Shown: positions 1-64,000 of the stretch, piece by piece
Numbering within the stretch: position 1 is the first letter of the stretch
Layout of the letters: each line of letters begins with the position of its first letter
Origin: a virus
Taxonomy: Duplodnaviria; Heunggongvirae; Uroviricota; Caudoviricetes
Length of the DNA stretch: 64,000 nt
Direction: 5' to 3' (one strand)
IMG/VR virus record: IMGVR_UViG_3300003267_000376
The notes under the pieces: generated by a model
Database searches by the model: none
What the model saw: the letters and a program-made list of their open reading frames with translations, nothing else
What the model was told of the DNA's origin: nothing
Made by a program: the position numbers and the translations under genes

Positions 1-589
1 CCAGCATCTGGCGAGTTACCAATTCCACGACCTGCCGCTGATGGTCATTCCGCCGCAGGGTGGGATGGTGGCGGATCTGAACTACGCGGCCAAGGCGGTG
101 CTCACCGACCCGACCGTGACCTATCTGGGCTTCGTCGGGGACGATCATCGCTTCCGCAGCTCCGGCTGGGATCGTTCCTTCCTCGACACGCTCACCGCCA
201 ATGGTGGCGGTTTCGCTTACGGCAATGATCTGTTCTGGCCGCACGGCGAGATTCCAACCCAGATTTTCGTCAGCGCCCACATCGTGACGGCGCTGGGGTA
301 TTTCGCTCTTCCGCAATGCAAGCATCTCTACGTCGACAACGTATGGCGCGAACTGGGGGAAGGTGCCAACGCCCTGTTCTACTTCCCGAACATGGTGATC
401 GAACACCTGCATCCAGCAGCTGGCAAGGCCGAGTGGGACGAGCAGTACCGCTTGGTGAATAGCGAGGAACGCTATGCCGCTGATCGACAGGCGTTCGAGA
501 CATGGCTGGCCACCAAAGCACCGGAGGATATCGAGATTGTCCGAAGCGCCATTGCTCGCTCCATTCTCGTTAACCGAGATCCAAGCTAA
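1..589 (+). CDS. glycosyltransferase-like protein, 5'-truncated at the window edge
   Basis: The ORF is open to position 1. It carries a DDH/DxD-like motif (FVGDDHRF) and the aromatic/hydrophobic pattern of a GT-A fold. It sits in a cluster with other sugar-modifying enzymes. Confidence 0.4.
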   Translation, partial: QHLASYQFHDLPLMVIPPQGGMVADLNYAAKAVLTDPTVTYLGFVGDDHRFRSSGWDRSFLDTLTANGGGFAYGNDLFWPHGEIPTQIFVSAHIVTALGYFALPQCKHLYVDNVWRELGEGANALFYFPNMVIEHLHPAAGKAEWDEQYRLVNSEERYAADRQAFETWLATKAPEDIEIVRSAIARSILVNRDPS

Positions 590-1331
590 AGGCGGCCCCG
601 TCTTCCCGAACACGATCCCGTTTGAGCACATCACCTTCGCCATCGTGGTGTGGAATGACCAAACCCGGCTGCATCAGCTACTGGACTACGTGCGGCCCTA
701 TTTCTCCACCCTCGCCGTGGTGGTGCAGCAGTCCGATGACAGCACGATGCGGGTGGCCAAGGAAATCGCCGACATCATCGCGGTCGATGCGCATCGGGGC
801 TACGGCGACGCCAGTTTCGGGCCCTTGCTGCTGCCGATGATCAAGACCGAATGGACGTTCAAGGTCGATGTCGACGAGTGGCCTTCGGTGCAGTTGTTGG
901 AGTCGCTGTCCAGTGCGACCTGGAGCTGTGAGCAGGACCAGCGCTTTCATGACGGCGCCTGGATCCCATTCCGCTCGAGCGTCGACGACATTGAATACGA
1001 GGAGCAGCACGGGCATCTGCGCCTGTTCCGCACCTCGCTGGGGTGGCCCGCCACCCTTCACAGCCGACCGATGACTTCGCGAACGCTGTACTGGCATACC
1101 GGGCATATCCGGCACGACCGGACGCTCGACGAAATGATGCAGGACTACCTGCGCTATTGGAATGTGGGGCGTGGCAACGCTGGTTGGGACGCCCACAACA
1201 AACTGATGATGTACCACGCCTGTGTCGGCACTGCCGAAAAGAAGGGGTGGGACTACGTCAGATCGTTTGATTGGTGGCCTCGCGTGGAGGCCATCGCCTT
1301 TGAGGAGTCGAAACCATGGCTGCAGCCCTAG
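474..1331 (+). CDS. family-2-like glycosyltransferase (GT-A fold)
   Basis: The N-terminal beta-strand ITFAIVVWND and the motif QQSDDSTMRVAKEIADI match a GT2 signature. The start is uncertain: ATG 474 overlaps the upstream gene by 116 nt in another frame, with no in-frame ATG afterwards. Confidence 0.6.
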   Translation: MPLIDRRSRHGWPPKHRRISRLSEAPLLAPFSLTEIQAKGGPVFPNTIPFEHITFAIVVWNDQTRLHQLLDYVRPYFSTLAVVVQQSDDSTMRVAKEIADIIAVDAHRGYGDASFGPLLLPMIKTEWTFKVDVDEWPSVQLLESLSSATWSCEQDQRFHDGAWIPFRSSVDDIEYEEQHGHLRLFRTSLGWPATLHSRPMTSRTLYWHTGHIRHDRTLDEMMQDYLRYWNVGRGNAGWDAHNKLMMYHACVGTAEKKGWDYVRSFDWWPRVEAIAFEESKPWLQP

Positions 1332-1612
1332 CAATCACGCCTGCGTCCGGGTCGATCACGGCCACGGTGTCGGTGTGCCGTATCAACGTGACCGGCGCGG
1401 ATCCGAACAAGGTCGATGGTAGCGAGAACCGCTACAAGATCGTCGCCTCGTGCACCGGTGTGGATGACCTCGTGAGCCACGAATTCAACGTGAATGGTGG
1501 CAAGCACGAGTGGAACAACCTGATCTTCCCCGAGGCGGGGAGCTGGACCCTGGATCTGGTGGACCTGTCTGATGACAGCGTGGCCGCGACCGCGGCGGTG
1601 ACGGTCGCCTAA
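1316..1612 (+). CDS. hypothetical protein
   Basis: 98-aa ORF with a GAGGAG RBS upstream, co-oriented with its neighbours. Confidence 0.45.
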   Translation: MAAALAITPASGSITATVSVCRINVTGADPNKVDGSENRYKIVASCTGVDDLVSHEFNVNGGKHEWNNLIFPEAGSWTLDLVDLSDDSVAATAAVTVA

Positions 1613-2209
1613 TTGTCCAGCCGACGCCGTCTGTATCCCGAGCAGGCTGTGGATTACCGCAGCCTCGCTCGCCATAACTCGGAGTTCACCGACCATGTCG
1701 GGCGAACCCTCGCTACGGCGGCGGCCATCGCCTTCACCCAACCCAAGACGGTCTGCGACCCCGCAGTCGGAGACGGCTCGATCCTCGATGCGGCCTATGC
1801 TCTGCACCCCTTCCAGCGGGCCTACGTGTCCGATCTGTCTGAACCGAATATCGAGCGTATCCATGGCAAGACGTGGCCCAAACAGGCAGCGGTTAAGGAC
1901 ATTACTCAGGCCATCGTGGATCTGCCGGAAAAGGTCGACACCTTGGTCCTTACAGAAATCCTGGAGCACTTGGAAGATCCCGATAGCGTGGTCGCCCAAG
2001 CCCGCCGCAAGGCGGACGTCCTCATCGCCTCCTCCCCAGTAGAGGAGCCGGATGGCATCAGCAACCCTGAGCATCTGTGGAGTTTCGGGCGGGACGGGTA
2101 CCAAGACATGCTGCGTGAAGGAGGGTGGATCCCGTTTAGCTACACCGAGATCGGCTTCCCGGGGGATTGGCGCTTGTATTACACCTTTCAGATATGGGTA
2201 GCACGATGA
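1613..2209 (+). CDS. class I SAM-dependent methyltransferase
   Basis: Motif I is VCDPAVGDGSILD and the LVLTEILEHLEDP motif is typical of type 11/12 methyltransferases. The start is TTG 1613 (GTG 1646 is the alternative). Confidence 0.7.
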   Translation: MSSRRRLYPEQAVDYRSLARHNSEFTDHVGRTLATAAAIAFTQPKTVCDPAVGDGSILDAAYALHPFQRAYVSDLSEPNIERIHGKTWPKQAAVKDITQAIVDLPEKVDTLVLTEILEHLEDPDSVVAQARRKADVLIASSPVEEPDGISNPEHLWSFGRDGYQDMLREGGWIPFSYTEIGFPGDWRLYYTFQIWVAR

Positions 2210-2313
2210 AGAAAGACTTCTGGGAGCTCATGTCGCTGATCGGCATCCCGGGCCTGATGTTGATCGCGGTGCTCTTCACCCTGACCTGGTTCCTAGCGGA
2301 GCAGCTGAAGTGA
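2206..2313 (+). CDS. small membrane protein (35 aa)
   Basis: The ATGA overlap with the upstream stop indicates translational coupling. The product has a single TM helix (MKKDFWELMSLIGIPGLMLIAVLFTLTWFLAEQLK). It is below the size cutoff of the ORF track. Confidence 0.35.
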   Translation: MKKDFWELMSLIGIPGLMLIAVLFTLTWFLAEQLK

Positions 2314-2501
2314 GTGAATCCATTCTGGTGCGCGCCATCGCTGCCGTCCTGAGCGTGGTGATCTGCGCTGGCATCGTGATGGTGCTGTGGAATTTCGTCT
2401 TTAGTCGTGCGATTGGCATTGGCGCCTTGGATTACTGGGCCAGCCTCGCGTTGGTGCTCATCCTGCGCTTCTGCTCACCGCCACGCTGGGAGAACACGTG
2501 A
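2310..2501 (+). CDS. small membrane protein
   Basis: A GTG start overlaps the upstream stop. Two hydrophobic helices are predicted. Confidence 0.4.
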   Translation: MSESILVRAIAAVLSVVICAGIVMVLWNFVFSRAIGIGALDYWASLALVLILRFCSPPRWENT

Positions 2502-3427
2502 AGGTTCTGATTACCGGCGCCGCAGGTTTCCTCGGTCGCCACTACACCCGCTATCACCTCGAGCAGGGGGACGAGGTGACCGCGGTTGATGATCTCTCCA
2601 ATGCCACCGAGCCAGAGTTCCCGATTACAGTGGCCGATGCCGGAGCGTACCTCCTCGATGGAACCCCTCATTTTGACCGTGCTTACCATTTTGCTGCTCC
2701 AGTTGGTGGACGACTGAAGATCGATCTCGACCCACTGTTCAATGCCGACTCATTACGTCTGGATTCGATCTTCTTCCGCTGGGCAGTGAATAACACCAAG
2801 GTCGCGATCTACCCTTCCAGCTCGGCCGTGTATCCGGTCTATCTACAGCAGGCCGACAATTTCTACCCGTTGCGGGAGGAGATGTTTGTTCCACGTGAAG
2901 CGACTTGGGGCACTCCTGATCAAATGTATGGGTTTACCAAACTGGTTGGCGAATTTCTGGCCTGGAAAGCCAGCGTATATGGACTATCCACGCTCTGCCT
3001 ACGACCCTTCAGCGGATACGGCGAAGGTCAGTCCTTTGAGTATCCCGTCCCCAGCATCGTCCGCCGCGCGCTCCGCGGCGACAACCCCATTGATGTCTGG
3101 GGACCAGGTGACCAGAGCCGCGATTTCATCCATGTGGAGGATCTGGTACGAGGAACTATGGCGCGCCTCAGCGCGGGGGTTCGCGGATATAACGCACTGA
3201 ACCTCGGTTCCGGGATCCCCACCACCTTCACCCAGGTGGCGGTCATCGCCGCCGAGCTGGTGGGCTACTCACCGCAGATTCGGCCGCAGCCGGATAAGCC
3301 AGTGGGGGTCATGCATCGTTATTGCGACCCGACCGAGATGCTGCGCTACTACCGGCCGCAGATCACCCTCCCGCAAGGGTTGCAGCGCGTGCTGGAGGAG
3401 GTTGACCGTGCCCCGGATCGTGAATGA
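2498..3427 (+). CDS. NAD-dependent nucleotide-sugar epimerase/dehydratase (SDR family)
   Basis: ITGAAGFLG is a Rossmann motif and YGFTK is the catalytic YxxxK. The GTGA overlap gives start coupling. Confidence 0.85.
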   Translation: MKVLITGAAGFLGRHYTRYHLEQGDEVTAVDDLSNATEPEFPITVADAGAYLLDGTPHFDRAYHFAAPVGGRLKIDLDPLFNADSLRLDSIFFRWAVNNTKVAIYPSSSAVYPVYLQQADNFYPLREEMFVPREATWGTPDQMYGFTKLVGEFLAWKASVYGLSTLCLRPFSGYGEGQSFEYPVPSIVRRALRGDNPIDVWGPGDQSRDFIHVEDLVRGTMARLSAGVRGYNALNLGSGIPTTFTQVAVIAAELVGYSPQIRPQPDKPVGVMHRYCDPTEMLRYYRPQITLPQGLQRVLEEVDRAPDRE

Positions 3428-4238
3428 CGGGCCGGCGCCCGATCTGGCGGTCTACACCATGCACAGCGAGGGAACCGACATTGGGACCATCGCGATTCCG
3501 GTGCGGGATCAAGTCAACGCCGCCACCACCACCAGCTTGGTGATGACTGATTACAGCTTCCTGCAGCAGGGCCAAACGATCGAGCGACTGATTGTGCAGG
3601 GCAGCGTGCTGACGCTGCAGCGCAACGAATGCATCCAGCGCATGAAGGGCGACTGGCTGTTGTTTATCGACGACGACATGGTCTGGGACCCGGACATCAT
3701 TGGTCGCTTGATCGCGACGCGCGATGAGCATGATCTGGACATGCTCGGCGCGCTCTGCTATCGGCGCAGTGCTCCGCATCAGCCCACCTTGTTCATGCGC
3801 GAGGGGCCGACCTACGGGCAGTACAACTACCTCGAACGATGGGATGACGACATCATCGAGGTCGACGCCACGGGGATGGCCTTCATCGTGATCCACAAGC
3901 GTGTCTTCGAGCGTATCGCTGGGACGGAGATGCCGCCCTACGATGTGCGCGTCGGCATGAAACCGCCCAACTTCTTCCGTTGGGAAGGCGCGCTGGGTGA
4001 AGATCTCCGGTTCTGTCAGGACGCCCGGGCGGCTGGCTGCCGGATCTGGGTCGACACCCGCCTGGAAATTGGCCATGTCGGCGAACGCGTCATCCGTCGC
4101 CGCGACTTCCTTCTTGAACATGCGTTTCGCGACGAACTCGAGCTTGATCGCCGCCGGCGACTGAATGACCGAATGAACCTCACCACCCTCGAACCTGACG
4201 AGGCGCTGAAGGAGCTTATGCATGGAATGGCACGGTGA
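3402..4238 (+). CDS. glycosyltransferase (GT-A fold, DxD)
   Basis: LLFIDDDMVWDPD is a DxD motif and GEDLRFCQDARAAGCRIWVD is present. TTG start 3402 has a GGAGGAG RBS 5 nt upstream. Confidence 0.75.
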   Translation: MTVPRIVNDGPAPDLAVYTMHSEGTDIGTIAIPVRDQVNAATTTSLVMTDYSFLQQGQTIERLIVQGSVLTLQRNECIQRMKGDWLLFIDDDMVWDPDIIGRLIATRDEHDLDMLGALCYRRSAPHQPTLFMREGPTYGQYNYLERWDDDIIEVDATGMAFIVIHKRVFERIAGTEMPPYDVRVGMKPPNFFRWEGALGEDLRFCQDARAAGCRIWVDTRLEIGHVGERVIRRRDFLLEHAFRDELELDRRRRLNDRMNLTTLEPDEALKELMHGMAR

Positions 4239-4629
4239 CCTGCCGGTCTACCTGATGATCTTTGTTGAGAACGAGCGCATCACGGTCGACCTTGATGAGC
4301 GCGGCTGGAGCGAAAAATATGCGGCCTATATGCGCGCCCCCGGCTATTGGTTCTTGTTTGCGAAGGATCGTGAACGGCCCATCTTCGAGATGACCGTCAA
4401 GGAGGGCGAGCAGCCGTATTACACCCGTCGTACGGTCGGTATCGCAGGCAGTGGCGGATCGAATGACGTGTCCTTCTATGGCATCGGCAAGAAGCGCCTC
4501 GATGGGCATGTTGATCGGCTGTGGCTGGCCCCGGATGGCGCGATCTGCGCAGGTGACGATGTTGATCAATTCGGGGTGGAGTACGTCAAACGGCTCGGCC
4601 CCAAGCTCATCCCGGCCGAGGTGTCCTAA
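4222..4629 (+). CDS. hypothetical protein
   Basis: 135-aa ORF with an AAGGAG RBS and protein-like composition. Confidence 0.55.
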   Translation: MEWHGDLPVYLMIFVENERITVDLDERGWSEKYAAYMRAPGYWFLFAKDRERPIFEMTVKEGEQPYYTRRTVGIAGSGGSNDVSFYGIGKKRLDGHVDRLWLAPDGAICAGDDVDQFGVEYVKRLGPKLIPAEVS

Positions 4630-5399
4630 TGGCGCTGAAGTACCCCGTTGACAATGCTGTAGAAACCCAGGGTTGGGGCTCTTCGCCGCTGGCGGCCGAG
4701 CCGGCCATGTATTCCGATGGCAAGACCGCCTGGTGGAACCCGTATCCGGGAGCGAGCTTCTTCTGGCATTTCCATGCCGCGCTTGACATCGCTGCCCCCC
4801 AGGGCACTCCGATCTGGGCCTCCGAAGATGGGACGGTGATTGAGAGCTATTACGACAGCGTCAATGGCGGCGGCAATAAGGTCCGCATTCAGATTCGCCC
4901 CGGCATCAGCTACTGCTCGAACCACATGTTTAACCGCGCCGTCTCGGTCGGGCAGAAGGTGAAGCGTGGCCAACTCATCGGTCGCGTCGGCAGCACCGGC
5001 AACTCGACCGGTCCCCACAATCACTTCTGGGTGGGGATTGATGATGCGGTAGGCAGTCAGACCTGGCCGCGCCTGTTCAACCCCAAGCTGTTCTTCTACG
5101 GCGGGGCGCTGGCCAATGACGCCCGCATCCAGCCGCTGCAGCTGATCCCGTATGTCACGCTCAAGGGGCCGGGTATCAACATCCGCACCTCACCCGATCT
5201 CGATGTGGGCTCCTCGAATGTCTTCGCCACCAGTCAGGCCGATGGCATTTACCGCAACGGCAAGCGCCTCGGTCCGCTGTCCAAGCATTTCGAGTTCATG
5301 CGTAATGTAACGACCGATGACGGTCGCTTTGCCAAAGTTATCGCCTTTAATCGCAACCTGTACATCTACCGCGACTTGGTGGATTTCCATAAGTCGTAA
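4629..5399 (+). CDS. M23 family metallopeptidase (LytM domain) with C-terminal extension
   Basis: The motifs HAALDIAAPQGTPIWASEDGTV and GSTGNSTGPHNHF give the HxxxD...HxH zinc site. Confidence 0.85.
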   Translation: MALKYPVDNAVETQGWGSSPLAAEPAMYSDGKTAWWNPYPGASFFWHFHAALDIAAPQGTPIWASEDGTVIESYYDSVNGGGNKVRIQIRPGISYCSNHMFNRAVSVGQKVKRGQLIGRVGSTGNSTGPHNHFWVGIDDAVGSQTWPRLFNPKLFFYGGALANDARIQPLQLIPYVTLKGPGINIRTSPDLDVGSSNVFATSQADGIYRNGKRLGPLSKHFEFMRNVTTDDGRFAKVIAFNRNLYIYRDLVDFHKS

Positions 5400-5439
5400 G
5401 CGTTAGCCGCAATCCCATGCGGCGTTCGGAGCCAATCCC

Positions 5440-8400
5440 ATGGCCATTACCCGGACTGCCAAAGGCACCAATACCAGTAAAACCTCAGGGACAACCCTGA
5501 CTCTCGCCAGCGTGTCTATGACCGCTGGCGATTTACTCGTTGTTTCGCTGGCTTACGACGACCAGACCCTCGACAGTGTGACCTGGGGCAGCGAAACGCT
5601 GACTCTCCAGACGGCTGTGCTCGGCGCCGGGGTGCGAACCAGGTTGGCATGGAAGGTTATCGCCAGTACCGGTACTCAAACCATTACCGCCACCTGGACC
5701 GCGAGCCTCACCGCTAAAGCGCTCGCCGCGTCGAGCTACCACTGCGATGTCGGCGGAACGACGCCAGCCGCCGGTGCTGAAGTCAACAACACCGGCACGG
5801 GCACCAGCGCCTCCACCGCTAACTCTAGTGCCATCGTGGGTGGCACGAACTCCATCCTGGCTGGCGTGGTTGGTACTGAAGGCCCCAGCGGTGATACGGC
5901 GGGCACCTGGTCCACACCGAATACCAACGGTCAGCGCGCGGGCACCACCGGTAACCCGGCCGCCAGTAACGTGACGGTCTCTGAGGCCTACACGCTAGGA
6001 CCAGCCGTAGGAAGTACCCCTGCCCTGTCGAAGACGGGCATGACCAGCCGCGACTGGGGTGCTGAGCTGCAAGCGTTCTACTGGTCTACCACGATTAGTA
6101 GTTCCTTCACGGCTAATGCGATTATTAAGGCGACTACGGCGGGGTCATTCACCGCCGACGCCGCGATAACGCTTATTACGTTCCCCATCACGACTAACGC
6201 GGTCATTAAGGCCACGGCTAGCGGCACATTCACGGCTAACGCCATCATCTTTCGAACGGTTGTTGGTTCACCAGGGCCCACGGTTGCCTATAAGACCTCG
6301 GTTAGCACTACAGGAACGCAAATCGATATTCCCCTCGGTACCCCTACCGTTGGTGATCAGCTGCTGATCGTGATCATGAGCGCCCAGGGCAGCGGTCTCA
6401 CCTGGGGATCGACGCCGAGTGGCTGGGTAACTCAGGATTCGACCAATCCCACGAGCACTAAGCCCGGCGCCAAGGTTATGTGGCGCACCGCGACCTCGGC
6501 CGACATCAATGCCACCGTGTCGGTGACGATCAGTTCGTCGTCACCAATGATGGCGGTCCTCGTGCACCTGAACCGCTATCAATGGTTCTCTGGACCGGCG
6601 ACCCTTATCACGACCCTGGTAGATACCACTTCGTCTTTTAGCCCGCCGACCTTCACACCAGACCCTGCTGAATATCGTGCTGCGTGGTGGTTCACCCTCA
6701 AGGACAACAATGAATCCGTAACCGTCCTCTCGGGCCCATTCATGGCCATCGGTGAGCTTAGTGACGGTAGTTGGCGCGCCGCGCTACATTGGGTATACCC
6801 CGGAGTTGTTGGTGGTCGTGCTGTCCCATTTTCACCTGTCGGCACCTTGCAGTGGTCGACCCCCGCAGATGCCCTCAGCTATGGCGTTGTGTTCGGTTGG
6901 ACCACGTCCGGATTCGTCACGGATGCTGTCCTCTCCAAAACGCAGAATGCGAATCTTACCGCCGACGCAGTTATTGCGGCTACTGGTGGATCATGGAACG
7001 CCAGTGTTCTCGCGACGGTAGCGACTGGCGTTGATTCTATGACGGTATCGTCTGGATCGATCACCGTCAATCCGAATCGGTTAATCGTGATCTTCACCGG
7101 TGTGCGCGCCAACACTCAGTCGGGCGATCCCACGATCGGCGGCACGCTCGGCCTGTCATTCTCGAAGGTCGACAGCACCTTTGGCACCGGTGCCTACTAC
7201 GGCATGTTCGTGGCACTGTCCGGTGCAGGCGGTACGGGCACGATCGTGGCCGATTACACCGCCACCGCCGATATCACCCCTGGTTCCGAGACGATGTTCG
7301 TCCTAGAGATCGATGGGGCGGATATTTCGGGGACCGCGCTCGGCGCGATCGTCCAGCACAATTCGAACAACGCCGGTTCATCGACTTCGTCGTCGGTCAC
7401 CCTCGGCGCTGCGGTTGACACCAACAACGCGGTCATCGCTGGAACCCAAGTGCGCGGTGTCAACGAAGACATCACGCCTGATACGGCCGACTCCTTCACC
7501 GAACTCCAAGATCAGGGCAATACCAGCCCGCAGAACCAGGAAGAGACCCAGTGGCGGGCCGGCGGTTTCACGGGAACCACAGTCACGGCCTCGTGGACCA
7601 CCTCGGCTGGTTACCGCATGATTGCGGCCGAGATCAAGAAATCCGGTGGCAGTACTGTCAGTGGCTCCTTCACGGCCAATGCGGTCATTAAGACGACGCA
7701 ATCGGCCAGTCTCACCGCCGATGCAGTCATCAAGGCTACCCAGTCAGCCTCTTTCACGGCTAACGCAGTTCTCTTCAAGACACAATCGCTTAGCTTCGCT
7801 GCTGACGCGATCGTGCTCAAGACGCAGAGCGCAACCTTCGCGGCCGATGGTGTCATCATGGCCACCATCAGCGGTTTCGTCACCGCCAGCGCGGTTCTTA
7901 AGGCTACGCTCAGCGCCAGCTTTACTGCGGACGCGATAGTCTTTAAGACGCAGGCGGCTTCATGTACGGCCGATGCCGTTCTTTTCAAGGCACAGGCCGC
8001 TAGCTTCACGGGTGATGCGTTTCTGCTGGCAGTGCGGAGCGGTTCATTCACTGCCGATGCGGTCGTCTTCAAGACACAATCGGCGTCCTTCGCCGCTGAT
8101 GCGGTCCTGTTCAAGACGCAGAGCGCATCACTCACCGCTGATGCGGTCGCCTCTAAGACGCAGTCTGCGACGTATACCGCAGATGCCGTCCTGCTACGAA
8201 CGCAGGCAGGGTCATTCAGCGCCGATGCCATTGTTCTGAGGACCCAGTCATCGACCTTTGCAGCCGATGCCATCATTCTGCGCACAATCACGTCGCTCAC
8301 TGTCGTCGACAAGTTCTACTTCCATGATGCCGCTACGAGTGACAGTGGCACGCTACCCAGTGGTCAGCTCAGCTCATACACCATCGATGGCAGTGGAACC

Positions 8401-10863
8401 GGCGCAACGACCAACCGTGCGATGGATGGCACCGTTGGCGCTGCTCAGGCTACTTCTGGCTCAGTTACGCATGCATCCCAGGTCGTTGGCTTCTTGCGGC
8501 GCTTTGTCAGCGCTCCGATGGCAGCCCAAACAATTAGTGGAACGGTAACGCTTTCCGGCTCGGCCGCTGGCAACCCGTCTGGGTTCACAGGCCAAGAGAT
8601 GTATGTGGCGGTCTGGCGCCCATTAACCGGTTCGTTGGTGGGAACGCTCTACGCCACCCAACAGCTAGAGTGGCAATCTTCGCTTGGTTCGGGTCAAAAG
8701 GCTGGCACCTCTCCGGCACGCTCTCTCTCATCGTTAGCTGTCGACGACGGTGACATCGTGATAGTCGAGGTTTATGTCCGGACCACGTCATCGGCCAATG
8801 CCACGGCAACGATGTTCTATGACGGCACGACCGAGAACTCGACGAGCAGTAATGCGTCGTACGTTCTCTTCTCGAATCCGATTAGTTTCGGGGGCGGGAT
8901 TGCGGCAGACGCCGTCATCGTTCGCACCACGGCGGCCAGCTTCACAGCCAACGCGGTCATTCTCGCCACGCAGTCCGCGACCTTCACCGCTGACGCGGTG
9001 CTGCTGAAGACCCAAAGCGCTTCGTTTGCCGCCGACGCGGTCATCTTCAAGACACAGACAGCCACCTTCACCGCCGATGCGGTGATCAAGGCGACGATCA
9101 GTGCCAGCTTCACTGCTGACGCGGTCGTGCTCGCCACGATTACGTCGTCCTTCTCCGCCGACGCAGTCATCAAGAAAGAACAGACCGCATCGTTCAATGC
9201 CGATGCAATAGTGCTCGCCACCCAGACGAGCAGCTTCACCGGCGACGCGATCGTCCTGAGGACTCAGACGGCCTCGTTCACGGGCGATACGGTCATCCAG
9301 GCCACTATCACATCTGCCTTCAGCGCCGATGCCATCGTGCTGGCCACGATCAGCAGTGCCTTCAGCGCTGACGCCTGGATTCAGCCGACCTTCACCGCCG
9401 ACGCCATCCTGCTCAAGACGCAGGCCGGATCGTTCTCTGCCGATGCGACGCTCATGCCGTCGTTCACCACAGATGCGATCGTGCTCAAGACGCAGACCGC
9501 CGCGATCACGGCGGATGCGGTGCTGATGCCAAGTGTTACGGCTGACGCGATCGTGTTGGCCACGATCAGCGGTTCCCTAACGGCCGATGTCTTTATCGCT
9601 GGTGTGGGGGTCGCGGCCTTTAGCGCCGATGCGATTATCCAGGCTACGGTCACCGGTTCTTACAGCGCTGACGCGGTTGTTACGGCCACCGTAACAAGCG
9701 CGCTGACGGCTGATGCCGTGGTGCTGGCCACTACGGAAAAAATTCTTGGCGCAGACTCTATACTTTTGGCTACCGAGTCTGCTACAATCACCGCCGACGC
9801 GGTCCTGCTGCAGACGTGGACTACGTCATCCGCCGCCGATGCGGTGTTGCAAGCGACTGCGAGCGCAAGCTTCACCGTTGACGCGGTTCAACTGAAGACG
9901 ACCGAGGCTACATTCACTGCTGATGCGGTGATCCTCACCAGCCGAACGGACGGCTTCAGTGCAGACGGTGTACTGCTCTCCACGTACACCGCGACCACGA
10001 CGGCTGATGCGATCGTCCTTGCGACGATCGGAGGCAGCTGGACTGCGGACGCTGCCATTCAGCGCACACAGTCCGCTTCGTTCCCCGGCGACGCTGCCAT
10101 TCAGCGCACGACAGAAGCTGCCTTCACCGCTGACGCGGTGCTCAATGCGACCCAGAGCGCGAACTTCACCGGCAACGCGGTCATCGCTGCTGCTGGAGTC
10201 TCCACCGGTTCGTTTACTGCAGATGCCGTCCTCAAGTCGACGGGTGCAGCGAGTTTCGCCGCTGACGCCATTAAGCGTAGCACGTCGGTCAATTCCTTCG
10301 CCAGCGACGCCCATATCAAGGTCGTCCAGCAGGCTTCTCTGGCCGCTGACGCAATCCTGCGGGCTTCCCCGAGTGCCTCGCTGGCAGCTGCTGCGATCCT
10401 GCGCCGAACCACCGAAAGTGCGATCACCGCCGACAGCATCGTGCGAACCACGAGCTCGGCAACCTTTACCGCAGATGGGTGGTTGCGCAGGGTCGTAGCG
10501 ACCTCCTTCACGGCCGATGCCACGCTGTTTGCAGCCGGGGCGGCTTCGTTTAGCGCCGATGCCATCCTCGGGGTCGCGACCAGTGCGAGCTTCACCGCCG
10601 ATGCCCAGCTCACCGGACAGTCGGCGGCCAGCATTACGGTCGACGCCTTCATCCAGCCGTACTTCACGGCCCGCGCAATCCTCATTCACCCGACGCATCG
10701 GCGTCGGTTTAGGACCACAGTGACCGCGGCCATGCATGGTGCCGCCCTGGCAGGCGAGTTCCACGCCGCGGCCCTGGCCGCTTCTACCCATGGCGCTGGC
10801 CTCGCGGCTGGTGCGCACGCTGCGGCACTAGCCGCTGATATCAGCCGCACTGGGCTGAGCTAG
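5440..10863 (+). CDS. giant repeat-containing fibre/decoration-like virion protein (1807 aa)
   Basis: Long ORF with a GGAG RBS. The N-terminus is Thr/Ser/Gly-rich. About 60 copies of a 14-aa unit (consensus TQSASFTADAVLFK) occur in three arrays. Confidence 0.8.
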   Translation: MAITRTAKGTNTSKTSGTTLTLASVSMTAGDLLVVSLAYDDQTLDSVTWGSETLTLQTAVLGAGVRTRLAWKVIASTGTQTITATWTASLTAKALAASSYHCDVGGTTPAAGAEVNNTGTGTSASTANSSAIVGGTNSILAGVVGTEGPSGDTAGTWSTPNTNGQRAGTTGNPAASNVTVSEAYTLGPAVGSTPALSKTGMTSRDWGAELQAFYWSTTISSSFTANAIIKATTAGSFTADAAITLITFPITTNAVIKATASGTFTANAIIFRTVVGSPGPTVAYKTSVSTTGTQIDIPLGTPTVGDQLLIVIMSAQGSGLTWGSTPSGWVTQDSTNPTSTKPGAKVMWRTATSADINATVSVTISSSSPMMAVLVHLNRYQWFSGPATLITTLVDTTSSFSPPTFTPDPAEYRAAWWFTLKDNNESVTVLSGPFMAIGELSDGSWRAALHWVYPGVVGGRAVPFSPVGTLQWSTPADALSYGVVFGWTTSGFVTDAVLSKTQNANLTADAVIAATGGSWNASVLATVATGVDSMTVSSGSITVNPNRLIVIFTGVRANTQSGDPTIGGTLGLSFSKVDSTFGTGAYYGMFVALSGAGGTGTIVADYTATADITPGSETMFVLEIDGADISGTALGAIVQHNSNNAGSSTSSSVTLGAAVDTNNAVIAGTQVRGVNEDITPDTADSFTELQDQGNTSPQNQEETQWRAGGFTGTTVTASWTTSAGYRMIAAEIKKSGGSTVSGSFTANAVIKTTQSASLTADAVIKATQSASFTANAVLFKTQSLSFAADAIVLKTQSATFAADGVIMATISGFVTASAVLKATLSASFTADAIVFKTQAASCTADAVLFKAQAASFTGDAFLLAVRSGSFTADAVVFKTQSASFAADAVLFKTQSASLTADAVASKTQSATYTADAVLLRTQAGSFSADAIVLRTQSSTFAADAIILRTITSLTVVDKFYFHDAATSDSGTLPSGQLSSYTIDGSGTGATTNRAMDGTVGAAQATSGSVTHASQVVGFLRRFVSAPMAAQTISGTVTLSGSAAGNPSGFTGQEMYVAVWRPLTGSLVGTLYATQQLEWQSSLGSGQKAGTSPARSLSSLAVDDGDIVIVEVYVRTTSSANATATMFYDGTTENSTSSNASYVLFSNPISFGGGIAADAVIVRTTAASFTANAVILATQSATFTADAVLLKTQSASFAADAVIFKTQTATFTADAVIKATISASFTADAVVLATITSSFSADAVIKKEQTASFNADAIVLATQTSSFTGDAIVLRTQTASFTGDTVIQATITSAFSADAIVLATISSAFSADAWIQPTFTADAILLKTQAGSFSADATLMPSFTTDAIVLKTQTAAITADAVLMPSVTADAIVLATISGSLTADVFIAGVGVAAFSADAIIQATVTGSYSADAVVTATVTSALTADAVVLATTEKILGADSILLATESATITADAVLLQTWTTSSAADAVLQATASASFTVDAVQLKTTEATFTADAVILTSRTDGFSADGVLLSTYTATTTADAIVLATIGGSWTADAAIQRTQSASFPGDAAIQRTTEAAFTADAVLNATQSANFTGNAVIAAAGVSTGSFTADAVLKSTGAASFAADAIKRSTSVNSFASDAHIKVVQQASLAADAILRASPSASLAAAAILRRTTESAITADSIVRTTSSATFTADGWLRRVVATSFTADATLFAAGAASFSADAILGVATSASFTADAQLTGQSAASITVDAFIQPYFTARAILIHPTHRRRFRTTVTAAMHGAALAGEFHAAALAASTHGAGLAAGAHAAALAADISRTGLS
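6090..6260 (+). repeat. short array of the 14-aa (42-nt) coding repeat
   Basis: The reiterated unit is SFTANAIIKATTAGSFTADAAI... Confidence 0.6.
7650..8290 (+). repeat. array of ~15 imperfect 42-nt in-frame tandem repeats
   Basis: FTADAV is spaced every 14 aa in the translation. Confidence 0.85.
8900..10690 (+). repeat. array of ~45 imperfect 42-nt (some 30-nt) in-frame tandem repeats
   Basis: ADAV/ADAI recurs with 14-aa (occasionally 10-aa) spacing. Confidence 0.85.
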
Positions 10864-10872
10864 GAGATCGCC

Positions 10873-11190
10873 GTGTTGCGCTTCGTTACCGGCAATACCA
10901 AGCCATACCTCAACGGCACGATCTTCCTCGAGGAGGATCCCAGCACGCCGGTGAACCTCACCGGCTGCACGGTGCGAATCCAGATGCGGAAGGCCGATGA
11001 CCGCCGCTTCACGGTGAACCAGGAGGTCACCACCGTGACCGACGCGCTCAACGGCCAGGTGCAGTACCAGTGGGGCGAGAACGACCTCAATACCCCGGGG
11101 ATCTATCAGGTCCAGTTCGAGGTTACCTATCCCGATGACTCGACCCAGACCACCTCATCGCCGATTGATATTGAGGTGCGGCGCGCATGA
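10873..11190 (+). CDS. hypothetical protein
   Basis: A GTG start follows an AGGAG RBS. The 105-aa product is beta-rich. Confidence 0.5.
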   Translation: MLRFVTGNTKPYLNGTIFLEEDPSTPVNLTGCTVRIQMRKADDRRFTVNQEVTTVTDALNGQVQYQWGENDLNTPGIYQVQFEVTYPDDSTQTTSSPIDIEVRRA

Positions 11191-11369
11191 GCACGATTTA
11201 CACCATCAGCGCCCAGGATCTCGAACGGCTGAAGCTGTTCATGTATGAACTCAACCGCCTGCTAGAGGATATGGCTGTGGCCCAGAATCCCCATGCTGAA
11301 CGGTTAGAAGGGCTGCTCGAGCGGTTTACCGCCGATACCGTCCTTGACCGTGTGCCGCGTCATGGCTAA
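11187..11369 (+). CDS. small hypothetical protein (60 aa)
   Basis: The ATGA overlap gives start coupling. The C-terminus contains RFTADTVL, reminiscent of the repeat unit. Confidence 0.35.
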   Translation: MSTIYTISAQDLERLKLFMYELNRLLEDMAVAQNPHAERLEGLLERFTADTVLDRVPRHG

Positions 11370-12576
11370 TGCTGCGACGGCGCAGTGGGAGCGAGACGAG
11401 CACCTCTTCTTTGAAGGCAAGACCGATGCGGAGATCGTCGCGCTCACCAGCCGCAACCTCGAAGCTGTCGCTCGCAAGCGCCGCCGGTTGGTGGCAGCTG
11501 GCCGCCTGGTTGCGGACCCGCGAGCGGCGGTCGACTCAGCGAAGACGAAGATCCGGGAAGAATTCGCCCGCCGTCAACAGGCGACCCGCATTCGTGAACA
11601 AGCCAGCCTGGAAATGCTCAGCGACGCGCTCCGCTCCGCGATTCAGATCATCCCCTATCGCGAACCGGAGATAGCCCCAGCGGGGACGTACCACTTTGAT
11701 GCTGAGGAAGTAGTCCTGCTGCTTGGTGACCTGCAGGTCGGTGAGCTGGTAGACGAGACGGGGACCGGGGGCCTTGGGCGCTACAACCGGGACGTATTTC
11801 AGCTGCGTTCGGATGTGCTGATGCGCAAGGTGGAACGCATCGTCAAAGGCCACCAGTCGTACCAGCCCCTGCGCACACTCAACATCTTCGGCCTCGGCGA
11901 TTTCGTTGAGGGCATGATGATCTATCCCGGGCAGCTGTCGCACCTGGACATGGATCTGATGGAGCAGGTGTTCATCGGTGCGGACACGGTAGCCCGCATG
12001 GTCGTCTACTGGCTCGGCATGTTTGAGCACATCAACTTGTTCGGCGTACTGGGCAACCACGGTCGCCTTGGCCGTAAAGGGGAGCTCCCAACGACGGCCA
12101 ACATGGACTACCTGTTCCTCAAGTACATCGAACTGGTGTTGCGCGACTACATCACCGCTGGTCGGGTGACCTGCGAATTTCCGAAGACCTTCTTCCAGGT
12201 GGTAGAGCGCCAAGGGCATCGGTTCTTCTTGGTGCATGGCGACGATATTAAGGGATGGATGAGCCTGCCGTGGTATGGCGCGCAGCGCGCCGTACAGCGG
12301 TGGCAGGAGCTGATTCAAGAACGATTCGATTACTTCATCTTTGGACACCACCACACCACGGCGTCGTGGGAGTCCAATTCGAAAGAGGTCATCGCCAACG
12401 GCTCGTTCGTGGGGACGAACGAGCACAGTGCTAAGCACCTGAACGTCGGTGGTCGACCCTCGCAGATCATGTTTGGTCTGCATCAACAGGTCGGTATTAC
12501 GTGGCGATATCGCCTGATGTTGGATGAGGGGGAACCCGCGCGGTCAGTGACCGTCTACCGAGGTGCCCCCTCGTAA
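11362..12576 (+). CDS. calcineurin-like metallophosphoesterase
   Basis: The phosphoesterase motifs LLLGDLQVG, GNHGRLG, LVHGDD and FGHHHT are all present. An N-terminal ~100-aa extension is also present. ATG 11344 is an alternative start. Confidence 0.7.
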   Translation: MANAATAQWERDEHLFFEGKTDAEIVALTSRNLEAVARKRRRLVAAGRLVADPRAAVDSAKTKIREEFARRQQATRIREQASLEMLSDALRSAIQIIPYREPEIAPAGTYHFDAEEVVLLLGDLQVGELVDETGTGGLGRYNRDVFQLRSDVLMRKVERIVKGHQSYQPLRTLNIFGLGDFVEGMMIYPGQLSHLDMDLMEQVFIGADTVARMVVYWLGMFEHINLFGVLGNHGRLGRKGELPTTANMDYLFLKYIELVLRDYITAGRVTCEFPKTFFQVVERQGHRFFLVHGDDIKGWMSLPWYGAQRAVQRWQELIQERFDYFIFGHHHTTASWESNSKEVIANGSFVGTNEHSAKHLNVGGRPSQIMFGLHQQVGITWRYRLMLDEGEPARSVTVYRGAPS

Positions 12577-12595
12577 GCTCGGAAGGGGGCACCAG

Positions 12596-13078
12596 ATGAT
12601 CAAGATTCTGCGCTTCGCTATGGTGGCGACGCTCATCGTGGCTAGTGCCCTTACCCATGGTACGGATCGCGTCTGCGCGAGCAGCCCATTCTTGCTCTGG
12701 CCAGTAAGGGGCCCAATTAGTCAGTATTTCTCTACCGCCCATCAGGCGATTGACATCTACGTCCCAGTTGGGACGTCGGTCAAGGCAGCACAGTCCGGAA
12801 CGGTTGTCTGGGCTGGCTGGAAGCTCAATGGTGGCGGTAACGTCGTAGACATCAACCATGGGGCGGGGCAAGTGACCACCTACGATCACCTCTCCCAGGT
12901 GCTCGTGCGGGTCGGGCAGCGGGTGTCCATGGGCCAGCGCATCGCGCTGTCTGGGGCCACCGGCAATGTCACAGGACCCCATCTGCATTTCGGTTTTATG
13001 TGGGTCGGCCGTTGGGTTAACCCGTTGCCGTATCTGCATTATTCAATCCCGAACACGGCCCTGCCGTACTGTCCGTGA
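12596..13078 (+). CDS. secreted M23 family metallopeptidase
   Basis: A signal-like N-terminus (MIKILRFAMVATLIVASALTHG) precedes HQAIDIYVPVGTSV and GATGNVTGPHLHF. A GGAAGGGGG RBS is upstream. Confidence 0.8.
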   Translation: MIKILRFAMVATLIVASALTHGTDRVCASSPFLLWPVRGPISQYFSTAHQAIDIYVPVGTSVKAAQSGTVVWAGWKLNGGGNVVDINHGAGQVTTYDHLSQVLVRVGQRVSMGQRIALSGATGNVTGPHLHFGFMWVGRWVNPLPYLHYSIPNTALPYCP

Positions 13079-13084
13079 TTGATC

Positions 13085-13113
13085 AGGGGATGGGTCGCTG
13101 CCACCCATCCCCT
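13085..13113 (+). terminator. stem-loop (11-bp perfect stem AGGGGATGGGT/ACCCATCCCCT) just after the M23 gene
   Basis: The inverted repeat is visible directly in the sequence. There is no strong T-tract (high-GC genome). Confidence 0.5.
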
Positions 13114-13145
13114 CTTACCCATTAGCCAACCGGCGTGGAGGTGTA

Positions 13146-14414
13146 ATGACCAAGGTCTTGTGGATTGCAGATGGGGGCGCGCATACCGGGTTTGCTCGGG
13201 TCACGCATGCCATCGGCGATCGCCTCGTGGAGAAGTACGACTACGACATCCACTGCCTCGCGACCAACTACCAGGGCGATTACTACCCGACCAAGATCAA
13301 GCTCTATCGGCCGAACTCACTGGTGGGCACCGACGTGTTCGGCATGAGCCGCTTCATCGAGCTCCTCGCCAAGGTCGAGCCAGACGTGGTGGTGATGGTC
13401 AACGATCCGTTCATCATCATCAAGGAGCTGTTCGACAACAAGTGGGACACCGAGCGCGTCATGCTGCGCTATCGGCCGATCTTGACCTACATCCCGGTCG
13501 ACGGCCACAACCATCCGCCCGCCTGGCAGGTGCTGCAGAGCGTGACCAATGAGGTGGCCATGTCACGCTTCGGGCAGGCGTCGATGCCAGGCTCGCAGCT
13601 CGTCTATCACGGCGTCGATACCGACCTGTACTACCCCGTCAGTGCCAAGCGACCAATCAAACTGTCGAATGGCAATACCGTGACCACGAAGCGGGAGTGC
13701 AAGCAGCAGTTCGGTTATGACCCGGACAGCTTCCTCATCCTGCGAGTCGATCGTAACAGCGCACGCAAGGATTTCCCGGCCTCGTGGAAAGCGCTCGTCC
13801 CGGTCATGCAGCGGCATTCGGACATCATCGTCCACTTCCATTGCCAGGGCAAGAACGACATCTACGGCGTGGATATGAACGCGATGTTCAGTCGCGATCG
13901 GGAGACCGAGAAGCGCTTCTTCTTGCCGGATTTCCTCAATACCTTCATCGGCTGGAGTGACGAGGACCTGAACGCGCTCTACAACGCGGCAGACCTATTC
14001 ATCTCCAATAGCCGGGGTGAAGGCTTCGGCCTGACCATCGCCGAGGCCCTCGCCTGCAATGTACCGGTGATTGCCCAGAACGTCTCCGCCATCCCTGAGG
14101 TGGTGGGGCCGGGTGGCATTCTGATTGATCCCGTCCGCGAAATCACTGTGCCGTCAGGTCAAGACCTGTGGCTCAGCGATATCGGGGCGTTTAGTGAGGC
14201 CATTGAATCCCTCTATCTCTCTCGTCGGAAGCGGCGGGAATACGGGGATGCTGGCCGGGAGCATGTCACGTCGACCTTCAGCTGGGACGACGCTGCTGAC
14301 AAGTTCCATTACTTCATTGACGCACTCGCGAGAGGAACGGCGTCAGAAGGAGAAGTTGCAAATGGAGCGCAAGTTTCAGATCCTCAGCGGACTGCTGAAG
14401 GCGTACGAGTCTGA
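13146..14414 (+). CDS. GT4 (GT-B fold) glycosyltransferase
   Basis: SRGEGFGLTIAEALACNVPVIA matches the EX7E motif. A GGAGGTG RBS is upstream. Confidence 0.8.
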   Translation: MTKVLWIADGGAHTGFARVTHAIGDRLVEKYDYDIHCLATNYQGDYYPTKIKLYRPNSLVGTDVFGMSRFIELLAKVEPDVVVMVNDPFIIIKELFDNKWDTERVMLRYRPILTYIPVDGHNHPPAWQVLQSVTNEVAMSRFGQASMPGSQLVYHGVDTDLYYPVSAKRPIKLSNGNTVTTKRECKQQFGYDPDSFLILRVDRNSARKDFPASWKALVPVMQRHSDIIVHFHCQGKNDIYGVDMNAMFSRDRETEKRFFLPDFLNTFIGWSDEDLNALYNAADLFISNSRGEGFGLTIAEALACNVPVIAQNVSAIPEVVGPGGILIDPVREITVPSGQDLWLSDIGAFSEAIESLYLSRRKRREYGDAGREHVTSTFSWDDAADKFHYFIDALARGTASEGEVANGAQVSDPQRTAEGVRV

Positions 14415-15546
14415 AGACGGGGAACCTCGCCTGAAGACCACCGCTTCCTCCACGGTCCAGGACCATGGCAAGGACCGGATGTTCCCGTCTGCGATCGAGC
14501 AGATGGCGGCTTCCGCCCAACAGAACATGACTATCTTCCTCAACCACAGTTATTCTGTGCCTGAGGATGTACTCGGCTCGGTCGAGAATGCCGAGATTCG
14601 CCAGGCTGGCTCCGGTCCGGACGGTGCCATCTACGATCTCGACTTCGACGTGCGCGTGAATAAGACCAATCCGCGGGCCATCAAGACCTGGGAGGCGATC
14701 AAGTCCGGCGTCAAGCTGGGCACCAGCATTGGCGCCATCGTCAAGGACTGGGACAAGAACGCCGAAGGCGGCTGGGATATCAAGGCGGTTGAGCTGCTAG
14801 AAGCCTCGATCGTGGGCATCCCGGCTAACCCGCGCAGCTGGGTGCATTACGCGGTCAAGGCGCTGACCGAGAGCGAGACGGTGGCCACCACGTCTGGCAC
14901 CGTCAATCTGAATATCACGTCCCCAGTGACCACCACCGGGAACTGGGATTCCTCCCAATGGACCCTGCTCAAGTCCGAGGCTGAGGCCGAAGAGGCCGAT
15001 GACGCCGATGAAGACGAGGACGAGGAGGCCATTGATAAGGCAATGTGCCCTGGCTGCAACAAGGCCGAGGGCGATTGCACCTGTCCCGAAGGCTGCGAAT
15101 GCGGCCGGAAGGATACTACCCCCGAGCTCGTTAAGGACCAGTCCAGTGAGGCTGTGGACGAGCTCACTGTCGAGTCCAGCGCGCAGGAAGCTGATGACAG
15201 CGCCCCTGAGGACGCGCCCGAGGCCGACGACCCTGAGCCTGAGGTGAATCTCGCCTCGGTCGATCCTGAGATCTTCCGCCAGGTGGTGGACTCGGTGGAG
15301 TTTTTCGCCACCAAGGTCACCGAGCTGGAAGCCGAACTGGACGACGAACGAGAAACCCGCCGCCTGGCGCAGGAGGCGCTCGATACCGCGAACGCCAATC
15401 TCGAAGTGGCGAAGCAGATTATCGACACCATCACCGACCTCCCCCTTCCGCGGAAGGCCCGCATTGATGCAGCCGTGAGTGCATTCCACGATCGGCTGAG
15501 CGGCGTCTACGGGAAGGACTTCCTCAAGATGCTGGAGAACAAGTAA
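14362..15546 (+). CDS. HK97-family prohead protease fused to an acidic coiled-coil scaffold-like C-terminal domain
   Basis: The N-terminal half resembles S78 prohead proteases (MFPSAIEQ...IVGIPANP). The C-terminus is Asp/Glu-rich and helical. ATG 14362 follows an AGAAGGAGAAG RBS. Confidence 0.7.
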   Translation: MERKFQILSGLLKAYESEDGEPRLKTTASSTVQDHGKDRMFPSAIEQMAASAQQNMTIFLNHSYSVPEDVLGSVENAEIRQAGSGPDGAIYDLDFDVRVNKTNPRAIKTWEAIKSGVKLGTSIGAIVKDWDKNAEGGWDIKAVELLEASIVGIPANPRSWVHYAVKALTESETVATTSGTVNLNITSPVTTTGNWDSSQWTLLKSEAEAEEADDADEDEDEEAIDKAMCPGCNKAEGDCTCPEGCECGRKDTTPELVKDQSSEAVDELTVESSAQEADDSAPEDAPEADDPEPEVNLASVDPEIFRQVVDSVEFFATKVTELEAELDDERETRRLAQEALDTANANLEVAKQIIDTITDLPLPRKARIDAAVSAFHDRLSGVYGKDFLKMLENK

Positions 15547-16845
15547 ATGGCTGAAATTGACCCGACGCTGAAGAGCGTCATGGAGTCGCTTGAGGCCCTG
15601 AAGGCACAGCTGGAGGCGCGCAACGAGGTTCCGAATACGGACCCGGCTGCGCACAAGGGAACTGAGGATCAGAGCTCTGCTGCTCCGACCCGCAAGCTCC
15701 TGTCCCCGGCTGACATCCTGAAGGTCCGCGGCGAGCTCCGCACCAAGTCCGATGCCGAGCTGATGACCATGCTCAGCATTCAGATGCGCGAGAAGGACAC
15801 CGGCGTCCCGTATGACGTCTGGGCCAACCGGGGTGGCTACGCCGCTCAGGTTGCGATCCAGGGCAACGAGATGCTGTCCAAGGCACTGGATACCTCCGGT
15901 GCGACCGCGCTCATCCGCCAGGACCTCGAGCCGATCCTGTACGAGCTGTATATCCGCGCCTTCCCGGCGTGGGATCGGTTCGCCAAGGAACCGGCCAACG
16001 GTCTGGTGCATGCCTATAACCGCCAGACCAGCTTCGGTGACGCTCAGTTCATGACTGAGCTCGGCACCGTGACGGATGACGTCAGCGCCTACGAGCGCGC
16101 GACCACGCCAGTCAGCGTGATTGCCACTCGGCGTGGTGTCAGCCTGAAGTCGCAGTTCGCGACCATTCAGGGCGGGGCTGGGTTCAACCCGGAGATGCTC
16201 GAGCTGCAGGGTGGCTTGCGCGCGATGGCGCACAAGATGCAGAAGACCATTTTCCAGGGTAACGCGACGGTGTCTTCGGGTACCGCGGCTGACGAGGATG
16301 GCGAGTACGACGCCAATGGCTTCGACGGTCTGCGCAAGATCCTGAACACGGCCCGCGCCAAGGATGTGAACCCGCTGGCGGGCACGCCAGAGGACATCCG
16401 CCAGGCGGTGGACCGCGCGGTTGAAGAGGTGGTCGAGCAGGGTGGGGTCGGCATTTCCGCCGTCTACCTGCACCCGCACGACAAGATCACCTTGGACCTG
16501 CAGCAGGATGAGAAGACCCGCTGGGTGGTTCCGAGCCTGACGGGCGCGGTGGGCACCACGGTGTCGTCCATCAACACCATTCTCGGCGCACTGCCGCTGA
16601 GCGTGGTGCCGGGCGACTCGATCGGTATCTACGAGAAGTCGTCCAAGGATCGGCGCGATATCTACCTGCTCGATGAGAGCACGATCTCGCTGCCGTACCT
16701 CGGCACCGATGGGCCGACTGTGCTGGATATCCCGATTGGGATCTCGGGCCAGCTGACTCACCTGTTCATCGTGTTTGGGATGTGGGGCCTTGCCGTCAAG
16801 GTCGTGAACTTCTCGAACAAGGTGCGCGTGCAGCAAGAGGCCTAA
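15547..16845 (+). CDS. major capsid protein (HK97 fold)
   Basis: The 432-aa ORF sits immediately after the protease and before the connector genes. Its N-terminal helical delta-like region is followed by a strong terminator. Confidence 0.75.
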   Translation: MAEIDPTLKSVMESLEALKAQLEARNEVPNTDPAAHKGTEDQSSAAPTRKLLSPADILKVRGELRTKSDAELMTMLSIQMREKDTGVPYDVWANRGGYAAQVAIQGNEMLSKALDTSGATALIRQDLEPILYELYIRAFPAWDRFAKEPANGLVHAYNRQTSFGDAQFMTELGTVTDDVSAYERATTPVSVIATRRGVSLKSQFATIQGGAGFNPEMLELQGGLRAMAHKMQKTIFQGNATVSSGTAADEDGEYDANGFDGLRKILNTARAKDVNPLAGTPEDIRQAVDRAVEEVVEQGGVGISAVYLHPHDKITLDLQQDEKTRWVVPSLTGAVGTTVSSINTILGALPLSVVPGDSIGIYEKSSKDRRDIYLLDESTISLPYLGTDGPTVLDIPIGISGQLTHLFIVFGMWGLAVKVVNFSNKVRVQQEA

Positions 16846-16852
16846 GCCTCTG

Positions 16853-16886
16853 GGGGAGGGGACGAAGTCCTATTTGTCCCCTCCCC
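16853..16886 (+). terminator. stem-loop GGGGAGGGGAC/GTCCCCTCCCC (11-bp perfect stem) after the capsid gene
   Basis: Seen directly in the sequence, 8 nt after the TAA stop. Confidence 0.6.
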
Positions 16887-16910
16887 ACCTCCATATGTCT
16901 GGAGTTCGCC

Positions 16911-17801
16911 ATGTACCTCACGCCTGAGCGTTACCGCACCATGGGTTTCGGTGTCGACCTGACTGGCATCGAAGAGTTCGAGCTGCGCTCTGCGCTGCAG
17001 GCGGCATCGGCCACAGTGGACTCCTATTGCAACATCCCGCTGCTCCCCCAGAAGCATGACTTCCGGGGCGGCACCATCACCGGCGAGATCCATCCCTGGC
17101 GGATCGGCAATGACACCGGCTCGGACCCGGGGCAGCGGCGGGTCTACTTCTTCCACCGTCCTGTCAAGACCGTCACCCAGCTGCGTATCCAGGTCACCAA
17201 TGCCCAGTATGTCGAGATCGGCGTCGACGATCTCTTCCTCAACCCCATTCAGGGTTGGGCGGAGGTGGTGTCACTGGCCGTCACCAGCATTGGTGTCTTC
17301 GGCTCCGGGCTACTGCCCAATATCGGTCTGGCCCGTCCCATGGCCAAGGTGTCGTACACCTATGGCTGGGAGTTCGCCGTAGAGGGCGAACAGCTCGATG
17401 AAACTGATGGCTTCACCTTCCGTGCCCAGAACCAATTCTGGGTCACTGACTCGGCCACGATCTACAACAACGGCGTCGAGGTCACCAGTGGCTTCACCCT
17501 CGACGAGACCGAAGGCACAGTCACCTTCGACACCCAGCCGCTGACCGATGACATCATCACCGCGGACTACACTCACAAACTGCCGCGCGAGATCCAGCGC
17601 GCGACTGGCATCGTCGCCACTGCCGCGCTGAATGAGCGAGAGCTCAGTGCAGCTGGTCTGGGCCGCATCGAGGCGCTGACCCTCGAAGAGATCACCATTC
17701 GGCGCAGCGTGGCGCAGCGCAACAATGCGATCAATAGCCACGTCATCCCCGAGGAAGCTGCCGCGTTGCTCGATGGATTTGCCTTCCGGACGGTGCGCTG
17801 A
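16911..17801 (+). CDS. putative head-tail connector/adaptor protein
   Basis: The position and the N-terminus (YLTPERYRTMGFGVDLTGIEEFELRSALQAA) resemble gp6/gp15-type adaptors. A GGAG RBS is upstream. The ORF is longer than usual for this family. Confidence 0.45.
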   Translation: MYLTPERYRTMGFGVDLTGIEEFELRSALQAASATVDSYCNIPLLPQKHDFRGGTITGEIHPWRIGNDTGSDPGQRRVYFFHRPVKTVTQLRIQVTNAQYVEIGVDDLFLNPIQGWAEVVSLAVTSIGVFGSGLLPNIGLARPMAKVSYTYGWEFAVEGEQLDETDGFTFRAQNQFWVTDSATIYNNGVEVTSGFTLDETEGTVTFDTQPLTDDIITADYTHKLPREIQRATGIVATAALNERELSAAGLGRIEALTLEEITIRRSVAQRNNAINSHVIPEEAAALLDGFAFRTVR

Positions 17802-18166
17802 TGGGCCTGTTCAGCAATGGTCAGATCACCGGATTGCGGCGCATCGCCGAGCGCGCGCTGGACACCGATGTCACCATCCTGCGCCGCAGCGTCAGTAGTT
17901 CCGCCTATGGCGATAACGACACTGAGACCTTCACGGCCACCGAGACCGTGAAGGGGTGGCTTCGCTCTGTGCCAGAAGACCAGGTGCAAGTCAGCTACGG
18001 CACGGAGCAGGTGCCGGCCTCGCACCGCCTGTTTGTGGCGGTCGGCACCGACATTCAGCCGTATGACAAGGTCGTCATCGGTGGCTTGGAATTCAAGGTC
18101 ATCGATACCAGTGTGGAGAGTACCTACCGCGTACTGCTCCGGGTGATGCTGCGAAAGAGTGAGTAA
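17801..18166 (+). CDS. head-tail joining (head closure) protein
   Basis: 121 aa in the expected position, with a pattern like SPP1 gp16-type proteins. Confidence 0.55.
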   Translation: MGLFSNGQITGLRRIAERALDTDVTILRRSVSSSAYGDNDTETFTATETVKGWLRSVPEDQVQVSYGTEQVPASHRLFVAVGTDIQPYDKVVIGGLEFKVIDTSVESTYRVLLRVMLRKSE

Positions 18167-18801
18167 TGGCGGCCGAGCCGAAGCTCCTGACGCTCAATAC
18201 CGACAAGATTGTGGTAGCCATCCGGGGCGCGGTCATGGCAGGCATGAATCACACCGTGCTCGACATGGAAGTCATTGCCCGCCGCAAGGCACCGGTGCGC
18301 AAGGTCTTCAACCGCAAGGCCGGGCGTGGGCGCCGGGCGAACGACTTCTTCCCGACCTTTCGCGTGCGCTATCCCAACGGCAAAGTGCGCTTTGTCACCG
18401 GTGACTTTCGCGCTGTCGAGCAGGTCGGACCGAACAAGTTCAAGCTCGAGCACAAGCTAGCGGAGCGGGTGCTGACGGCACGCGGTCGGGGCTATCTAAA
18501 GACTGGAGCGAACACGCTGCAGTTTGTGCATGCCGGTGATCGGATCATCCGTGTCGGCCGCAATGGTGGCGTCTTCAATGGCCGGCTGGGTGGTCGCCTC
18601 CGGCATGAAATCACTGCGGTGTTTGCCACCTGGGACGGGTCTCGTGCGCAGGGTGGGCTCATCTCGCCCACACCGTACGCCAAGTTCATGGAGCTGGGGA
18701 CCCGCTACGTCAAAAAACGCCCGTTCCTGCGCCCCGCCCTGCAGCACGAACGTGAGCACTACCGCGACAACATTATTCGGGCGCTCAGGGGATTGCGCTG
18801 A
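18166..18801 (+). CDS. HK97 gp10-like neck/tail-completion protein
   Basis: The C-terminal GTRYVKKRPFLRPAL motif is typical of the HK97 gp10 family. Confidence 0.55.
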   Translation: MAAEPKLLTLNTDKIVVAIRGAVMAGMNHTVLDMEVIARRKAPVRKVFNRKAGRGRRANDFFPTFRVRYPNGKVRFVTGDFRAVEQVGPNKFKLEHKLAERVLTARGRGYLKTGANTLQFVHAGDRIIRVGRNGGVFNGRLGGRLRHEITAVFATWDGSRAQGGLISPTPYAKFMELGTRYVKKRPFLRPALQHEREHYRDNIIRALRGLR

Positions 18802-19259
18802 TGCCAGTTACAAGTAGCGCCAAGATTAAACAAGCTCTTGTGGCGACGATGCGAGCTGATACCTCGCTTCGCACAGCAGTGAATGGCTTCCACGAGAGTT
18901 TCGCTCCGGCCAAGACGAACTACCCGTTCGTGACGTATGACCGCGTGAGCGCGCCATACGACTACGACTGGAGCAGCGTCACGCTCCGTAGCTACTGGGA
19001 TATCCAGGTGTGGAGCCGGAGTTCCGTCGAGGCTGAGGACCTCGATGCGCTCGTGACCACTGTCCTCAACGATGCGTCGTTGGTGGTGGCCGGGCAGTCC
19101 ACCCTTATCTGTCGTCGATATGCCGATCTGGGAGATCGCGATGTCGACGAGGAGGGGCAACCGATCTACATGGCTGGCGGCACCTACGAGGTGTGGACCA
19201 GCCAACCCGTCCCGCAACACGAGGAGACCTCGTTTGCCGCGGACGCGGTGCTTCTCTAA
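18801..19259 (+). CDS. tail terminator-like protein with C-terminal repeat-unit tag
   Basis: Position and size fit a tail terminator. The product ends in ETSFAADAVLL, identical in type to the 14-aa fibre repeat. Confidence 0.45.
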   Translation: MPVTSSAKIKQALVATMRADTSLRTAVNGFHESFAPAKTNYPFVTYDRVSAPYDYDWSSVTLRSYWDIQVWSRSSVEAEDLDALVTTVLNDASLVVAGQSTLICRRYADLGDRDVDEEGQPIYMAGGTYEVWTSQPVPQHEETSFAADAVLL

Positions 19260-19273
19260 CGAAAGGGTAACCC

Positions 19274-19699
19274 ATGGCTGCTAACAGCGGCACCAAGCTT
19301 CACGGCAAGAATGGTGCAATCTATCTCGATGGTCCGAAGGGGTCCGGCACCAAGGTCGCAACCAAGGCGGAGTGGACGCTCGCCCTGAACCGCGACTACG
19401 TGGATGCCACCGTCTTCGGTGAGACCAACAAGACCTATCTGGTCGGTCTGAAGGATATCTCGGGCACCTATGCGGGCCTGCTGGACGTGTCCGGCGACCT
19501 GCTGGTGAACGCGACCAGCTCGGACACGGTGAACATCTACCTGTACGCCGATGACCGCGGTGGTTCCGAGGTCCTGATCGCTTCTGGCCCTGGCCTGTTC
19601 GATGCCTCGATCAACGCCAGCAACACGGACGCGGTGCGCGTGACGGGTAACTTCCGCGCGGCCGGCTCGTGGGCCGTCTTCAGCTCTGGCTCGCTCTAA
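19274..19699 (+). CDS. major tail (tube) protein
   Basis: 141 aa and Gly/Ser/Thr-rich. The gene lies between the terminator gene and the chaperones. Confidence 0.5.
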   Translation: MAANSGTKLHGKNGAIYLDGPKGSGTKVATKAEWTLALNRDYVDATVFGETNKTYLVGLKDISGTYAGLLDVSGDLLVNATSSDTVNIYLYADDRGGSEVLIASGPGLFDASINASNTDAVRVTGNFRAAGSWAVFSSGSL

Positions 19700-19777
19700 G
19701 CCGAGTCCATAGCTTATCGTGGGAACCGGTGAACGGCCCGGGCTCTCAACCCTCACCTCCGATAGGAGAAGGATCAG

Positions 19778-20083
19778 ATGTACGTTCGCTCCCTAACCGG
19801 GACGGAAGGAGAGGTCTCCTTTCCGCTCATCGGCGCCCAAGTCGGGATCTTCAAGAGCTGGCAGCTCAATCGGCACGAGGACAATGGGGCCCACGAAGGG
19901 CCATTCGTTCTGCGTGCCGTTTTTTCGTACGTGAATCCATTGCTGTGGGATCAGCCCTACACGCGGCGGGTGATCATACGGATCGGCAAGAAGACCTACC
20001 GGCTCGAACAGGCGGCCGATGCGAAGACTGAACTGGTCCACCAGCAGCTCATCATGGAAGGAGTCTCTCTATGCCCGCTCTAG
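19778..20083 (+). CDS. hypothetical tail assembly protein
   Basis: 101-aa ORF immediately upstream of the G/G-T chaperone pair. Confidence 0.4.
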   Translation: MYVRSLTGTEGEVSFPLIGAQVGIFKSWQLNRHEDNGAHEGPFVLRAVFSYVNPLLWDQPYTRRVIIRIGKKTYRLEQAADAKTELVHQQLIMEGVSLCPL

Positions 20084-20382
20084 ACACCCGCAAGATCAAG
20101 GTGCGCGGCACCAAGTACACCATTCGCGAGCTCACTGCCGGTGAATACGATGATTGCGTGCGCGCCGCGACCAATGCCGAGGATGAAGTAGATACCGTTC
20201 TGTTGGCTAAGCTCATGGCGCTGAAGTGCGTCGAGCCGGTGATGACTGATGTCGAGCAGAGCGGCTTGCCATTCCGGGTGTGGCGCGCCATCAACCGTGC
20301 CATCAATGAACTCCATTATGTTGCGGAAGAGACTGACGAGGGAAACGCCTCCGACCCGAAGAACGACTCTACTGGGAGCTAG
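20071..20382 (+). CDS. tail assembly chaperone (gpG-like)
   Basis: Small acidic protein immediately upstream of the tape measure gene. Confidence 0.6.
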   Translation: MPALDTRKIKVRGTKYTIRELTAGEYDDCVRAATNAEDEVDTVLLAKLMALKCVEPVMTDVEQSGLPFRVWRAINRAINELHYVAEETDEGNASDPKNDSTGS

Positions 20383-20570
20383 GCGCCACCTTTGGCGTGC
20401 TCCCGCACGTGATTCGGGATCTTCCGTTTAGCGAATACGTCATGCTCCGAGCCGGTTTGCTCGATCGCGCCGATGCCCGGAGGAAGGCCATGGAGGCCGC
20501 GCAGAATGGGGACAACCCATTGGCCGACGCTCCATGGGAGGCTGAGTCGGTGACCACCCTCGCCGACTGA
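20071..20570 (+). CDS. tail assembly chaperone G-T fusion produced by -1 programmed frameshift
   Basis: The -1 frame stays open from the slip site to a TGA at 20568-20570. The predicted extension is ...GKRLRPEERLYWELGATFGVLPHVIRDLPFSEYVMLRAGLL... Confidence 0.55.
20340..20346 (+). other. slippery heptamer G GGA AAC (X XXY YYZ) for -1 ribosomal frameshifting
   Basis: The reading frame was checked by hand. Codons GAG GGA AAC lie in the G frame, 36 nt before its stop. Confidence 0.55.
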
Positions 20571-20580
20571 GGACACGCCC

Positions 20581-23500
20581 GTGGCCCAAGAACTCGATGC
20601 CATTAGCGTCAATATCTATGCTGATGTTTCTCAGCTCGAAAGCGACGTCAAGAAGGCTGCCAAGTCCATTGACGATCTCCAGGAACGCACCCGCAAGAAG
20701 GTAGCCCGGTTGGGCGTTGGCTTCCGCCAGGGTGATATCGCCGCTATGGACAAGGAGCTGGACACCCTTGCCAAGAAGCCGCGCGAGATTACCGTCAATC
20801 TGGTCGCCACCCCAGACAAGGAATCGAAGGCAAAGTTCAAGGGTGACATCGAGACCGCCCTTAACCGTGGGCAACCCATCCGGGTCAAGACCACGGTGCA
20901 GCTGGATAAGTCGAACATTGATTCCATGCGGCAGGCGATCAAGAACGCCGTGGCTGGTATCAAGGCCACCGTCAATGTCGAAGGCCGCTGGATGGGCTGG
21001 GAAGGTGGCGAACCACCGACCGACATCATCAACATCCGCGGGGGCGGCTCGGGGCCGGGTGGGGCCCCAGCTGGCGGCACGGTCCACATTCAAGAAGAAG
21101 TCAAGAAGGCGCTCAACGAGGCGCTGAGCGGCGAACGCGTGGCGCAGCCCGCTCCATCGAGCGTGGTCGAGCGCCCCGAGACCAAGCACACTGAAAAATC
21201 AAGCACCGTCGTCGGTGGCCCGGCAGGGACAACCCGTACCACGGAGGAGGTCACCAAGAAGACCACCACTGAGGCGGTGCCGAGCTCCAATGTCGTGGCC
21301 AATCCCAAGCCGCGGGCGGACCAGATGCAGCCAGCGGCACGGGAAACGACCCTCGAGCCCGGCTATGCCCAGGGTGCCACGGTCATGTCCGGCAAGCACC
21401 CCGGTGGCCAGTCCGTCACGGTCACCAAGGGCATGGCTGATATGGAAGAGAAGATCCGGCTCGACCGCAAGGAAGAGATCAATGATCTGCTCGGCCTGCT
21501 CAAGAAGCTCAAGATCGGGTTTGACCCAGATCTCGGGACGGTGGGGGTCGAGGGCCGCCGTCCGTCCAAGATCGCGAACTTCGATTTCTCCAAGGCGGTG
21601 TTCCCCAAGAAGGGCGTGACGCCGGAGATGTTCGGTCAACTGGCCAGCATGGGGATTGATGCCACTGGCGATCCGCTGGTGGTCCTCTCCCAGCTGCGTG
21701 AGAAGCTGACCGCTGCGGTCGACGCCTACAACGCCATCCAGCCCTTCCGCGCCATGGAAGAGGATGTTAACGGTCCCCAGCTGCGCCCTGGCAAGCGGGG
21801 CCAAACCGTGGCTGCGCACCCCGAAAGCATCCTGCGCCTGGCTCCCTCGCCAGACGATCTGTCCCCGGCCGAGCAGCGTGCCAACGAAGCGAAGCGCGCG
21901 ATCATGTTCGAGCAAGCCGCCGATCTCACCGAGGGTTCCATTCCTAAGGGCGAGATGGCCCTCGGTTTCACGCGTGGTGATATCCGCCGCCGTGAGCGTG
22001 TTAAGGGTGCCATCGCTGAACTTAAGGAGCAGCTGAGCGCTGGCGAAGCGCCCTTCCAGGCCGAAATGGAAGAGATGGCAGCGCTAGCCAAGGCAGCGGA
22101 GACTAACCCTGGAGGTCGCTATTCGGTCAAGCCGCGCGCACTGGTACCAGGTGACATTGCTCATGCGGGTCTACGCGTTGGTATGGATCGCGGGCTGCTC
22201 GAGGACTTGCTAGACCAGCCTGGTCACGATGCGGAGTCCTTCCAGCGCGCCCTAGAAGGCGCCTATGCCGAGAACGATATCGGTGAGGATTCGGACCTGA
22301 TCCAGAACTTCCGGGATGAGATTGCCCAGCTCAATCCGATGCAAGAGATCGACTTCCGCACTGCGGCGCTCAACATCGCCACTGGTCTCGAAGAGACCAT
22401 CGTCGGTCTCCAAAAGGGCGATCCGAAGTTCGCGCGCCAGGTCCGTGCTGCCCGTAAGGGTGAGCGCTCCAATCCAGGCTTGAAGCTCGTCTTCGATGCG
22501 ATCAACGCCACCCGCTCGCGGCTTGGCCGACTCGTACCACTGGATGTCAATAACCCCGAAGGCGAGCAATTCGCCGTAGGCGGTGAGCTGAACCGCTTGA
22601 GCGAAGAGGATCTCGGCGAGATCGCCGCCAATCAGGCGCGCGCCGAGTCTTCGCGCATGCTGAAACTATTTGAAGAGTTCAGCCAGACGAAAAACCCCAA
22701 GACCGGTCGTCCATTTGGCTTGCCAGCCATCAGGAATGACAACCCGGTTGCTCGCGATATTCAGCGGGTGTTGACCGATCGGCCGCGCATTCGCGCCGAG
22801 ATGAAGGCTGCCAAGAAGGAACTACGCAAGGGTGGACCGCAGCTGGATGAGCCCATCCCGGATCCGGAACGCACCAAGCTGTTGCGGCGTCAGGCCATCA
22901 TCGAAGGCGATCTGCGCACCACCGACGACGAGAGCGTGAAGCCTCGTCTCGCTGCCGAGTTGGGTGCCATCAAGCGCGAGCTGAGCACTCGACCGCGACG
23001 TACCCGACGTCAGTACCTCGAGAGCCTAACCCTCCCGCAGCTGCCGACGTTGCCGGCGGAGGTGGAAAAGCAGATCGCTCGCGGCGACCTCAGCCTCTTC
23101 CGTGCCACACCCGAATACCAAGATGCCTTCAGCCGCTTCGTCCGTGAGCGGGATGAAGAAGACAAGGACCGGCTGGAGACGCAAAACGAGCGCACCAGCC
23201 GCGCCCCGCGCCGCAAGATGCGCACCTCGAAGCCACTGGACGCGATGGATCTCGCGCTCCGCCGTGGCGCCATCGCGGAAGAACTCACCGGCGGAGCCTC
23301 AGGCAAGCATGCCGACAACCTGCGCGCTGAGCTAAAGGGCATCACCGAAGAGCTCGACCGCAACAAGACCTTCTATCTGAAGCAAGAACAGGAGGCGATT
23401 CTCGACAAGCTCAGCGATTCGGAGAATCCGCCAACCACCGCTGAGCGGCGCAAACTAATGCAGGCCTACGATCTCAAGTCAGCTGACGTCCTTGAGTCCG

Positions 23501-26500
23501 AGGCCGATGACCTGATGAAGGAACTACAGAATCCGCATCGGGTGGGGCTCATTGAGCATGGCGAAGAGGCGGTCCTCGCCAAGCGGCAGCGTGCCACCCT
23601 GCTGCGCCGTAAGTATGAGATCACCAACCCGGAGCTGCCTGCGTATCTGCAACAGTTCCTCGCCGGGGGAGATGAAGACTTGGGCGAAGGCCCAGGTGCC
23701 ACGCGTCGCAAGGCACGGGATCCAGGCCTTGCGATCCCCACTGGTAAGGCTCGGCTGGAAAGCACGTTAGTCGAACTGGAGGGGATGACTCCCCAGTTGG
23801 CGTCCGGGATCCTTCGACGCAAGTCGGGGGACACCTCAGTAGCCCAGGTCGAGGCGGCACTGCTGTACAAGCAGGGTCTCCGCGCGGTCGGAGGCCAACT
23901 GGTGAGCGCGGGTGGTGGCCCGGGCGGCATTCAGCGCGTCCACGTGGTGAACTTCAAGGAGATCCAGAGCCTGTTGGCCAAGGGCGGTGCTGCCGGTGGC
24001 GGGAGCCCACAAGCTGGGCCCACGCCAGCAGCGGTAACAGCCAACCAACCGGTCACCAAGCTCGGTGGGCCATCGTCGACAGCACAGAAGATCGCCTCGC
24101 GCTTCTTCAAGGGAGACATCCCCTTCGGTGTCGACCCGCGCGTGCTCGAAGCGCTCGAGCATCCCGCCGATGCGGCGACCATCGACCAGCGGCTCAAGGA
24201 GCTGACCGCGTCCCGCGAGACGACCAAGCGGACCCAAGAACTCATCACCTCACGATCGCCAACCGTGGCAGCCGGCCAGGCCTTGCAGGCCCTGTTCGGC
24301 GGTCGCCCAGAAGTCATCACTGCTATTCAGCAGTTCAATGCACTAAAGACCGAGCAGGGCACCCTGCTCCGGCAACGTCGCGTGCGCGAGCAAGTAACCA
24401 TCCCGCGTTTGACGATTGAGCGTGAGCAAGCGGAGGCCGCCGGTGATACGGAGCGCGCCCTGCGCAAGCAGGACGCCATTGAAAAAGAGAACCTGAAGAC
24501 CGCCTTCGGTGAGGTGCGGCTACAGGACATTGAAGATGAGCTGCCGGCCCTAAAGGATCAGTTCGAGGGCTTTAACCCGGTCCTCAAGTCGTTCACCTCC
24601 CTGACCCTGGGTGCCATTGGTGGCACCCTGCTGTTCGGTGCCACCCTGCAGGCAGCCCAAGCTGGCGTGCAGCTGATTGGGGCTGCGCTCAAGCCTGGCA
24701 TTGAGCTGATGACCAACTATGGTGAGCAAGCGGTTGTCACCTCGAAAGCGCTTGGAGAACTCACCAGTCAGGCCGGCGGTTCAGCGAAGGCGGGCGTGGC
24801 GAGCGCGCTATTCAGCGCGGGACTACCGACCAATCTCACCTTGCGCCCGGAGCTGGAACGCGCCGCCACGGTAGGCGCTGGCCTGAGCGCGCTGGATCAG
24901 CAAGACCAGCTCTTCAAGACGGCGGTGAATTTCCGCCTCAATCCCAATGCTGGCATCACGTTCCCCGTGGGGGGCGGCCCGTTCGGCTTCAATGCCGAGA
25001 ACAGCGCGCTGCGCCGCTTTAAGAACAATCTTGGCGATGTATTCCAGACCCAAGTCTTTGGTGCTCTCCGCTTGCCAGGACAGACTCCAGAGCATGATAA
25101 GGCTGTCATCGACGCCATCAACGATCAGTTCAAGGATGTCGGCGTCAAGCTCGTTGATGAAGCCTCATCGGGCCTAAGCGAGGGGGCGCTCAAGGCCCAA
25201 CGCGAAAGCCTCAAACAAATCGACTCGGAATATGACTTCCTCGCCAACCAGAAGGTCTCCGAGATCGTCGCGAACCAGCTCGAAGACCGCGGCTTGGTCC
25301 TCGTCGGAGCGGAGAGCGGTAAGCCGCTGACCGGCTCCCAATTCCAGGGTGCCCTCGGTGGCCAGATTATCGAAGCGACCAAGAAGTCGGTCGATGCGTT
25401 GATCCAGGCGCAAGAGCCTCAAATTCAAGCGCAGCGTGCCACCCTGCAGGAACAGCGACAGCTCAACGATCGGCTGTCCACGGTGCAGTTCGCTGTCAAC
25501 AGCCTTGAGAATCCACCGCTGCCGCCCGGAGTGGGCATCCCGACTGGTCTCAACGTGGCGGGTGCCCCCCAAGGCCCTAGCACGACCTCGGTACAGGCCT
25601 TCACCCAGTTGCAAGCTCTACGCGGTCTGGGTCAGCAACAGATCCTCGATATCGTTGGCAAAACCTTCCCCGAACGGTTGGACACCGTCAAGTCGGAACT
25701 GAGGGACATCAACGCTCTGTCCTCGCAGATTGCCGAGCGGCAGATCAACCTGATTAGCGAACAGCAAGCGCACCAGGTGGCCGTCATGAACGAGCAGCTC
25801 TATGTTGCTGCTCGTAACGTCCGCGACCTGCAAGCCCTGAGCGGTCAGGGCGGCGGCTCAGTATTTGGCCAGTGGCAGCGCGACATTTTGATGGCGAACC
25901 GCCAGTTGACGGTGCTTGGTCAGGATTCAGCCAAGATCAGCCTTGGTATCAGCCAACGGCAACTGAATTTGCAGCGCTCATTGGCCGGGCTCGGCGTGGC
26001 CGGGGAGACGCCAGAAGAGCGCTTCTTGCGGCAGAAGGCGGTCGAGGAAGAACTCAAGGATCAGCAACGCCTGCTCAACAATCAGGGTAGGGCGATCGCC
26101 ATTCAAGATCGCATCATCCCGCTCTCGTTCAAGGTGGAAGACATCACCCTTGACCGCAACTTCCGTGATGCTCGCAAGCAGCTCGGATTGATGCGGGACG
26201 AGATTCGGATTACCGCTGATGCCGCCCAGGCTGAGGAGGAGATCCGCAACCTGTCAGATCTCATGCAGCTCAAAGTGAATCAGCTCAATAACGATATTCA
26301 GGCGGGTGTGGGGGACCTCAATATCGAGATGCAGGTTTACCAACAGGCCGTGGCCGATACGTTAGGTGACTGGCGCAAGACGCGTAACGTTGTGAGCGAT
26401 ATCTTCCAGACGCTACGCGGTGACAACGGTACGAGTGGCGGGGGCGGTACAGCATCCAATTACGTAACGATCAATGGGGTTCGTTATCCGGACTTCAACC

Positions 26501-26799
26501 ACAACCGCGTGCCGGACAGTAAGGAGCATTTCGCCACCGGCGGTTTGTTTAACACCACCGGGCCGGTCGACATGACCGTGGGCGAGGCGGGCACTGAGAC
26601 GGTGGCCGTCCTGCGCAATCCGCGTGGCTTCTTCGCGAGCGGCATCGAGACCGGTAGCGTCAGCCTCAACATCAACGTCACCGGCAACACCGTCCGCAAC
26701 GAGGCGGATTTGGACGAATTGGTGCGGCGCATCACCAATGAAGTGCAATACGCCCTCGCGCAGCAGTCTGCGCTGCGTGGTCTGCGCTCGCCCGGCTGA
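20581..26799 (+). CDS. tape measure protein (2072 aa)
   Basis: A very long helical ORF follows the G/G-T pair. The start is GTG. Confidence 0.9.
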   Translation: MAQELDAISVNIYADVSQLESDVKKAAKSIDDLQERTRKKVARLGVGFRQGDIAAMDKELDTLAKKPREITVNLVATPDKESKAKFKGDIETALNRGQPIRVKTTVQLDKSNIDSMRQAIKNAVAGIKATVNVEGRWMGWEGGEPPTDIINIRGGGSGPGGAPAGGTVHIQEEVKKALNEALSGERVAQPAPSSVVERPETKHTEKSSTVVGGPAGTTRTTEEVTKKTTTEAVPSSNVVANPKPRADQMQPAARETTLEPGYAQGATVMSGKHPGGQSVTVTKGMADMEEKIRLDRKEEINDLLGLLKKLKIGFDPDLGTVGVEGRRPSKIANFDFSKAVFPKKGVTPEMFGQLASMGIDATGDPLVVLSQLREKLTAAVDAYNAIQPFRAMEEDVNGPQLRPGKRGQTVAAHPESILRLAPSPDDLSPAEQRANEAKRAIMFEQAADLTEGSIPKGEMALGFTRGDIRRRERVKGAIAELKEQLSAGEAPFQAEMEEMAALAKAAETNPGGRYSVKPRALVPGDIAHAGLRVGMDRGLLEDLLDQPGHDAESFQRALEGAYAENDIGEDSDLIQNFRDEIAQLNPMQEIDFRTAALNIATGLEETIVGLQKGDPKFARQVRAARKGERSNPGLKLVFDAINATRSRLGRLVPLDVNNPEGEQFAVGGELNRLSEEDLGEIAANQARAESSRMLKLFEEFSQTKNPKTGRPFGLPAIRNDNPVARDIQRVLTDRPRIRAEMKAAKKELRKGGPQLDEPIPDPERTKLLRRQAIIEGDLRTTDDESVKPRLAAELGAIKRELSTRPRRTRRQYLESLTLPQLPTLPAEVEKQIARGDLSLFRATPEYQDAFSRFVRERDEEDKDRLETQNERTSRAPRRKMRTSKPLDAMDLALRRGAIAEELTGGASGKHADNLRAELKGITEELDRNKTFYLKQEQEAILDKLSDSENPPTTAERRKLMQAYDLKSADVLESEADDLMKELQNPHRVGLIEHGEEAVLAKRQRATLLRRKYEITNPELPAYLQQFLAGGDEDLGEGPGATRRKARDPGLAIPTGKARLESTLVELEGMTPQLASGILRRKSGDTSVAQVEAALLYKQGLRAVGGQLVSAGGGPGGIQRVHVVNFKEIQSLLAKGGAAGGGSPQAGPTPAAVTANQPVTKLGGPSSTAQKIASRFFKGDIPFGVDPRVLEALEHPADAATIDQRLKELTASRETTKRTQELITSRSPTVAAGQALQALFGGRPEVITAIQQFNALKTEQGTLLRQRRVREQVTIPRLTIEREQAEAAGDTERALRKQDAIEKENLKTAFGEVRLQDIEDELPALKDQFEGFNPVLKSFTSLTLGAIGGTLLFGATLQAAQAGVQLIGAALKPGIELMTNYGEQAVVTSKALGELTSQAGGSAKAGVASALFSAGLPTNLTLRPELERAATVGAGLSALDQQDQLFKTAVNFRLNPNAGITFPVGGGPFGFNAENSALRRFKNNLGDVFQTQVFGALRLPGQTPEHDKAVIDAINDQFKDVGVKLVDEASSGLSEGALKAQRESLKQIDSEYDFLANQKVSEIVANQLEDRGLVLVGAESGKPLTGSQFQGALGGQIIEATKKSVDALIQAQEPQIQAQRATLQEQRQLNDRLSTVQFAVNSLENPPLPPGVGIPTGLNVAGAPQGPSTTSVQAFTQLQALRGLGQQQILDIVGKTFPERLDTVKSELRDINALSSQIAERQINLISEQQAHQVAVMNEQLYVAARNVRDLQALSGQGGGSVFGQWQRDILMANRQLTVLGQDSAKISLGISQRQLNLQRSLAGLGVAGETPEERFLRQKAVEEELKDQQRLLNNQGRAIAIQDRIIPLSFKVEDITLDRNFRDARKQLGLMRDEIRITADAAQAEEEIRNLSDLMQLKVNQLNNDIQAGVGDLNIEMQVYQQAVADTLGDWRKTRNVVSDIFQTLRGDNGTSGGGGTASNYVTINGVRYPDFNHNRVPDSKEHFATGGLFNTTGPVDMTVGEAGTETVAVLRNPRGFFASGIETGSVSLNINVTGNTVRNEADLDELVRRITNEVQYALAQQSALRGLRSPG

Positions 26800-29534
26800 T
26801 GGCGGTCATCGAGATTCGGCTGAATGGCACCGATATCACCAGTGACGTCATCTTCAAAGACGCATCCTTCACCTCGATGGCCAACGGCAACGTCGGTCCC
26901 TGTAGTTTTCGGGTGCGCGACCTTTTACATGTGTATTCCACCATCCGGATCGGTGATGAAATCACCCTTGATATCGATGGCGTCCGGGCCTGGGGTGGCT
27001 TCGTCAAGCAGCTCCGTCGCGGCTACTTCTTCGAGGCACGCGACTGCGAATGCCCGGAGACGACCCCCATCTACTACCAGATCATCGGGTCCGATTACAA
27101 CGTTTTGCTCAACCAGCGGTACCTCTTTGACCCCGATAACCCGGAAGCGACCCAGCTCCACGAGTTCCCGGCGGGCACCCCGGATAACGAAGTCATCGAT
27201 TACTACGTCACCAATTATCTCGATCTGAGCGGGGATGGGATCGATACCTCCACCTTGGTCGAACACGTTGGCACTCCTTCACTCGATACACCGATCAATG
27301 GCGCGGTGGGGATGAGCTGGAACCAGTTTATGGCGTTCATTGCCTACAACACTGGTTCGATCTGGTACCTCGATCCTGACAAGAAGCTGGTCTACTGCGA
27401 TGTCGACACACCCAACGCGCCGTACGAGATCAGCGACAACCCCGATCCGGGTCAGGTCGGGCCGCGCGAATACCGGGCCCTATTTGATGGTACCCGGCTG
27501 CGAAATGACGCGCTGGTCTGGGGCGTGGGTAAGGGCTCGGCCAATGCTGTCTTCGCGCGGGTGACCGATACCACTAGCGTCGCTAACCACAACCTCTGGC
27601 AGGTCGGCCGCGTGGTGGGCGGCATCTGGAAACAGGATACTGCTGACCGGACGGCCAACACCTACGTCAATGGCTCACCGCAAGGCAAGCGCGGCGGCAA
27701 GATGGATCGTCACTCGATCGATGCCGTGGTCTTCGAGCCAGGTCTGCGAGTAGCGCAGAAGGTGCACGCCTACTTTCAGGTCTTCGGTTACAACGAGATC
27801 ATCCCGATCCGAGTCCTGCAAATCACGTTTCCGACCGACCAGGACCCGAAATATCAGATCACGCTCGCTCATGAAATCGACGAGCCAGAGGATCTTACCG
27901 ACCCGCTCCCTGATAACCGTCCATATCAGGTCTGCACCAACATTCACTGTGGGCCCTTCCTTGATGGCGACTGGGATGTCGGCGCTCTAGGTGTGAGCTC
28001 AACCTCACTAACACAGCCTCTTGGTAGCCTTGAAGTACAAGACGGTCACAACAGCTGGACCGTGTTTGTGCCAGGCGGTACGTTGCACTGTCAACCCAAC
28101 ATGTGGCAGTGGCTAGCCGACAATACGGCCAAATCGTCAGGGACCTACCATGGCCGTGCCCACGTTGAACTGCAGTGGGCCGATCTCTATGGCTACACCG
28201 TCCTGCCCGGCCAGCTGTGCGAGAAGGGCGAAGCTGGCTGGGAAGTGGAAACGGGCTGGAAATTGGAGACCGTTCCGGCCGCCAATGCCCTCCCAGGAAC
28301 AACAGCAGCCTCCTGGAATGGGCTTGTGACGATGACCTTCACGGTCACCGGCACGACCTATCCGCGTCCACGCCCTGCCACGCGTCCGCTCTTTCCATTT
28401 ACCGCTTGGCCGGGTGTTTCGTTAGTGGCCCAGCAGGGGGTGGCCTTCGGTCTGATCTCCCCGAGCGATCTCACGCTGACGCCCATCGACTCACCATTTG
28501 GCACGACCTATAACGTTCCGCCAACGATCTGGCCCTATTCGGTCATTAGCACCGAAGGGACCACCGTGTTCCGTGACGAGGGAATCTACGTGCGCGGCGA
28601 GCGGTTTGTTGGCTATGCCACGCCAGATGTCGAATACACCGTGACGTTTGCGACCGGTACGTTCCCGGCCGGATCACAAGTCTGGCTCTACGGGTATTTG
28701 CCATTCATTGATTTTGCTAATGCCGCGGGGCGAGTGGAGGTGAATTACGATTTCACCATCGATTGGCGTCCAGCGCCAAGCGGCGGTGCCGTTATCCCCA
28801 ATCCCGACATCGGTGACTGTGTTCCACGCTGCATCACCATCGGATCGAACTGTGAGCAGGCCACTCGGTTGGGTCGCCGGTCATATCAAACCCTCGGCCT
28901 GTATAGCGTGGGCAGCACGCAGGTCTGGGTCAATGGTGTTGGCCAGGCCCTTGGTAGCGATTACACCGAATCTGATCCAGAAAACGGTGTAATCACCTTC
29001 ACCTATGACATCGCGACCGATGCGTTCGTCTACGTCTGCTATTACGCCAACACGCTCGCGAATCAACTGCCTAGCTATGCCGTCACCGACAACGTGCTGC
29101 AGGTACCGATTCACGGGGTTGGCATCACCGGCACCTTTGGACCGCAACTCGATTTCTGGCCGCCGATGGTCTGGCATGGGGTGTATTACCCGCACTTCCA
29201 CAATGGCGTGGATTTCGGTGCAGTGACCGGGACACCGGTCTATGCCTCGGCGGATGGGATCGTGCAATACGAAGATCAGGCCGCGGGTGGCACGATGATC
29301 CACATCTACCATGATTCACCAGCGACCCCGATCCCGATGCGAACGACCTACGCGCACTTGTCGCAACGGGTGGTGCCGCATGGAGCGGCGGTGTCCCAGG
29401 GCGACCACATCGCCTATTCCGGCAGTAGCGGTGACGTGACCGGGCCCCACCTACACTGGGGCGTCGACATCTACGGCTGGCCAGAGGATCCGTTGCCCTG
29501 GTCAAATACCCCTCGTACCACGGCGGTGTTGTAA
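26799..29534 (+). CDS. distal tail (Dit-like) protein with C-terminal M23 peptidase domain
   Basis: It immediately follows the tape measure gene. The N-terminus is paralogous to the next ORF. The C-terminus carries HFHNGVDFGAVTGTPVYASADG and GSSGDVTGPHLHW. Confidence 0.7.
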   Translation: MAVIEIRLNGTDITSDVIFKDASFTSMANGNVGPCSFRVRDLLHVYSTIRIGDEITLDIDGVRAWGGFVKQLRRGYFFEARDCECPETTPIYYQIIGSDYNVLLNQRYLFDPDNPEATQLHEFPAGTPDNEVIDYYVTNYLDLSGDGIDTSTLVEHVGTPSLDTPINGAVGMSWNQFMAFIAYNTGSIWYLDPDKKLVYCDVDTPNAPYEISDNPDPGQVGPREYRALFDGTRLRNDALVWGVGKGSANAVFARVTDTTSVANHNLWQVGRVVGGIWKQDTADRTANTYVNGSPQGKRGGKMDRHSIDAVVFEPGLRVAQKVHAYFQVFGYNEIIPIRVLQITFPTDQDPKYQITLAHEIDEPEDLTDPLPDNRPYQVCTNIHCGPFLDGDWDVGALGVSSTSLTQPLGSLEVQDGHNSWTVFVPGGTLHCQPNMWQWLADNTAKSSGTYHGRAHVELQWADLYGYTVLPGQLCEKGEAGWEVETGWKLETVPAANALPGTTAASWNGLVTMTFTVTGTTYPRPRPATRPLFPFTAWPGVSLVAQQGVAFGLISPSDLTLTPIDSPFGTTYNVPPTIWPYSVISTEGTTVFRDEGIYVRGERFVGYATPDVEYTVTFATGTFPAGSQVWLYGYLPFIDFANAAGRVEVNYDFTIDWRPAPSGGAVIPNPDIGDCVPRCITIGSNCEQATRLGRRSYQTLGLYSVGSTQVWVNGVGQALGSDYTESDPENGVITFTYDIATDAFVYVCYYANTLANQLPSYAVTDNVLQVPIHGVGITGTFGPQLDFWPPMVWHGVYYPHFHNGVDFGAVTGTPVYASADGIVQYEDQAAGGTMIHIYHDSPATPIPMRTTYAHLSQRVVPHGAAVSQGDHIAYSGSSGDVTGPHLHWGVDIYGWPEDPLPWSNTPRTTAVL

Positions 29535-31069
29535 TGCCTAGCCCGAGCAGTATCTCCATCATCTATGACGGCGAGGACATCACCAATAGCGTGATCTTTG
29601 TCGATGCCAGCCTCGAGAGTCAGGCTACGGCCGCGCCCGGCACGTTCACTATTCGCATCCGCGATAAGGAACGCGCCCTGTCGTTCACAACCGGGCGCGA
29701 GATGCAGTTTGCCGTCGACGGGGTGACACTGTTCGGTGGTTACTTAACCCAAGTCGGCCGGACCTATGCCTTCCCAGCGGTTGATACCCAGCCCATCAGT
29801 GGGGTGACTCAGCGTATCTGGGAGCTCAAAGGCCCTGATTACAACATCCTGTTTGATAAGCGCGTTTTCTATAACAAGGCTGATCCACTCACGCACCCCG
29901 CTACATGGGCTAAGGGCACGCTGGATCGTCCGCTCATCCTGCAAATGTGCGAGGACTACCTCGATCTGCCCGGTGACCTTGACTTCGATACCTTGGTGGA
30001 GGCGGTCGCCGCTCCCGCCGATGACGTCGATGGCGCCTGGGTACCGATGGGCTCATATTGGCGCGACCAGATGGTCGACTTTAGTAAGAACACCGGGGCC
30101 ATCTTCTACATCAACGGTGCCAAGCAGCTGGTCAACAAATCGGTGGAGGACACCGAGGCGCGCTGGGGCTTTAGCGATGTCCCCAACCATCGCGCCTTCG
30201 CGACCGGCGATCAACGCTTCCAGGGCGTCACCATTGGACCGCGCGACCTCGACATCCTCGAGGATGGCTCGGCCATCGTCAACGATGCATTGGTGTGGGG
30301 TGGGTCCATGACGGCCGGCGAGTGGGACCAGGGCTCGGTGGTGTTCGGACGCGCACAGAACAGTGAGTCCATCGCGCTCCACAACCGGTGGCAGTTTGCC
30401 GAGATCCACCCCAATGAGCAGGGGTATCTGTCTGAAGCGCAGGTGGCCAAACGAGCCCGTTTGATGGTCGAGGGCATTAGCGGAACCGATGCCAAGGGCC
30501 TCTCCCGCGGCCTGCAGCGCCCCACGTGGAACGTCAACCTGACCTGGTATGGCCATGATGTCCCCCGGCTTGGTGGCGTCCCAGATCATTTAAAGCCCGG
30601 CGATTTGGTGAGCTTCTTCTTCTATGCGCTCGGCACCGGCGGGCAGCCCTTGATCAAGTCGCTGCCGCTGCGTAGCGTGAGCGTCAGCTTCCCGACGCTT
30701 TCGTCACAGACTGGCGAACCATTCGTCGTCTTTCACGGTAGCTTCAGCTTGAGCCCGACCGACCCGTGGGCGCTGTGGCAATATCTCATCGCCAACCGCA
30801 ACCGACTGCAGTATGCGGTTAAGGCCAATACCACGATCGGGACCGTGTTGCAGACTGGGCTGACGCCGGCGGCAGACGGTTCAACCACGGTCTTTACGTT
30901 AGTTGGTGGCACGCCATACGTTAGCGGTAGCACCACCATCTTCATCAATGGCCTCGCTCAACGGCGTGGCACTGACTACACCGAATCCGATCCGGCCGCC
31001 GGTGAGATTACCTTCACCGATCCGCCCCGCCTCGGTGACTCGCTGTGGATTCATTATCAAACGAGATAA
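29534..31069 (+). CDS. Dit-like/minor tail protein (paralogue of preceding gene)
   Basis: The two ORFs share DIT..VIF.DAS, YLDL.GD.D..TLVE and GxDYTESDPxxGxITFT blocks. Confidence 0.55.
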   Translation: MPSPSSISIIYDGEDITNSVIFVDASLESQATAAPGTFTIRIRDKERALSFTTGREMQFAVDGVTLFGGYLTQVGRTYAFPAVDTQPISGVTQRIWELKGPDYNILFDKRVFYNKADPLTHPATWAKGTLDRPLILQMCEDYLDLPGDLDFDTLVEAVAAPADDVDGAWVPMGSYWRDQMVDFSKNTGAIFYINGAKQLVNKSVEDTEARWGFSDVPNHRAFATGDQRFQGVTIGPRDLDILEDGSAIVNDALVWGGSMTAGEWDQGSVVFGRAQNSESIALHNRWQFAEIHPNEQGYLSEAQVAKRARLMVEGISGTDAKGLSRGLQRPTWNVNLTWYGHDVPRLGGVPDHLKPGDLVSFFFYALGTGGQPLIKSLPLRSVSVSFPTLSSQTGEPFVVFHGSFSLSPTDPWALWQYLIANRNRLQYAVKANTTIGTVLQTGLTPAADGSTTVFTLVGGTPYVSGSTTIFINGLAQRRGTDYTESDPAAGEITFTDPPRLGDSLWIHYQTR

Positions 31070-31072
31070 GCC

Positions 31073-31465
31073 ATGGCCCACGATCGGACGCTCGACCACT
31101 ACGGAACCGAAGACACCACCACCGCGGTCCTAAGTGCTGATATTGGCCGATATCCCGCCGGCACTAGCCTGCAGGACGTGCTCGCCGACATGGTGGCGCG
31201 CATCGAAAGCCTAGAGCTTGGTTGCGCGACCCACCAATATGTTACGGCCAACGCCTTCATCGCCAATTACCTCACCGCCAATGCGGTCTTCAAGAAGACC
31301 CAGGACGGTGGCGGCTCGCCCTTCCAGTTCATCGCCGATGCCTCGATCGGCACTGGCACCTTTAGTTTTGCCTTCACCGCCAACGCGGTGTTGCGTTCGA
31401 TTACCAGCAGCGGGACACAGACGATCACCGCCGATGGCTTCCTCATCGATGACGTGGTGTGCTAG
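31073..31465 (+). CDS. small repeat-motif protein
   Basis: The 130-aa product is made almost entirely of FTANAV-type units. Confidence 0.45.
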   Translation: MAHDRTLDHYGTEDTTTAVLSADIGRYPAGTSLQDVLADMVARIESLELGCATHQYVTANAFIANYLTANAVFKKTQDGGGSPFQFIADASIGTGTFSFAFTANAVLRSITSSGTQTITADGFLIDDVVC

Positions 31466-31477
31466 AGGGCTAGACAG

Positions 31478-34400
31478 ATGGCATCTCCTAGCATTGCCTC
31501 CACAGGGACTAGTCAGCAGACCACTGACCAAACATCGCACACCATGGCGATGCCATCTGGCATCCAGTCCGGCGATCTGCTGGTCGCAATCTTCGTTACT
31601 GATGGTGTGCCAAGTATCTCAGGATGGCCAGCGGGATGGACGTCATTCCCACGAATTAACGGTGGATCGAATAACACCAACAGTTCGCAGGTGGCCTATA
31701 AGTTCGCCGATGGGACCGAGTCGAACTTCACCCTAACGACCAGTGCCGCCGAGACATCGATCTCCCGTTGCTTTCGTATTACCGGGCATGCTGGTTCAAC
31801 TAGACCGCCCCTAGTACGCCCCTCTTCAGATTCAGGGCCAGCATCGGTTGTTCCCAAAGTTGAAGCATGGGAGTGGTCGCAACCACAAGACATTCTTTCG
31901 ATCGTTGCTGTTGGTTGGGAGAACACAACTCCTACGCCCACTCCCAGCGGCTACACCAACAACGTCAATAGTTCGACTGGCGGGGCCTCGGGAACGGGCA
32001 TCCGGGTTGAGACCCAAGCAATCTCTGGTTTTACTGGCTCAGAAAACCCCGCCGACTACACCACTGGCAGTGGTGATCGCGCAATCTGGACCATTCTTAT
32101 TCCTTCGGATTCCAGCGCTCCCGATCTGACCTTTCCCATTGCTCGAAACTGGTTCGAGAAGACCTCCGGTAGCAGCTCTAGCGTCAATATTACAATCCCA
32201 CGGCAGAGTGTTAGCGGTGACATTCTATTCGCTGCGATTGGTCTCGCTACCAATGTCACCATTTCCTCGGGATTGCCGAGCGGCTGGACCACACAGGTAA
32301 GCGTAGCGGGGGGTGGATCAGGCGGCGAACGCATGTACTTCCTGTGGAAGGTGTGCGACGGGTCTGAAACCGACTTCACGCTCACCATGAGCGGTTCCTC
32401 AGCCTACTCGACGCTATCGGGCGCCGTTCTCAACGCTCAGGATGTCGTTTCATCGGCCACCGCCACCGGTGGCGCTAACGCAAACCCCAATCCCCCGAAC
32501 CTAAACGCCATCGGTCACCTATGGGTCGCCGAGATGCAGCATGAGGGACGTACCGTCTCCTCATACCCGACCAACTACACGCACCGCCAGGAAAGCCCAC
32601 AGCTGACCACGGCCAGTATTGCACTCGCCTTCCGCCAACTCAGCGCTAACAGTGAAGACCCAGGCACGTATACCGACAGCGGTTCATCATTCTGGACGGC
32701 TGCCACCATCGCCTTTTTGCGACCATCCACCACGGCGTCCATCACGGCCGATGGTGTCATCCAAGGATTGACGCTGTTCACTGCTGATGCGGTCATCCAG
32801 GCCAGTGTTGCTGGATCACTGACAGCAAACGCCGATCTACTCGCCACGAGCACGGCCAGCTTCAGCGCCGATGCACTGATTGCCGCCACGATCACCAGCA
32901 GCATTAGCGGCGATGCGGTCATCCTCGCGACCGTTGCTCAGAACCTAGCTGGCGACGGTATTGTCCTCACTACCACATCGGCTAGCCTGACAGCGGACGC
33001 CGCCTTCTCCTCGACGGTGTCCGTGGAGGGCAATATCACTGCTGATGCGGTGATCCTTGCCACACTAGCTGCATCGGTAGCTGGCGATGCCGTGCTGCGT
33101 ACCACAAGCCCCGGCTCGATCACGGCTGATGGAATCGTACGTGTCACCACAGCAGCCTCCTTTAGTGTCGATGCGGTCGTACCCCCGTACTTCGTCGCCG
33201 ATGCGGTCCTTCTCGGCCTCACGCACTTCACCGCTGACGCGATCGTGCGGCTGGTCGCCTCAGCCTCCTTCACGGCCGATGCGGTCGTCTTCTTCGAACT
33301 ATACGAGTTCACGTTCACCGCGGACGCGCTAATCTTTGGCATCGTCTGGTTCGATGACTTCAATCGTGCCAATGAGAACCCGTTGGGTGATCCATATCGC
33401 CATATGCTCGGCGATGAAGCGCAGATTATCTCCAATGAGCTGGTCCAGCCTTACGACACGATCAACAGTTTGACCACCTTCAGCGGATATCGCGGTTATG
33501 CCGTTGTTCCCGCCATTAGCATCAACCAGATCGACATCTTCATTCCAGCCTCGCCGGACAACAATTTCTACCTTGAGATCGATAATCGCGGCATTTTGGG
33601 AAGTGATGGCCAATGGTACGGCCAGTTCTGGTGGATGTTCTGGGATAGCGGTAGCGACTTTTTGATCGCTTCGGACAGCCTTAACGAAACAGTCACGCTG
33701 ACGCTGAACACCTGGTACACCATCAAGGTGATGCATGGGGACAACGATCACCCCACACGATTGAAATACTGGCCGCGCGCTACCACTGAACCATCCGCGT
33801 GGCAGGTTGAGGTGGCCAACTCGTTCTCTTACGCAACCGAGCCCTTCTCCGATCAATTGGGCTTGTTCTTGGGTAGTGGCGACCCGACTGATACGCGAGC
33901 CGACAACTTCCTCATCGCTTCCACCGAGAGCGGTGCGTTCGTAGGCTTTGGGTCCTTGACGGCCGCCGCTGTCCTGTTCAAGACCCAGGTCTTTGCTGGG
34001 GTTAATCCAGATGGACCGGAGCCGTATGCAGTCAGTACGGGTACGGCTAATGGGTTGGGCGGTTCACTCAGTTTCTTGAACCCGCCGGGCGCCGTGGTGG
34101 GTGACTTTGCCGTCGTGATCGGCGCCATTACTGGTGCAGCGACCACGAATCAAATCGGTGGGGTCGGCGGTAGTCTGAGTGACACGATTTTTACGAAAGC
34201 AGGCTTCTGGACCCCATCCAACTCTAACCTGACGTTTGCCGTCTTTTATGCCACCGTAACAGCCGACTTCTTCGGTGGCTGGCCATCGATCAGTTGGTCG
34301 TGGTCGTCTGGATCGAGCTTCCGGGCCGCGGTGTTGCTGGTAATACGCCGTACCCAGCATTTCGTACGGAACGTCACGCCCTATTTCGATACCACCAGTA

Positions 34401-35698
34401 CTGACCAACAGACCATTCCGGCTGGAACCGCCGAGCTTGCCTTCGATAATAGCTTGGCCATCCTTGGATTCGGCTCTGCCACCACCGGGGTCACCTCGTT
34501 CCTTCCTCCCATCAATGCCGTGGAATGGGCGGATGTCAATGCCACCAATGGGTTTACCCATGTGGCCCTCGAGGTGGCGCTCTCACCGCAATTTGCTGGT
34601 AGCACACCAGCCTGGACAGCAGATTCGCAAGGTGCCAACACGGGGACCTACGCCGTCATTGTGGAGGTTCCCACCATCGCGGGGCTCACTGCGGACGCTT
34701 ACCTGAAAGGTAATGCCTTCACGCTGGATGCCTATCTCATCCCAGATCCTAATCAGACGTACCCGGTCATCTTCGAAGACCGCTTCGATGATCGGATCAC
34801 GACCAATGGCTGGGGCGGCGTGTGGCAACCCACCCAGCTCGATAACGCCGGGCTCACGGCGGATGGCACCGCTGGGGTGAACACTGCCGATGCAACCTAC
34901 AGTCTGACGGGGTATCCGTTGGTCGGCGCCTATGCCAGCTACGCCTTCGACCTGAAGTTCGTCACGCGCAGCACGTTCTCGTTTATCCGCCTCGAAAGCA
35001 ATGATCACACTGGCCTATCGCTGCAATTATTCATCAATGGCGCAGGGGGCGTCATTCTGAACGGCGTCAGCGGCAGCTGGGCCGACGTTCCCAACCAGTG
35101 GTTCTCGGTGCTGGTCAACATCTTCCCCGATCGAGCCGATGTCTATCTCTGGCCGCGCGGCACGGCGCAGCCGGGTGTGCGCACCATTGGCGCCGCCAAC
35201 ATCGTGTCGACGTTCTTCGAGACCGAGCTCGACATCGCGGCACCGAATGGTGATGTGCGGATCGACAATTTTGTTGTGGCATCGCTGGTCGGTACGTGGC
35301 AACGCCGGTATCTCGTCTTTGGCGATGCCATCGTCAAACGAACGATGACCACCCATGCCGTATTCGGATTTCCGGTCGACAACACCATCCTCTGCGAGGC
35401 CGAAATCGCGCGTGGCTTCAAGGCCGATGCAGTCGTCACCAATGCCACCCCCCGCACCGTCACCGCCAATGCGGTGCTGGTGACGTATTTCCTGTTCCAC
35501 GCCGATGCCGTGCTACATGACGACACCCGGGTACAGCATGCCCGCAGTGGGCCTGACCACACTGGCGTCGACTACGAGCTGGTGCACACCCTTGCCGCCT
35601 CGATCGGGTTCAACCCGGTCTATCTGGCGGGGACCAATCTGCGCGATCTGTTGATCGCCATCGACGAGCGGCTCAGCGAGCTGGAAGCGTCGCAATAA
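31478..35698 (+). CDS. tail fibre / receptor-binding protein with repeat array and two ConA-like lectin domains
   Basis: The 1406-aa ORF has 14-aa repeats at roughly aa 420-620. Two regions (around 33330-33930 and 34750-35290) have ConA/LamG-like patterns (FDDF...W, DNFLIAS/DNFVVAS). Confidence 0.7.
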   Translation: MASPSIASTGTSQQTTDQTSHTMAMPSGIQSGDLLVAIFVTDGVPSISGWPAGWTSFPRINGGSNNTNSSQVAYKFADGTESNFTLTTSAAETSISRCFRITGHAGSTRPPLVRPSSDSGPASVVPKVEAWEWSQPQDILSIVAVGWENTTPTPTPSGYTNNVNSSTGGASGTGIRVETQAISGFTGSENPADYTTGSGDRAIWTILIPSDSSAPDLTFPIARNWFEKTSGSSSSVNITIPRQSVSGDILFAAIGLATNVTISSGLPSGWTTQVSVAGGGSGGERMYFLWKVCDGSETDFTLTMSGSSAYSTLSGAVLNAQDVVSSATATGGANANPNPPNLNAIGHLWVAEMQHEGRTVSSYPTNYTHRQESPQLTTASIALAFRQLSANSEDPGTYTDSGSSFWTAATIAFLRPSTTASITADGVIQGLTLFTADAVIQASVAGSLTANADLLATSTASFSADALIAATITSSISGDAVILATVAQNLAGDGIVLTTTSASLTADAAFSSTVSVEGNITADAVILATLAASVAGDAVLRTTSPGSITADGIVRVTTAASFSVDAVVPPYFVADAVLLGLTHFTADAIVRLVASASFTADAVVFFELYEFTFTADALIFGIVWFDDFNRANENPLGDPYRHMLGDEAQIISNELVQPYDTINSLTTFSGYRGYAVVPAISINQIDIFIPASPDNNFYLEIDNRGILGSDGQWYGQFWWMFWDSGSDFLIASDSLNETVTLTLNTWYTIKVMHGDNDHPTRLKYWPRATTEPSAWQVEVANSFSYATEPFSDQLGLFLGSGDPTDTRADNFLIASTESGAFVGFGSLTAAAVLFKTQVFAGVNPDGPEPYAVSTGTANGLGGSLSFLNPPGAVVGDFAVVIGAITGAATTNQIGGVGGSLSDTIFTKAGFWTPSNSNLTFAVFYATVTADFFGGWPSISWSWSSGSSFRAAVLLVIRRTQHFVRNVTPYFDTTSTDQQTIPAGTAELAFDNSLAILGFGSATTGVTSFLPPINAVEWADVNATNGFTHVALEVALSPQFAGSTPAWTADSQGANTGTYAVIVEVPTIAGLTADAYLKGNAFTLDAYLIPDPNQTYPVIFEDRFDDRITTNGWGGVWQPTQLDNAGLTADGTAGVNTADATYSLTGYPLVGAYASYAFDLKFVTRSTFSFIRLESNDHTGLSLQLFINGAGGVILNGVSGSWADVPNQWFSVLVNIFPDRADVYLWPRGTAQPGVRTIGAANIVSTFFETELDIAAPNGDVRIDNFVVASLVGTWQRRYLVFGDAIVKRTMTTHAVFGFPVDNTILCEAEIARGFKADAVVTNATPRTVTANAVLVTYFLFHADAVLHDDTRVQHARSGPDHTGVDYELVHTLAASIGFNPVYLAGTNLRDLLIAIDERLSELEASQ
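32740..33330 (+). repeat. array of 42-nt in-frame repeats (same family as 7650-10690)
   Basis: TADAVI/TADGIV units at 14-aa spacing. Confidence 0.75.
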
Positions 35699-35881
35699 AC
35701 ATCCATCCCTCTGGGTGAATAGTGTCCGGGTCAGCTGGTAGGAACTGAGTTTCGTTCCTATGCAGGTTGCCGTTCAGGTTTGACCCTGTCGGTCTTACCG
35801 GTCTTGTTCATCCAAAGGAATGGATGACCCGCAGGTTAGCGGGTCCCCTGACAGCTGTCAACCCCAAGGAGGGACGTTCTC

Positions 35882-36112
35882 ATGATTTCGATCACCGTGC
35901 TCAAGGAGTTCGCCATCGGCGTCGCGGTCGCGGCCGCCGCGCAGGTGGTGCTCGGCCTGGCTGTGTTCCAGACCAACCCCGATCAGGTGTTGGCTAATCC
36001 CAAGGAGTGGGCCATCGCCTTCGCCGCCTCGGTAGGACGCACCGCGCTGATCGCGGCCGCTCTCAAGGCGCGCGAGCTGTTCCAGCGCTTCGTCGCAGCC
36101 CAGGGCGAATAG
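35882..36112 (+). CDS. small membrane protein (holin-like candidate)
   Basis: A GGAGGG RBS is upstream. The 76-aa product has two hydrophobic helices. Confidence 0.45.
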   Translation: MISITVLKEFAIGVAVAAAAQVVLGLAVFQTNPDQVLANPKEWAIAFAASVGRTALIAAALKARELFQRFVAAQGE

Positions 36113-36114
36113 CC

Positions 36115-36264
36115 ATGGGATACGGCTTGCCCCTCGTGTGTCCCAAATGCCCGCCAAAGCATTTCTTTGGTAAGCTGAAGTTACCTGGCGAAAAGGCCGT
36201 GCCTTGCCCGAACTGCGGGACGAAGCTAGTGGCACGCCGCCAGCCGAAGCAGGAGAAGGCATGA
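36115..36264 (+). CDS. zinc-ribbon small protein (49 aa)
   Basis: The product has CPKC...CPNC and is tightly packed between its neighbours. Confidence 0.35.
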   Translation: MGYGLPLVCPKCPPKHFFGKLKLPGEKAVPCPNCGTKLVARRQPKQEKA

Positions 36265-36407
36265 CTCCGCTCCTCTGGTTCCTAGTTGTGGTGGGGATCG
36301 TATCGTTGTTGGTGGTCGGCTACCTGGTGTGGCAGGCCCCGCTCATCGAGGAGGTGCGCAAGCCGCACGCGCTCGACTCGTCCGCGGGTAAGCCACCCAA
36401 GGATTAA
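36261..36407 (+). CDS. small single-TM membrane protein (48 aa)
   Basis: An ATGA overlap and an AGGAGAAGG RBS are present. The TM helix is LLWFLVVVGIVSLLVVGYLVW. Confidence 0.4.
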   Translation: MTPLLWFLVVVGIVSLLVVGYLVWQAPLIEEVRKPHALDSSAGKPPKD

Positions 36408-36433
36408 CAGCATCCCCACTGCTCCCACCACCA

Positions 36434-36468
36434 CCCCGCTGCCAAACCAGGCAGCGGGGTTTCTCATT
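36434..36468 (+). terminator. rho-independent terminator (stem CCCCGCTGCC/GGCAGCGGGG then TTTCTCATTT) at the convergence point of the two gene blocks
   Basis: A perfect 10-bp stem is followed by a T-rich tract. Confidence 0.7.
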
Positions 36469-36808
36469 TGTGCCATGTGTCACCCAGCTCCCATTGGTCA
36501 TAGGCAGCTTGGGTAACAGCATGCCGCTCGGTGTGGCAGTTATCGTCGGGGCAGCCGTGGACCACGATGTACCACGCATCCGGTACTGTGACCTGGTAGG
36601 CCACATCCACCTGCACGATGCGCCCACAACCGTAGTCGTAGTCGCCATCGGACCCGATGCCGAAGCCACAGCCGATCTGTGACTCACTACGGTGGCGCGT
36701 CTCGGAGTGTGATGCCACGAATTGCTTGTCCACCACGGTGCCGGTCACGATCGCTGGTGTACAGGCGGCCAGCACCACGATAACAGGCAGGATCCCTTTC
36801 ACCACCAC
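36464..36808 (-). CDS. lipoprotein
   Basis: A signal peptide with lipobox LAAC (MVVKGILPVIVVLAACTPA) is present. Confidence 0.5.
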   Translation of the reverse strand: MVVKGILPVIVVLAACTPAIVTGTVVDKQFVASHSETRHRSESQIGCGFGIGSDGDYDYGCGRIVQVDVAYQVTVPDAWYIVVHGCPDDNCHTERHAVTQAAYDQWELGDTWHK

Positions 36809-37230
36809 TTGATGACCTTATCCAATCCTGACAGCAGCAGCACGATGATGTCGTCAGTGCTGTAGCGCTCTGGCTTGTCAATCCGGATGGCACGCTCGGT
36901 CAACTGGCGTGCCACCTGGGATGGGCTCTTGCGATGGGCCACGATCAGGTACAGGACGTCGAATTCGCGTGGCGCCCGACGCCGCAGCCGGCGGAAGGCC
37001 CGGGTGGTGCGCAGCCGGTCCTCAGGGTTGCGCGGACCATTGCCAGCTTCACCCGAGTAGAGGTAGCGAGCGAACTCGGGGGCGTAATCGGGGGTGCCGT
37101 CATCGCCGAGGGCGGCGACATGGAGTTTGAGGGGCGTCTCCCCATGCCAGTCGGCTCGGAAGACTTCGATCCACAGCAGAGCCTGCTTGAGCAGGGCTGG
37201 GGGGATCTGGGATGGGGTGTCCGTTGCCAC
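36799..37230 (-). CDS. hypothetical protein
   Basis: 143-aa ORF co-oriented with the early block. Confidence 0.45.
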   Translation of the reverse strand: MATDTPSQIPPALLKQALLWIEVFRADWHGETPLKLHVAALGDDGTPDYAPEFARYLYSGEAGNGPRNPEDRLRTTRAFRRLRRRAPREFDVLYLIVAHRKSPSQVARQLTERAIRIDKPERYSTDDIIVLLLSGLDKVIKWW

Positions 37231-37274
37231 GTGCGCCTCCTATCGGAATTGGAGGCGCCACTATCGGCGATTGG

Positions 37275-37751
37275 CTACCCTGTCAAGGGCGAATTGCTCC
37301 TGTCGGACAATAGGTCTGACAGTGGTGTCAGACGTTCGGGCGCATGAGCCCCACCGATCCACTGCAGGCCGTCGTGGTGGACGGCATAAGCGTAGAGCGG
37401 CTTGTTGGCATCGACGGCTTTCTGCAAGATGTGGGCCGTGCCCCCGTCGCCGAAGGGGTCCTCGGAGGGGTCAAGGAAGACGAGCACCGCGTCAGCGTGG
37501 TCGACGAGCTCGATATCACGGATGAAGGTGCCGGTTCGGTTGCGGCCAGCCTCGGGCATCAGGTACAGCGCCAGCAGCCCGCGGAAGGTAGCCAATAGCT
37601 CAACCATGGCCTCGAATTTCTGCGGTGGTCGACTGCGGCCCTTGCGCAGCAGCAGGGTGGTGTCCTCCGGCAGGGTGGCCACCAGCTGCATCAGCGGCGA
37701 GGCAACCCAGCCCATCTCGACATGCCGGCTACCGGCTACGGCTAGGAACAT
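37275..37751 (-). CDS. hypothetical protein (possible SLOG/DUF2493-like, GSR motif)
   Basis: The N-terminus MFLAVAGSRH is Rossmann-like. The call is weak. Confidence 0.35.
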   Translation of the reverse strand: MFLAVAGSRHVEMGWVASPLMQLVATLPEDTTLLLRKGRSRPPQKFEAMVELLATFRGLLALYLMPEAGRNRTGTFIRDIELVDHADAVLVFLDPSEDPFGDGGTAHILQKAVDANKPLYAYAVHHDGLQWIGGAHAPERLTPLSDLLSDRSNSPLTG

Positions 37752-38109
37752 TCTCCACCTCGATCTGCACGAACGGCTTGGCGATGCCGGTCACCTTCAA
37801 CATATCGCAGGACAGGAAGGTGCGGTCATTGACGCCCAAGGCGATGGCGATCGCATCGTTGATGAACTTCTTGGCGTTATCGCAGTCGATGTCGCGTTTC
37901 AGGTAATAGGCATATTTGATGCGTACCTGGGGGGATGCGTGCCAGCTGCTGGGCTTGGCCTGCCGACAGGCTGACGTGACCAGCAGCTGGTAGTTCTCGA
38001 TACCGGACGCTTTACGCACGAACAGCCGACCGTCTTTGGTCCGCCCGGGGTGGTAGGCGTGATTCACGCTCGGCGGCTGGCCCTCGACGGTGAACTGGAA
38101 ATCAGCCAC
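37729..38109 (-). CDS. rusA: RusA-like Holliday junction resolvase
   Basis: PPSVNHAY and DIDCDNAKKFINDAIA match RusA catalytic motifs. Confidence 0.7.
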   Translation of the reverse strand: MADFQFTVEGQPPSVNHAYHPGRTKDGRLFVRKASGIENYQLLVTSACRQAKPSSWHASPQVRIKYAYYLKRDIDCDNAKKFINDAIAIALGVNDRTFLSCDMLKVTGIAKPFVQIEVENVPSRSR

Positions 38110-38249
38110 GCCGCTCCTCGAGATCCGCCTCGGTCAAGCAGTCGGTGTCAATGTCATGCACCACCATGCAGTCGGGGTCATGCTCGGTCGGCCGCTGGTG
38201 GAGCAACCTGCGCGTCCACACCCGCTGCCCACAGGCGAGGCAGTAGCGC

Positions 38250-38678
38250 TTACCCGTCGACATCCACCCATCGACTGCGAGCCGCGCAGCGTCGGGAGCA
38301 GAATCGACCATTTCCAGCGAGGAGCTGGCTCCAGCGAGGTCGGAATTCGGTTCCGTCGATGGGGCAGGTGACGGTGGTGGCGAGATATTCATCCAGCTCC
38401 TCAGGCGTTTTCGTAAACTTGCGACGGTTGCAGGTGTAACAACAGCGGACCAGGTTGTCTCGGGCATTGCGACCACCCCGGTTGAAGGGCACGACGTGAT
38501 CGAACGTGCCCTGGCCAGGCTCTAGCCCCACCCCACAATAGGCGCAGCGGGGATGATCACGAGCCACGATCGCCAGATCGATAGCGCTCAGCCGTCCATA
38601 GGCGCGCAGCGTCTCGGCCTTCTTGTTGATGGCCTGCGCGAGACGCTGGTAGCGACGCTGGAGCGGCGTTTGGGTCAC
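38250..38678 (-). CDS. HNH endonuclease
   Basis: The pattern CAYCG...FDHVVPFNRGG...NLVRCCYTCNRRK is an HNH signature. Confidence 0.7.
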   Translation of the reverse strand: MTQTPLQRRYQRLAQAINKKAETLRAYGRLSAIDLAIVARDHPRCAYCGVGLEPGQGTFDHVVPFNRGGRNARDNLVRCCYTCNRRKFTKTPEELDEYLATTVTCPIDGTEFRPRWSQLLAGNGRFCSRRCAARSRWVDVDG

Positions 38679-38847
38679 ACCGCCAGTTTCTCCGGCCGGA
38701 GTAGGGTTTTCAAGTGTCCGTCACACAGGTAGATCTCGACCGGCCGCGGCTTCACACTCCAGCTCTTGTGGAAGTCGTCCCGAATCAAGGTGGCGATGGC
38801 TTCCACTTTGGTGGTGCCCGGGTTGTTGCAGCCCGAGAGCGAGCAGT

Positions 38848-39729
38848 TCATGGATTGGTGACCTTCTGCAGATCGCCGACGTTGAAGATCAGCCCGTTGC
38901 TGGATGGCACCATGATCATCTGCACGTTGGGGTTCAGCTTCTGGACGGCGATGTACTGGATCAGCTCCGGCGTCAGCGACTTGGTGAGCACGTCATTGGC
39001 GTCGGCCTGGCCCTGCGCCTCGACCACGGCCTGCTCGGCTTGGATCTTCTTCTGGGCCAGCAGCTGCTGTTGGGTCTGAACCCCCTGGGCCGCAACCTGC
39101 TTGGCTTCGATCGCCTTCTCGTATTCGGGGCTGAAGGACAGGTTGGCGAGGTAGATGTCGTCGATGATGATGTGGTAGCGGGCGAGGTTGGCGTTCATCG
39201 CCTCTTTGGCCTGGGCCCGGATCTTATCGCGTTGCGGCAGGATGTCGGTAATGGCGTAGGCCGGCATCGCTTCCTTGATGAAGTCGTTCAGGGCAGGATC
39301 GATGACCTTGTCGGCGAAGTCGAGCCCCACCTGGCGGTAGACGATGTAGGCGTAGGCCGGATCGAGGTGGTAGTTCAGCTTCCCCGACGCGCGGACCTGC
39401 TGATATTCCTTGCTGGCGGCATCGATATCCTTGAAGTCGTGCGGTTGCACCCGGGTGTCGACATTAACGATGCCTTCGACGATGGGGGTGACGTATTGCA
39501 GCCCGGCGGGCAGGGTGCGTTCTTCGACGCGCCCGAAGTTGGTGATGACCCCCACGTAGCCAGCCGGGACGATGTGGAGACCGGTGCTCGCCACGCCAAC
39601 GAGGAAGAAGACGAAGGCGCCGAGCGCGGTCACCAGCCCGAGCTTGAGTGACGGCGCGCTGAACGATAAGTAGACCAAGAAGCCAGCGGCGCCCCACAGG
39701 AGCAAGAGCAAGACGGCGGTCAGGATCAT
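38848..39729 (-). CDS. SPFH/band-7 (prohibitin/HflC-like) membrane protein
   Basis: An N-terminal TM helix is followed by GYVGVITNFGRVEERTLPAGLQYVTPIVEGIVNVDTRVQ and then a coiled coil. Confidence 0.8.
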   Translation of the reverse strand: MILTAVLLLLLWGAAGFLVYLSFSAPSLKLGLVTALGAFVFFLVGVASTGLHIVPAGYVGVITNFGRVEERTLPAGLQYVTPIVEGIVNVDTRVQPHDFKDIDAASKEYQQVRASGKLNYHLDPAYAYIVYRQVGLDFADKVIDPALNDFIKEAMPAYAITDILPQRDKIRAQAKEAMNANLARYHIIIDDIYLANLSFSPEYEKAIEAKQVAAQGVQTQQQLLAQKKIQAEQAVVEAQGQADANDVLTKSLTPELIQYIAVQKLNPNVQMIMVPSSNGLIFNVGDLQKVTNP

Positions 39730-40013
39730 AGTTCTACCTCTCTCGCAGTTCGATAACGGAGTTCATAGCCATCATGAGAATCCTGGACATCGTAGATGTA
39801 TTTGCTGGCGATGGCCGGGCATAGCGCGCCATATACTCGCACCTCCACCGGGCGACCGGTTTTGCGGGAAAAGAGCCCTTTGGTGGTCACCAGATAGCCA
39901 TTGATCAGTGGTCGACCGCAGTAGCGACAGAATCCCAGATCGGCAGGCTGGTTGGGAACTTCGACGGGGGCGCCTGCTGGATTTGACGGCGTTCGCCGCC
40001 ACCACCTACTCAT
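39726..40013 (-). CDS. small hypothetical protein (Cys-containing)
   Basis: 95-aa ORF with an ATGA-type overlap with its neighbours. Confidence 0.35.
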   Translation of the reverse strand: MSRWWRRTPSNPAGAPVEVPNQPADLGFCRYCGRPLINGYLVTTKGLFSRKTGRPVEVRVYGALCPAIASKYIYDVQDSHDGYELRYRTAREVEL

Positions 40014-40536
40014 TGATCCACTCGAGGTACATCCTCAGCTTCTCCCGGTTCACTTTGCTCGTCGCCCACACGCTCCCCGCCTTCATCCCCCGATGGTGGA
40101 AGTCGCACAGCGTCACTAGGTGGTAGCGGTCGGAGGGGGCGCGCTTGCCGATGCGAAGCTGGGACTTGACGTGATCCAGTTCTAAGCGCTGCGAGCAGGT
40201 CCCCAATTGACTCAAATCCACTACTGGCGCTACGCACTGGAAGCTGTCCCGAATCAAGATCTGGGTGTGGAGCGTGGCGGAGACGGGATCCTTCTTCGGC
40301 ACGGCGGGCTCCGGTATCACGCGCGACCACCCGGAAATAACCGCCTGGACGGCTTGGGTGAGCGGCGAGGGTGGTGATGACGGCATCGGTGAAGGCGCGA
40401 ATGCACTCCAGTGATCGGTAGGGACAGTCGTCCGACCCATAGGGGTTGACGCGGCGACAGTGCTGCGTCCGCCATTGATGACGGAAATCCCCAAACGGGA
40501 GGCGCGTGCTCGGGCCGAATTCGTGTTGCCAGGCAT
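40006..40536 (-). CDS. HNH endonuclease (C-terminal frame), possibly frameshifted with 40010..40609
   Basis: The C-terminus has LELDHVKSQLRIGKRAPSDRYHLVTLCDFHH. An N-terminal-like Cys-rich segment lies in another frame upstream. Confidence 0.45.
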   Translation of the reverse strand: MPGNTNSARARASRLGISVINGGRSTVAASTPMGRTTVPTDHWSAFAPSPMPSSPPSPLTQAVQAVISGWSRVIPEPAVPKKDPVSATLHTQILIRDSFQCVAPVVDLSQLGTCSQRLELDHVKSQLRIGKRAPSDRYHLVTLCDFHHRGMKAGSVWATSKVNREKLRMYLEWINE

Positions 40537-40614
40537 CCTGCAGAGCGGGATCGATCTCCTGCCATACGGTGCTGTTGGTGAATATACATGGCCATTTGGT
40601 CTTCGGCATAGGAA

Positions 40615-41262
40615 TTACAACTGCTGTCCGATAAAACGAGTGTAGGCCGGGGGAATGGCCTCGGCCATCTCTTTGGCGGTCATCCAGGGCGTCTCCATTG
40701 CCATGCGCCAGTCATCGGTCGAGCCGAAGCGGATGCCATCGCGTTTGGACGAGCCACCGGGGTGTCCATAGACGCCGATGATGCGCGTTTGCTGCTCATG
40801 GCGACAGAGCGGCTGGACGAGGTGGACATTCGATTCGAACAGGCGGTGGCGACGTAAGGGGAGGTCGAACATCGAGCCACACAGCCGGATCGGGTTCTGG
40901 AGTGGCGCGCCGACGACGTTCTCGATGACCCAGGGGGTCCCGATCGGATCGAGCCCACGTAACCAGTAGCGCACCGCCTCGATGTAGTCGGGGTGCTCGG
41001 CTTGACGGTTCCAGCGCTTGGTCATCGTGCTCCAGCGCTGACAGGGGGGTGAGGCATGAATCGCATCGAACTCGCGCCCGTAATCGACGAGATACGCCAG
41101 CGCATCATCCTGCACGAAGGTGAAGGGGTAGTGCGGCTGGGGGACGATGTCGACCCCAACCACCTCGAAGCCGGCATCGGCGTAGCCCTTGGCGGCTCCA
41201 CCGGCACCACAGAACAGATCGAGCAGCTTAGGAGAACTCACGCCGATCTCCGTATTCAGCAT
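40615..41262 (-). CDS. DNA (cytosine-5)-methyltransferase, compact form
   Basis: Motif I is DLFCGAGG, motif IV is SPPCQ and motif VI is ENVVG. Confidence 0.75.
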   Translation of the reverse strand: MLNTEIGVSSPKLLDLFCGAGGAAKGYADAGFEVVGVDIVPQPHYPFTFVQDDALAYLVDYGREFDAIHASPPCQRWSTMTKRWNRQAEHPDYIEAVRYWLRGLDPIGTPWVIENVVGAPLQNPIRLCGSMFDLPLRRHRLFESNVHLVQPLCRHEQQTRIIGVYGHPGGSSKRDGIRFGSTDDWRMAMETPWMTAKEMAEAIPPAYTRFIGQQL

Positions 41263-41554
41263 GCAGTTGTTTGACGATGGCCATCAACCCATCGAGCAGG
41301 CGATCGCATTCAATGTAGATCGCATCGTGATCTGCGACGTCGACCGTGACACCAAACCACTGATCGACGGCGACGCCACTGATCTCGGCCCGGTAGTTGA
41401 ATTCGAGGTCGATCACGAGGTCCTCGATACTGGGCAACGCGTACTGGTACTGGGGGTCACGAAGGTGGCGATACCACTGCCGATACTCACGCTCGGTAAT
41501 CGCGTCTTCGTCACCGCAGGCACAGATCATGTTGGGGGTCGGTCGGACTGTCAT
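41228..41554 (-). CDS. hypothetical protein
   Basis: 108-aa acidic ORF. Confidence 0.45.
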   Translation of the reverse strand: MTVRPTPNMICACGDEDAITEREYRQWYRHLRDPQYQYALPSIEDLVIDLEFNYRAEISGVAVDQWFGVTVDVADHDAIYIECDRLLDGLMAIVKQLHAEYGDRREFS

Positions 41555-41792
41555 ACGTAAATCAAGCCAGAGGCAGAGGAGGTTGGTGGGCAGATTCGCC
41601 CCTACTCACAGGACGAATCAAGCCATCGGCGTCGGAACGTCGTCTGGTCATGATCGGTGGCTCAAACGTGCCCAGGTCTGCTGTTACCACATCGCCACCG
41701 GCCCACAACAGGACGGGTTTCTCAAGGTCTGGGGGTTTCGCGGGCAGCGCCCACCCACCGTCTCGGGCCCCTTGCTCGGAGTGGTCCCTGGG

Positions 41793-41840
41793 CAAAAAGA
41801 AACGACTGGAACGTAGTCTCTGAGAAGAACCTACGTCCAG
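41793..41840 (-). terminator. rho-independent terminator (stem CTGGAACGTAG/CTACGTCCAG followed by T-tract on minus strand)
   Basis: On the plus strand, an A-tract caaaaagaaa lies immediately 5' of the hairpin, which gives a U-tract on the minus transcript. Confidence 0.5.
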
Positions 41841-41967
41841 CCGTTCCTGGCACTTCCGCTCAAGTGGGTGGCACCTGGACATGAAGAGCTGGCCACAGCA
41901 TAGCTTCGTAGGAAGGCCATGTCCAGCATCTTCATCTCCATACGGCCACCCAATCGAGGCGTGCATG

Positions 41968-42210
41968 CTACTCCTCGTCGTCCAGCGGGCGCAAGCCTTT
42001 TTCGCCAAGCAGGTCGCGCCAGCTGAATTCGCGCTCCACCCAGTGTTGGCAGTGGTGACAGAGCTCGAAGGTGCGCATGGCCCCGGCTTTCCAGGCGCGG
42101 CGCTGGTAGATCGGGTCACGACGCTGATGATCCTTGCCCAGCTTGCAGTCAAGGATCCAGTTCTCGTTGAGGATGCTGACATGCGGCATCCGGCGCGGCT
42201 CATTCAGCAT
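41968..42210 (-). CDS. hypothetical protein
   Basis: This is the C-terminal plausible part of a longer track ORF. The start is uncertain. Confidence 0.3.
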   Translation of the reverse strand: MLNEPRRMPHVSILNENWILDCKLGKDHQRRDPIYQRRAWKAGAMRTFELCHHCQHWVEREFSWRDLLGEKGLRPLDDEE

Positions 42211-42290
42211 GTGGCACCCGGCTAATGACCCAGCCCAGCTGGGCGAGGCGTAAGACGAATTCGTCGGGTTGGGGCACGACCTGGCCCTCG

Positions 42291-42530
42291 TTACTGGTCC
42301 GATACAGGGCGATCGCCACCGCGTCCACCGCCCGCAGCGTCTCGGGGTCCAATTGGTCGATATTTCCCAGTCCCGGTACTTTCGACGAGCCCTCGACCAC
42401 CGCACGCGTAGCATTTCTCCGTTTTACGGAGAGTCCAGCCTTTGCCGCGGCAGAAGGGGCAGATGCGGTGCCGACCAAGTTCGAGTCTCTCCAGAGGGCC
42501 TTGCGGCTCATTGGCGTTGTCCCAATTCAC
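42291..42530 (-). CDS. zinc-ribbon protein
   Basis: ICPFCRGKG...CYACGGRG are paired CxxC motifs. The ORF overlaps an alternative frame ORF at 42200..42511. Confidence 0.35.
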   Translation of the reverse strand: MNWDNANEPQGPLERLELGRHRICPFCRGKGWTLRKTEKCYACGGRGLVESTGTGKYRPIGPRDAAGGGRGGDRPVSDQ

Positions 42531-42786
42531 TCAACTGGACCTCCGACCAGCCCATTTCTTCTCGGGTGCGCTCCAATTCGCGCAGCACGCGCCGCAGGCG
42601 GCGCATGTACAGATTGTAGAAGTGCGCCATCTCGGTTTGGCCCCGAATGGCCCATTCAGAGCGAATTCGATCGGCCGCGGCGAGTTCGTGGTCGACCAAC
42701 AGCATCAATTCGCTGCTGGTGGTGTCATCGACCCGAATACGACCGAACGGTGCCTTAATCGCCGTTGTCGAAGGGGACGTTGTCAT
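42508..42786 (-). CDS. hypothetical protein
   Basis: 92-aa helical ORF. Confidence 0.4.
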   Translation of the reverse strand: MTTSPSTTAIKAPFGRIRVDDTTSSELMLLVDHELAAADRIRSEWAIRGQTEMAHFYNLYMRRLRRVLRELERTREEMGWSEVQLSELGQRQ

Positions 42787-43609
42787 TGGCTGACTCCTCT
42801 GGGAACAATTGGGTCGGTTCCATCCCCACCGATGCCCGCTGCATCTCCAAAATGGCCCGGGTGAGGGCGGTAACCCGCTCAGCCGGTCCCCCGGTGAGGT
42901 AAGCCTGCAAATTCATGCCGGCGGTGGCCACATCACTGACATCGACGCTGTCACCGTTGATGGTTTCGATCAGCGCGGCCAATCCGACGACGGACAGACC
43001 TGCCGCTCGCGCCTGTTCGCGCAATTGGTCGATCTGGATCTTATTGGGGTACGTATTGCGTCCCCCGCGACCCGCGCCGGGCACATTAGAGGCCGAAATC
43101 ACGACCTGGGTGGCATCATTCTCCGGATAGGCCTGCGCGCGGCGCGCATCCCCGACCTCATCGGCCTCAGCGTCCTCGCCACCCTCGGAAATCATGAAGA
43201 CCTGGCGCAGGGCGTACTTGAGGGCTCCGGTCATGGCCTTGTAGGCCGCCTTATCACCGGCATCGGCCCCATGGCCGCTGGTGACGACCGAAATCTGCTG
43301 CTGGGACTCGATATCGACGAAGGTGAACTCCACCTTGAGGCGGCACAGCAGTTCGGTGGCGCCCTTGGCGGTGGTTCGGTCGCTGACGTGCTCTTCCAGC
43401 ACATTGGGGATGATCGCCACCCCGTGCTTGGTCAGCAGCGGCCGTACCGCATTGATGATGTCCTCTTCCTTGAGGTACTTGTAGCGGTGGAAGCTGTTCC
43501 AGCCGGTCTTTTCGATCGGACCGACCTCATCCATGATGGCGACTAGCTTGGCCGCCAACGAAGTCGCCTTGGGCGGCGCTGCGGTGGCCATTAGCGCTCT
43601 TCCAGCCAC
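42755..43609 (-). CDS. erf: ERF-family single-strand annealing protein
   Basis: KLVAIMDEVGPIEKTGWNSFHRYKYLKEEDIINAVRPLLTKHGVAI matches the ERF core. Confidence 0.7.
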   Translation of the reverse strand: MAGRALMATAAPPKATSLAAKLVAIMDEVGPIEKTGWNSFHRYKYLKEEDIINAVRPLLTKHGVAIIPNVLEEHVSDRTTAKGATELLCRLKVEFTFVDIESQQQISVVTSGHGADAGDKAAYKAMTGALKYALRQVFMISEGGEDAEADEVGDARRAQAYPENDATQVVISASNVPGAGRGGRNTYPNKIQIDQLREQARAAGLSVVGLAALIETINGDSVDVSDVATAGMNLQAYLTGGPAERVTALTRAILEMQRASVGMEPTQLFPEESANDNVPFDNGD

Positions 43610-43869
43610 AGCACGAGCCCGTGCTCGCCGTCCTCGTCGTAGGAATGGGTGCGGACCAGCTTGCCCTCGTTATAGGCTCGCGCGCGACAGGCCGCTACGG
43701 CCCGCTCGGCAAATTCGGCCTGTACGAAGACCGTCTTGCCCTGCTCGAGGGTGGCATACAGCTCGCCCCAGCGCCGCATGCGGGCTCCGCGACGCGCTGA
43801 GTCCTCGGTCACCTTCCACATTGGGGTACTAGTGGTCATGGTTCCTCTCAGGTTAGGTTTGTCTGACAT
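43591..43869 (-). CDS. hypothetical protein
   Basis: 92-aa ORF. Confidence 0.45.
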   Translation of the reverse strand: MSDKPNLRGTMTTSTPMWKVTEDSARRGARMRRWGELYATLEQGKTVFVQAEFAERAVAACRARAYNEGKLVRTHSYDEDGEHGLVLWLEER

Positions 43870-44636
43870 TATAGCACATCAGTCCGGCCCAGTTGGTACG
43901 CTGGACACAGGTTCTTGTACCCACACCAGCTGCACGCACCATTCACCAAGCCATTGGGTGCGAAATTGCCGGCTTGGATGGTTTCAGCCACTTCAGTAAC
44001 CACCGAGGCGAAGTTCACCACCGCCTTGCCATCCACTGGACCGCCGGAGGCGATCGGAATGTACTGCGGCACCTTGGTGCGAACGAGGTAATCGAGGACG
44101 ACCTCGGATTCGGTCTCGCCGGTGCGCTGGCGATAGGCCAAGGCGTAGCCGATCATGTTCAACAGGTAGTTCTGGCCGCTCGGCCGACGCGTCGTCGTCT
44201 TCCAATCGCGCACCCGGTGGTGGTCATCGACGACATCGATCATGCCGCTGTATGGGATACCATTGACCGCGAATTGGACCGGCTCTTCCACCCAGATCGG
44301 CTGGATCCGGGGGGCCACCTCGGAGTGATGCTTGTGAATGAGCGCGATCCCGGAGTCCTTGGCCCGACCGATGTCTTCTTCTGGAGTCTCGACGTCACCG
44401 ACGAGGCGATCATACTCACCAGCAAAGACATCTTCGACCGCCTCGGTCGGCAGATCGAGATACGAGTCGAGCTTTTGGAGCATGTTGGCCTCAATGGCAC
44501 TGTGGGCCGCCACGCCGAGCACCTGGCGGACACTGGGCGGGCTCTTGATCTCCGCCACGTAGGCGTAGTACCACTGTCGCCCGCAGCGCAGGAAGGTGGT
44601 GACGCTACTGGCGGACAGAACGAGCGGGACGGTCAC
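43869..44636 (-). CDS. Cas4/RecB-family PD-(D/E)xK exonuclease
   Basis: An N-terminal Cys is followed by VRDWKTT, a QNYLLNMIGYALAY motif and a C-terminal CSWCGYKNLCP Fe-S Cys triad. Confidence 0.75.
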   Translation of the reverse strand: MTVPLVLSASSVTTFLRCGRQWYYAYVAEIKSPPSVRQVLGVAAHSAIEANMLQKLDSYLDLPTEAVEDVFAGEYDRLVGDVETPEEDIGRAKDSGIALIHKHHSEVAPRIQPIWVEEPVQFAVNGIPYSGMIDVVDDHHRVRDWKTTTRRPSGQNYLLNMIGYALAYRQRTGETESEVVLDYLVRTKVPQYIPIASGGPVDGKAVVNFASVVTEVAETIQAGNFAPNGLVNGACSWCGYKNLCPAYQLGRTDVL

Positions 44637-45032
44637 CTAGAACCCTAGTTCGGGATCGTAGTCCTGCTCATTGGTGAACACTTCCTGCTGCACCGCCTGA
44701 CGGCGCCCATCGCCGCCGCCGCTGCGCTGGCCTTCGGCGAAGTTGACCTTGTCGGCCACGATCTTGGTCGTCTTGCGCGGATTGCCGTCCTTGTCCTGCC
44801 ACTTGTCGGTCTTGAGGCGCCCGGTCACTTCGACGAGGCGCCCCTTCTTGACGTGGGTGGTCACGAACTCGGCGGTCCGCTCCCAGGCTTCACAGTTGTG
44901 GTACTCACTGGTCATCTGCCCCCCGGACCATTCATTGGTGGCCACGCTAAAGCTGGCCACCGCCTTACCCGAATTGGTGCGCCGCAACTGCGGGTCATCG
45001 GTCAAGCGACCGACGAGATGGACGACGTTCAT
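44637..45032 (-). CDS. ssb: single-stranded DNA-binding protein
   Basis: MNVVHLVGRLTDDPQLRRTNSGKAVASFSVA is an OB fold. The acidic tail ends DYDPELGF. Confidence 0.8.
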   Translation of the reverse strand: MNVVHLVGRLTDDPQLRRTNSGKAVASFSVATNEWSGGQMTSEYHNCEAWERTAEFVTTHVKKGRLVEVTGRLKTDKWQDKDGNPRKTTKIVADKVNFAEGQRSGGGDGRRQAVQQEVFTNEQDYDPELGF

Positions 45033-45295
45033 ACCGTCGCTGCCTCCTGTTCCTGCTCGAGTGCGATCGCCTGCTCGCAACGATCACATGGATGGACGAG
45101 TGGGAACTCGTGGGTGGGGTTCAGATCGACCGACACGATATAGCCGCAGCGGGTCTGGACCAAGAGCTCGCCGGGTGCGGCGCGGCGCGTGTTGGTGGCG
45201 GCAATTTCGGCCACCACTGCGTGCTTGATGTAGCGGCCGCCGAAGCGCCGATTCCACTTCAGTCGGTCATGGACCCCCCATTGATAGTTACGCAT
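45029..45295 (-). CDS. hypothetical protein
   Basis: 88-aa ORF. Confidence 0.4.
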   Translation of the reverse strand: MRNYQWGVHDRLKWNRRFGGRYIKHAVVAEIAATNTRRAAPGELLVQTRCGYIVSVDLNPTHEFPLVHPCDRCEQAIALEQEQEAATV

Positions 45296-45479
45296 TGGTC
45301 TTCATGCGCTCCTGCGCCTTCTTCAGATGCTGCGCGCAGTACGGCTTGTGATCGACGAAGCCGACGCTCTGCCGCGAGCAGAATGGGGAGTTATGCATGT
45401 AGGCGTTGCTGCTCCCCACATACCAGGCGCACGGGTTGGACCGCTTGCCATAGGGACTGTTCATACGGACGTGCCTCAA
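45288..45479 (-). CDS. small Cys-rich protein
   Basis: 63 aa. Confidence 0.35.
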   Translation of the reverse strand: MRHVRMNSPYGKRSNPCAWYVGSSNAYMHNSPFCSRQSVGFVDHKPYCAQHLKKAQERMKTNA

Positions 45480-45802
45480 TTGGAGTTGGACTCGGCGGAA
45501 TTCCAGACGAGTTCGTCGAATTCCGCCAGAAAATTTTGCGACGAGACGAGGGTGGCTTGCAACGAACTGGCACTGGCACTGGCATCCCGCACAAAGTCGG
45601 CGAGGAACGCGCGGCGTCCCTTCCCGAGGTTGTGCTGGACGTAGTGACTCGCCGCGCCCTGGGGGTTGGCGAGAACGAGCGCCACGAGGCGCTTCTTCGC
45701 GTGGGCCACCACCAGTGGCCGGTCATCCTCGAGGATCAGGTCGATTACGGCCCGAAGCTGGATGAGGAGGTTGCGTTGACTAAGGTCTTCCTTACGTCGC
45801 AT
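45476..45802 (-). CDS. hypothetical protein
   Basis: 108 aa. Confidence 0.4.
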   Translation of the reverse strand: MRRKEDLSQRNLLIQLRAVIDLILEDDRPLVVAHAKKRLVALVLANPQGAASHYVQHNLGKGRRAFLADFVRDASASASSLQATLVSSQNFLAEFDELVWNSAESNSN

Positions 45803-45831
45803 GAGGGAAGTATAGCATACTTGTCTGACAC

Positions 45832-46173
45832 TTACCAGCAGGCGTCACAGGTGCAGTGCGCTACCGTGCCACCCGCTGCCAGGGCGCCGGACTCACAGTT
45901 GCGGCTGCCGTGATGCGAGGGGTACATGCCGGTGTGTTGGCAGCCGGGGCACTCCGAGTTCCACCACTCGATGCCAGCGAGGTTGGTGATATGGGTGCGG
46001 GTGCCGTAGGCCAAGGCTCGGTCCTTGGCCTCCGGAAAGGTCAGCCCCGTGTGGGCGCCGCCACCTTCATCGAAATGCAGGATGAAGGTGTCAACGGCTA
46101 TGGACGACTTGTGCACTTGACGTGCTCCCTTCTTGGAGGCGATCCACGACACGCCGGAGCCCGTTGTTCTCAC
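45832..46173 (-). CDS. Cys/His-rich hypothetical protein
   Basis: The start is uncertain. Confidence 0.3.
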   Translation of the reverse strand: MRTTGSGVSWIASKKGARQVHKSSIAVDTFILHFDEGGGAHTGLTFPEAKDRALAYGTRTHITNLAGIEWWNSECPGCQHTGMYPSHHGSRNCESGALAAGGTVAHCTCDACW

Positions 46174-46846
46174 GCTTGAGTTCCTCGATCTGCTCCTGCA
46201 TGGGGCGCATCTTCTCGCGCCACTGCTGGTCGCGCTCTTCGTAGTAGGCGATCATGTTGTCGCGCCGGTCGATGGCGGGTAGCACGAGGCACACCGCATC
46301 GAGGCGTGGGTCGCTCTTGAACTCGAAGGCATCGGACTTGGCATTGATGCCTGCCGCTTCGAGTTGCTTGACGGTATCGGCTAGGATCTGCTTGCGACCG
46401 GCATACTGGCGGGCCGCCTGCAGCAGCGCCTCTTCCTCGTCCCGACCCTTGAGCTTGGCGAGCGGCTCGAACGGCGAGGCATCGGCCTCGTCGCCGCTAA
46501 CCGCTACCAGCGGGGTCGGCTCAGGCTTGGGTTGGGTGGTGGTCATCGCCGCCTGCTCCGTTCGGTGGTGATTGGCGAGTCGGCTGAGTGCCTCATCACG
46601 TGGCACGGCGAGGGTCCAGAACGACTGGCGCCCACGCTTGTAGACGAGCCGGGTGATGAGGATGCCAGCGTCCTTGTAGGTATCAACCGCCTTTAGGAAG
46701 GGAGCCGGCGTGGCACCCAGCTGCTTCGCTAGGTCAATGTAGTTTATGCCGGCCTGCTCTTCTTGCACCGGCCAACGATCGTAGAGCGCCTCAAGCCACC
46801 GCTTCTCATTGGCTTGGCGCTGATAGGTAGTTTTGCGGATGGTCAT
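46091..46846 (-). CDS. hypothetical DNA-binding-like protein with C-terminal coiled coil
   Basis: 251 aa. The N-terminus is winged-helix-like and the C-terminus is helical. Confidence 0.45.
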   Translation of the reverse strand: MTIRKTTYQRQANEKRWLEALYDRWPVQEEQAGINYIDLAKQLGATPAPFLKAVDTYKDAGILITRLVYKRGRQSFWTLAVPRDEALSRLANHHRTEQAAMTTTQPKPEPTPLVAVSGDEADASPFEPLAKLKGRDEEEALLQAARQYAGRKQILADTVKQLEAAGINAKSDAFEFKSDPRLDAVCLVLPAIDRRDNMIAYYEERDQQWREKMRPMQEQIEELKRENNGLRRVVDRLQEGSTSSAQVVHSR

Positions 46847-46855
46847 GTGCTTCCT

Positions 46856-47230
46856 TTATCCAAGTGACCAGCGTCGTACCCGTTGTACGACTTGGGGATC
46901 AATGATAGCAAGCTCTGCGCCAGATGCACGGCGCAGCAGATAAGCCGCTTGGAAACGGTCGAGGTCGGATACGTGGCGTGGCAAGCGCCGATGACACAGC
47001 CGCAGGGCGGTGAGGTGGGCGTAGCGGTTGCGATACCACACCTGTAACCAGGCGGGCAGTTGCGAATCGCTGTGCTGCATCTGGTAGACGAGGCTGAGGA
47101 AGCGGTACAACCCCGCATTACTGAACCGACGTGGTCGCCAGTGCAGCTGCCCGTTGGCGATCCGCCCCGCCTGGTGGGCGTAAGCGGATAGCGAACAGGC
47201 AGGACACAGGGAGATGCCGAGCTCATTCGC
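46856..47230 (-). CDS. hypothetical protein
   Basis: Only the C-terminal half of the track ORF looks protein-like. Confidence 0.3.
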   Translation of the reverse strand, partial: ANELGISLCPACSLSAYAHQAGRIANGQLHWRPRRFSNAGLYRFLSLVYQMQHSDSQLPAWLQVWYRNRYAHLTALRLCHRRLPRHVSDLDRFQAAYLLRRASGAELAIIDPQVVQRVRRWSLG

Positions 47231-47711
47231 TAGTTGCGGATAACTCGGCTTCACGGCGGTGACGCCATCCCTTCTTTGAGCTCTGGCTCCGATCGACGGG
47301 CTTGATCTGGTAATCCGGATTGATCCGGAGCCACTTGACGCCGTCCTCATCGGTCTCGAGGATGACCCGTCCCGTCTTGAGGATGCCATACAGAGCGACC
47401 GTAGCCTTCGCCCGCCGTCCATAACCGACGAGCGTCGCCATGTCGCGCTGCATCGCACGCTGCTCTGGAGCGTGGCGCCGCTTGCCCTGGGAATGCTGTC
47501 CGCGTCGAGCCGTCTCATTGGCTCGATACGCCATGCCCGCCGGGATCAGCGGCATGATGGCGACCATCACCTCTTCCCGACGAATGCGGCCCGCCTCAGC
47601 GATGATCTCGTAGGCACGCCGGGTGACCGCACTGGTCTGTGGGGCGAGCGGAGGGAGGGAATCGGTGGCCGACCGCGGACGGTCGACCACCTTCCAAGTG
47701 GGCTTGGGCAT
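47223..47711 (-). CDS. hypothetical protein
   Basis: 162 aa, basic. Confidence 0.4.
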   Translation of the reverse strand: MPKPTWKVVDRPRSATDSLPPLAPQTSAVTRRAYEIIAEAGRIRREEVMVAIMPLIPAGMAYRANETARRGQHSQGKRRHAPEQRAMQRDMATLVGYGRRAKATVALYGILKTGRVILETDEDGVKWLRINPDYQIKPVDRSQSSKKGWRHRREAELSATSE

Positions 47712-47722
47712 CGATCACCTCG

Positions 47723-48691
47723 TTAGTTGAGGCGCTCGAGAACCGCTGCCAGCCTCCGGGTTGCATCCAGCAACGCCACGCGCAGCTGATCCTTCGTCAC
47801 CTCGTCCATCTCGATATTCAGCATCTCAGGCTGGAAGTCACGAATGCGAGTGACGATGTTGTTCAGCCGCACCAGCGGACGGACGTTCCTGTTGGTGACG
47901 CTGCCACCAGCGGTGGCCTTGATCACCCCGTCGAAGTCACGCCGCGCCTCGGTCACGACCGAGAGCTGCTGGGCCTCGTTGCGCTGGGCGTTGATGCGGG
48001 GGACGATCTCGTCCACCTGCTCATACGTCAGCTTGGCGTCCTTGACCAGCGAGGCCATCTGGGACAGCACCACATCCGAGTGGATGTTGTTCAGCCGACG
48101 ACGTGCGGTAATCCCGAAGTCGTTGGCGTCATAGCCCAGGGCTACCAGCCGCTCGGTCGCACGCTGGTCGTTGGTCAGGTACTCCAGTCGTGCTAGACGC
48201 ACGCCCATGATCTTGGCGGCATCAGTTGCGCTGATGCCACGGTTGACGAGGTCCAGCGCCTGCTGCTCACGCTCAGCGAGCGTGGTCGGCTCACCATGGG
48301 TGACGTTGGACTCGTAGGTCAGGATGCTGATCTGCTCCGGCGAGGGGTTCGTCACGACGTAGGCGTCGAGCGGCTTCTCGGCCCGGATGGCAGCCTGCAG
48401 GCGGTGGTTGCCATCGATCACGATGTACTTGTTCTTGCCGGCCGCATAGACGACGATCGGCGGGAACTGGGCATCGTTGCTCATGGCAATCGTGTAGCGC
48501 TCCACGACCTCTTCGAGGAGCGGGGCACCGACACGAGCCTGGTTCTTCAGGGACGCATCCCGATCAATGGTGTACAGCGGGAAGTCACCCTGGTAGGTGT
48601 ACTCCACGCCACGCTTGGTCAGCCAGCCATCGATCCACGAGTACTCACTCGGGGACGAGGTGCTGACGGTCTGGGGGTTAGCGACAGCCAT
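47723..48691 (-). CDS. ParB-like nuclease domain protein
   Basis: PPIVVYAAGKNKYIVIDGNHRLQAAI matches the ParB/Srx GxxRxxA motif. Confidence 0.65.
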   Translation of the reverse strand: MAVANPQTVSTSSPSEYSWIDGWLTKRGVEYTYQGDFPLYTIDRDASLKNQARVGAPLLEEVVERYTIAMSNDAQFPPIVVYAAGKNKYIVIDGNHRLQAAIRAEKPLDAYVVTNPSPEQISILTYESNVTHGEPTTLAEREQQALDLVNRGISATDAAKIMGVRLARLEYLTNDQRATERLVALGYDANDFGITARRRLNNIHSDVVLSQMASLVKDAKLTYEQVDEIVPRINAQRNEAQQLSVVTEARRDFDGVIKATAGGSVTNRNVRPLVRLNNIVTRIRDFQPEMLNIEMDEVTKDQLRVALLDATRRLAAVLERLN

Positions 48692-48759
48692 TCTGTCTCC
48701 TTGTAGGGAAGTGCTTGTTGTCTGACATTATAGACGAAGTGGCGAGTCGGTGCAAACGC

Positions 48760-49200
48760 CTAGCGGAGCTTGTCATAGATCGCCATAGCGGAGGTGTAGG
48801 CATCAGAACCGTAGTAGTATTCGGCCTCGCACTCGGAGCACCGAATGAACTCCGGCTCGAGGTCAGCATTGTCGTCTGCCTCGACATCGCCGTAATCGTA
48901 CGAATCATAGTCCATACCATCCGCCCGAGGCTTCTCGCCACTGGTATCGACTCGCTCCCAGCCTGGGAGCCAGGTGTGGGCAGGAACACTGCCCACCACC
49001 TCGAACATGTGACTCGGCTCACCGTACTCCGGGTCGGACTCGGCCTCTTCGAGGCACGACGGACATGTCCACCGCAGTGGTGGAGACGTGCCCGGCTCGA
49101 CCCGTTGCTTCTCGATCGCTTCTACGGATTGCGAGAGGTAGGGTCGATTACATACGCAGTTAGCTTCTGAAAAGAAGCACTCGCTGCATAGATCACTCAT
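48760..49200 (-). CDS. Cys-rich acidic protein
   Basis: 146 aa, with multiple CxxC pairs. Confidence 0.45.
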   Translation of the reverse strand: MSDLCSECFFSEANCVCNRPYLSQSVEAIEKQRVEPGTSPPLRWTCPSCLEEAESDPEYGEPSHMFEVVGSVPAHTWLPGWERVDTSGEKPRADGMDYDSYDYGDVEADDNADLEPEFIRCSECEAEYYYGSDAYTSAMAIYDKLR

Positions 49201-49726
49201 GCATCCTCACAGACTCGAACAAGAGGCTCGCCTGGCCCGCCTTGGCACGAGCGCGCATGACGGCCGGTGATGCTTCCGGCGCTTTCAGCAGACCGTGCTG
49301 GGCAAGGGAATAGCTCTCGTTCGGGGGTGCCACAATGATGTGGTCTTCGAAACTAAGGCCAATCACGTTGGCCGCATCTTGGATCATCTTGGTTAGCTTG
49401 ACATCCTGCACGGTCGGGGACACGTCACCACCTGGGTGGTTGTGCACCACCACAAAGCGGTCGGTCCCCGACATGAGGACGGCGGAGAGCAAGGCAGGAA
49501 TGCTGACGGTGACGTCGTTGTAACCACCGCGTGCGATCTCAGTCGCCACGCGAAGGTTGCGCCCGGCGTCGTACGCCACCACCCACAGCTTCTCCTGCGC
49601 CGAATCGGTCAGGCCCCAGGCCTTGACCATTTCGGCAATCGTGCCGATGCCTTCGACATCACGCTGCCGCAGGACCTCGGTGCGATGCTCTACGAACTGT
49701 TCACGAGTATTGTTCTGGTTATCCAT
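49193..49726 (-). CDS. RadC-like JAB/MPN domain protein
   Basis: VVHNHPGGDVSPTVQDVKLTK is the RadC HNHP(S/G)G motif. Confidence 0.75.
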   Translation of the reverse strand: MDNQNNTREQFVEHRTEVLRQRDVEGIGTIAEMVKAWGLTDSAQEKLWVVAYDAGRNLRVATEIARGGYNDVTVSIPALLSAVLMSGTDRFVVVHNHPGGDVSPTVQDVKLTKMIQDAANVIGLSFEDHIIVAPPNESYSLAQHGLLKAPEASPAVMRARAKAGQASLLFESVRMHE

Positions 49727-50048
49727 TCGTGTTCCGATGGGGTTGATGGGCGTGAGCGTGCGTGAGTGCCCGCCGACGCTTCAGTGAATCGAAGAAGTGA
49801 CGGTCGTGCGCTGCTTCGTAGACCTCCTGTTCGGCGGCCGCTATGCGCTTGCGCATGGCGACCACATTGCGATCAGTGGGATAGTTCTTGTCGTAGTACT
49901 CAAGATTGTCCATCGACCAGCCATAGGACTTGGCGACGGCGAGTCGCTCTCGTTTCCGTGCCGTTTCGAGCTCGGCTTCGAGGAGCTCCAGCTCCTCCTT
50001 GGTCCAGTCGGGATCTTCCCGCTCGGAGCCGTAGCTGGTGCAGCTCAT
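49719..50048 (-). CDS. hypothetical protein
   Basis: 109 aa. Confidence 0.45.
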   Translation of the reverse strand: MSCTSYGSEREDPDWTKEELELLEAELETARKRERLAVAKSYGWSMDNLEYYDKNYPTDRNVVAMRKRIAAAEQEVYEAAHDRHFFDSLKRRRALTHAHAHQPHRNTNG

Positions 50049-50308
50049 GTGAACTTGAAGGTGATGCCGTCCATGCTGAACTCATCACCTGTGTCATTGG
50101 CCGTGACCTTGGGAGCGGTCTCCGCTGAGGGCGTTGGCAACACACCGGCTTCCTGCAGCAGGAACATGGCGCACTGCGTGCAGACCCAGCCGAGCACCGA
50201 ACCAAAGCCGAGATAGATACCTGATTGCTCCGGCTTCGGGCTAGTCTGTCCGACTACGGCGTATGTGAAGCGCTTATGGCAGCGCTTACAGCTTTCGTTA
50301 TAGGCCAT
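50045..50308 (-). CDS. hypothetical Cys-containing protein
   Basis: The start is probably at internal Met MAYNESCKRC. Confidence 0.35.
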   Translation of the reverse strand: MAYNESCKRCHKRFTYAVVGQTSPKPEQSGIYLGFGSVLGWVCTQCAMFLLQEAGVLPTPSAETAPKVTANDTGDEFSMDGITFKFT

Positions 50309-50693
50309 CGGGCTGATCTCCAGTAGCGTCGATGCAGCATTGGCCGAACTCGTGGTCTGGAAGACCAAACCGCTGTCGAAGGTCGAGTTCGTTGTTGTGG
50401 CGCTGATTCAGTTCACGCCAGTTGCGACCGTTGTTGTCGAGGTAATCCTCCTTGGCCAGACGATGCGTTTCATGCTCCTGAATGCGGAGCATGGCATCCA
50501 TCATGCTGAGCTGATCGGCGCTCAACGAGGTGTCGATCGGCTTGATGTATTGCGCCGCCAGTTCCTCCAGATGATTCTGGCTGATGTAGGCGTTGTTGTA
50601 ATCACCGCAAGTGGTGCAGTAGGGCTCGCAGTCTTCACGACCGCAGCCCTCGCAGCCGTAGCCAGTGAGCGGGATGTGTTGGAGATCAGCCAT
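50298..50693 (-). CDS. hypothetical protein (paralogue of 50686..51249)
   Basis: The product shares the block EH..H...EDY..N.G.NW.EL......DLR..FGLP.H.F...CC with its neighbour. Confidence 0.5.
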   Translation of the reverse strand: MADLQHIPLTGYGCEGCGREDCEPYCTTCGDYNNAYISQNHLEELAAQYIKPIDTSLSADQLSMMDAMLRIQEHETHRLAKEDYLDNNGRNWRELNQRHNNELDLRQRFGLPDHEFGQCCIDATGDQPDGL

Positions 50694-51249
50694 CCTTCTC
50701 CTCATCGAGTTCGTCGAGCGGCGTGGCGATGCCCGCTGCCTGTGCCATCCGGTCCTTCTCAGCAGCATTGATGCCGTGGGCGGTGATGGCGATGGCGGCG
50801 AGGTCGACACCATCGACCTCGATCACGCAGCAATCGGAGCTGAACGGATGAGCGGGCAGGCTGAGCTTGGTGCGGAGATCCATGGCGGCCTGGGCTTGCG
50901 TGTGCAGCTCCTGCCAGTTGGCGCCACCGTTGTGGATGTAGTCATCCCGAGTGGCGGCGTGGATCTGGTGCTCCTTGATCTTCAGGGCATCGGCGAAGAT
51001 CGCGATCTCAGCATCGGTCAGGTTGGCCGGCTTCTCGACGATCTTCTCGATTTCCTTGGTGACGACCTCCTTCTTGCCAAAGGTGGCTTCCATCAAGGCC
51101 GTGGCTTCAGTGCTGGCCTTGATGTTTTCGAGCAAGTACGGCAGATCGACGAGGACGCCATAGCTGTAGCCGGTGTACGTGTATTTCGATTCCTCGGCCT
51201 TGACGCTGAGTCGTAGCTGGCCCTTCGCATTCTGTTTCTTCGCTGCCAA
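50686..51249 (-). CDS. hypothetical protein (paralogue of 50298..50693)
   Basis: See the previous entry. Confidence 0.5.
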   Translation of the reverse strand: MAAKKQNAKGQLRLSVKAEESKYTYTGYSYGVLVDLPYLLENIKASTEATALMEATFGKKEVVTKEIEKIVEKPANLTDAEIAIFADALKIKEHQIHAATRDDYIHNGGANWQELHTQAQAAMDLRTKLSLPAHPFSSDCCVIEVDGVDLAAIAITAHGINAAEKDRMAQAAGIATPLDELDEEKDG

Positions 51250-51251
51250 AG

Positions 51252-51452
51252 TTAGTTCTCCAGTGCCTTGGTGTGCTGGGCGGCGATGGCATCGGCCTCG
51301 GCCATAAAGGCCAAGAACTCCCGACGAGTCGGGGTGAAGCCGAATCGATCCTCGAACGCGGCGATCAGTTTGATCAGCAGCGTCTTGCCAGCGGGGTCGT
51401 AATCGATCTGGTCGAGGACCTCATCGGCCTCGGCCTCGTACTTACTGCTCAT
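51252..51452 (-). CDS. small hypothetical protein
   Basis: 66 aa from internal Met MSSKYEAE. Confidence 0.4.
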   Translation of the reverse strand: MSSKYEAEADEVLDQIDYDPAGKTLLIKLIAAFEDRFGFTPTRREFLAFMAEADAIAAQHTKALEN

Positions 51453-52392
51453 TCGCAATCTCCTCAAGGGCAGCGTCAACCAGTGCCTCGTCATGGAGGC
51501 GGCGGTACGTTTCGGGACCACCGACGAGGTCGGGGCGCTCAAGGGCGAGCGCTGCCTCGGCGATGGTCTCGTAGGGGGCTACGGCTGGGTCGAGAACGCC
51601 TTCGCCTTCGAGCACCGTCTTCATCTCTGGCCGCAAGAACAACTTGAGACTCTGGATTTCGACGGGGCGTCCACTGGTGCGGCCCGCCTCGTAGTCCGCC
51701 ACGCGGCGGGCGAGTTCAGCGGCGTGGTCCGCCAGCGGCCCAGGCAGAACCTCGGCGGCAGCGTTACTGACAAGGGCGCTGACGTCCGTCATTGAGGCAC
51801 CGCTAGCGAGGGCAGCATCGAGATCGGCCACCGACTGGGCCGCGGTAGGCGCGACTCCAGCGTCGATCAGTTGCTCCACGGTGTCCACAATGTCGAGCGA
51901 CATCTGAAGCCGTCCCATGGTGGCGGCTAGGCGCACACCGAACTGGGTCGGATCCACACGACCGGCACGTACGTCGTCGTCGAGGGCCAGCAGGTCACCC
52001 ATCACCGCGCGCAGCTCGTCGCTGGCGTCAGGATGATTGAAGGCCGTCTCGATGCGCTGCCGGCTATCGGGCGTAAAGCCATCGTGGTCGGAACCAGCGA
52101 GGAACTCGTCGTTGTCGTTGAGATTCAGCAAGCGGGCCAGCTCATCAAGCAGGGTGGTGCCTTGGCCCAGTGGCGTACCACCCACTGGCCGATCTTCGTT
52201 GCCCATGATCTCTGCCCGCAGCAGGTGCTGGGCTTCGGCAGTCGCCTGGGGATCACCCATGATGATGCCGTGCACATGGCCGGCTGGGCAGGTGCACAGC
52301 CCCATGGCGTCGAACTCAATCTCCTCGATCTCACCGTCATCGGTGGCGATGTAAACCCGAGGCTTGATCGTCGGATCGAAGTGCGGCATCAT
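51442..52392 (-). CDS. hypothetical acidic protein
   Basis: 316 aa. Confidence 0.5.
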   Translation of the reverse strand: MMPHFDPTIKPRVYIATDDGEIEEIEFDAMGLCTCPAGHVHGIIMGDPQATAEAQHLLRAEIMGNEDRPVGGTPLGQGTTLLDELARLLNLNDNDEFLAGSDHDGFTPDSRQRIETAFNHPDASDELRAVMGDLLALDDDVRAGRVDPTQFGVRLAATMGRLQMSLDIVDTVEQLIDAGVAPTAAQSVADLDAALASGASMTDVSALVSNAAAEVLPGPLADHAAELARRVADYEAGRTSGRPVEIQSLKLFLRPEMKTVLEGEGVLDPAVAPYETIAEAALALERPDLVGGPETYRRLHDEALVDAALEEIANEQ

Positions 52393-52802
52393 TCGTCGGT
52401 TCCCTCTCGCTTCTCACGAAGGCGCTTGCGGAGCCGCTCCAAGGCGGCATTGGTCTCAGGGGTGGTGGTGGCAGTCGGGCTCGTGGCGTTCGAGCGCGGG
52501 CTGCGTAGGTAACGGCCACCGGTATCGATGGCGCGTTGCAGGACCGCCTGCAGCTGATTGAGATTCAGCCCGCCCAACTCATCGAGCGGCTTGGGAGGTT
52601 CGGTATCCCAGCCGCGGATGCGAATGTCGTAGCTGATGTTGTTGTAGGCGGAGCGGTGAAAGGACAGGGACGCCGATCCACTCGCTTCCGGACGAGACAG
52701 CAAGGCGGTGGCATTGGTTGCCACCGCCTTGGCCTCGTCGGAGTCGAGCGGCTCGTAGTTCCCATCTCGGATGATCTGGTGCTTGAGTCGCTCGTTGTCC
52801 AT
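52389..52802 (-). CDS. hypothetical protein
   Basis: 137 aa. Confidence 0.5.
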   Translation of the reverse strand: MDNERLKHQIIRDGNYEPLDSDEAKAVATNATALLSRPEASGSASLSFHRSAYNNISYDIRIRGWDTEPPKPLDELGGLNLNQLQAVLQRAIDTGGRYLRSPRSNATSPTATTTPETNAALERLRKRLREKREGTDE

Positions 52803-52826
52803 GACGGACTCCTCCTGTGGTTGGGG

Positions 52827-54071
52827 TTAGTGCATGATCGCGTTGACCGCATCCTCGATGCGGTCCGCCTTGTCCTCCACCTGCTCGATGGCAGTGGCCT
52901 GCATGGCTGCCGTATCGGTTAGCATGTCGACCTGGGTGTGCATGGACTCCTGGCGAGAGCGCAGCGTGTGGTGCTGCTCCCACAGGCGTTCCAGGCTCTC
53001 GCCGTGGCGATCGATGCGCTGGTTGGAGCGATGGTCGACCGTCTCGACCGCTCGCTGCGTCTCATCGAGGCGCAGGTTCAGCGTCTCGATCTGACCAGCG
53101 AGTTGCTGGTCGGCCACGAAGTTGTCACCAAGAGAGGCCGCGACCGCCTCGGTGTAGCCCTGCAGCAGTTCGGCCTGACCGTTGATCCGCTGCCGCTGCT
53201 TGTCAGCGTCACCCCGCACTTCGGCCAACTCGAGATCGAGCCGATCGATGTGCTGGGCGAGGGTGTGGATCATGTCGAACGATCGCAGCAGCAGTCCATC
53301 ACGGAAGTGCAGTGCGCTGCTGACATGGGCGATGTGCGACTCGGTGTCGTCAATCTCCCGCAGCAGTTCCTGCTTGATGCCACCCGCCGCCAGATCGACC
53401 TCGCCGACATAGTCGGCCAGTTCGTCGAGCCGTCGCTCGTAGTACTCGTCGGCGAGCAACTGCTCTTCGCGGACATCGTCACGAACCCGAGTGACAGCGA
53501 CCTTGAGGTCTTCGGTCAAGGCCTCATAGACGCCATCGATCTCGAACTTCATGTCGGCCATCAGGCCCTTCTCCGTCCAGCTCAGATCTTCTTCAAGCTC
53601 CTCGACATCGTCGCGCAACTGATCGACGTCCTCGAACAGCTGCGTGGTGATGGCGTACAGGTTGCTGAAGTCATCGGTCTGGCTGGCGAGGTCACGATCG
53701 GCCTGGGCCAGATCCACCGGCGGGAACTGGACGTAGCTGGTGGAGATGCCTTCCTCGTCGTACTGCGAGCTCACGCTCGGCACGCCAAGAGCCTCGTCCA
53801 TCTGCTGATCGAGCTGCTCGGCCAGTGGCCGAGGATCGCTCATGTCGACGACGAGGACCGCGGCTTCGCCACGAGTGGCCCGCTCGGCCAGTTCGGCCGC
53901 CTCGGCTAGATCCTCTGAGTAGGCGCCAGGATGAAAGGCCGGAGCCTCACCCCAGGGCGTGTCGAAATCGTCGGCTTGCGGGAGCGGCATCCCCAGATCG
54001 AGCTGGGTTGCCGCCAAATCTGCGACCGGCTGATGCGCCGGCTCGTTCTTCTCAGCCATGTCGGCCTCCAT
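52827..54071 (-). CDS. acidic coiled-coil protein
   Basis: A long helical, Asp/Glu-rich region is present. The start is probably MEADMAEK (54071) or MAEK (54059). Confidence 0.5.
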   Translation of the reverse strand: MEADMAEKNEPAHQPVADLAATQLDLGMPLPQADDFDTPWGEAPAFHPGAYSEDLAEAAELAERATRGEAAVLVVDMSDPRPLAEQLDQQMDEALGVPSVSSQYDEEGISTSYVQFPPVDLAQADRDLASQTDDFSNLYAITTQLFEDVDQLRDDVEELEEDLSWTEKGLMADMKFEIDGVYEALTEDLKVAVTRVRDDVREEQLLADEYYERRLDELADYVGEVDLAAGGIKQELLREIDDTESHIAHVSSALHFRDGLLLRSFDMIHTLAQHIDRLDLELAEVRGDADKQRQRINGQAELLQGYTEAVAASLGDNFVADQQLAGQIETLNLRLDETQRAVETVDHRSNQRIDRHGESLERLWEQHHTLRSRQESMHTQVDMLTDTAAMQATAIEQVEDKADRIEDAVNAIMH

Positions 54072-54144
54072 ATGCAAGGAACAATGGTCACAGCCGCCTA
54101 CGCGGCAGCCGTCATCTGCCTCAAGGCAGGGATAATCGGGCAAC

Positions 54145-54209
54145 GTCATACGTGTGTGGGTTGGTGGCGTGGCTTGCATCGGATTGGCAAACCCGCGAAC
54201 CCGCGGGTT
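54145..54209 (-). promoter_or_regulatory. conserved leader element D (variant without adjacent RBS)
   Basis: TTTGCCAATCCGATGCAAGCCACGCCACCAACCCACACACGTATGA is preceded by the hairpin AACCCGCG/CGCGGGTT. Confidence 0.5.
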
Positions 54210-54213
54210 AGAC

Positions 54214-54330
54214 CTACCCGAGAACGGTAGTGAGCGCCGCACCGGCAGCGCTACCGACAAACGCGGCATACCAGATCACGAAGAAGACTACCGCCACCCA
54301 GAACCAGACGCCCTCATCCTGCGTCCGCAT
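54214..54330 (-). CDS. small membrane protein
   Basis: Starts at MRTQDEGVWFWVAVVFFVIWYAAFVG. Confidence 0.3.
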   Translation of the reverse strand: MRTQDEGVWFWVAVVFFVIWYAAFVGSAAGAALTTVLG

Positions 54331-54649
54331 CGAGAACCTCAATGCTGACCTCGTACAGGTCAATGATGCGAGGGCGTTCATCGTTGGGGCGGGGTCCCCA
54401 GATGCGGCAATCCTGCCCATTCACGGGCGGGTCTGGCTTGAGGGTCCAGTAGGTGCCGTAGATGTTGGGCGAGGCGATGCCTTCGAGGCCCGACGAGACG
54501 CGGGTCTGGGTGAAGGTCTTGCTGCGGCGGTCAATGCGGAACTGCATGCCACCAGCACTGGTGACCAGCAGCAGGTCGGCCGCCTTGGGTGCCTCGCGCT
54601 GGGGCGTGGTCGGTGCCTCCCCCGTGACCATGGTGACTAGGTTGCTCAT
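54314..54649 (-). CDS. hypothetical protein
   Basis: 111 aa. Confidence 0.45.
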   Translation of the reverse strand: MSNLVTMVTGEAPTTPQREAPKAADLLLVTSAGGMQFRIDRRSKTFTQTRVSSGLEGIASPNIYGTYWTLKPDPPVNGQDCRIWGPRPNDERPRIIDLYEVSIEVLDADAG

Positions 54650-55134
54650 GCGGCGTCTCGCGCCGCCCGGGCATCGGCCTTCTCTTGGTTGCCTTGGCGA
54701 ATCAGCTCCATGAGCTCATCCCGCACCTGATTCATGGCGAGGATGTGCTCGTGGTCATAAGCATAAGCCTCGCCACTGGTCAGCGCTTGCTGCAACAGCA
54801 AGCAGGTCATCTCGAGCAGTTCCGCAGCCTTGAGCAGGATCGTCTTGCCAGTGGGCCAGGCCGTGGCGAGCTCAATCCACTGCTGATCGTGAATGACGTT
54901 CATGACCATGTAGGCCTGCCGCATCTTCTCGACCAGCCCCTGCTGCACTACGAACGAGCGTTCGACGTCGGTCAGCTCCGGCATGTCGAGCACGACCGGT
55001 AGCAGTTCGAGCGGACTCGGCTCATGCTGACCCAGCAGGGCGGCCATCATCTGCATGGCCTGGGCTGGCGACAGAGGACCGTCGTCTTCAGGATCAGGTT
55101 GGAGGTAGTCGAGGGGTCCGTCCTGGTTGCTCAT
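54646..55134 (-). CDS. hypothetical acidic protein
   Basis: 162 aa. Confidence 0.5.
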   Translation of the reverse strand: MSNQDGPLDYLQPDPEDDGPLSPAQAMQMMAALLGQHEPSPLELLPVVLDMPELTDVERSFVVQQGLVEKMRQAYMVMNVIHDQQWIELATAWPTGKTILLKAAELLEMTCLLLQQALTSGEAYAYDHEHILAMNQVRDELMELIRQGNQEKADARAARDAA

Positions 55135-55463
55135 GGTCGCAGGTCCTTGATGTGCTGCGCCACGCCTTCGAAGGTGGCGTTATCGATGCGGGCACGCTGG
55201 GTGTGGGCTTGCTGGAGCAGCAGCCCGAGTGTTTCGAGCGCCTCGCCCTTGCGCACCAAGGTGGCGGCCTGCTCATCATCGAGCGCCTCGATGAAGCGAT
55301 CGTCAACGAGTGAGCCGAGAATCGGTGAGCCGAGGGCAGCGATGAGTTGGCTCATCGCATCGACACCGCGGCGTGCATTCTCCCCGGGCGATATCTCTTC
55401 GAGGCCGGCCTCGGCATAGAGTTGAGCGACGCGCTCTGGATCAGGGACGTTGAAGTTAGCCAT
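55131..55463 (-). CDS. hypothetical protein
   Basis: 110 aa. The ATGGCTAA overlap suggests an upstream small ORF. Confidence 0.45.
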   Translation of the reverse strand: MANFNVPDPERVAQLYAEAGLEEISPGENARRGVDAMSQLIAALGSPILGSLVDDRFIEALDDEQAATLVRKGEALETLGLLLQQAHTQRARIDNATFEGVAQHIKDLRP

Positions 55464-55675
55464 GGATAAATCGCTCCCAATCTGTCGGTGGAGGCGCGGG
55501 CTGTGCGGCCCGCGCCTCCTCGATGGCCTGGTCTGACTGGGTTACGCATGACCAATGCAGCCCGGACAAGGGCTCGCGCCCTTGCCATGGCCACACCAGT
55601 CCATCACACCACTGACAGCGTGGAATCCCCTGCGTACGCCAGCTGCGCCAGGCGAGCCGGATTCGATCGCGCCAG

Positions 55676-57235
55676 TTAGCGCTTCTCAAACCCGAGCTTC
55701 TTCGTGCCACCGCGCTTCTTCGGCTCCTCATCGGCGGCCAACGGAGCAACGGCCTGCGCAGCGGCAGCGGCCGCCACGGTGGTCCCGTTCTTCTCGATGG
55801 CCTCACCCAGGATGGAAGCCGCCTTGACGGTCTCGGACCGCTCGTCCACCGCCTTGAGCTTGAGCAGCTCCAGCTGGTTGGACATGGACAGCGCGGCATC
55901 GATCAGCGCCTGCCGATCGATGACCAACGGGGCCTCCTTGCCGGACTGCTTCTGGAGGCGCAGGGCGGCCAGCTTGGCGCGCTCCACGACCTCACGCAGC
56001 ACGGCCGGGATCTGCCCGTCCATGAGGCGAGCGGCCTCGGTGATGTTCTCATCGGCCGGGATCAGGCTGTTGCCGTAGTGGCGCATCAGCCGCTCAGCGG
56101 CCTCCGCATCCGGCGGGCTGACGTGGATGACAGCATCCAACCGTCCGGGCCGCAGCATGGCCTGGTGGATCCGATCGACGTTGTTCGTGGTCAGGACCAC
56201 GAGGATCTCGGTGTTCTTGGACTCGACGCCATCAACGATGTTGAGGATCTCGTCCATGTCCACGTTCCGCTTGCCATCCAGCACGCGGTCGATGTCCTCG
56301 CAGAAGACAACGGCCGGCTGGTAGTAGCGGGCGAGACGGAGCACATCACCCAGCTCCGAAGCACGGAGGCAGTTGATGTAGGTCCACCCGTTGGCGGTGG
56401 CCAGCTCAGCGGTGGCGGTGGCCGTCATCGACTTACCAGTACCGTACTGGCTCGACAGCAGGATGCCACGCTTGAGCGGCACACCGAGGCGCCGGACCTG
56501 ATCGGTGTTCTCGATGATCGTGAACAGCGACGTGTCGATCGCGGCCTCGACTTCCTTCGAGAAGATCAGGTTCTGACGGGTGTTCCCGGGCAGGTCGAGG
56601 AACTGCGGCTGCGGCATCTCGAGGATGTCGCCGTCCTCATCACGCCAGCGCACCTGCCAGGCCTGGCCGCGATAAATGGAGTTCTCGCGCACATAGCGCT
56701 TGGTCGCCTCGACGATCTCGGCGATCTGCTTCTCATGCACGCGCTTGACCACGCCACCGATGACGAAGACCCACTGGCCATCGACGTAGTCGGCGCTGGT
56801 CTGGACGTAGCCATCGATGCCGGGCAGCTCGAAGCGGCCCCAGGGCACCTCAACCACGGTGTCCTTGCTGGTGGGCACGCTCAGCATGGTCGGCGGCTTG
56901 GGTCCGAACATGGTCGGCGTGGCCACGGAGTTGGCCCAGCCGAACTTCTCACGCAGGACCTGGTAGAACGCGTGGGCTCCATCGAACATGAAGCCGGGGA
57001 TCACCGCGTTGACCGCGACGTCCTGCTTCTCGAAGTCGATCTTCTGCTGCAGGACGACAACGGCGCGCTCCAACGGCAAGGTCTCTGGAATGACCAGCTT
57101 CTCGCCGTGGTGCACAACCTCGATTACATCGGTGATCCGCTTCTTGGTGGTCGCCATTGACTTGTCAGTCTCCTTAGTGGGGGATTGCTTGGCCGCGATC
57201 CGCTCGCGGATTCGGGTGAGTGCGTCAGACGCCAC
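55676..57235 (-). CDS. AAA+ ATPase (classic AAA clade with second region of homology)
   Basis: Walker A is GILLSSQYGTGKS and Walker B is VVFCEDID. The second region of homology is LTTNNVDRIHQAMLRPGRLDAVI. Confidence 0.85.
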   Translation of the reverse strand: MASDALTRIRERIAAKQSPTKETDKSMATTKKRITDVIEVVHHGEKLVIPETLPLERAVVVLQQKIDFEKQDVAVNAVIPGFMFDGAHAFYQVLREKFGWANSVATPTMFGPKPPTMLSVPTSKDTVVEVPWGRFELPGIDGYVQTSADYVDGQWVFVIGGVVKRVHEKQIAEIVEATKRYVRENSIYRGQAWQVRWRDEDGDILEMPQPQFLDLPGNTRQNLIFSKEVEAAIDTSLFTIIENTDQVRRLGVPLKRGILLSSQYGTGKSMTATATAELATANGWTYINCLRASELGDVLRLARYYQPAVVFCEDIDRVLDGKRNVDMDEILNIVDGVESKNTEILVVLTTNNVDRIHQAMLRPGRLDAVIHVSPPDAEAAERLMRHYGNSLIPADENITEAARLMDGQIPAVLREVVERAKLAALRLQKQSGKEAPLVIDRQALIDAALSMSNQLELLKLKAVDERSETVKAASILGEAIEKNGTTVAAAAAAQAVAPLAADEEPKKRGGTKKLGFEKR

Positions 57236-57512
57236 GGCTCTTGGCCTGGGTGTAACGCTTCAGGATGAGGCCTGTCTCGGCGTTGGTGCCGAGTCGACCT
57301 TCCATGGCTTGGATGTATTGGGCGGCAAGGCGTGATGATTCGGGCCGTTTCTTGGCCTCGGCCCGACAGTCCTTGCACAAATACACCGGCTGCACCCCAT
57401 TGATGGGAGTCAACTCCATCACGCAGCCTTCATAGGTCTTGTTGAACTTGTGGGGTCGGGTCTCATCGCAGCGAGCACAGATCAGCTGCATGAGATCAAT
57501 CGTGTTCGGCAT
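57225..57512 (-). CDS. zinc-finger small protein
   Basis: CARCDE...CKDC. Confidence 0.45.
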   Translation of the reverse strand: MPNTIDLMQLICARCDETRPHKFNKTYEGCVMELTPINGVQPVYLCKDCRAEAKKRPESSRLAAQYIQAMEGRLGTNAETGLILKRYTQAKSRGV

Positions 57513-57751
57513 CAGTGCACGATGGTGAGATCAATGCCCTTAGAGACATTGAGTTGCTCGATGCATTGAGCAACGGCTCCGCTCAATGACGTCTTCACGC
57601 CACCTAGTCCGATTGGGACGCCGTCAACGTGGGCAATGGCCATGACTTGCCATCCCAACGTGCCAGTACCAGTCGAATCGAAGATGGCCTGGACCTTGAT
57701 GTCTTCGGGCTTGATGCCTGCATCTAGCAGAGGCTTGAGGGGCTGGCTCAT
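57512..57751 (-). CDS. hypothetical protein
   Basis: The start is preceded by conserved leader element A and an AAGGAG RBS. Confidence 0.5.
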   Translation of the reverse strand: MSQPLKPLLDAGIKPEDIKVQAIFDSTGTGTLGWQVMAIAHVDGVPIGLGGVKTSLSGAVAQCIEQLNVSKGIDLTIVH

Positions 57752-57848
57752 GTTGTCACCTTGGCAGGCTCCTTACGTGTGGGGTTGGCGTGCTGCGTTG
57801 CATGGGATTGGCAATCGGGTCAGCCCGCAGCGCAGACTGACCCGATTG
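57752..57848 (-). promoter_or_regulatory. conserved leader element A (hairpin + ~47-nt motif + RBS)
   Basis: The hairpin is CAATCGGGTCAG/CTGACCCGATTG. The motif TTGCCAATCCCATGCAACGCA...CACACGTAAGGAG, read on the minus strand, ends at the RBS. Confidence 0.6.
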
Positions 57849-57879
57849 ATGTTCGTGTGGCCATGGACACTCGATTAGG

Positions 57880-58179
57880 TCACGTCGGCTCTCCGTAGAT
57901 GTCACCGAGATCGGGACGCCACCAGAGATCAGCCGTAGTGATGGGCTCGACCTTGGTGACCAGGGTGGTGGTGATGAGTCGAAGATTGCCGCTATCCAGC
58001 GGCGGGCCATAGATCTCAACCGGGTGACCCACTTCGACACGAGTGTGACCCCAGAGTTCGCCTTCCTCCGTGCGGAGTGACGCCTCCGGGTCGCTGGCAC
58101 CGGAAGTAGCGGTGCGCTTCCACGTCTTGGCATCGTGGTCAAGTTCGTAGGTGCTGTTGAGCGTGGTGAATCGGATCAT
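57880..58179 (-). CDS. hypothetical protein
   Basis: From internal Met MIRFTTLN. Confidence 0.4.
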   Translation of the reverse strand: MIRFTTLNSTYELDHDAKTWKRTATSGASDPEASLRTEEGELWGHTRVEVGHPVEIYGPPLDSGNLRLITTTLVTKVEPITTADLWWRPDLGDIYGEPT

Positions 58180-58180
58180 C

Positions 58181-58351
58181 ACACCTCCCGCCAGGCTCGA
58201 CTGAACATGAGGTAGAAGCCGATCATGGCTACCACGTCGAGGAAGACCCACACCCACTCTTGCTTGGTGATGTGGTTGTCGATGATCCAGGCGAGGAGAA
58301 TGAAGCCGATGGCGCTGAACACGAGTTCAGCCCACGACTTCCAGCGTGCCT
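58181..58351 (-). CDS. small membrane protein (56 aa)
   Basis: Hand-translated product MKARWKSWAELVFSAIGFILLAWIIDNH... This ORF is not in the track. Confidence 0.35.
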
Positions 58352-58681
58352 TCATTTGAGGATCTCGATGAGGTTCTTCAGCGCCGCTCCCTCGGGAAAG
58401 ATCAGCCCAGGTAGTGACGCGAACAACAGGCCACCACCGAAGACCAACGGGACCAGCCCGAGCAGCCCGATCATGAACCAGCTGTCATCATTGGATTTGA
58501 CGACGCCGATAACCGTGGCGATGATGATCACCACACCGGTCACCAGCAACAATGTGCCAGCGATCACGCCGGTCAAGTTCTCGGCAAACGCTTGCCCCAC
58601 GAGGATATGCCACGCGGCTTGAGCAGTCGGCCCGAGGCGATTCCCGAGTTCATCGAGGACCTTGACGATCTCGTCACTCAT
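58352..58681 (-). CDS. membrane protein
   Basis: Starts at MSDEIVKVL and has 2-3 TM helices. Confidence 0.45.
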   Translation of the reverse strand: MSDEIVKVLDELGNRLGPTAQAAWHILVGQAFAENLTGVIAGTLLLVTGVVIIIATVIGVVKSNDDSWFMIGLLGLVPLVFGGGLLFASLPGLIFPEGAALKNLIEILK

Positions 58682-58866
58682 TGAGCAAGCTCCTTCTTGG
58701 CTTGACGAGCCTTGGCTGCGTGCGGCTTGCACATCCCGTCCTCACGAGGGATCTCGAAGCACAGCTCCTCAGCGCACACGCTTTTGGTGGTGCGGGCGAA
58801 GCGCCAGGCACCAACGCTATTGGGTCGCCGATTGCCGATGTGGACTCGATTGATCTCGCTGACCAT
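58678..58866 (-). CDS. small basic Cys-containing protein
   Basis: 62 aa. Confidence 0.35.
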   Translation of the reverse strand: MVSEINRVHIGNRRPNSVGAWRFARTTKSVCAEELCFEIPREDGMCKPHAAKARQAKKELAQ

Positions 58867-58938
58867 GACGGCCTCCATATCTGACCTTGTGGGTCTTGCG
58901 TGGGAGCGGGACGAGTCGCCCGCTATGCATGCGGCGCT

Positions 58939-59301
58939 TCATCGGTCTGTTATCCGAATCGGGCCGCGTGTGAGTACGCCGTGCTCGAAGTAGCACGAGT
59001 ATTCGAACCACTCATTGGTGGCATCGTTGTTGTCGTAGAAGCGCACTTCACCAGTGAAATCGACGCGGCTGTAGCCGATGGGCACGCGGGTCATGGCACC
59101 GGCGAACCGCATCAAGCCCTTGGCCTTCGGATCGCTGCGATCCTCGATGCGGTAGTCCTCATGTTCGAGGATACCGTTATGGTTGATGCGGTAGGTATCT
59201 AGGTACGGTTCGGCGAACGATTTCGTCTGGAAGTTCGGTTCGAACGAGGCAGGCAGCCCCGCTAACGGGAGCTGACACTCGACGTAATCAAACATCCCCA
59301 T
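58939..59301 (-). CDS. hypothetical protein
   Basis: Starts at MGMFDYVE. Confidence 0.4.
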   Translation of the reverse strand: MGMFDYVECQLPLAGLPASFEPNFQTKSFAEPYLDTYRINHNGILEHEDYRIEDRSDPKAKGLMRFAGAMTRVPIGYSRVDFTGEVRFYDNNDATNEWFEYSCYFEHGVLTRGPIRITDR

Positions 59302-59698
59302 GGCGCATGTCCTCGATGATGCGATGGATTTCTTCGGCGATGAACTCGCCGTCGTCTGACCATCCGAACTCATTACCAGCCACGAACCGCCGCTCAATCT
59401 CGTCCAGCACCGCGTTGCGGGCCTCTCGCCTGAGCAGGTCAAGGTCTACAGGCCACTCGTCACCCGTCTCAGGGTCGAGCATGAAGGTGCGTGGGTCACC
59501 GCCAGACCAGTTCGCGGCGGTGATATTCAGATTTCGGTCACGAAGGTGTTTTGCCATGCGTTCGCACGGCCACGGATGCGGATGCTCTCCATCGTGTGGG
59601 CTTTCATTGCTGCCGTCCACATGAGTGAGCACGCCCTGCTCGATGGAGCACATCGTCTCGTGGAAGAACTGCCGCAAAGCATCGTTATGGTTGCTCAT
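59288..59698 (-). CDS. hypothetical protein
   Basis: 136 aa. Confidence 0.45.
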   Translation of the reverse strand: MSNHNDALRQFFHETMCSIEQGVLTHVDGSNESPHDGEHPHPWPCERMAKHLRDRNLNITAANWSGGDPRTFMLDPETGDEWPVDLDLLRREARNAVLDEIERRFVAGNEFGWSDDGEFIAEEIHRIIEDMRHGDV

Positions 59699-59871
59699 GG
59701 GTAGAACGGCTCCGCTTCCCGCATGCGTACCTCATCCTCACCGAGACGCTCAACAAGGCGGCGACGCTGCTCAGCCTCGATGGCTGCCTTCTGGCGTGCC
59801 AAGTCCTCGTCGCTAAGCGACCTCGGCCATGGCTGCGGCTTGGACTTCCCCAAACGGTCATTTTGTGACAT
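59695..59871 (-). CDS. small hypothetical protein (58 aa)
   Basis: Hand-translated product MSQNDRLGKSKPQPWPRSLSDEDLARQKAAIEAEQRRRLVERLG... It has an ATGA overlap with the downstream gene. Confidence 0.35.
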   Translation of the reverse strand: MSQNDRLGKSKPQPWPRSLSDEDLARQKAAIEAEQRRRLVERLGEDEVRMREAEPFYP

Positions 59872-60076
59872 GGCGTGAGTCCTTCCACCAGCCGTAGAAC
59901 TTCCACGTAATCCATGCGTACAGGAACACGGCAGGCAGCCATGCCCATTGACCCCGGATAATGAGGAAGGCGTACATCAACACGAACACGGCCTCGATTA
60001 CCATGCCGCTGCCGTACACCCACGGGGCGATACGCTTCCGCAAAGACTGCTTATTTGACTCACTCATGAACAGCAC
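59858..60076 (-). CDS. membrane protein
   Basis: 72 aa with two TM helices. Confidence 0.4.
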   Translation of the reverse strand: MLFMSESNKQSLRKRIAPWVYGSGMVIEAVFVLMYAFLIIRGQWAWLPAVFLYAWITWKFYGWWKDSRHVTK

Positions 60077-60405
60077 TCTTTCTGGTTCGGTTCACCGGGA
60101 TCATCCGGCCAGACTGAAAAGACGTTCCGATACATCTCTACCAAGTCCGCCGCCCAACTCTGACCGTCAATCGCATGTTCATGCCGGATGAGTTGAAGAT
60201 GAGCGATAAGGTCATCTATCGCGTCTTGCGGGGTGCGTCCTTCACCGAACATGGGCGAATCGGTGTCGTAAGCAACAAAGGGACACTCGTCTTCAGGATC
60301 GTGGTACTCGCGCCGCACCTTCCCACGAATGACGCCCTGACCGATGCTGACGGCAAAGATGGTTGTATCGGCATGATTCACAACGGTGCTTGACTTCTTG
60401 CTCAT
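60064..60405 (-). CDS. hypothetical protein
   Basis: 113 aa. Confidence 0.45.
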   Translation of the reverse strand: MSKKSSTVVNHADTTIFAVSIGQGVIRGKVRREYHDPEDECPFVAYDTDSPMFGEGRTPQDAIDDLIAHLQLIRHEHAIDGQSWAADLVEMYRNVFSVWPDDPGEPNQKECCS

Positions 60406-60677
60406 TGCCTTGTCTCATCAAGAATGTTAGGGATGTCGTCAACGTTGGGCAGATTCATGATGGTCTCATCGGTCAACGAGAACGCACCATCGACCAAGCC
60501 CGAGATGGCATCCCGCAACGCTTCGAGTGGTGTCGGACCAGCGCCGAGATGGATGGTCTCGCTAGGGTGATCGATCACGGCACAGGCCAGCATCTTGAGT
60601 TCGCCATCGTCACCGATGACCTTGAAGAAAGCGTAGCCCTGGCTCCACAACGTGCGGCGGATTTGTTCGGTGATCAT
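60402..60677 (-). CDS. hypothetical protein
   Basis: 91 aa. Confidence 0.45.
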   Translation of the reverse strand: MITEQIRRTLWSQGYAFFKVIGDDGELKMLACAVIDHPSETIHLGAGPTPLEALRDAISGLVDGAFSLTDETIMNLPNVDDIPNILDETRQ

Positions 60678-60928
60678 CGTGGTACTCGCAAGGGATGGAT
60701 CTGAGGCTTCACGGTCTTGCCGAGTTTCGCTCGCTTACGAGCATACGCCTGCCGTTGCAGTTGGAGTTCATGCTCACGAAAGCCTGGCTTCTGACGTTGG
60801 CGTTGGCGCCATTCACGATGGTACTGGCGCTTCTCCTCGGACATCTCATGATGCTCACCAGGTAGATACGCCTCATCACCTTCGATTTGCAGCGTGGCTA
60901 CCCAGCGTTCATAGGCGGCATCGTCCAT
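60674..60928 (-). CDS. hypothetical basic protein
   Basis: Starts at MDDAAYERW. It is preceded by leader element B and an AAGGAG RBS. Confidence 0.45.
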   Translation of the reverse strand: MDDAAYERWVATLQIEGDEAYLPGEHHEMSEEKRQYHREWRQRQRQKPGFREHELQLQRQAYARKRAKLGKTVKPQIHPLRVPR

Positions 60929-61016
60929 GACGGACTCCTTACGTGTGTGGTGCGGCGTGTGCGTCGCATTGGATTGGCAATCGGCGCAGCCCGCAATGCA
61001 GACTACGCCATTGCCT
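60929..61016 (-). promoter_or_regulatory. conserved leader element B
   Basis: Same motif and hairpin arrangement as A, upstream of the gene that starts at 60928. Confidence 0.6.
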
Positions 61017-61197
61017 ACTACTAGGGGAACAGTGGTGTGCCCCGATGATCGCGAGGATGGTCCCGCTTCACCTGCTGGATCCACGCCAGTGGGTACAGCA
61101 CCACAGCACAGCGTGCACATGGCCGCATCTGCTGCTCAAGGTTGACGTACCCCAGTGGCGTGTGACCAAAGATGAAGCAGGTCAGCCGCTTCAACAT

Positions 61198-61701
61198 CTA
61201 CCCGACCAGCTTCTGGCACTCATCGGTGAAATCATTGCAGACCCTGCAATAGACACCGTCAGCGTCGGAGTCGTGATTGCTGCCACGATGGCCACAACCA
61301 CAGAACGCAGCGAGATCGATCTTGCCCTGGGCAGCGACGGCTTCTTCGCGCTCCTCGGCATCTTCACGCCGCAGCGGAGCGTCCTCGTCCTCCTCCTCTT
61401 CCTCATCGGCGTGGTTACCGATGGGCTTGGCGGGGATGGGGTAGAAGGTGAACGCGTCATCGGCCACCCACACGGTGACGGCCTCACCGTGGGGATCCAC
61501 GTTGATCTCGATGCCAGTGCCGCGCTCAATCGCAATCTGGTACTGCGTATTGCCGATCGAGGCGTAGGCATGGCGCAGCAACTCCTTGAGCAAGCGCATG
61601 CGCTGCTCAGGGTTGTCACCGGCCAGATAGATGCCGCCAACGACCATTTGTTGGTTCTTGACGGAACGATAGATGAGGTAATCGCCCTTGCGAATGTCCA
61701 T
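61198..61701 (-). CDS. hypothetical protein with acidic linker and C-terminal Cys cluster
   Basis: 167 aa. This is preferred over the overlapping Arg/Ser-rich frame. Confidence 0.5.
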   Translation of the reverse strand: MDIRKGDYLIYRSVKNQQMVVGGIYLAGDNPEQRMRLLKELLRHAYASIGNTQYQIAIERGTGIEINVDPHGEAVTVWVADDAFTFYPIPAKPIGNHADEEEEEDEDAPLRREDAEEREEAVAAQGKIDLAAFCGCGHRGSNHDSDADGVYCRVCNDFTDECQKLVG

Positions 61702-61725
61702 CGGAAGTGTGCGTCTCCTGTGCGG

Positions 61726-62124
61726 CTAGGCCGCTCTAATGTGCGGTGAACGAGTGCGGTAGCCCGTGGGCCCACCAATCGAGCCCACCACCACCTGGAT
61801 GGAGGGCTGAATGGCTTCCCACTCGGCTCGCAGCATGGTGGCGTACATGGCTCGCCAGGCTGCCTCGTCATCGGTGCTGAACGAGTGACACTCCTCAGTG
61901 TCGGGGTCACGCGCATCGATCTCGAAGACGAGTGTGCGACTGCCACGTGACTCCGTCTCTGGAAGTGCTGCGATGTATTGAGCCGCTTGGCTCGCGGACG
62001 AGTGAGATTCGCTCAAAGCACGATCATCGCCATTGGCCGCGACAAACGCGACCAACGCGATGGCTTCGGGGTCCTCCGCTAGATAGCCCTGGACGAGGGC
62101 TGAATCGAGGACGAGCGAGGTCAT
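61726..62124 (-). CDS. hypothetical protein
   Basis: Starts at MTSLVLDS. An ATGA overlap suggests coupling. Confidence 0.45.
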   Translation of the reverse strand: MTSLVLDSALVQGYLAEDPEAIALVAFVAANGDDRALSESHSSASQAAQYIAALPETESRGSRTLVFEIDARDPDTEECHSFSTDDEAAWRAMYATMLRAEWEAIQPSIQVVVGSIGGPTGYRTRSPHIRAA

Positions 62125-62378
62125 CAGAATAGGTAATCCTCCAGCCGCCGCACCGTCTCGCAGTTGGTGCAGAGGCAGGTGGGACCGTGCCGTGCCCACA
62201 AGGGACGACGCTCATTGCGCTCCCAGTGACGAGCGGCCACGATCTCGGGGCTGACCTTGACGATGTGCGCGGCACCGCTCTCATCAATCGTGACGGTGTC
62301 GGCTTCGGGGTAGGTATCGGTGCGCATCGCCATGGGCACCGCATACGGGAACGGGCTGGTGCGAACGATCTCCATCAT
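62124..62378 (-). CDS. hypothetical protein
   Basis: Starts at MMEIVRTSP. ATGATG overlaps the upstream stop. Confidence 0.4.
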   Translation of the reverse strand: MMEIVRTSPFPYAVPMAMRTDTYPEADTVTIDESGAAHIVKVSPEIVAARHWERNERRPLWARHGPTCLCTNCETVRRLEDYLF

Positions 62379-62569
62379 GGCCGCATCCCTACCACCAGGC
62401 GAGCACGACGCCGCCAACGATGCAGACGAGTGACGCGCAGCGGCTTGACCAGTTCGGCCAAGCGCAGATCAGCATCGCTGAAATGCGGCTCACGTCGCTT
62501 GATCGCAGACGTGGCGGCCTCAGCGTTCAGCATCTCGATGGTGTAGAGCGGATCGCTGCTGGTGACCAT
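62375..62569 (-). CDS. hypothetical protein
   Basis: 64 aa. Confidence 0.3.
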   Translation of the reverse strand: MVTSSDPLYTIEMLNAEAATSAIKRREPHFSDADLRLAELVKPLRVTRLHRWRRRARLVVGMRP

Positions 62570-62732
62570 GTCGGTCTCCTTGTGGGTACCGGTAGCGGTA
62601 CAACTTCAGGCTGTTGCTCATGACGTAGTTGCCAACGAACAGGCTCACATAGAGGCGAGCCATGCGTCGGTTGAGCGACGACGATGGACCATCCACCGCT
62701 AGCCGTAGCCAGGGTGGGCCGACAATGAACAT
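62520..62732 (-). CDS. hypothetical protein
   Basis: The start codon lies at a conserved distance downstream of leader element C. Confidence 0.3.
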   Translation of the reverse strand: MFIVGPPWLRLAVDGPSSSLNRRMARLYVSLFVGNYVMSNSLKLYRYRYPQGDRHGHQQRSALHHRDAER

Positions 62733-62815
62733 AGCGTCCTCACGTGTCGTGGTTGGCTTATGCGTTGCGGCGTATTGGCAATGGGCATGGCCCGCAGTGC
62801 AGACCACGCCCATTG
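62733..62815 (-). promoter_or_regulatory. conserved leader element C
   Basis: Same motif. The hairpin CAATGGGCATGG/CCACGCCCATTG is a compensatory variant of the A hairpin. Confidence 0.55.
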
Positions 62816-62832
62816 ACCAGTGCGTCGGTGTG

Positions 62833-63021
62833 CTACTCGCCGAGAGCAGCGAGATGCTGACGAGCGAGAGCGCCGAGTTCCTGCTTGTCCGTGTCGGGCA
62901 GCTCCCGCCACTGAGCGAGGAACTCAGCGTTGGTCTCGGTCTCCAGCTTCAGGACCTTGAATGCGGGCTTGAGATCACCGACCTCAGGCTTGAGGTCAGC
63001 AGCCTCACCTCCAGTGGCCAT
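62833..63021 (-). CDS. hypothetical protein
   Basis: 62 aa with an AAAGGAGG RBS. Confidence 0.4.
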   Translation of the reverse strand: MATGGEAADLKPEVGDLKPAFKVLKLETETNAEFLAQWRELPDTDKQELGALARQHLAALGE

Positions 63022-63063
63022 GTCGGCCTCCTTTGTGCTGGGATGGTGCCGCGATCTACGACA

Positions 63064-63106
63064 CTCACGCGAGCAGCACCACCGACGAGTGATGCTGCCT
63101 CGTGAG
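63064..63106 (-). terminator. stem-loop (CTCACGCGAGCAGCA/TGCTGCCTCGTGAG) just downstream of gene 63111..63254
   Basis: An inverted repeat of ~13 bp with one mismatch. Confidence 0.35.
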
Positions 63107-63110
63107 AGCC

Positions 63111-63254
63111 CTAGTCACCAGCGATGACCCAGCGCAAGGCTAGGTACAGCACCAGTGAGAAGAACACGACCGCGACGCCAATCGCCGCGAACGTGAACAA
63201 GCGGAGAACGATCTCCGCCAGACCCTGGAGCGTGGTACTGAGGTTCGCCGCCAT
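63111..63254 (-). CDS. small membrane protein
   Basis: Starts at MAANLSTTLQGLAEIVLRLFTFAAIGVAVVFF. Confidence 0.3.
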   Translation of the reverse strand: MAANLSTTLQGLAEIVLRLFTFAAIGVAVVFFSLVLYLALRWVIAGD

Positions 63255-63264
63255 GATTGTCACC

Positions 63265-63456
63265 TCACTTCGTACTGAGCCAGCAGGCTTCACACAACAG
63301 ATCGTGTCCTGGGAGGGCGTCGCAGCCGCCGCACCAGTCACACGCTGCATGCTCACCAGAGTGGTTCACACAGTGTGCGTCGGGCTCGTTAGGCTCGAAC
63401 TCCCGCCACAGTGCGTCGCACTCGGTACAGACTGCCTTGATTGCGACCGCCGCCAT
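63265..63456 (-). CDS. Cys-rich zinc-binding-like small protein
   Basis: CTECD...HCVNH...CDWCGGC...CEAC. Confidence 0.4.
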   Translation of the reverse strand: MAAVAIKAVCTECDALWREFEPNEPDAHCVNHSGEHAACDWCGGCDALPGHDLLCEACWLSTK

Positions 63457-63870
63457 ACGAGTGTCCTCCTCCAAGAGAGAGAGAGTGAACCAAAAGGGGA
63501 CTGCCACTAGGTGAGGGCTTATCTGTTCGGGTGCCCCACGTATCGGTGGAGGGCAAAGTTTGAGAACAGCGCCTCACCTAGCGCAGATAGGGAAGTGTGA
63601 GGCGTGCTTTGGTCAGCGCACGCGAGCATATAGGCAGTGCTTAACGCCACTGCCACCGTGCCACTTCGAGCATACGCTCAGGGCTGCTGCTGCACCCTAA
63701 CGAGTGGGCTTCGGCGCAGAGTGGATTATTGCAAAAACAACGGTCACCACTCGTCGCTCGCCGCACAAAGTTTGCAACTTTTCCGTGCGGACCGAACGAG
63801 TGGCCGCTCGCCATGTGAGTGCAAGGCATAGGAAAGGCCGGCCCCAGGTGGGACCGGCCTTCCGTGGGTT

Positions 63871-64000
63871 ACTTCGCCGCGTTCTTGGCGCGGTTCACGG
63901 CGGCCAGGGCGCGAGCGCCATCGTCGCAATGCTGCCGCTTGCCATCGGCGTCGCGGTAGCCGTTATGCGCTTTGGCACCGGTGCCGCCAGCGCGGAACAG
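63871..64000 (-). CDS. 3' end of an ORF entering from beyond the window
   Basis: The open frame ends at the TAA complement at 63871-63873, next to a GC-rich hairpin at ~63828-63860. Confidence 0.3.

What the first reader, a model, noticed from the sequence alone, without database searches (positions are those of the whole stretch)
1..14414. Sugar-modification gene cluster embedded in the virion module
A partial GT, a GT2-like GT, a SAM methyltransferase, an SDR nucleotide-sugar epimerase/dehydratase and a DxD GT lie in one co-directional cluster at the start of the structural block. A GT4 enzyme is inserted directly before the prohead protease. Next to them lie exceptionally Ser/Thr-rich fibre proteins. 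Some actinobacteriophages glycosylate capsid and tail proteins with phage-encoded GTs, which is established knowledge for mycobacteriophages. The analogous inference here is O-glycosylation, perhaps with a methylated or epimerised sugar, of the fibre, capsid or tail proteins. Serotype-converting modification of the host envelope is an alternative.
Basis: inference. Interest (0 to 1): 0.65.

Follow-up and report, generated by a model that had tools for sequence, protein, structure and literature searches.

The report
Phage head-module sugar-transferase gene cluster
An uncultured soil phage of actinobacteria carries sugar-making and sugar-transferring enzymes between its portal and capsid-protease genes, most likely to coat its own particle proteins with sugars, as already shown for a few mycobacteriophages.

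Summary
All six enzymes are real: a GT-A with a GDD motif, a SunS/ThuS-like GT-A, a class I SAM methyltransferase, an epimerase-type SDR, a DxD GT2 and an EX7E GT4. They are co-directional with Ser/Thr-rich fibre genes.

A near-identical contig shows TerL and portal just upstream. The cluster therefore fills the portal-to-protease slot of the head module.

The GT4 is not an insertion. In 54 of 54 distinct related loci it sits directly 5' of the prohead protease and major capsid genes. The portal-to-GT4 interval is a variable cassette of other GTs, methyltransferases, nucleotidyl- and acyl-transferases, Ig-like proteins and fibres.

Mycobacteriophage Corndog keeps its methyltransferase and three GTs in the same slot. 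Those enzymes are reported to glycosylate capsid and tail tube, but they are not homologous to the enzymes here.

No GT has a membrane segment. No Gtr-like, integrase or DNA-hypermodification genes were found.

The best reading is cytoplasmic glycosylation of virion proteins (about 0.55). The acceptor is unproven. Modification of host wall polymers remains a live rival.

I rate it a new variant of a known kind, of moderate interest.

The parts
2..589 (+). C-terminal 195 aa of a 237-aa GT-A-type glycosyltransferase ('Pas34-like'). The gene starts upstream of the window.
   Evidence: phrog_14945 scores 1.3e-25. The full ORF is L006:3454-4167. The GDD motif is conserved. It is 33-38% identical to annotated GTs of Streptomyces and Arthrobacter phages. 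A profile hits PDB 9jma at 4.9e-5.
537..1331 (+). GT-A glycosyltransferase, 264 aa, closest to the protein/peptide GTs SunS, ThuS and GmaR. DVDE motif.
   Evidence: PF13704 is weak. The profile hits only SunS, ThuS and GmaR in the PDB. The AF2 model has pLDDT 94.3. The Foldseek top six are ThuS/SunS at E about 5e-10; the next matches are at 1e-6. About 150 homologues exist, mostly unannotated.
1316..1612 (+). 98-aa beta-rich small protein of unknown function (my reading of the sequence pattern: possibly an Ig-like sandwich, candidate decoration protein). It recurs near GT4 in relatives.
   Evidence: Homologues at 41-56% identity occur in L014-16, L025, L027, L028, L031, L037, L040, L045, L062, L077 and L082. 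It has no Pfam or PHROG hit.
1613..2209 (+). Class I SAM-dependent methyltransferase, 198 aa.
   Evidence: Pfam Methyltransf_11/12/23/25. Homologues in L058 and L090 occupy the same position, upstream of SDR-GT2.
2206..2501 (+). Two small overlapping ORFs (2206-2313, 35 aa, one hydrophobic helix; 2310-2501, 63 aa, two helices). They fill the apparent MT-SDR gap and are coupled by ATGA/GTGA overlaps.
   Evidence: Read from the sequence. They are not conserved in relatives. The RNA fold of the gap is unremarkable, z = -0.45.
2498..3427 (+). SDR nucleotide-sugar enzyme, most likely a 4-epimerase, 309 aa.
   Evidence: PF01370 scores 5.5e-30. phrog_540 scores 2e-40. The best PDB hit is MoeE5 (named in PDB only as 'MoeE5'; UDP-GlcA 4-epimerase from my own knowledge) at 3.8e-21, followed by UDP-Glc 4-epimerases. 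The motif is SSSAVY..YGFTK rather than the dehydratase TDE motif.
3402..4238 (+). GT2 (GT-A) glycosyltransferase with a DDD motif, 278 aa.
   Evidence: PF00535 and PF13641. phrog_1574, 12406 and 34859. It is 21-24% identical to the gp12-type GT of cluster J mycobacteriophages. It always lies upstream of hyp135 and the fibre.
4222..4629 (+). 135-aa protein of unknown function. It is the constant partner of the GT2 and of the repeat fibre.
   Evidence: Homologues occur between GT2_278 and the fibre in L022, L026, L032, L036, L043, L049, L058, L076, L089, L090 and L094. It has no family hit.
4629..5399 (+). M23 metallopeptidase, 256 aa, no signal peptide.
   Evidence: PF01551 scores 5e-22. PHROG endolysin, tape-measure and peptidase families also hit.
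5440..10863 (+). 1807-aa fibre-like protein: four globular domains plus about 65 copies of a strict 14-residue repeat (F-T-A-D-A-V-[IL]-x-[KA]-T-Q-S-A-S). It is 27% Ser+Thr.
   Evidence: Repeat parsing. Composition. No Pfam or PHROG hit. A tentative AF2 model shows one strand per repeat, pLDDT 73, with no PDB match. Homologues are all 'hypothetical'.
10873..11190 (+). 105-aa BppU_N / Rib-like Ig domain protein. In relatives it always follows the fibre and precedes GT4.
   Evidence: PF10651 scores 1.4e-10; PF08428 also hits. Synteny is shown.
11187..13078 (+). Three genes probably unrelated to sugar chemistry: a 60-aa ORF, a 410-aa metallophosphoesterase ('exonuclease' phrog_284) and a 171-aa M23 peptidase with an N-terminal hydrophobic segment (signal or anchor).
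   Evidence: phrog_284 scores 1.9e-46. PF12850 is weak. PF01551 scores 1.9e-30. The hydrophobic N-terminus has KD19 = 1.96. These genes are absent from most relatives.
13146..14414 (+). GT4 (retaining GT-B) glycosyltransferase, 422 aa. It is the conserved core of the system, directly 5' of the prohead protease.
   Evidence: PF00534 and PF13692. EX7E and many N-domain residues are invariant. The best PDB hit is chlorovirus B736L. In 54 of 54 relatives it is followed by protease and MCP. 896 homologues score E<=1e-10.
14362..16845 (+). Context: S78 prohead protease with scaffold-like C-terminus (14362-15546) and HK97-type major capsid protein (15547-16845).
   Evidence: PF04586. PHROG major head protein families.
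31478..35698 (+). Context: second fibre (1406 aa) in the tail module, carrying the same 14-residue repeats. It is 21% Ser+Thr.

Best explanation
This is a phage-encoded, cytoplasmic protein-glycosylation system for the virion. It sits in the late head-morphogenesis operon between portal and prohead protease.

Shown:
- Six soluble sugar enzymes are present, with catalytic motifs intact.
- A GT4 is fixed immediately 5' of protease and MCP across the whole lineage.
- The portal-to-GT4 interval is a swappable cassette.

Inferred:
- The retaining GT4 puts the first sugar on a virion protein shared by all members. Candidates are the capsid, the tail tube or a small 98-aa beta-rich protein that may decorate the head. 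This would happen while subunits are made and assembled.
- Sub-module A (GT-A, SunS/ThuS-like GT-A, 98-aa protein) extends or adds glycans on head proteins.
- Sub-module B (MT, SDR 4-epimerase, GT2, 135-aa partner) is inherited as a unit with the 14-residue-repeat Ser/Thr-rich fibre and its BppU_N/Rib-like partner. It would supply an epimerised sugar nucleotide, transfer it to the fibre or an existing glycan, and O-methylate it.
- Exchange of cassettes between lineages would diversify the surface glycan.
For: 1. All enzymes are verified.
2. The slot is established: TerL, portal, a 162-aa Ser/Thr-rich ORF and the GT-A lie on L006, which continues into the window.
3. Genes abut or overlap. No intergenic terminator-like site lies on the + strand between genes. 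GT4 overlaps the protease start.
4. GT4 is followed by protease and MCP in 54 of 54 distinct loci with MCP, and in 53 of 54 with a detectable protease. The same holds in four MAG contigs of Actinomycetota and two further contigs.
5. The N-terminal half of GT4 (in GT-B enzymes generally the acceptor-binding half; my own knowledge) is as conserved as the C-terminal donor-binding half. This implies a conserved acceptor.
6. Corndog has portal gp34, MT gp35, GT gp36-38, protease gp39 and MCP gp41. These enzymes are reported to modify capsid and tail tube (PMC11600133; PMC12363180).
7. Cluster J phages carry 5 GTs and an MT between MCP and the connector (PMC3706429).
8. Distant GT4 relatives also lie in or beside head modules: phiPsal1, S-CBS4, Mae-JY09, TJE1 and the low-GC contigs L101 and L106.
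9. The only solved relatives of the GT2-like enzyme are protein/peptide GTs. The best solved relative of GT4 is a chlorovirus GT.
10. No GT, SDR or MT has a membrane segment.
11. MT-SDR-GT2-hyp135-fibre-hyp105 recurs as a block.
12. Relatives' cassettes hold FkbM-type and other MTs, GT2s, a cytidylyltransferase and a hexapeptide acyltransferase.
Against: - There is no direct evidence of any glycan on any protein.
- No window enzyme shows BLASTP similarity to Che8 gp108-110 or Corndog gp35-38 (E>0.25). The parallel is positional and functional, not homologous.
- MCP and tail-tube C-termini show no Ser/Thr-rich acceptor tail.
- The slot is also a general plasticity zone. It holds two M23 peptidases, a metallophosphoesterase and two small membrane ORFs here, and QueC plus Vut_1 in L032.
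- Most characterised GT4 enzymes act on non-protein acceptors.
- GT-A structural neighbours also include the wall-teichoic-acid GTs TarS and TarP. The GT-A profile weakly hits a lipid-linked-oligosaccharide GT.
- GT4 identity and MCP identity to the window do not correlate (rho 0.19). GT4 alleles therefore move between lineages.
Confidence: 0.55

Rival explanations
1. Host-envelope modification. The soluble GTs, epimerase and MT decorate a host cell-wall glycopolymer (teichoic acid, arabinogalactan-like or rhamnose polymer) at the cytoplasmic face, as the prophage enzyme TarP does. This would mask the receptor, either to block superinfection or to stop progeny adsorbing to debris. Linkage of sub-module B to the fibre would then reflect matched receptor specificity.
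For: - The GT-A fold neighbours include TarS and TarP at E about 3e-6.
- The GT-A profile weakly matches a lipid-linked-oligosaccharide GT.
- GT4 families in NCBIfam are mostly wall, lipid or small-molecule GTs.
- JGI's automatic name is 'glycosyltransferase involved in cell wall biosynthesis'.
- Cluster J authors left 'viral or host' targets open.
- The GT2/SDR/MT block co-inherits with a putative receptor-binding fibre.
Against: - No flippase, GtrA/GtrB/GT-C or other polytopic membrane protein is present. The only membrane ORFs are 35 and 63 aa and are not conserved.
- No integrase or repressor was found among the larger ORFs.
- GT4 is fixed in a late head operon and translationally coupled to the protease in 54 of 54 loci. 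That is unlike a moron.
- The one experimentally studied cluster in the same slot (Corndog) is reported to modify virions.
Confidence: 0.2
2. There is no single pathway. The portal-to-protease interval is a recombination hot spot that collects unrelated accessory genes. The GTs, MT and SDR would then serve several different targets, and some may be decaying. Only the GT4 would have a conserved role, still unknown.
For: - The interval varies from about 3 to 14 kb and holds peptidases, a phosphoesterase and small membrane ORFs.
- In relatives it also holds QueC/Vut_1 and many unknown ORFs.
- GT4 and MCP identities are uncorrelated.
Against: - Sugar-related genes dominate the identifiable content of the slot in every complete example.
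- Ordered sub-modules recur across lineages with 41-60% protein identity.
- Catalytic motifs are intact.
Confidence: 0.15
3. DNA glycosylation. The GTs hypermodify phage DNA bases to evade restriction.
For: - Phage GTs are known to do this (reviewed in PMC12619734).
- The GT-A family's best PHROG is labelled 'DNA methyltransferase' (phrog_2675).
- Its Streptomyces-phage relatives lie near ThyX and RNR genes.
- L032 carries QueC in the same slot.
Against: - No hydroxymethylase or thymidylate-synthase-like enzyme, DNA polymerase or other base-modification enzyme was found among the larger ORFs of the replication arm. Only an ordinary DNA methyltransferase is present.
- The genes are in the late structural operon, not the nucleotide-metabolism module.
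- The phrog_2675 label traces to one record's annotation (H41).
Confidence: 0.03

Closest known systems
Mycobacteriophage Corndog (cluster O) gp35-gp38: an O-methyltransferase plus three glycosyltransferases that modify capsid and tail tube (Freeman et al. 2023, as cited in PMC11600133 and PMC12363180)
   Same: It occupies the same genomic slot: TerL, portal, MT, GT, GT, GT, prohead protease, MCP, with a GT directly 5' of the protease. It is a siphovirus with an actinobacterial host. It combines an MT with several soluble GTs.
   Different: There is no detectable sequence similarity to any window enzyme. Corndog's enzymes are small GT-A-type proteins. It has no GT4, no SDR epimerase, no fibre genes and no peptidases in the slot. 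The Corndog cluster is about 2.7 kb against about 14.4 kb here.
Mycobacteriophage Che8 (cluster F1) gp108-gp110
   Same: These are phage-encoded GTs, one fused to an MT domain, reported to glycosylate capsid and tail tube.
   Different: They lie at the right genome end, far from the structural genes. They are not homologous. The only link is a faint shared PHROG: phrog_14775 scores 5.8e-4 for the window GT2 and 1e-36 for gp108.
Cluster J mycobacteriophages (Optimus gp12-gp21, Thibault and others)
   Same: Eight to ten genes, including five GTs and an MT, interrupt the virion operon (PMC3706429). The window GT2 is a distant homologue of the gp12-type GT at 21-24% identity.
   Different: That cluster lies between MCP and the head-tail connector, not between portal and protease. 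It includes a Ser/Thr kinase and a zinc protease. Its function was left open by the authors.
Chlorovirus capsid glycosylation machinery and the GT4 B736L of PBCV NY-2A (PDB 3oy2/3oy7)
   Same: B736L is the best solved-structure match of the window GT4 (E 3.6e-14 over residues 191-398). From my own knowledge, chloroviruses glycosylate their major capsid protein with virus-encoded cytoplasmic GTs.
   Different: It is a eukaryotic giant virus, and the acceptor of B736L is itself unknown. The similarity is mainly in the donor-binding half.
SunS/ThuS glycocin S-/O-glycosyltransferases and the Listeria flagellin O-GlcNAc transferase GmaR
   Same: They are the only PDB sequence-profile hits and the top six structural hits of the 264-aa GT-A. 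By my own knowledge all of them glycosylate peptides or proteins; the PDB entries name SunS and ThuS 'glycosin S-glycosyltransferase'.
   Different: The window protein is only the GT-A domain plus a short helical tail. From my own knowledge, SunS and ThuS carry extra C-terminal substrate-binding domains; they are certainly much longer chains (333-421 residues). TMq is 0.52-0.59 and identity 13-16%.
Phage serotype converters (Gtr clusters) and the prophage WTA transferase TarP
   Same: These are phage-encoded GTs that act on sugars. TarP is a soluble GT-A and appears among the weaker fold matches.
   Different: Gtr systems need the GtrA flippase, membrane-anchored GtrB and a polytopic GT, sit next to the integrase and belong to temperate phages. 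None of these features was found here.

Membership tests
Actinobacteriophage virion-glycosylation systems (Che8 / Corndog / Myrna type) | Phage-encoded soluble glycosyltransferase(s), usually with a methyltransferase | tested here: met
   There are four GTs, one MT and one SDR with intact motifs. None has a transmembrane segment.
Actinobacteriophage virion-glycosylation systems (Che8 / Corndog / Myrna type) | Sequence homology to the characterised enzymes (Che8 gp108-110, Corndog gp35-38) | tested here: not met
   BLASTP of all window proteins against these seven proteins gives nothing below E 0.25. The PHROG families differ, apart from a faint phrog_14775 hit.
Actinobacteriophage virion-glycosylation systems (Che8 / Corndog / Myrna type) | Location in the virion operon (Corndog: between portal and prohead protease) | tested here: met
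   On L006 plus the window, portal is followed by the cluster and then by protease and MCP. Corndog has portal gp34, MT, three GTs and protease gp39.
Actinobacteriophage virion-glycosylation systems (Che8 / Corndog / Myrna type) | Glycans covalently attached to capsid and tail-tube subunits | not testable with these tools
   This needs mass spectrometry or glycostaining of virions. The C-termini of MCP and tube carry no informative motif.
Actinobacteriophage virion-glycosylation systems (Che8 / Corndog / Myrna type) | Actinobacterial host | tested here: inconclusive
   GC is 61%. Relatives are binned in MAGs of Acidimicrobiales, Lysinibacter, Actinomycetes and Solirubrobacterales. GT homologues occur in Streptomyces, Arthrobacter and Mycobacterium phages. 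Binning of phage contigs is not proof of host.
CAZy GT4 / Pfam Glycos_transf_1 (retaining GT-B) | GT-B C-terminal domain signature with an EX7E motif | tested here: met
   PF00534 scores 2e-16 and PF13692 1e-15. E292 and E300 are invariant in 24 sequences. PDB hits are all GT4 enzymes.
SunS/ThuS/GmaR-type protein glycosyltransferases (GT2) | GT-A catalytic domain most similar to these enzymes | tested here: met
   The profile hits only SunS, ThuS and GmaR. The Foldseek top six are ThuS/SunS, about 1000-fold better in E-value than the next family.
SunS/ThuS/GmaR-type protein glycosyltransferases (GT2) | Additional C-terminal substrate-binding / TPR-like domain (feature stated from my own knowledge of these enzymes) | tested here: not met
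   The protein is 245-264 aa, a GT-A domain plus three or four short helices. The matched SunS/ThuS chains are 333-421 residues and TMt is only 0.33-0.43.
Gtr-type serotype-conversion clusters | GtrA-like flippase, membrane-anchored GtrB and a polytopic serotype-specific GT, next to integrase/att | tested here: not met
   The maximum 19-residue hydropathy of every GT is below 1.6. The only membrane ORFs are 35 and 63 aa. No integrase was found among the larger ORFs. About 7 kb of the roughly 75-kb genome was not seen.
Phage DNA-glycosylation systems | Base hydroxymethylase or another base-modifying enzyme together with GTs in the nucleotide-metabolism module | tested here: not met
   The replication arm encodes an AAA ATPase, ParB-like protein, Cas4-like exonuclease, Erf, SSB, RadC and a DNA MTase only. 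Small ORFs were not all scanned.
Extended SDR nucleotide-sugar epimerases | GxxGxxG Rossmann motif, a Ser...YxxxK catalytic triad, and no dehydratase Asp-Glu pair | tested here: met
   The motifs GAAGFLG, SSSAVY and YGFTK are present. PF01370 hits. The top PDB hits are MoeE5 and UDP-Glc 4-epimerases. All NCBIfam equivalogs score far below their cut-offs, so the substrate is unknown.

The most novel reading that the evidence does not exclude
A retaining GT4 is a core head-morphogenesis gene of a large, globally distributed and entirely uncultured lineage of roughly 75-kb soil actinophages. It would work with hypervariable, horizontally exchanged glycan-tailoring cassettes. One cassette is dedicated to a previously undescribed 14-residue beta-strand-repeat fibre. 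Together they would give the particles a serotype-like, diversifying glycan coat. Related GT4s in the head modules of cyanophages and low-GC phages would make capsid glycosylation a widespread, overlooked feature of tailed phages, not a mycobacteriophage curiosity.
Probability: 0.3. Interest if true: 0.65.

Novelty: new variant of a known kind. Interest (0 to 1): 0.45.

Why it matters
Virion glycosylation by phage enzymes has been demonstrated only in a few cultured mycobacteriophages.

Here a non-homologous enzyme set occupies the same genomic slot as in Corndog. It comprises a GT4, a SunS-like GT-A, a GT2, an epimerase and a methyltransferase. Its GT4 is fixed next to the protease and capsid genes in every one of 54 related environmental loci.

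If the function holds, three things follow:
- Capsid or fibre glycosylation has arisen or been re-tooled repeatedly.
- It is a core trait of an abundant soil phage lineage.
- It comes with swappable cassettes that could diversify the particle surface, affecting stability, adsorption and recognition.

The finding also gives concrete, clonable enzyme-substrate candidates for testing.

Tried and rejected
- **Cultured relatives.** Megablast of 1-14500 and tblastn of the MCP against 50,697 cultured phage records found nothing. There is no cultured relative to lean on.
- **Exact-protein look-up.** The 285-aa ORF failed because the ATG at 474 is not the called start. The MCP look-up worked.
- **Promoter/terminator scan of 1-17000.** There were fewer promoter-like sites than in shuffles. 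All + strand terminator-like sites lie inside the fibre ORF. The scan was uninformative, apart from showing no obvious operon break.
- **The 288-nt MT-SDR gap.** The RNA fold has z = -0.45. The gap is two small membrane ORFs, not an RNA element.
- **AF2 of the repeat region.** The model is only moderate (pLDDT 73; two of five models above 70) and has no PDB match at E<=1e-3. The fold is treated as tentative.
- **Homology to Che8/Corndog enzymes.** None was found.
- **Literature.** The Freeman et al. 2023 paper is not held in the library. Its findings are cited through papers that quote it.
- **Acceptor tails.** I looked for Ser/Thr-rich C-terminal tails on MCP and tube and found none. Corndog's own C-termini are not conspicuously Ser/Thr-rich either, so this test is not discriminating.
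- **DNA hypermodification and Gtr-type serotype conversion.** Both were considered and set aside.

Full report
**What the window is**

The window has about 61% GC throughout. It carries a siphovirus structural arm on the + strand from 1 to about 35.7 kb. In order this holds an S78 protease/scaffold, the MCP, an adaptor, neck proteins, a tail terminator-like protein, the tube, a 2072-aa tape measure, a 911-aa protein with a C-terminal M23 domain, and fibres. A replication and accessory arm lies on the - strand.

The window has no near relative among 50,697 cultured phage records, either by DNA or by MCP protein. Identical genes occur on soil-metagenome contigs (JGI 3300003321, Logan SRR1926130), the longest of 75 kb.

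Related contigs have been binned into MAGs of Acidimicrobiales, Lysinibacter, Actinomycetes and Solirubrobacterales. The host is therefore probably an actinobacterium, though binning is not proof.

**Checking the observation**

- **Partial ORF at 2-589.** This is the C-terminal 195 aa of a 237-aa GT-A-type transferase. It matches phrog_14945 at 1.3e-25. The full ORF is on L006. It keeps a conserved N-terminal PxR and a GDD motif. It is 33-38% identical to annotated GTs of Streptomyces and Arthrobacter phages.
- **'GT2-like' ORF.** This had the weakest support, with PF13704 below its cut-off.
  - A profile of four homologues hits only SunS, ThuS and GmaR in the PDB.
  - An AlphaFold model built on 30 homologues has pLDDT 94.3. 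It is a GT-A fold.
  - Its six best PDB matches are ThuS and SunS at E about 5e-10. Polysaccharide and teichoic-acid GT-As follow at about 1e-6. Viral GT-A models also match.
  - Its start is probably TTG 537, not ATG 474.
- **Methyltransferase, SDR, GT2 and GT4.** All four have ordinary Pfam support and intact motifs. All NCBIfam hits are far below the equivalog cut-offs, so substrates are unknown.
- **SDR subtype.** The protein has the epimerase-type SSSAVY..YxxxK signature. Its best solved relatives are MoeE5 (a UDP-GlcA 4-epimerase, from my own knowledge) and UDP-glucose 4-epimerases.
- **GT4 relatives.** Its best solved relative is the chlorovirus GT B736L.
- **Fibre proteins.** They are Ser/Thr-rich as described: 27% and 21%.

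**Where the cluster sits**

Contig L006 is 99.955% identical to window 1-4456 and extends 3.6 kb further upstream. It encodes the large terminase, a 447-aa portal, a 162-aa protein with 28% Ser+Thr, and then the complete first GT.

The 14.4-kb region therefore lies inside the head module, between portal and prohead protease. Genes abut or overlap (ATGA and GTGA overlaps; GT4 overlaps the protease start by about 53 nt). No intergenic terminator-like site interrupts the array.

The one apparent gap, 2209-2498, is filled by two small hydrophobic ORFs of 35 and 63 aa.

**Comparative anatomy**

I recovered relatives in three ways:
- with the MCP;
- with a GT4 alignment;
- by exact-protein look-ups.

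After de-duplication, 54 loci have a GT4 at 39% identity or more and at least 1.5 kb of downstream DNA. All 54 have an MCP homologue 1.1-1.7 kb downstream. In 53 of the 54 a detectable S78 protease lies in between. The GT4 is thus a fixed component of the head module of this lineage, not an insertion.

The N-terminal half of GT4 is as conserved as its C-terminal, donor-binding half, and EX7E is invariant. In GT-B enzymes the N-terminal half generally binds the acceptor (my own knowledge). Identity of GT4 and of MCP to the window proteins is not correlated (rho 0.19). GT4 alleles have therefore moved between lineages while keeping their position.

Upstream, the portal-to-GT4 interval is a cassette of 3 to 14 kb. 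Two recurring sub-modules stand out.

- **Sub-module A:** portal, (unknown ORF), SunS-like GT-A, (unknown ORF), 98-aa beta-rich protein, GT4. It occurs in the fibre-less relatives L015, L016, L028, L037, L040 and L077.
- **Sub-module B:** MT, SDR, GT2, 135-aa protein, (0-2 ORFs), 14-residue-repeat fibre, BppU_N/Rib-like 105-aa protein, GT4.
  - It is complete in the window, L058 and L090.
  - It runs from SDR or GT2 onward in L022, L032, L036, L043, L049, L076, L089 and L094.

Other relatives place different sugar-tailoring genes in the same slot. These include FkbM-type and class I methyltransferases, GT2s, GT-As, a cytidylyltransferase and a hexapeptide acyltransferase. The window combines sub-modules A and B.

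**Comparison with what is known**

Mycobacteriophages Che8, Corndog and Myrna glycosylate capsid and tail-tube subunits with their own GTs. This is the work of Freeman et al. 2023, quoted in PMC11600133, PMC12619734 and PMC12363180.

I fetched the Corndog record and typed its genes. The order is TerL gp32, HNH gp33, portal gp34, methyltransferase gp35, GTs gp36, gp37 and gp38, protease gp39, gp40, MCP gp41. That is the same slot as here, with a GT directly before the protease. PMC12363180 names gp38 as essential for capsid glycosylation.

The enzymes, however, are not homologous. BLASTP of every window protein against Che8 gp108-110 and Corndog gp35-38 gives nothing below E 0.25.

Cluster J mycobacteriophages carry five GTs and a methyltransferase between MCP and the connector. 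Their describers left open whether the targets are viral or host. The window GT2 is a distant relative of one of those GTs.

The nearest GT4s in cultured phages, at 24-27% identity, also lie in or beside head modules:
- phiPsal1: MCP, GT4, MT, GT2, neck;
- S-CBS4: portal, an unknown ORF, GT4, an unknown ORF, MT;
- Mae-JY09: MCP, an unknown ORF, GT4;
- TJE1: a nucleotidyltransferase, kinase, epimerase, MT and GT block before TerL.

S-EIVl is the exception. Two low-GC environmental phages with GT4s at 29-30% identity show the same association.

**Mechanism**

Three things are shown:
- a set of soluble enzymes with intact catalytic motifs;
- late-operon placement;
- strict positional conservation of GT4.

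The rest is inferred. GT4 primes a virion protein common to all members. The cassette enzymes extend and tailor the glycan, by epimerisation and O-methylation. Sub-module B serves the repeat fibre with which it is co-inherited.

The SunS/ThuS/GmaR affinity of one GT-A and the chlorovirus affinity of GT4 point towards protein substrates but do not prove it.

**Rivals**

- **Classical Gtr-type serotype conversion** is not supported. No GT has a membrane segment, there is no flippase or polytopic GT, and no integrase was found.
- **TarP-like cytoplasmic modification of a wall polymer** cannot be excluded. It would also explain the linkage of sub-module B to a receptor-binding fibre.
- **DNA glycosylation** is unlikely. 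The replication arm holds no base-modifying enzyme except an ordinary DNA methyltransferase.
- **A general plasticity zone.** The slot also holds peptidases, a phosphoesterase and small membrane ORFs here, and QueC/Vut_1 in L032. Not every gene in it need belong to one pathway.

**Verdict**

It is a new variant of a known kind: the principle and the slot match Corndog, but the parts differ, and the system is fixed in a large uncultured lineage.

Interest is moderate. A specialist would not be very surprised. Still, the conserved GT4-protease-MCP linkage and the cassette structure make clear, testable predictions.

Noticed in passing
window 5440-10863, 31073-31465 and 31478-35698: A strict 14-residue repeat (F-T-A-D-A-V-[IL]-x-[KA]-T-Q-S-A-S) occurs about 65 times in the 1807-aa protein. 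It also occurs in the 1406-aa tail fibre and the 130-aa protein before it. It has no Pfam or PHROG family, and about 100 'hypothetical' homologues carry varied terminal domains. A tentative AF2 model (pLDDT 73) gives one 11-residue strand plus a 3-residue turn per repeat. No PDB match reaches E<=1e-3.
   Followed up: partly
window 18801-19259 (C-terminus): The tail terminator-like 152-aa protein ends in a single copy of the fibre repeat (...SFAADAVLL). Six of the 19 homologues examined (L007, L008, L010, L019, L020, L021) carry such a 14-17-residue C-terminal extension; the rest stop just before it. It might be a docking strand for the repeat fibres.
   Followed up: partly
window 4629-5399, 12563-13078 and 26799-29534: There are three M23 metallopeptidase domains in one phage: a cytoplasmic 256-aa protein, a 171-aa protein with an N-terminal hydrophobic segment (signal or anchor), and the C-terminus of a 911-aa tail protein. 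No canonical endolysin/holin cassette was identified.
   Followed up: no
window 2206-2313 and 2310-2501: Two small hydrophobic ORFs (35 aa with one helix, 63 aa with two) are translationally coupled between the methyltransferase and the SDR. They are absent from relatives. They could be holin-like or membrane-targeting factors.
   Followed up: partly
window 11344-12576; L005 183-339 against window 11511-11566: A 410-aa metallophosphoesterase (phrog_284 'exonuclease') sits in the head module. A strain variant from the same metagenome has a 157-nt segment where the window has 56 nt, inside the N-terminal part of this gene. The gene was called as 335 aa there.
   Followed up: no
L032 5454-6619: A relative carries QueC and a Vut_1 queuosine-precursor transporter inside the portal-to-GT4 cassette, between two large fibre-like ORFs.
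   Followed up: no
L013 8575-9455; L012 5279-5826: Some relatives have two tandem tail-tube paralogues, at 52-55% and 73-79% identity to the window tube. The same oddity is reported for Rhodococcus cluster CB phages (PMC13313380).
   Followed up: no
L014 6660-13690: One relative has a 7-kb insertion between MCP and the head-tail adaptor. It encodes six ORFs, one with a GH16 glycoside-hydrolase domain; the rest are unknown.
   Followed up: partly
L101 5995-9349; L106 128-7164: GT4 relatives at 29-30% identity occur in low-GC (34-45%) environmental phages, again next to portal or MCP-like genes. This suggests a broader link between this GT4 clade and head modules.
   Followed up: partly
P0189, P0210, P0212, P0215, P0217 (homologues of window 537-1331): Some homologues of the SunS-like GT-A are fused to an extra domain of about 150 aa, giving 409-421 aa in total. 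One carries PF13469 (Pfam's Sulfotransfer_3, by my own knowledge).
   Followed up: no
window 38848-39729, 47723-48691, 49193-49726 and 51442-52392 (- strand): The accessory arm encodes an SPFH/Band 7 protein, a ParB-like protein, a RadC-like JAB protein and a protein with an antitoxin-like motif. No integrase or DNA polymerase was seen among the larger ORFs.
   Followed up: no

Follow-up and report, generated by a model that had tools for sequence, protein, structure and literature searches.

A 5.4-kb gene in the genome of an uncultivated long-tailed phage encodes a giant protein of 1807 aa that contains 62-63 copies of a previously undescribed 14-residue unit, here named the FTADA repeat. The gene lies within a window of 64,000 nt (IMG/VR record IMGVR_UViG_3300003267_000376), which is the whole stretch of DNA that was analysed. 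The FTADA unit is a functional protein repeat under purifying selection; it is common in uncultivated phages and is absent from the sequenced cultured phages and from the curated family and structure databases that were searched. The arrays of this repeat are predicted to have a beta-solenoid-like fold, and the gene belongs to a module whose order is conserved from locus to locus. Its product is rather likely to be an accessory virion fibre or adhesin that uses beta-solenoids as spacers.

The FTADA repeat and the giant gene

The giant gene begins with an ATG, with a GGAG sequence 9 nt 5' of it, and about 60 homologues with MAITRTAKG at their N-terminus support this start. Within the protein, an N-terminal domain (D1) is followed by an array, D2, an array, D3, an array, D4, the long array, and a set of C-terminal mini-repeats (Table 1). 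Thus, four arrays of 4, 2, 15, and 41 units are divided by four globular all-beta domains. The preliminary description had placed three arrays at closely matching positions and had overlooked the array of two units. It had also called the N-terminal 400 aa extremely rich in Thr, Ser, and Gly, which is overstated: these residues make up 41% of that portion versus 34% of the whole protein, and folded beta domains are present there. The His/Ala-rich repeats that it saw at the C-terminus are real and consist of four copies of a 9-aa unit, H-[GA]-A-[AG]-L-A-[AG]-x-x.

Table 1. Positions of the giant gene, its segments, and related features in the window
Feature	Position	Strand	Remarks
Giant gene	5440..10863	+	1807 aa
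D1, N-terminal jelly-roll domain	5440..6099	+	aa 1-220
FTADA array 1	6100..6264	+	aa 221-275; 4 units
D2, globular domain	6265..6906	+	aa 276-489; GDxLLxV-type motif; no Pfam match
FTADA array 1b	6907..6990	+	aa 490-517; 2 units; absent from the preliminary description
D3, globular domain	6991..7662	+	aa 518-741
FTADA array 2	7663..8292	+	aa 742-951; 15 units, all spaced exactly 14 aa
D4, globular Ser/Thr-rich domain	8293..8892	+	aa 952-1151; no family match
FTADA array 3	8893..10668	+	aa 1152-1743; 41 scored units, including three 14+10-aa super-units
C-terminal His/Ala mini-repeats	10735..10842	+	aa 1766-1801; 4 x 9 aa
p105, small Ig-like gene	10873..11190	+	BppU_N 1.4e-10, Rib 3.7e-6 (Pfam); directly 3' of the fibre gene
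GT4-type glycosyltransferase gene	13146..14414	+	Pfam and synteny; just 5' of the prohead protease gene
Sugar-modification cassette	474..4238	+	GT2-like, methyltransferase-like ORF, NAD epimerase, GT2
Second FTADA-repeat protein, 1406 aa	31478..35698	+	tail-fibre slot; main array aa 420-624 (DNA 32735-33349)

The consensus of the FTADA unit is ASFTADAVILKTQS, which in the giant protein reads A-S-F-T-A-D-A-V-I-L-K/A-T-Q-S. Position 6 is nearly invariant (D or N) and lies between Ala residues at positions 5 and 7. The unit count comes from a position-specific scan, for which about 0.9 units are expected after shuffling, and it agrees with the roughly 60 copies estimated earlier. Spacing between units in the giant protein is almost always exactly 14 aa, and in a set of 129 proteins the unit-to-unit distance is 14 aa in 1,824 of about 2,500 cases. 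Shortened units of 10 residues (P-x-F-T-A-D-A-h-h-x), which had been noticed previously, are confirmed as real. Three of them are interleaved with 14-aa units at aa 1306-1377 (DNA 9355-9570), generating a 24-aa super-unit that appears in TRF as a 72-nt period, and a further one, IQPYFTARAILI, ends the long array.

The region is repetitive, and this is the one point in favour of an assembly artefact or of a spurious ORF over a collapsed or expanded DNA repeat, a reading that can practically be dismissed. Mean pairwise identity among the units is 52% for nucleotides and 44% for amino acids, and it amounts to 55%, 64%, and 36% at codon positions 1, 2, and 3, a pattern of protein-level selection. 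No exact k-mer of 24 nt or longer is repeated inside the giant gene, TRF detects only short stretches (at 72-81%), and the GC3 of the gene agrees with that of the other genes of the window. In addition, hundreds of independent homologues carry arrays of similar length, including terminal arrays of 37-45 units in P0001, P0002, P0003, and P0005. Given the low nucleotide identity between units, its minimum at third positions, and the lack of an exact 24-nt repeat, FTADA is a selected protein repeat and not an artefact; the earlier statements that the copies are diverged at the DNA level and that the repeat is functional therefore hold.

Database searches and spread of the family

The repeat had not been recognized when the sequence was first described, and the searches bear this out. 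A Pfam scan of the giant protein yielded only a sub-threshold chance match (OB_RNR_1st, E 0.067), an NCBIfam search yielded no match, and in PHROGs the protein has weak matches to three families of "unknown function" (best E 0.0022). Among PDB chains nothing was found below E 0.1, either by phmmer with the full protein or by hmmsearch with profiles of the array and of D1, and Foldseek with the array model gave no match at E <= 0.001. No FTADA-like sequence is present in 50,697 GenBank phage genomes. Likewise, megablast and tblastn searches of GenBank phages gave no match to the window, the giant protein, the capsid protein, the 1406-aa protein, or D1; masking of low complexity was ruled out as the cause of this negative result (SEG filter). 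A literature search for a 14-residue phage fibre repeat or for FTADA/FTANA-like motifs returned irrelevant papers only.

The family is not rare. An exhaustive profile search identified 1,814 FTADA protein clusters at 50% identity, the longest members of which reach 3,448 aa. A cluster look-up of ten top family members gave "hypothetical protein" as the sole label. When a degenerate DNA pattern spanning two units was used to find arrays, it detected 38 stretches in IMG/VR, whereas the 185,579 species genomes yielded a single true array. Eight matches had been obtained in the species genomes, including one in Azospirillum sp. RU38E, and the other seven were rejected; the sole true array sits on a 39.8-kb MAG contig that IMG/VR also lists. 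Thus, the FTADA family is essentially viral. Between their arrays, homologues of the giant protein carry LamG, GH16, DNRLRE-like, and other lectin-like domains.

Predicted structure

In an AF2 monomer model of aa 1152-1745, each unit forms an 11-residue strand and a 3-residue turn, and the resulting solenoid is self-consistent, with strand and turn in register over about 35 units. Confidence in the array is moderate (mean pLDDT 63.9, with blocks of 63-84 in the regular 14-aa stretches); the alignment is shallow and made in part of the repeats themselves. The stacked strand-turn units of the model make plausible the beta-solenoid or fibre shaft that had been suggested. In such a fold, each unit would contribute one beta-strand (A-V-I-L-K-T-Q-S-A-S-F) and a tight Asx-type turn (T-A-D/N), and the units would stack into a narrow right-handed beta-solenoid. 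The arrays of 2-15 units would form rigid spacers between the four globular beta-sandwich domains, while the 41-unit array would form the main shaft. Taking 4.8 Å as the rise per coil, the total length of the repeats would be about 30 nm if a coil holds one unit and about 15 nm if it holds two; lag-dependent correlations of identity and hydrophobicity over 1,120 units gave no clear preference between the two arrangements.

For residues 1-215, the model is a globular jelly roll of high confidence (pLDDT >95 for most), and phage receptor-binding heads and TNF/C1q-like trimers are among its weak structural neighbours. D1 is strongly conserved, and in relatives it mostly occurs as a stand-alone protein of 230-310 aa; PHROG scans gave no functional names for the genes that flank these homologues. 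Common ancestry of the GDLLV-type domains (D1, D2/D3, and the N-terminus of the 1406-aa protein) is suggested by eye. When D1 was compared by profile with D2/D3 or with that N-terminus, the alignments were non-significant, with a probability of only 2-11%, and homology was not accepted on this basis.

Most phage fibres are trimers, and the shaft might be an intertwined trimer, similar to a triple beta-helix or triple beta-spiral, in which case the monomer model would be misleading. The resemblance of D1 to TNF/C1q jelly rolls, which are typically trimeric, fits this idea, as does the only moderate mean pLDDT of the array, and the periodic C-terminal block could serve as a registration element. 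We nevertheless consider an intertwined shaft doubtful: the modelled solenoid stays in register as a single chain, the FTADA unit has no conserved Gly or Pro turn of the kind found in triple beta-spirals, and, since single-chain beta-helices can trimerise side by side, a trimer need not be intertwined.

Genomic neighbourhood

The giant gene is placed among the structural genes, with which it shares its orientation, upstream of the genes for the prohead protease (14125) and the major capsid protein (15547), with four genes between. Its neighbours encode GT2, GT4, an epimerase, a metallophosphoesterase, and two M23 peptidases. The methyltransferase-like ORF of the sugar-modification cassette is named by its position, the equivalents in L057 and L058 having a match to Methyltransf (Pfam); P0003 also has such a cassette upstream of its fibre gene.

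At least 11 independent loci conserve the module of fibre, p105, GT4, protease, and capsid protein, to which we assign the sugar-modification genes as well. A p105 gene is located downstream of the fibre gene in 9 IMG/VR loci (38-54% identity) and also in P0003 and P0010. A fibre with a mini-repeat C-terminus occurs together with p105 and GT4 in L018, L019, L024, L032, L039, L040, L042, L044, and L047, and the protease and/or capsid genes are seen in these only where the locus reaches far enough. The present phage belongs to this head-module group, having a shaft, 9-aa C-terminal mini-repeats (four to five copies in the group), a BppU_N-like gene, GT4, protease, and capsid genes. Periodic C-termini of 8-10 aa comparable to that of the giant protein are present in P0003, P0004, P0006, and P0010, and a C-terminus of 9-aa mini-repeats goes together with p105 even where the shaft repeats differ: P0010 has shaft repeats of 20 aa, yet a BppU_N gene follows, and P0008 has another C-terminus and no detected p105 gene. 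The N-terminal domains of the head-module fibres vary from phage to phage. Small downstream genes in L001, L002, L004, and L006 were not counted as p105 homologues because they align weakly, at 17-26% identity.

The 1406-aa protein carries about 15 FTADA units, and its gene comes after those for the tape measure, a 911-aa M23 protein, and products of 511 aa and 130 aa. Hence the place of this paralogue, unlike that of the giant gene, is in the tail module, with the tape measure and distal-tail genes upstream. The tail-fibre slot also holds FTADA proteins in L002, L003, L046, and L049, and these, the 1406-aa protein, and the giant protein have FTADA arrays and GDLLV-type domains in common. The preliminary description placed the giant gene upstream of the head genes and contrasted this with a place among the tail fibres; the position is correct, but the contrast misleads, given the units in the tail-fibre slot. 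The conserved module, the tail-slot copy, and the co-occurrence of C-terminal mini-repeats with a p105 gene had been missed.

Proposed function and its alternatives

From the context, it is reasonable to regard the giant protein as virion-associated. We infer an adhesin function for it, together with the roles given here to p105, the mini-repeats, and the glycosyltransferases. The globular domains are likely to be glycan-binding modules by comparison with the LamG, GH16, and DNRLRE-like domains of the homologues; because D1-D4 have no detectable family, glycan binding is proposed by analogy only. The C-terminal mini-repeats and p105 may jointly mediate oligomerisation or docking. Since a second fibre with the FTADA repeat is encoded in the tail-fibre slot, it is probable that the phage attaches to the host surface by two sets of fibres, of which the one described here would provide an additional, or a first reversible, contact.

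Where on the virion such a fibre would be located can be read in two ways, each of them possible but less probable than the general proposal. The one is a more specific version of it, a head or neck fibre that would be anchored on the capsid or collar through its conserved C-terminal mini-repeats and p105, with the variable N-terminal domains pointing outward. The position of the gene within the packaging/head module, directly 5' of p105, GT4, protease, and capsid genes in at least 11 loci, argues for this, as do the conservation of the C-terminus and p105 alongside variable N-termini and the location of p105-like genes in HGTV-1, where terminase and portal genes flank one, and in HRTV-25, where one adjoins the terminase genes. 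A reversible first "head-side" contact has been proposed for the HFTV1 turrets (PMC12494034) and the flagellum-binding capsid fibres of 7-7-1 (PMC12796354), which serve as precedents. However, gene position is weak evidence for location in the virion, and the strong conservation of D1 would be odd for a distal, host-specific tip. The other possibility is a tail side fibre: as a second receptor-binding fibre, the protein would, like the 1406-aa paralogue, be attached to the baseplate or tail. Its gene would then merely have ended up in variable cargo DNA that separates the portal gene from the protease gene, and p105 would act either as an adaptor of the BppU kind or as a downstream assembly factor. 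BppU_N, which p105 matches, is known from a baseplate protein, and small genes just after fibre genes often encode fibre assembly or tip proteins, such as lambda Tfa and T4 gp38. Tail-slot fibres share the FTADA repeat and GDLLV-type domains, the first domains of the L019 head-module fibre resemble the N-terminal part of the tail-slot fibre (26% over 416 aa), and roseophage CRP-6 has its p105 homologue downstream of genes with a tail-fibre annotation. Of these points, the baseplate protein with BppU_N, the shared repeat and GDLLV-type domains, and the arrangement in CRP-6 also count against a head or neck fibre. Against a tail side fibre, the C-termini of head-module and tail-slot fibres differ, p105 was never seen beside tail-slot copies in the loci examined, and the tight conserved linkage is to head genes, not tail genes.

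The genes for glycosyltransferases, epimerase, metallophosphoesterase, and M23 peptidases among which the giant gene is set could also suggest a non-virion protein whose target is the host envelope, where it would act alongside the glycosyltransferases and M23 peptidases, for instance to modify the surface or to exclude superinfection. This is very unlikely, given an architecture typical of fibres and adhesins, the use of the same repeat by tail-fibre-slot proteins, the orientation and location of the gene among structural genes, and an N-terminus, MAITRTAKGTNTSK, in which no obvious hydrophobic signal-peptide stretch is visible by eye.

An extension of the accessory-fibre proposal, which we offer as speculation, is that fibre, p105, and GT4 constitute a self-contained "head-side appendage" cassette. 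Here the Ig-like p105 would dock the C-terminal 9-aa mini-repeats onto the capsid or collar, and the 14-residue beta-solenoid, whose outer face is lined with Thr/Ser, would be decorated there by the adjacent glycosyltransferases. The glycosylated capsid fibre could then be the first to touch the host or the host matrix, independently of the FTADA tail fibre. A large clade of uncultivated phages would share this block, and haloarchaeal viruses would have a distant counterpart.

Comparison with known systems

The right-handed beta-helix adhesins Ag43, TibA, EtpA, and HMW1, which are autotransporter and two-partner-secretion passengers, and the phage tailspikes are built of three-stranded coils of about 19-25 residues and do not resemble FTADA in sequence. 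In contrast, the FTADA unit has 14 residues, globular domains interrupt its arrays, and the giant protein has no C-terminal beta-barrel, which autotransporters require. Beta-rolls with 14-15 residues per coil are found in the YadA/UspA1 head and the ryegrass ice-binding protein, and a 14-residue repeat length is thus shared with YadA-like heads. These rolls are left-handed, however, and their rmsd to the FTADA model is 8.6-10 Å. The YadA-head motif is of the SVAIG type, from which the FTADA consensus differs; the giant protein has neither the Hep_Hag/YadA_head motif nor a C-terminal membrane anchor, and Hep_Hag is not matched, since Pfam reports no family for it. In the triple beta-spirals of adenovirus and reovirus, a short repeat (a 15-residue pseudo-repeat) also builds a viral shaft with a globular head, and loop lengths differ among repeats, a further likeness to FTADA. 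Each triple beta-spiral repeat consists of two strands and a conserved Gly/Pro turn within an obligate intertwined trimer, whereas FTADA has a period of 14, no conserved Gly/Pro, a single conserved strand-turn (F-T-A-D-A-V-I) with a conserved Asp/Asn, and an AF2 model that is a single-chain solenoid.

Known capsid appendages are the turrets of HFTV1, T4 Hoc, phi29 gp8.5, and the fibres of 7-7-1 and phiCbK, in which a large carbohydrate-binding or fibrous protein makes a reversible first contact (PMC12494034, PMC12796354). In the present phage, the giant fibre and its small Ig-like partner are encoded in the head/packaging module, and no match in sequence or fold to these appendages was found. 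The HFTV1 turrets are composed of two proteins, with carbohydrate-binding heads and a small base protein, and make reversible first contact (PMC12494034). The comparison with 7-7-1 does not extend to sequence, the genes for its fibres being not yet identified. A parallel in gene arrangement is found in the cultured haloarchaeal myovirus HRTV-25, in which gp7 is followed by gp8 just as the giant fibre is followed by p105. HRTV-25 gp8, a BppU_N protein of about 110 aa, is a p105 homologue (37.7% identity, E 9e-9). HRTV-25 gp7 (1569 aa) contains LamG and S/T/A/G-rich repeats, not FTADA units, and full-length tblastn of the giant protein against GenBank phages detected no similarity to it. The two genes adjoin those for terminase, portal, and protease, and both proteins are uncharacterised.

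Significance

Fibres and receptor-binding proteins set the host range of phages and are the least annotated part of viral dark matter. FTADA is a large family that is missing from Pfam, NCBIfam, PDB, and every cultured phage genome that was searched, and a profile of it would provide immediate annotation for hundreds of giant "hypothetical" virome genes. The 14-residue unit would rank among the shortest known beta-solenoid coils and would represent a modular spacer between lectin-like domains. Its linkage to an Ig-like partner, a glycosyltransferase, and head genes, together with the copy in the tail-fibre slot, offers a concrete system in which to ask whether these phages have two attachment organelles that are independent of each other, and whether glycosylation occurs on virion fibres.

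The FTADA repeat of the giant protein

The giant gene (the table lists the features) is preceded by a GGAG sequence 9 nt 5' of its ATG, and its start is fixed because the N-terminus of the protein, MAITRTAKG, recurs in ~60 homologues. The repeat units, anchored on an xDA core, follow a strict 14-residue spacing. A position-specific matrix trained on 50 seed units detects 62-63 of them, versus ~0.9 expected in the shuffled sequence used as a control, bearing out the ~60 copies in an 1807-aa protein reported in the preliminary description. The consensus is A-S-F-T-A-D-A-V-I-L-K/A-T-Q-S, in which F3, A5, D/N6, A7, and the next two aliphatic residues are the tightest positions. The few units described as shortened to 10 aa include three variants (P-x-F-T-A-D-A-h-h-x) at aa 1306-1377, where alternation with 14-aa units generates a 24-aa super-unit, detected as a 72-nt period by Tandem Repeats Finder. 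The His/Ala-rich repeats noted at the C-terminus are also present, as four 9-aa units.

The units share a mean identity of 52% at the nucleotide level and 44% at the amino-acid level (55%, 64%, and 36% at codon positions 1, 2, and 3), the gene lacks any repeated exact k-mer of >=24 nt, and its GC3 resembles that of adjoining genes. Thus, as first proposed from the imperfect copies, this is an old repeat maintained by protein-level selection. These features rule out an assembly artefact, and the array would pose an assembler no ambiguity.

Locations of features in the window and in the giant protein
Feature	Position	Strand	Remark
GT2-like	start 474	+	
Methyltransferase-like ORF	start 1613	+	Methyltransf matches for positional equivalents in L057/L058
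NAD epimerase	start 2498	+	
GT2	start 3402	+	
135-aa ORF	start 4222	+	
M23 peptidase	4629-5399	+	small, stand-alone
Giant gene	5440..10863	+	ORF, 1807 aa
D1	aa 1-220		non-repetitive domain
FTADA array 1	aa 221-275		4 units
D2	aa 276-489		non-repetitive domain
FTADA array 1b	aa 490-517		2 units
D3	aa 518-741		non-repetitive domain
FTADA array 2	aa 742-951		15 units
D4	aa 952-1151		non-repetitive domain
FTADA array 3	aa 1152-1743		41 units
C-terminal region			last 64 aa, with four 9-aa His/Ala units
Mini-repeat block	10735-10842	+	
p105	start 10873	+	105-aa BppU_N/Rib Ig-like protein
Metallophosphoesterase	start 11344	+	
M23 peptidase	12563-13078	+	small, stand-alone
GT4	13146-14414	+	"conflict-system" type
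Prohead protease	start 14125	+	
Major capsid protein	start 15547	+	
Adaptor and neck genes	3' of 15547	+	
2072-aa ORF	20581-26799	+	tape-measure position
911-aa tail protein	26799-29534	+	after tape measure; C-terminal M23 domain
511-aa protein	start 29534	+	
130-aa protein	start 31073	+	
1406-aa FTADA protein	31478-35698	+	tail-fibre slot

Predicted fold

An AlphaFold2 model of aa 1152-1745, built with an alignment of ten arrays, has a mean pLDDT of 63.9; means for 10-residue blocks are 63-84 in regular 14-aa stretches, and confidence drops below 50 exactly across the three 10-aa units. In the model, 11 residues of each unit (A-V-I-L-K-T-Q-S-A-S-F) make up a strand and the other three a turn at T-A-D, which places the conserved Asp/Asn and flanking Ala in the turn. 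This model lends moderate support to a right-handed beta-solenoid, in keeping with the suggestion of a solenoid or fibre shaft made earlier. A Foldseek comparison with the PDB gave no significant match; the left-handed or narrow rolls of GlmU, the ryegrass ice-binding protein, and the YadA and UspA1 heads matched at high rmsd only. Two units per coil would fit both the 14+10 super-unit and a slight 28-aa periodicity in the homologues P0001 and P0002; lag-correlation statistics give no clear choice of coil size. Judging from residue alternation, odd positions (A1, F3, A5, A7, I9, A/K11, I/Q13) would face the core and even positions (S2, T4, D6, V8, L10, T12, S14) would point outward. The resulting faces would be lined by Thr/Ser and bear a small aliphatic stripe, through which side-by-side oligomerisation could occur.

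Distribution of the repeat

A word-indexed search yielded 13 relatives. At E <= 1e-3, exhaustive HMMER searching of 1.84 billion cluster representatives with a profile of ten arrays matched 1,814 proteins, of which 1,074 reached E <= 1e-10 and 414 reached E <= 1e-30. The best-scoring 150 are 450-3,448 aa long, and none of ten top matches has an informative name. At the DNA level, a degenerate pattern spanning two adjacent units found 38 stretches in ~30 IMG/VR contigs, and several IMG/VR contigs have at least two separate FTADA genes. Among 185,579 species genomes there were 8 pattern matches, just one of them a true array, in a 39.8-kb contig (JAFCCK010000001.1; L014) of a "Candidatus Iainarchaeum" (DPANN) MAG. 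This contig is equal in length to IMGVR_UViG_3300033145_002134 (L052) and is therefore probably viral, having been binned into the MAG.

The window itself, a tailed-phage genome segment without a close cultured relative, has no DNA or protein match among 50,697 GenBank phage records. Since FTADA arrays are easily detected in 45 fetched loci when tblastn is run with SEG filtering, absence of the repeat from GenBank phages is genuine. Nothing corresponding to it exists in Pfam, NCBIfam, PHROG annotation, or PDB sequences either, in agreement with the first reading, which did not recognise it from described phage fibres. The FTADA family is widespread in viromes and entirely undescribed.

Genome setting and the conserved head module

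Using L004 and L006 proteins as tblastn queries, no terminase or portal homologue was found in the window; in relatives, these genes lie just upstream of the equivalent region. The 2072-aa ORF has no PHROG match. Tape measures act as rulers at ~1.5 A of tail per residue, and this ORF, as a tape measure, implies a tail of ~300 nm. The phage has three separate M23 peptidase domains, and the two stand-alone genes flank the fibre module. Positions 36000-64000, mostly on the - strand, constitute an early/replication region, which includes genes for an SPFH/Band_7 protein, an ERF recombinase, a PD-(D/E)XK nuclease, an AAA ATPase, and part of a C-5 cytosine methylase; the window contains no tRNA genes.

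Among the fetched loci, a string of FTADA fibre, p105 (38-54% identical), GT4, prohead protease, and capsid genes recurs, whole or in part depending on locus extent, in L018, L019, L024, L032, L039, L040, L042, L044, and L047. The string from p105 onward also lies 3' of the genes for P0003 and P0010, and P0003 is preceded by a methyltransferase, epimerase, GT2, and 134-aa cassette that the window has too. Positions 474-4238 and 13146-14414 (+) form a sugar-modification cassette within the structural operon, syntenic in L004, L039, and L058.

At the N-terminus, these head-module fibres have domains that vary among phages. At the C-terminus, all end in four to five mini-repeats of ~9 residues (8-10; h-x-A/G-x-h-x-x-x-x), found in the window, in the L018, L032, L039, L040, L042, and L044 fibres, and in P0003, P0004, P0006, and P0010; fibres encoded in the tail-fibre slot lack this block. 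P0010 has a 20-aa shaft repeat, yet it retains the mini-repeat C-terminus and is followed by a BppU_N gene, whereas P0008 has a different C-terminal domain and no p105 gene detectable downstream. Thus, the mini-repeat C-terminus and p105 go together.

D1 homologues are mostly stand-alone proteins of 230-310 aa. In L006 (a MAG contig; 9932-13800) a D1-only gene precedes a separate 1052-aa gene encoding two LamG domains and 22-aa repeats, whereas both parts form a single gene in L004 (9259-13500) and are fused in P0008, a clear fusion or fission event that marks D1 as a mobile module. D1 proteins carry FTADA shafts (this window, P0001, P0002, P0025), a different 14-aa repeat (P0012), or periods of 22-23 aa (P0008) or 20 aa (P0007, P0009, P0010). 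D2-D4 have no detectable family; equivalent positions in homologues contain LamG, GH16, DNRLRE-like, and other lectin-like domains.

Proposed role and attachment on the virion

The giant protein is best read as an accessory virion fibre or adhesin, whose FTADA solenoid segments would provide rigid spacers and the shaft, and whose interspersed beta-sandwich domains would bind. It may be attached to the head or neck, or to the tail. The position of the gene and the conserved C-terminus paired with p105 favour the head or neck, as do parallels in cultured haloviruses with p105 homologues. In the haloarchaeal myovirus HRTV-25 (L055; MZ334521.1 2605-7645), gp8, the homologue annotated with a BppU N-terminal domain, lies directly 3' of gp7, like p105 after the fibre; the gp7 gene (1569 aa, LamG and S/T/A/G-rich repeats) falls between those of the small and large terminase. 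The HGTV-1 homologue has its gene between terminase and portal. Precedents are the turrets of HFTV1, made of a small base protein and a carbohydrate-binding head protein and proposed to make the first reversible contact (PMC12494034), and the capsid fibres of 7-7-1 (PMC12796354).

Attachment to the tail is favoured by the BppU_N similarity of p105, by roseophage CRP-6, in which the p105 homologue is 3' of two putative tail fibres (by annotation) and 5' of the capsid gene, and by the repeat and domains shared with tail-slot fibres. One of these is the 1406-aa protein, a paralogous second fibre of this phage, which has ~15 FTADA units at aa 420-624 plus isolated units, together with GDLLV-type and "DDFNR...KxW..g..EP..W" jelly-roll-like domains. 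Its FTADA units had been overlooked in the preliminary description. FTADA proteins occupy the same slot in L003 (P0013), L002 (P0005), L046, and L049, and the repeat thus builds proteins encoded where receptor-binding fibres are.

As a speculation, the flanking glycosyltransferases may glycosylate virion proteins. Such glycosylation by phage glycosyltransferases has been reported for mycobacteriophages. Capsid glycosylation has also been suggested from the two glycosyltransferase genes of a phage (PMC11256854).

The original observation is confirmed, and its overall interpretation was essentially right. The giant protein is best classed with a known kind of phage fibre, a beta-helical shaft with lectin-like domains; what is new is the undescribed repeat family that builds it.

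What the first reader, a model, noticed from the sequence alone, without database searches (positions are those of the whole stretch)
18801..35698. The same 14-aa repeat unit is shared as a module or C-terminal tag by at least four different structural ORFs
Besides the giant ORF, the unit (S/T-x-S-F-x-A-D-A-V-hydrophobic-hydrophobic) forms a ~200-aa array inside the 1406-aa tail fibre (32740-33330). It makes up most of the 130-aa ORF at 31073-31465. It also appears once as the extreme C-terminus (ETSFAADAVLL) of the tail-terminator-like protein at 18801-19259. A weaker RFTADTVL is seen at the C-terminus of the 60-aa ORF at 11187-11369. A single copy appended to a core virion protein looks like a docking or recognition tag. 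It could allow repeat-containing fibres to co-assemble with or attach to the particle. It could equally be a motif recognised by the co-encoded modifying enzymes.
Basis: partly seen in the sequence, partly recalled or inferred. Interest (0 to 1): 0.75.

Follow-up and report, generated by a model that had tools for sequence, protein, structure and literature searches.

The report
Fibre-repeat tag on phage tail terminator
An uncultured phage ends its tail-terminator protein with one conserved copy of the 14-residue unit that builds its giant fibre proteins, and related phages carry that end unit on the giant protein instead, which hints at (but does not prove) a way of fastening a fibre near the phage neck.

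Summary

- **The repeat.** A 14-aa unit (T-Q-S-A-S-F-T-A-D-A-V-L-L-K) builds arrays in the 1807-aa ORF (5440-10863) and the 1406-aa fibre (31478-35698). It is degenerate in the 130-aa ORF.
- **The tag.** The tail terminator (18801-19259, PF11367) ends in exactly one unit. It scores 23.4 bits; the best background hit in the window scores 12.7.
- **Conservation.** 45 of 87 homologue clusters, down to about 45% identity, end in the same unit. They share a fixed-length linker and the same stop position.
- **The weak fifth match.** The match in the 60-aa ORF is chance.
- **New result.** The giant protein in every relative has the same layout: array, then a 9-aa-periodic tail. In 17 of 22 genomes with an untagged terminator it then ends in one terminal unit. 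In 9 of 9 genomes with a tagged terminator it does not.

I infer that the terminal unit works either in cis or in trans, and that the terminator's copy docks onto the giant fibre. Caveats: only about three independent tagged lineages exist, no structure was obtained for the array, and the position of the terminator's C-terminus in the ring is unknown. The repeat matches no Pfam, PHROG, NCBIfam or PDB entry, and no relative was found among 50,697 GenBank phage records.

The parts
5440..10863 (+). Giant repeat protein (1807 aa): non-repeat domains alternating with arrays of the 14-aa unit
   Evidence: Translation. 62 PSSM hits >=8 bits. Syntenic homologues lie upstream of the head genes in nearly all related contigs. 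No Pfam, PHROG or NCBIfam hit.
7642..8319 (+). Array 1 of the giant protein (aa 735-960, about 16 units in strict 14-aa register)
   Evidence: Unit list with spacing.
8884..10689 (+). Array 2 of the giant protein (aa 1149-1750, about 43 units, with a few 10-aa short units)
   Evidence: Unit list.
10735..10860 (+). C-terminal tail of ~9-aa periodic repeats (HGAALAGEF HAAALAAST HGAGLAAGA HAAALAADI SRTGLS). The protein stops here, with no terminal 14-aa unit.
   Evidence: Every relative has an equivalent 9-mer segment. In 17 of 22 genomes with an untagged terminator it is followed by a short linker and one terminal unit.
10873..11190 (+). 105-aa BppU_N/Rib-like protein, always encoded directly after the giant gene; a candidate ring or adaptor partner
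   Evidence: PF10651 E=1.4e-10. Conserved position in L082, L083, L085, L087 and L091.
18801..19259 (+). Tail terminator (152 aa; PF11367 / DUF3168 / SPP1 gp17-like)
   Evidence: Pfam 43.5 bits. PHROG tail-terminator hits. AF2 pLDDT 89.4 for residues 1-136. Foldseek matches RcGTA, lambda gpU, T5 p142, Mu and Bxb1 terminators.
19206..19217 (+). Short Pro-rich linker (PVPQ, aa 136-139) between the terminator core (ends at Q135) and the tag
   Evidence: The distance from Q135 to F of the tag is 9 residues in most of the 45 tagged homologues and 11 in the QPLLQK- group (7 of the 45). The P-[LI]-P motif recurs.
19218..19256 (+). Terminal 14-aa-type unit (HEETSFAADAVLL, aa 140-152, unit positions 1-13) forming the extreme C-terminus
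   Evidence: 23.4 bits against a 12.7-bit background maximum. Conserved in 45 of 87 clusters, and 43 of 45 stop at unit position 13. AF2 pLDDT falls from 63 to 48 and the segment is coil. At most 23 of 33 nt match any repeat copy, so there has been no recent gene conversion.
31073..31465 (+). 130-aa ORF: an N-terminal ~50-aa domain paralogous to the fibre's C-terminal domain, then about 5 degenerate (N-for-D) units
31478..35698 (+). 1406-aa tail fibre with an internal 14-unit array and scattered single units; it ends ...IDERLSELEASQ with no terminal unit
32735..33337 (+). Repeat array inside the 1406-aa fibre (aa 420-620)
   Evidence: 14 PSSM hits of 10.6-28.4 bits.
13146..14414 (+). GT4 glycosyltransferase (context for the rival 'modification motif' reading)
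   Evidence: PF00534, PF13692 and PF20706; phrog_2170.

Best explanation
The 14-aa unit is the building block of an undescribed repeat fold, most likely a beta-rich stack, used by the fibre-like proteins of an uncultured actinobacterial-type siphophage lineage.

One special copy, the 'terminal unit', always forms a protein's extreme C-terminus and ends at unit position 13. It acts as a closing or docking element for an array. In most relatives this copy is in cis, at the end of the giant repeat protein, after a 9-aa-periodic tail. In this window and in about half of the terminator family it has moved to the C-terminus of the hexameric tail terminator, on a short linker of fixed length.

Proposed mechanism (inferred): the terminator's unit adds onto the C-terminal end of the giant protein's array, by beta-strand or rung complementation, in the place its own terminal unit would otherwise occupy. 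This would tether up to six giant fibres at the head-tail junction. The conserved BppU_N-like protein may act as a ring or adaptor partner.

Shown: homology of the tag to the units, conservation of the tag, its fixed geometry, and its mutual exclusivity with the cis unit.

Inferred: physical contact, location at the neck, and the beta-stack fold.
For: 1. The tag is a genuine unit: 23.4 bits against a 12.7-bit background maximum.
2. It is under selection. 45 of 87 homologue clusters, down to about 45% identity, keep F6 (38/45), D9 (38/45), A10 (45/45), V11 (40/45) and I/L12 (42/45), while the linker sequence varies. 43 of 45 stop at position 13, and the linker is 9 or 11 residues. More distant terminators carry variant tags such as TLTSTIA*, ITINATIA* and FTADSEIA*.
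3. Similarity is kept at the protein level, not the DNA level.
4. Cis/trans exclusivity holds in 31 genomes: tagged terminators 9 without and 0 with a cis terminal unit; untagged 5 without and 17 with (Fisher p=1e-4, not corrected for phylogeny).
5. Among 10,763 ORF ends in all loci held at that call (L001-L092 and the window), terminal units occur only on terminators and giant proteins.
6. Terminal units form a distinct subtype. Position 8 is bulky (L/I/M/V/F) in 37 of 60 terminal units against about 20% of 885 internal units.
7. In three clade-2 genomes the tag is most similar to the last array unit of that genome's own giant protein (rank 1 of 38, 30 and 38). In L084 both carry the rare G at position 9, encoded by different codons.
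8. AF2 models the terminator core confidently but leaves the linker and tag as low-confidence coil.
9. Position 9 residues (D 63%, N 16%, S 9%, A 5%, E 2%, G 2%) are, from my own knowledge, the set typical of a beta-arc or ladder residue. The low-confidence AF2 model of an array shows short strands at 14-aa period.
10. There is precedent for neck-anchored fibres with BppU_N-like ring domains: the NPS of TP901-1 (PMC10747895).
Against: - The exclusivity rests on few independent events. On an NJ tree of the terminators the tagged genomes fall into about three clades, and their nearest untagged neighbours (L091, L014) also lack the cis unit. Counted by lineage, the association is not statistically significant.
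- Five genomes have neither a tag nor a cis unit, so the element is dispensable or is supplied from outside the 20-kb loci.
- No structure was obtained for the array. AF2 on a cis-type protein gave pLDDT 46, so the beta-stack fold and the fold-back geometry are conjecture.
- The position of the terminator's C-terminus in the ring is unknown. In T5 the terminator's C-terminus lies at the subunit interface, and a C-terminal His tag may fold into the lumen (PMC11784142). With a linker this short, the tag might not reach the outer surface.
- Nothing shows that the giant protein is located at the neck.
- In clades 1 and 3 the tag is not especially similar to the last array unit.
Confidence: 0.4

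Rival explanations
1. The binding site is on the neck, not on the array. Under this reading the terminal unit is a C-terminal peptide that inserts into a groove of the terminator, stopper or first tail-tube ring. In genomes with a cis unit, the giant fibre's C-terminus docks there. In genomes with a tagged terminator, the terminator fills its own or its neighbour's groove, stabilising the ring or blocking the site.
For: - It explains the same cis/trans exclusivity.
- C-terminal arms commonly mediate ring-to-ring contacts in siphophage tails. The TP901-1 major tail protein's C-terminus inserts between terminator monomers (PMC10747895), and the T5 terminator's C-terminus lies at the subunit interface (PMC11784142).
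- The very short, fixed linker suits a partner close to the ring.
Against: - It does not explain why the peptide is a genuine copy of the fibre repeat unit.
- It does not explain why the tag resembles the last array unit of the same genome in clade 2, including the shared rare G9 in L084.
- AF2 does not dock the tag on the monomer core, although a monomer cannot show an inter-subunit groove.
Confidence: 0.22
2. The unit is a recognition motif for a co-encoded modifying enzyme or assembly factor, such as an O-glycosyltransferase acting on S5/T7 or a fibre chaperone. Under this reading the terminator merely acquired one substrate motif.
For: - The neighbourhood is rich in sugar enzymes: a weak GT2-like hit at 474-1331, an NAD epimerase at 2498-3427 and a GT4 at 13146-14414.
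- S5 and T/S7 are well conserved in the tags.
- From my own knowledge, not checked here: phage-encoded glycosyltransferases modify C-terminal regions of capsid and tail-tube proteins in some mycobacteriophages.
Against: - The most conserved tag residues are F6, D9, A10, V11 and I12.
- A modification motif has no obvious reason to sit at the extreme C-terminus, stop at one fixed position, or keep a fixed linker.
- GT4 is present whether the terminator is tagged or not.
- L092 has arrays but no glycosyltransferase at that position.
- It does not predict exclusivity with the cis unit.
Confidence: 0.1
3. The terminal unit is a C-terminal oligomerisation or registration peptide that nucleates folding of a trimeric fibre. 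Under this reading the six terminator tags template two trimers, and fibre folding is coupled to neck assembly.
For: - Terminal units also close other array proteins after a non-repeat domain (P0118, P0129, P0133, P0141, P0102, P0103), where a C-terminal registration element would sit.
- AF2 monomer models of arrays have low confidence, as is typical for obligate oligomers.
Against: - No evidence on oligomeric state was obtained.
- A single 13-residue strand is small for a nucleation domain.
- This overlaps the best explanation rather than excluding it.
Confidence: 0.12
4. The tag is a neutral by-product: a fragment of repeat DNA recombined onto the 3' end of the terminator gene, with no function.
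For: Repeat-rich genes in the same genome provide abundant donor sequence. The tag state changed at least 6 times on the NJ tree.
Against: - The tag is conserved down to about 45% identity, with position-specific constraint and an invariant stop position, while the linker drifts.
- There is no DNA-level similarity beyond what the shared amino acids require.
- More distant terminators carry matching variant tags.
Confidence: 0.03

Closest known systems
Tail terminator proteins (lambda gpU, SPP1 gp17, RcGTA g8, T5 p142; Pfam PF11367 / DUF3168)
   Same: The 18801-19259 protein is a member by sequence, fold and gene position.
   Different: None of the papers I read on terminators describes a C-terminal extension that copies a fibre repeat unit. 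About half of this subfamily has one.
Neck passage structure / collar-whisker fibres of lactococcal phages (TP901-1 NPS) and T4 fibritin whiskers
   Same: Both are long fibres anchored at the head-tail junction. NPS uses a BppU_N-like domain to form a collar ring (PMC10747895). Here a BppU_N-like gene always follows the giant fibre gene.
   Different: The BppU_N-like domain here is a separate 105-aa protein, not the fibre's N-terminus. Anchoring through a repeat unit donated by the terminator has no described counterpart. Neck location is unproven here.
Donor-strand complementation (chaperone-usher pili) and split-domain peptide tags (SpyTag/CnaB2). Comparison from my own knowledge, not tested.
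   Same: A short C-terminal beta-strand supplied in trans completes another protein's beta structure. The tag core (hydrophobic-x-x-D-A-hydrophobic) loosely resembles the VDAY core of SpyTag.
   Different: No Ig or CnaB fold has been detected. D9 is replaced by N, S, A or G in 37% of units, and no conserved Lys/Glu partner is evident, so covalent isopeptide chemistry is not indicated.
Capped beta-solenoid / beta-roll repeat proteins (RTX beta-rolls; antifreeze beta-helices with 12-15-residue coils). Comparison from my own knowledge.
   Same: Short, regular units with one nearly invariant D/N-type position, alternating small and hydrophobic residues, and a distinct terminal 'cap' unit.
   Different: The fold is not established (AF2 pLDDT 46), there is no sequence or PDB match, and no Ca-binding GGxGxD motif.
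Rosetta-stone (gene-fusion) inference of protein interaction
   Same: A module found on protein A in some genomes and on protein B in others, never on both, suggests that A and B work together.
   Different: The module here is 13 residues, not a domain, and the number of independent transfers is small (about three tagged lineages).

Membership tests
Tail terminator (PF11367 Tail_completion_gp17 / DUF3168; lambda gpU-like) | Sequence match above Pfam's gathering score | tested here: met
   43.5 bits against a cut-off of 24.5, E=4e-11. PHROG tail-terminator families 123, 347 and 78 also hit.
Tail terminator (PF11367 Tail_completion_gp17 / DUF3168; lambda gpU-like) | Terminator fold (helix-flanked beta-sheet related to the tail-tube fold) | tested here: met
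   AF2 pLDDT 89.4. Foldseek matches RcGTA terminator 6tba_4A (TMq 0.70, TMt 0.79), lambda gpU 3fz2, T5 p142 8bcp, and Mu, Bxb1 and monocin cap proteins, all at probability 1.00.
Tail terminator (PF11367 Tail_completion_gp17 / DUF3168; lambda gpU-like) | Gene lies between the head-tail connector genes and the major tail protein gene | tested here: met
   Adaptor 16782-17801, Neck1-like 18166-18801, terminator 18801-19259, major tail protein 19274-19699. The same order holds in the relatives.
Tail terminator (PF11367 Tail_completion_gp17 / DUF3168; lambda gpU-like) | Forms a hexameric ring capping the tail tube | not testable with these tools
   Only monomer prediction was available.
Neck passage structure / collar fibres (TP901-1 NPS type) | Fibre carries an N-terminal BppU_N-like ring-forming domain | tested here: not met
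   The giant protein has no Pfam hit. The BppU_N-like domain is a separate 105-aa ORF immediately downstream.
Neck passage structure / collar fibres (TP901-1 NPS type) | Distal carbohydrate-binding modules | tested here: inconclusive
   The window's giant ORF has no domain hit. Some array-bearing homologues carry PF13385 Laminin_G_3 (P0089, P0122, P0134, P0137, P0146).
Neck passage structure / collar fibres (TP901-1 NPS type) | Located at the head-tail junction of the virion | not testable with these tools
   Needs EM or mass spectrometry of particles. No relative was found in the GenBank phage record collection.
Beta-solenoid / beta-roll repeat proteins | Regular short repeats with a ladder or arc residue and an alternating hydrophobic pattern | tested here: met
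   Strict 14-aa register. Position 9 is D/N/S/A/E/G, and positions 6, 8, 10, 11 and 12 are hydrophobic or small.
Beta-solenoid / beta-roll repeat proteins | Stacked-coil three-dimensional structure | tested here: inconclusive
   AF2 of P0102 gave pLDDT 46, with 3-5-residue strands at 14-aa period. No PDB sequence relative was found.
Isopeptide split tags (SpyTag/CnaB2-like) | Invariant reactive Asp/Asn paired with conserved Lys and catalytic Glu in a CnaB/Ig fold | tested here: not met
   Position 9 is S, A, G or E in about 19% of units. There is no conserved Lys, and no CnaB or Ig Pfam hit in the array proteins.
Phage virion glycosylation substrates | Phage-encoded glycosyltransferase in the structural module | tested here: met
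   GT4 at 13146-14414 and an epimerase at 2498-3427.
Phage virion glycosylation substrates | Glycan attached to the motif | not testable with these tools
   Requires mass spectrometry or glycostaining.

The most novel reading that the evidence does not exclude
The phage uses a 'split repeat' docking system. A core neck protein, the tail terminator, carries the final rung of a beta-stacked repeat array. A giant fibre that lacks its own final rung can complete or cap its array only on the terminator hexamer. This would couple fibre folding and attachment to virion assembly. The same 13-residue terminal unit would serve as a portable tag that evolution moves between proteins: the giant protein's C-terminus, the terminator's C-terminus, and tail fibres that end in a unit after the 'HTG...DERL' domain. 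That would make it a natural analogue of engineered peptide-tag/catcher pairs.
Probability: 0.3. Interest if true: 0.8.

Novelty: new variant of a known kind. Interest (0 to 1): 0.62.

Why it matters
How accessory fibres attach to the neck of long-tailed phages is largely unknown. [quoted passage not shown]

A 13-residue, position-fixed tag on a core ring protein that copies the fibre's own repeat would be a simple and portable attachment principle. It would also be directly testable. It points to a large repeat family with no Pfam, PHROG, NCBIfam or PDB match. That family is common in metagenomic phages that have no relative in the GenBank phage record collection. It would also give a sequence rule for predicting which virion proteins contact which fibres, and a possible natural peptide-tag/array pair for engineering.

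If the docking idea is wrong, the result still stands that about half of a terminator subfamily carries a conserved fibre-repeat C-terminus of unknown role.

Tried and rejected
- **Chance match.** Rejected by PSSM background and by conservation.
- **Recent gene conversion or recombination remnant.** Rejected. At most 23 of 33 nt are identical to any unit in the window. Codons differ between the tag and the last array unit in L083, L084 and L087.
- **The 60-aa ORF as a fifth carrier.** Rejected.
- **Tag required for repeat fibres.** Rejected. Arrays are present in genomes with untagged terminators.
- **A third tagged protein in genomes with neither tag nor cis unit.** None was found within +/-10 kb of the terminator.
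- **Alternative frame or frameshift** giving the window's giant ORF a terminal unit: none.
- **AF2 of a cis-type array protein** (P0102 with a 30-sequence alignment): pLDDT 46, unusable. I ran no fold search on it.
- **PDB sequence searches** with the terminator profile and with an array: no relevant hit.
- **Phage genome record collection (GenBank/INPHARED).** Megablast, and tblastn with the terminator, an array and the major capsid protein: no match.
- **The search for related loci anchored on the 911-aa protein:** nothing.
- **Literature.** Searches for 14-residue phage fibre repeats and for terminator C-terminal extensions found no description of this feature.
- **P0260**, a 2457-aa hit to the terminator profile, is an unrelated repetitive protein.
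- **Shared N-terminal 'GDLLV' domain** between the giant ORF and the fibre: only E=0.086, so not claimed.


Full report
**Setting.** The window holds the structural module of a siphovirus-like phage with GC about 0.61. The genes, in order, are:
- sugar-modifying enzymes and an M23 peptidase (474-5399);
- a 1807-aa repeat protein (5440-10863);
- a 105-aa BppU_N/Rib-like protein (10873-11190);
- a GT4 glycosyltransferase (13146-14414);
- prohead protease, capsid and connector genes;
- a tail terminator (18801-19259);
- major tail protein, chaperones and a 2072-aa tape measure protein;
- two large distal tail proteins;
- a 130-aa ORF (31073-31465) and a 1406-aa fibre (31478-35698).

No relative was found among 50,697 GenBank phage records, by DNA or by protein. 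Relatives are metagenomic. One contig is binned with a Lysinibacter (Microbacteriaceae) MAG.

**Checking the observation.**
- Fifty units cut from the giant ORF give the consensus T-Q-S-A-S-F-T-A-D-A-V-L-L-K. F6, A8, D9, A10, V/I11 and L/I/V12 are the strongest positions.
- A 10-column PSSM finds 62 units in the giant ORF and 14 in the fibre array at 32735-33337, plus scattered single units later in the fibre.
- The terminator ends ...WTSQ-PVPQ-HEETSFAADAVLL*. TSFAADAVLL scores 23.4 bits, while the best hit anywhere else in the six-frame translation of 64 kb scores 12.7 bits.
- A strict regex hits only the two large repeat proteins and this C-terminus.
- The 130-aa ORF is only partly repeat. 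Its first ~50 residues are paralogous to the fibre's C-terminal domain (E=1e-6). The rest has about five degenerate units, mostly N for D.
- The RFTADTVL match in the 60-aa ORF scores 6.6 bits and is not conserved in four orthologues, so it is chance.

**The tag is conserved.**
- A search with the terminator returned 87 homologue clusters. Forty-five end in the same unit, and one more (P0019) ends in two degenerate units.
- Position frequencies across the 45 are F6 38, D9 38, A10 45, V11 40 and I/L12 42. The preceding linker varies in sequence but not in length: 9 residues from the core's last Q to F6, or 11 in the QPLLQK- group (7 of the 45).
- Forty-three of 45 proteins stop exactly at unit position 13.
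- A profile search of representatives clustered at 50% identity shows more distant terminators with variant C-terminal units, such as TLTSTIA*, ITINATIA* and FTADSEIA*.
- The tag DNA is no closer to any repeat copy than the shared amino acids require: 23 of 33 nt at best. The similarity is therefore maintained at the protein level.
- The protein is a tail terminator by Pfam (43.5 bits against 24.5) and by fold. AF2 gives pLDDT 89.4 for residues 1-136, and Foldseek matches the RcGTA, lambda gpU, T5 p142, Mu and Bxb1 terminators.
- The linker and tag are modelled as coil, with pLDDT falling from 63 to 48.

**Comparative genomics.**
- I fetched 172 related loci. Synteny is conserved: giant repeat protein, BppU_N-like protein, (GT4), protease, capsid, connector, terminator, major tail protein, tape measure protein.
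- The giant repeat protein is present whether or not the terminator is tagged. The tag is therefore not needed for repeat proteins to exist.
- The giant proteins share an unreported C-terminal layout. After the 14-aa array comes a boundary, often an HP motif, and then 3-6 copies of a ~9-aa periodic segment. Examples are STTTADTIA GTTTAGTIE GSLSAATIA PSLSARTMD in L078, and HGAALAGEF HAAALAAST HGAGLAAGA HAAALAADI in the window.
- In 17 of 22 genomes with an untagged terminator, the protein then continues with a short basic linker and exactly one more unit that ends the protein. Examples: ...SYFTLDAEVV*, ...KSFTIDAVIV*, ...GSFTADAVIVL*.
- In all 9 genomes with a tagged terminator (window, L003, L013, L082-L085, L087, L126) the giant protein stops right after the 9-mer segment. 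The raw Fisher p is 1e-4.
- Among 10,763 ORF ends in all loci held at that call (L001-L092 and the window), on both strands, terminal units at >=10 bits occur only on terminators and giant proteins: 28 on the coding strand and none on the other.
- Terminal units, whether on terminators or on giant proteins, are a subtype. Position 8 is bulky in 37 of 60 terminal units against about 20% of 885 internal units.

**Limits of that evidence.**
- On NJ trees of the terminator core, the tagged genomes form about three clades. The minimum number of tag-state changes is 6.
- The nearest untagged neighbours of two tagged clades (L091, L014) also lack the cis unit. Fourteen of the 17 cis-unit genomes sit in one half of the tree. 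Counted by lineage, the exclusivity is suggestive and not statistically secure.
- Five genomes have neither element.

**Further links between the tag and the array.**
- In the three clade-2 genomes with a full giant gene, the tag is most similar to the last array unit of the same genome (rank 1 of 38, 30 and 38).
- In L084 the tag (FTAGAVII) and the last unit (FTVGAVIT) both carry G at position 9. G9 is found in 2% of units and in 1 of 45 tags. The codons differ and only 22 of 30 nt are shared.
- This pattern is absent in clades 1 and 3.
- Array proteins from other phages also often end in one unit after a non-repeat domain: P0118, P0129, P0133 and P0141 after the domain that ends the window's fibre, and P0102 and P0103 after a 9-mer segment. 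'Array, insert, terminal unit' is therefore a general layout of this family.

**Structure.**
- AF2 of a cis-type protein (P0102) gave pLDDT 46. The array showed 3-5-residue strands at 14-aa period, which is not reliable.
- The repeat has no PDB, Pfam, PHROG or NCBIfam match.
- The residue spectrum at position 9 (D 63%, N 16%, S 9%, A 5%, E 2%, G 2%) and the alternating small and hydrophobic pattern fit a stacked beta structure with an Asx ladder or arc. This rests on general knowledge of beta-solenoids and is an inference.

**Mechanism.**
- My best reading (confidence 0.4) is that the terminal unit closes or docks onto the end of an array. It is normally supplied in cis by the giant protein. 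In this phage it is supplied in trans by the terminator hexamer, which would tether the giant protein at the head-tail junction. The conserved BppU_N-like protein would then be a possible ring partner, by analogy with the lactococcal NPS collar (PMC10747895).
- The main rival (0.22) reverses the polarity. The unit binds a groove in the neck, so the giant protein docks in cis-type phages and the tagged terminator occupies its own site. This fits what is known of C-terminal arms in tail rings (PMC10747895; PMC11784142). It does not explain why the peptide copies the fibre unit.
- A modification-motif reading (0.1) is not excluded. It fails to predict the fixed terminus, the fixed linker and the exclusivity.
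- A registration-peptide reading (0.12) overlaps the best one. A neutral remnant (0.03) is very unlikely.
- The key unknown is where the terminator's C-terminus emerges in the assembled ring. The RcGTA and T5 papers do not settle this for this subfamily.

**Verdict.**
The docking interpretation is partly supported, by conservation and by a cis/trans distribution, but not by any structural or physical evidence.
- It is a new variant of known themes, namely neck-anchored fibres and strand complementation, built on an undescribed repeat family.

Noticed in passing
window 10735-10860; giant-protein C-termini in L003, L013, L036, L043, L078, L081, L082, L085, L092 and others: All giant repeat proteins end their 14-aa array with a second, unrelated segment of ~9-aa period, 3-6 copies long, often after an 'HP' boundary. 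Typical pattern: (S/T)xxxAxTIx. In the window: HxAALAxxx.
   Followed up: partly
window 10873-11190 (and L082 1853-2170, L083 3011-3328, L085 1514-1828, L087 3326-3646, L091 2054-2365): A ~105-aa BppU_N/Rib-like protein is always encoded immediately after the giant repeat gene. The BppU_N domain forms attachment rings in lactococcal baseplates and is proposed for neck collars, so this may be the fibre's ring adaptor.
   Followed up: partly
window 31073-31240 and 35480-35695: The N-terminus of the 130-aa ORF is paralogous to the C-terminal ~45 aa of the 1406-aa fibre (39% identity, E=1e-6). In homologues from other phages (P0118, P0129, P0133, P0141) this domain is followed by one terminal unit. 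The window's fibre stops without one.
   Followed up: partly
window 474-1331, 2498-3427, 13146-14414: The structural region carries a weak GT2-like hit, an NAD-dependent epimerase/dehydratase and a GT4 glycosyltransferase. This suggests glycosylation of the virion or of a host surface glycan. GT4 sits between the giant-fibre genes and the prohead protease in most relatives.
   Followed up: no
window 4629-5399 and 26799-29534 (C-terminal ~100 aa): Two M23 peptidase domains are present: one in a 256-aa protein upstream of the giant ORF and one at the C-terminus of the 911-aa distal tail protein. The 911-aa and 511-aa proteins also look alike at their N-termini (by eye).
   Followed up: no
L091 11753-19093: The 2446-aa tape measure protein of a close relative with an untagged terminator carries precomputed Pfam hits to ADP-ribosylating exotoxin (PF03496) and to a Prok-JAB domain (PF14464). 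That is unusual cargo for a tape measure protein.
   Followed up: no
P0019, P0085 (terminator homologues): Two terminator homologues end in two consecutive units instead of one, for example ...ASTANAVIRRVPASSFSADAEVA*.
   Followed up: no
P0211, P0217, P0220, P0235, P0244 (distant terminator representatives): More distant terminators (E 1e-25 to 1e-11) carry C-terminal extensions of a variant type, such as ...TLETTLTSTIA*, ...TLAITINATIA*, ...SIVFTADSEIA* and ...LTVTLDSTIA*. The habit of tagging the terminator with a fibre-type unit may reach well beyond this lineage.
   Followed up: partly
L084 3011-3040 and 10501-10530: The terminator tag and the last array unit of the giant protein both have the rare Gly at the normally Asp position 9, encoded by different codons. 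This is a single case of possible co-variation.
   Followed up: yes
P0088-P0165: The 14-aa array is combined with many different N- and C-terminal domains in 200-640-aa metagenomic proteins. Recurrent endings include '...WEYWDG..W.P....GV......GNEARYTV...L....WYRRVRAG' and '...LRTFWFGSVEAGF'. Some carry Laminin_G_3. All are annotated as hypothetical.
   Followed up: no
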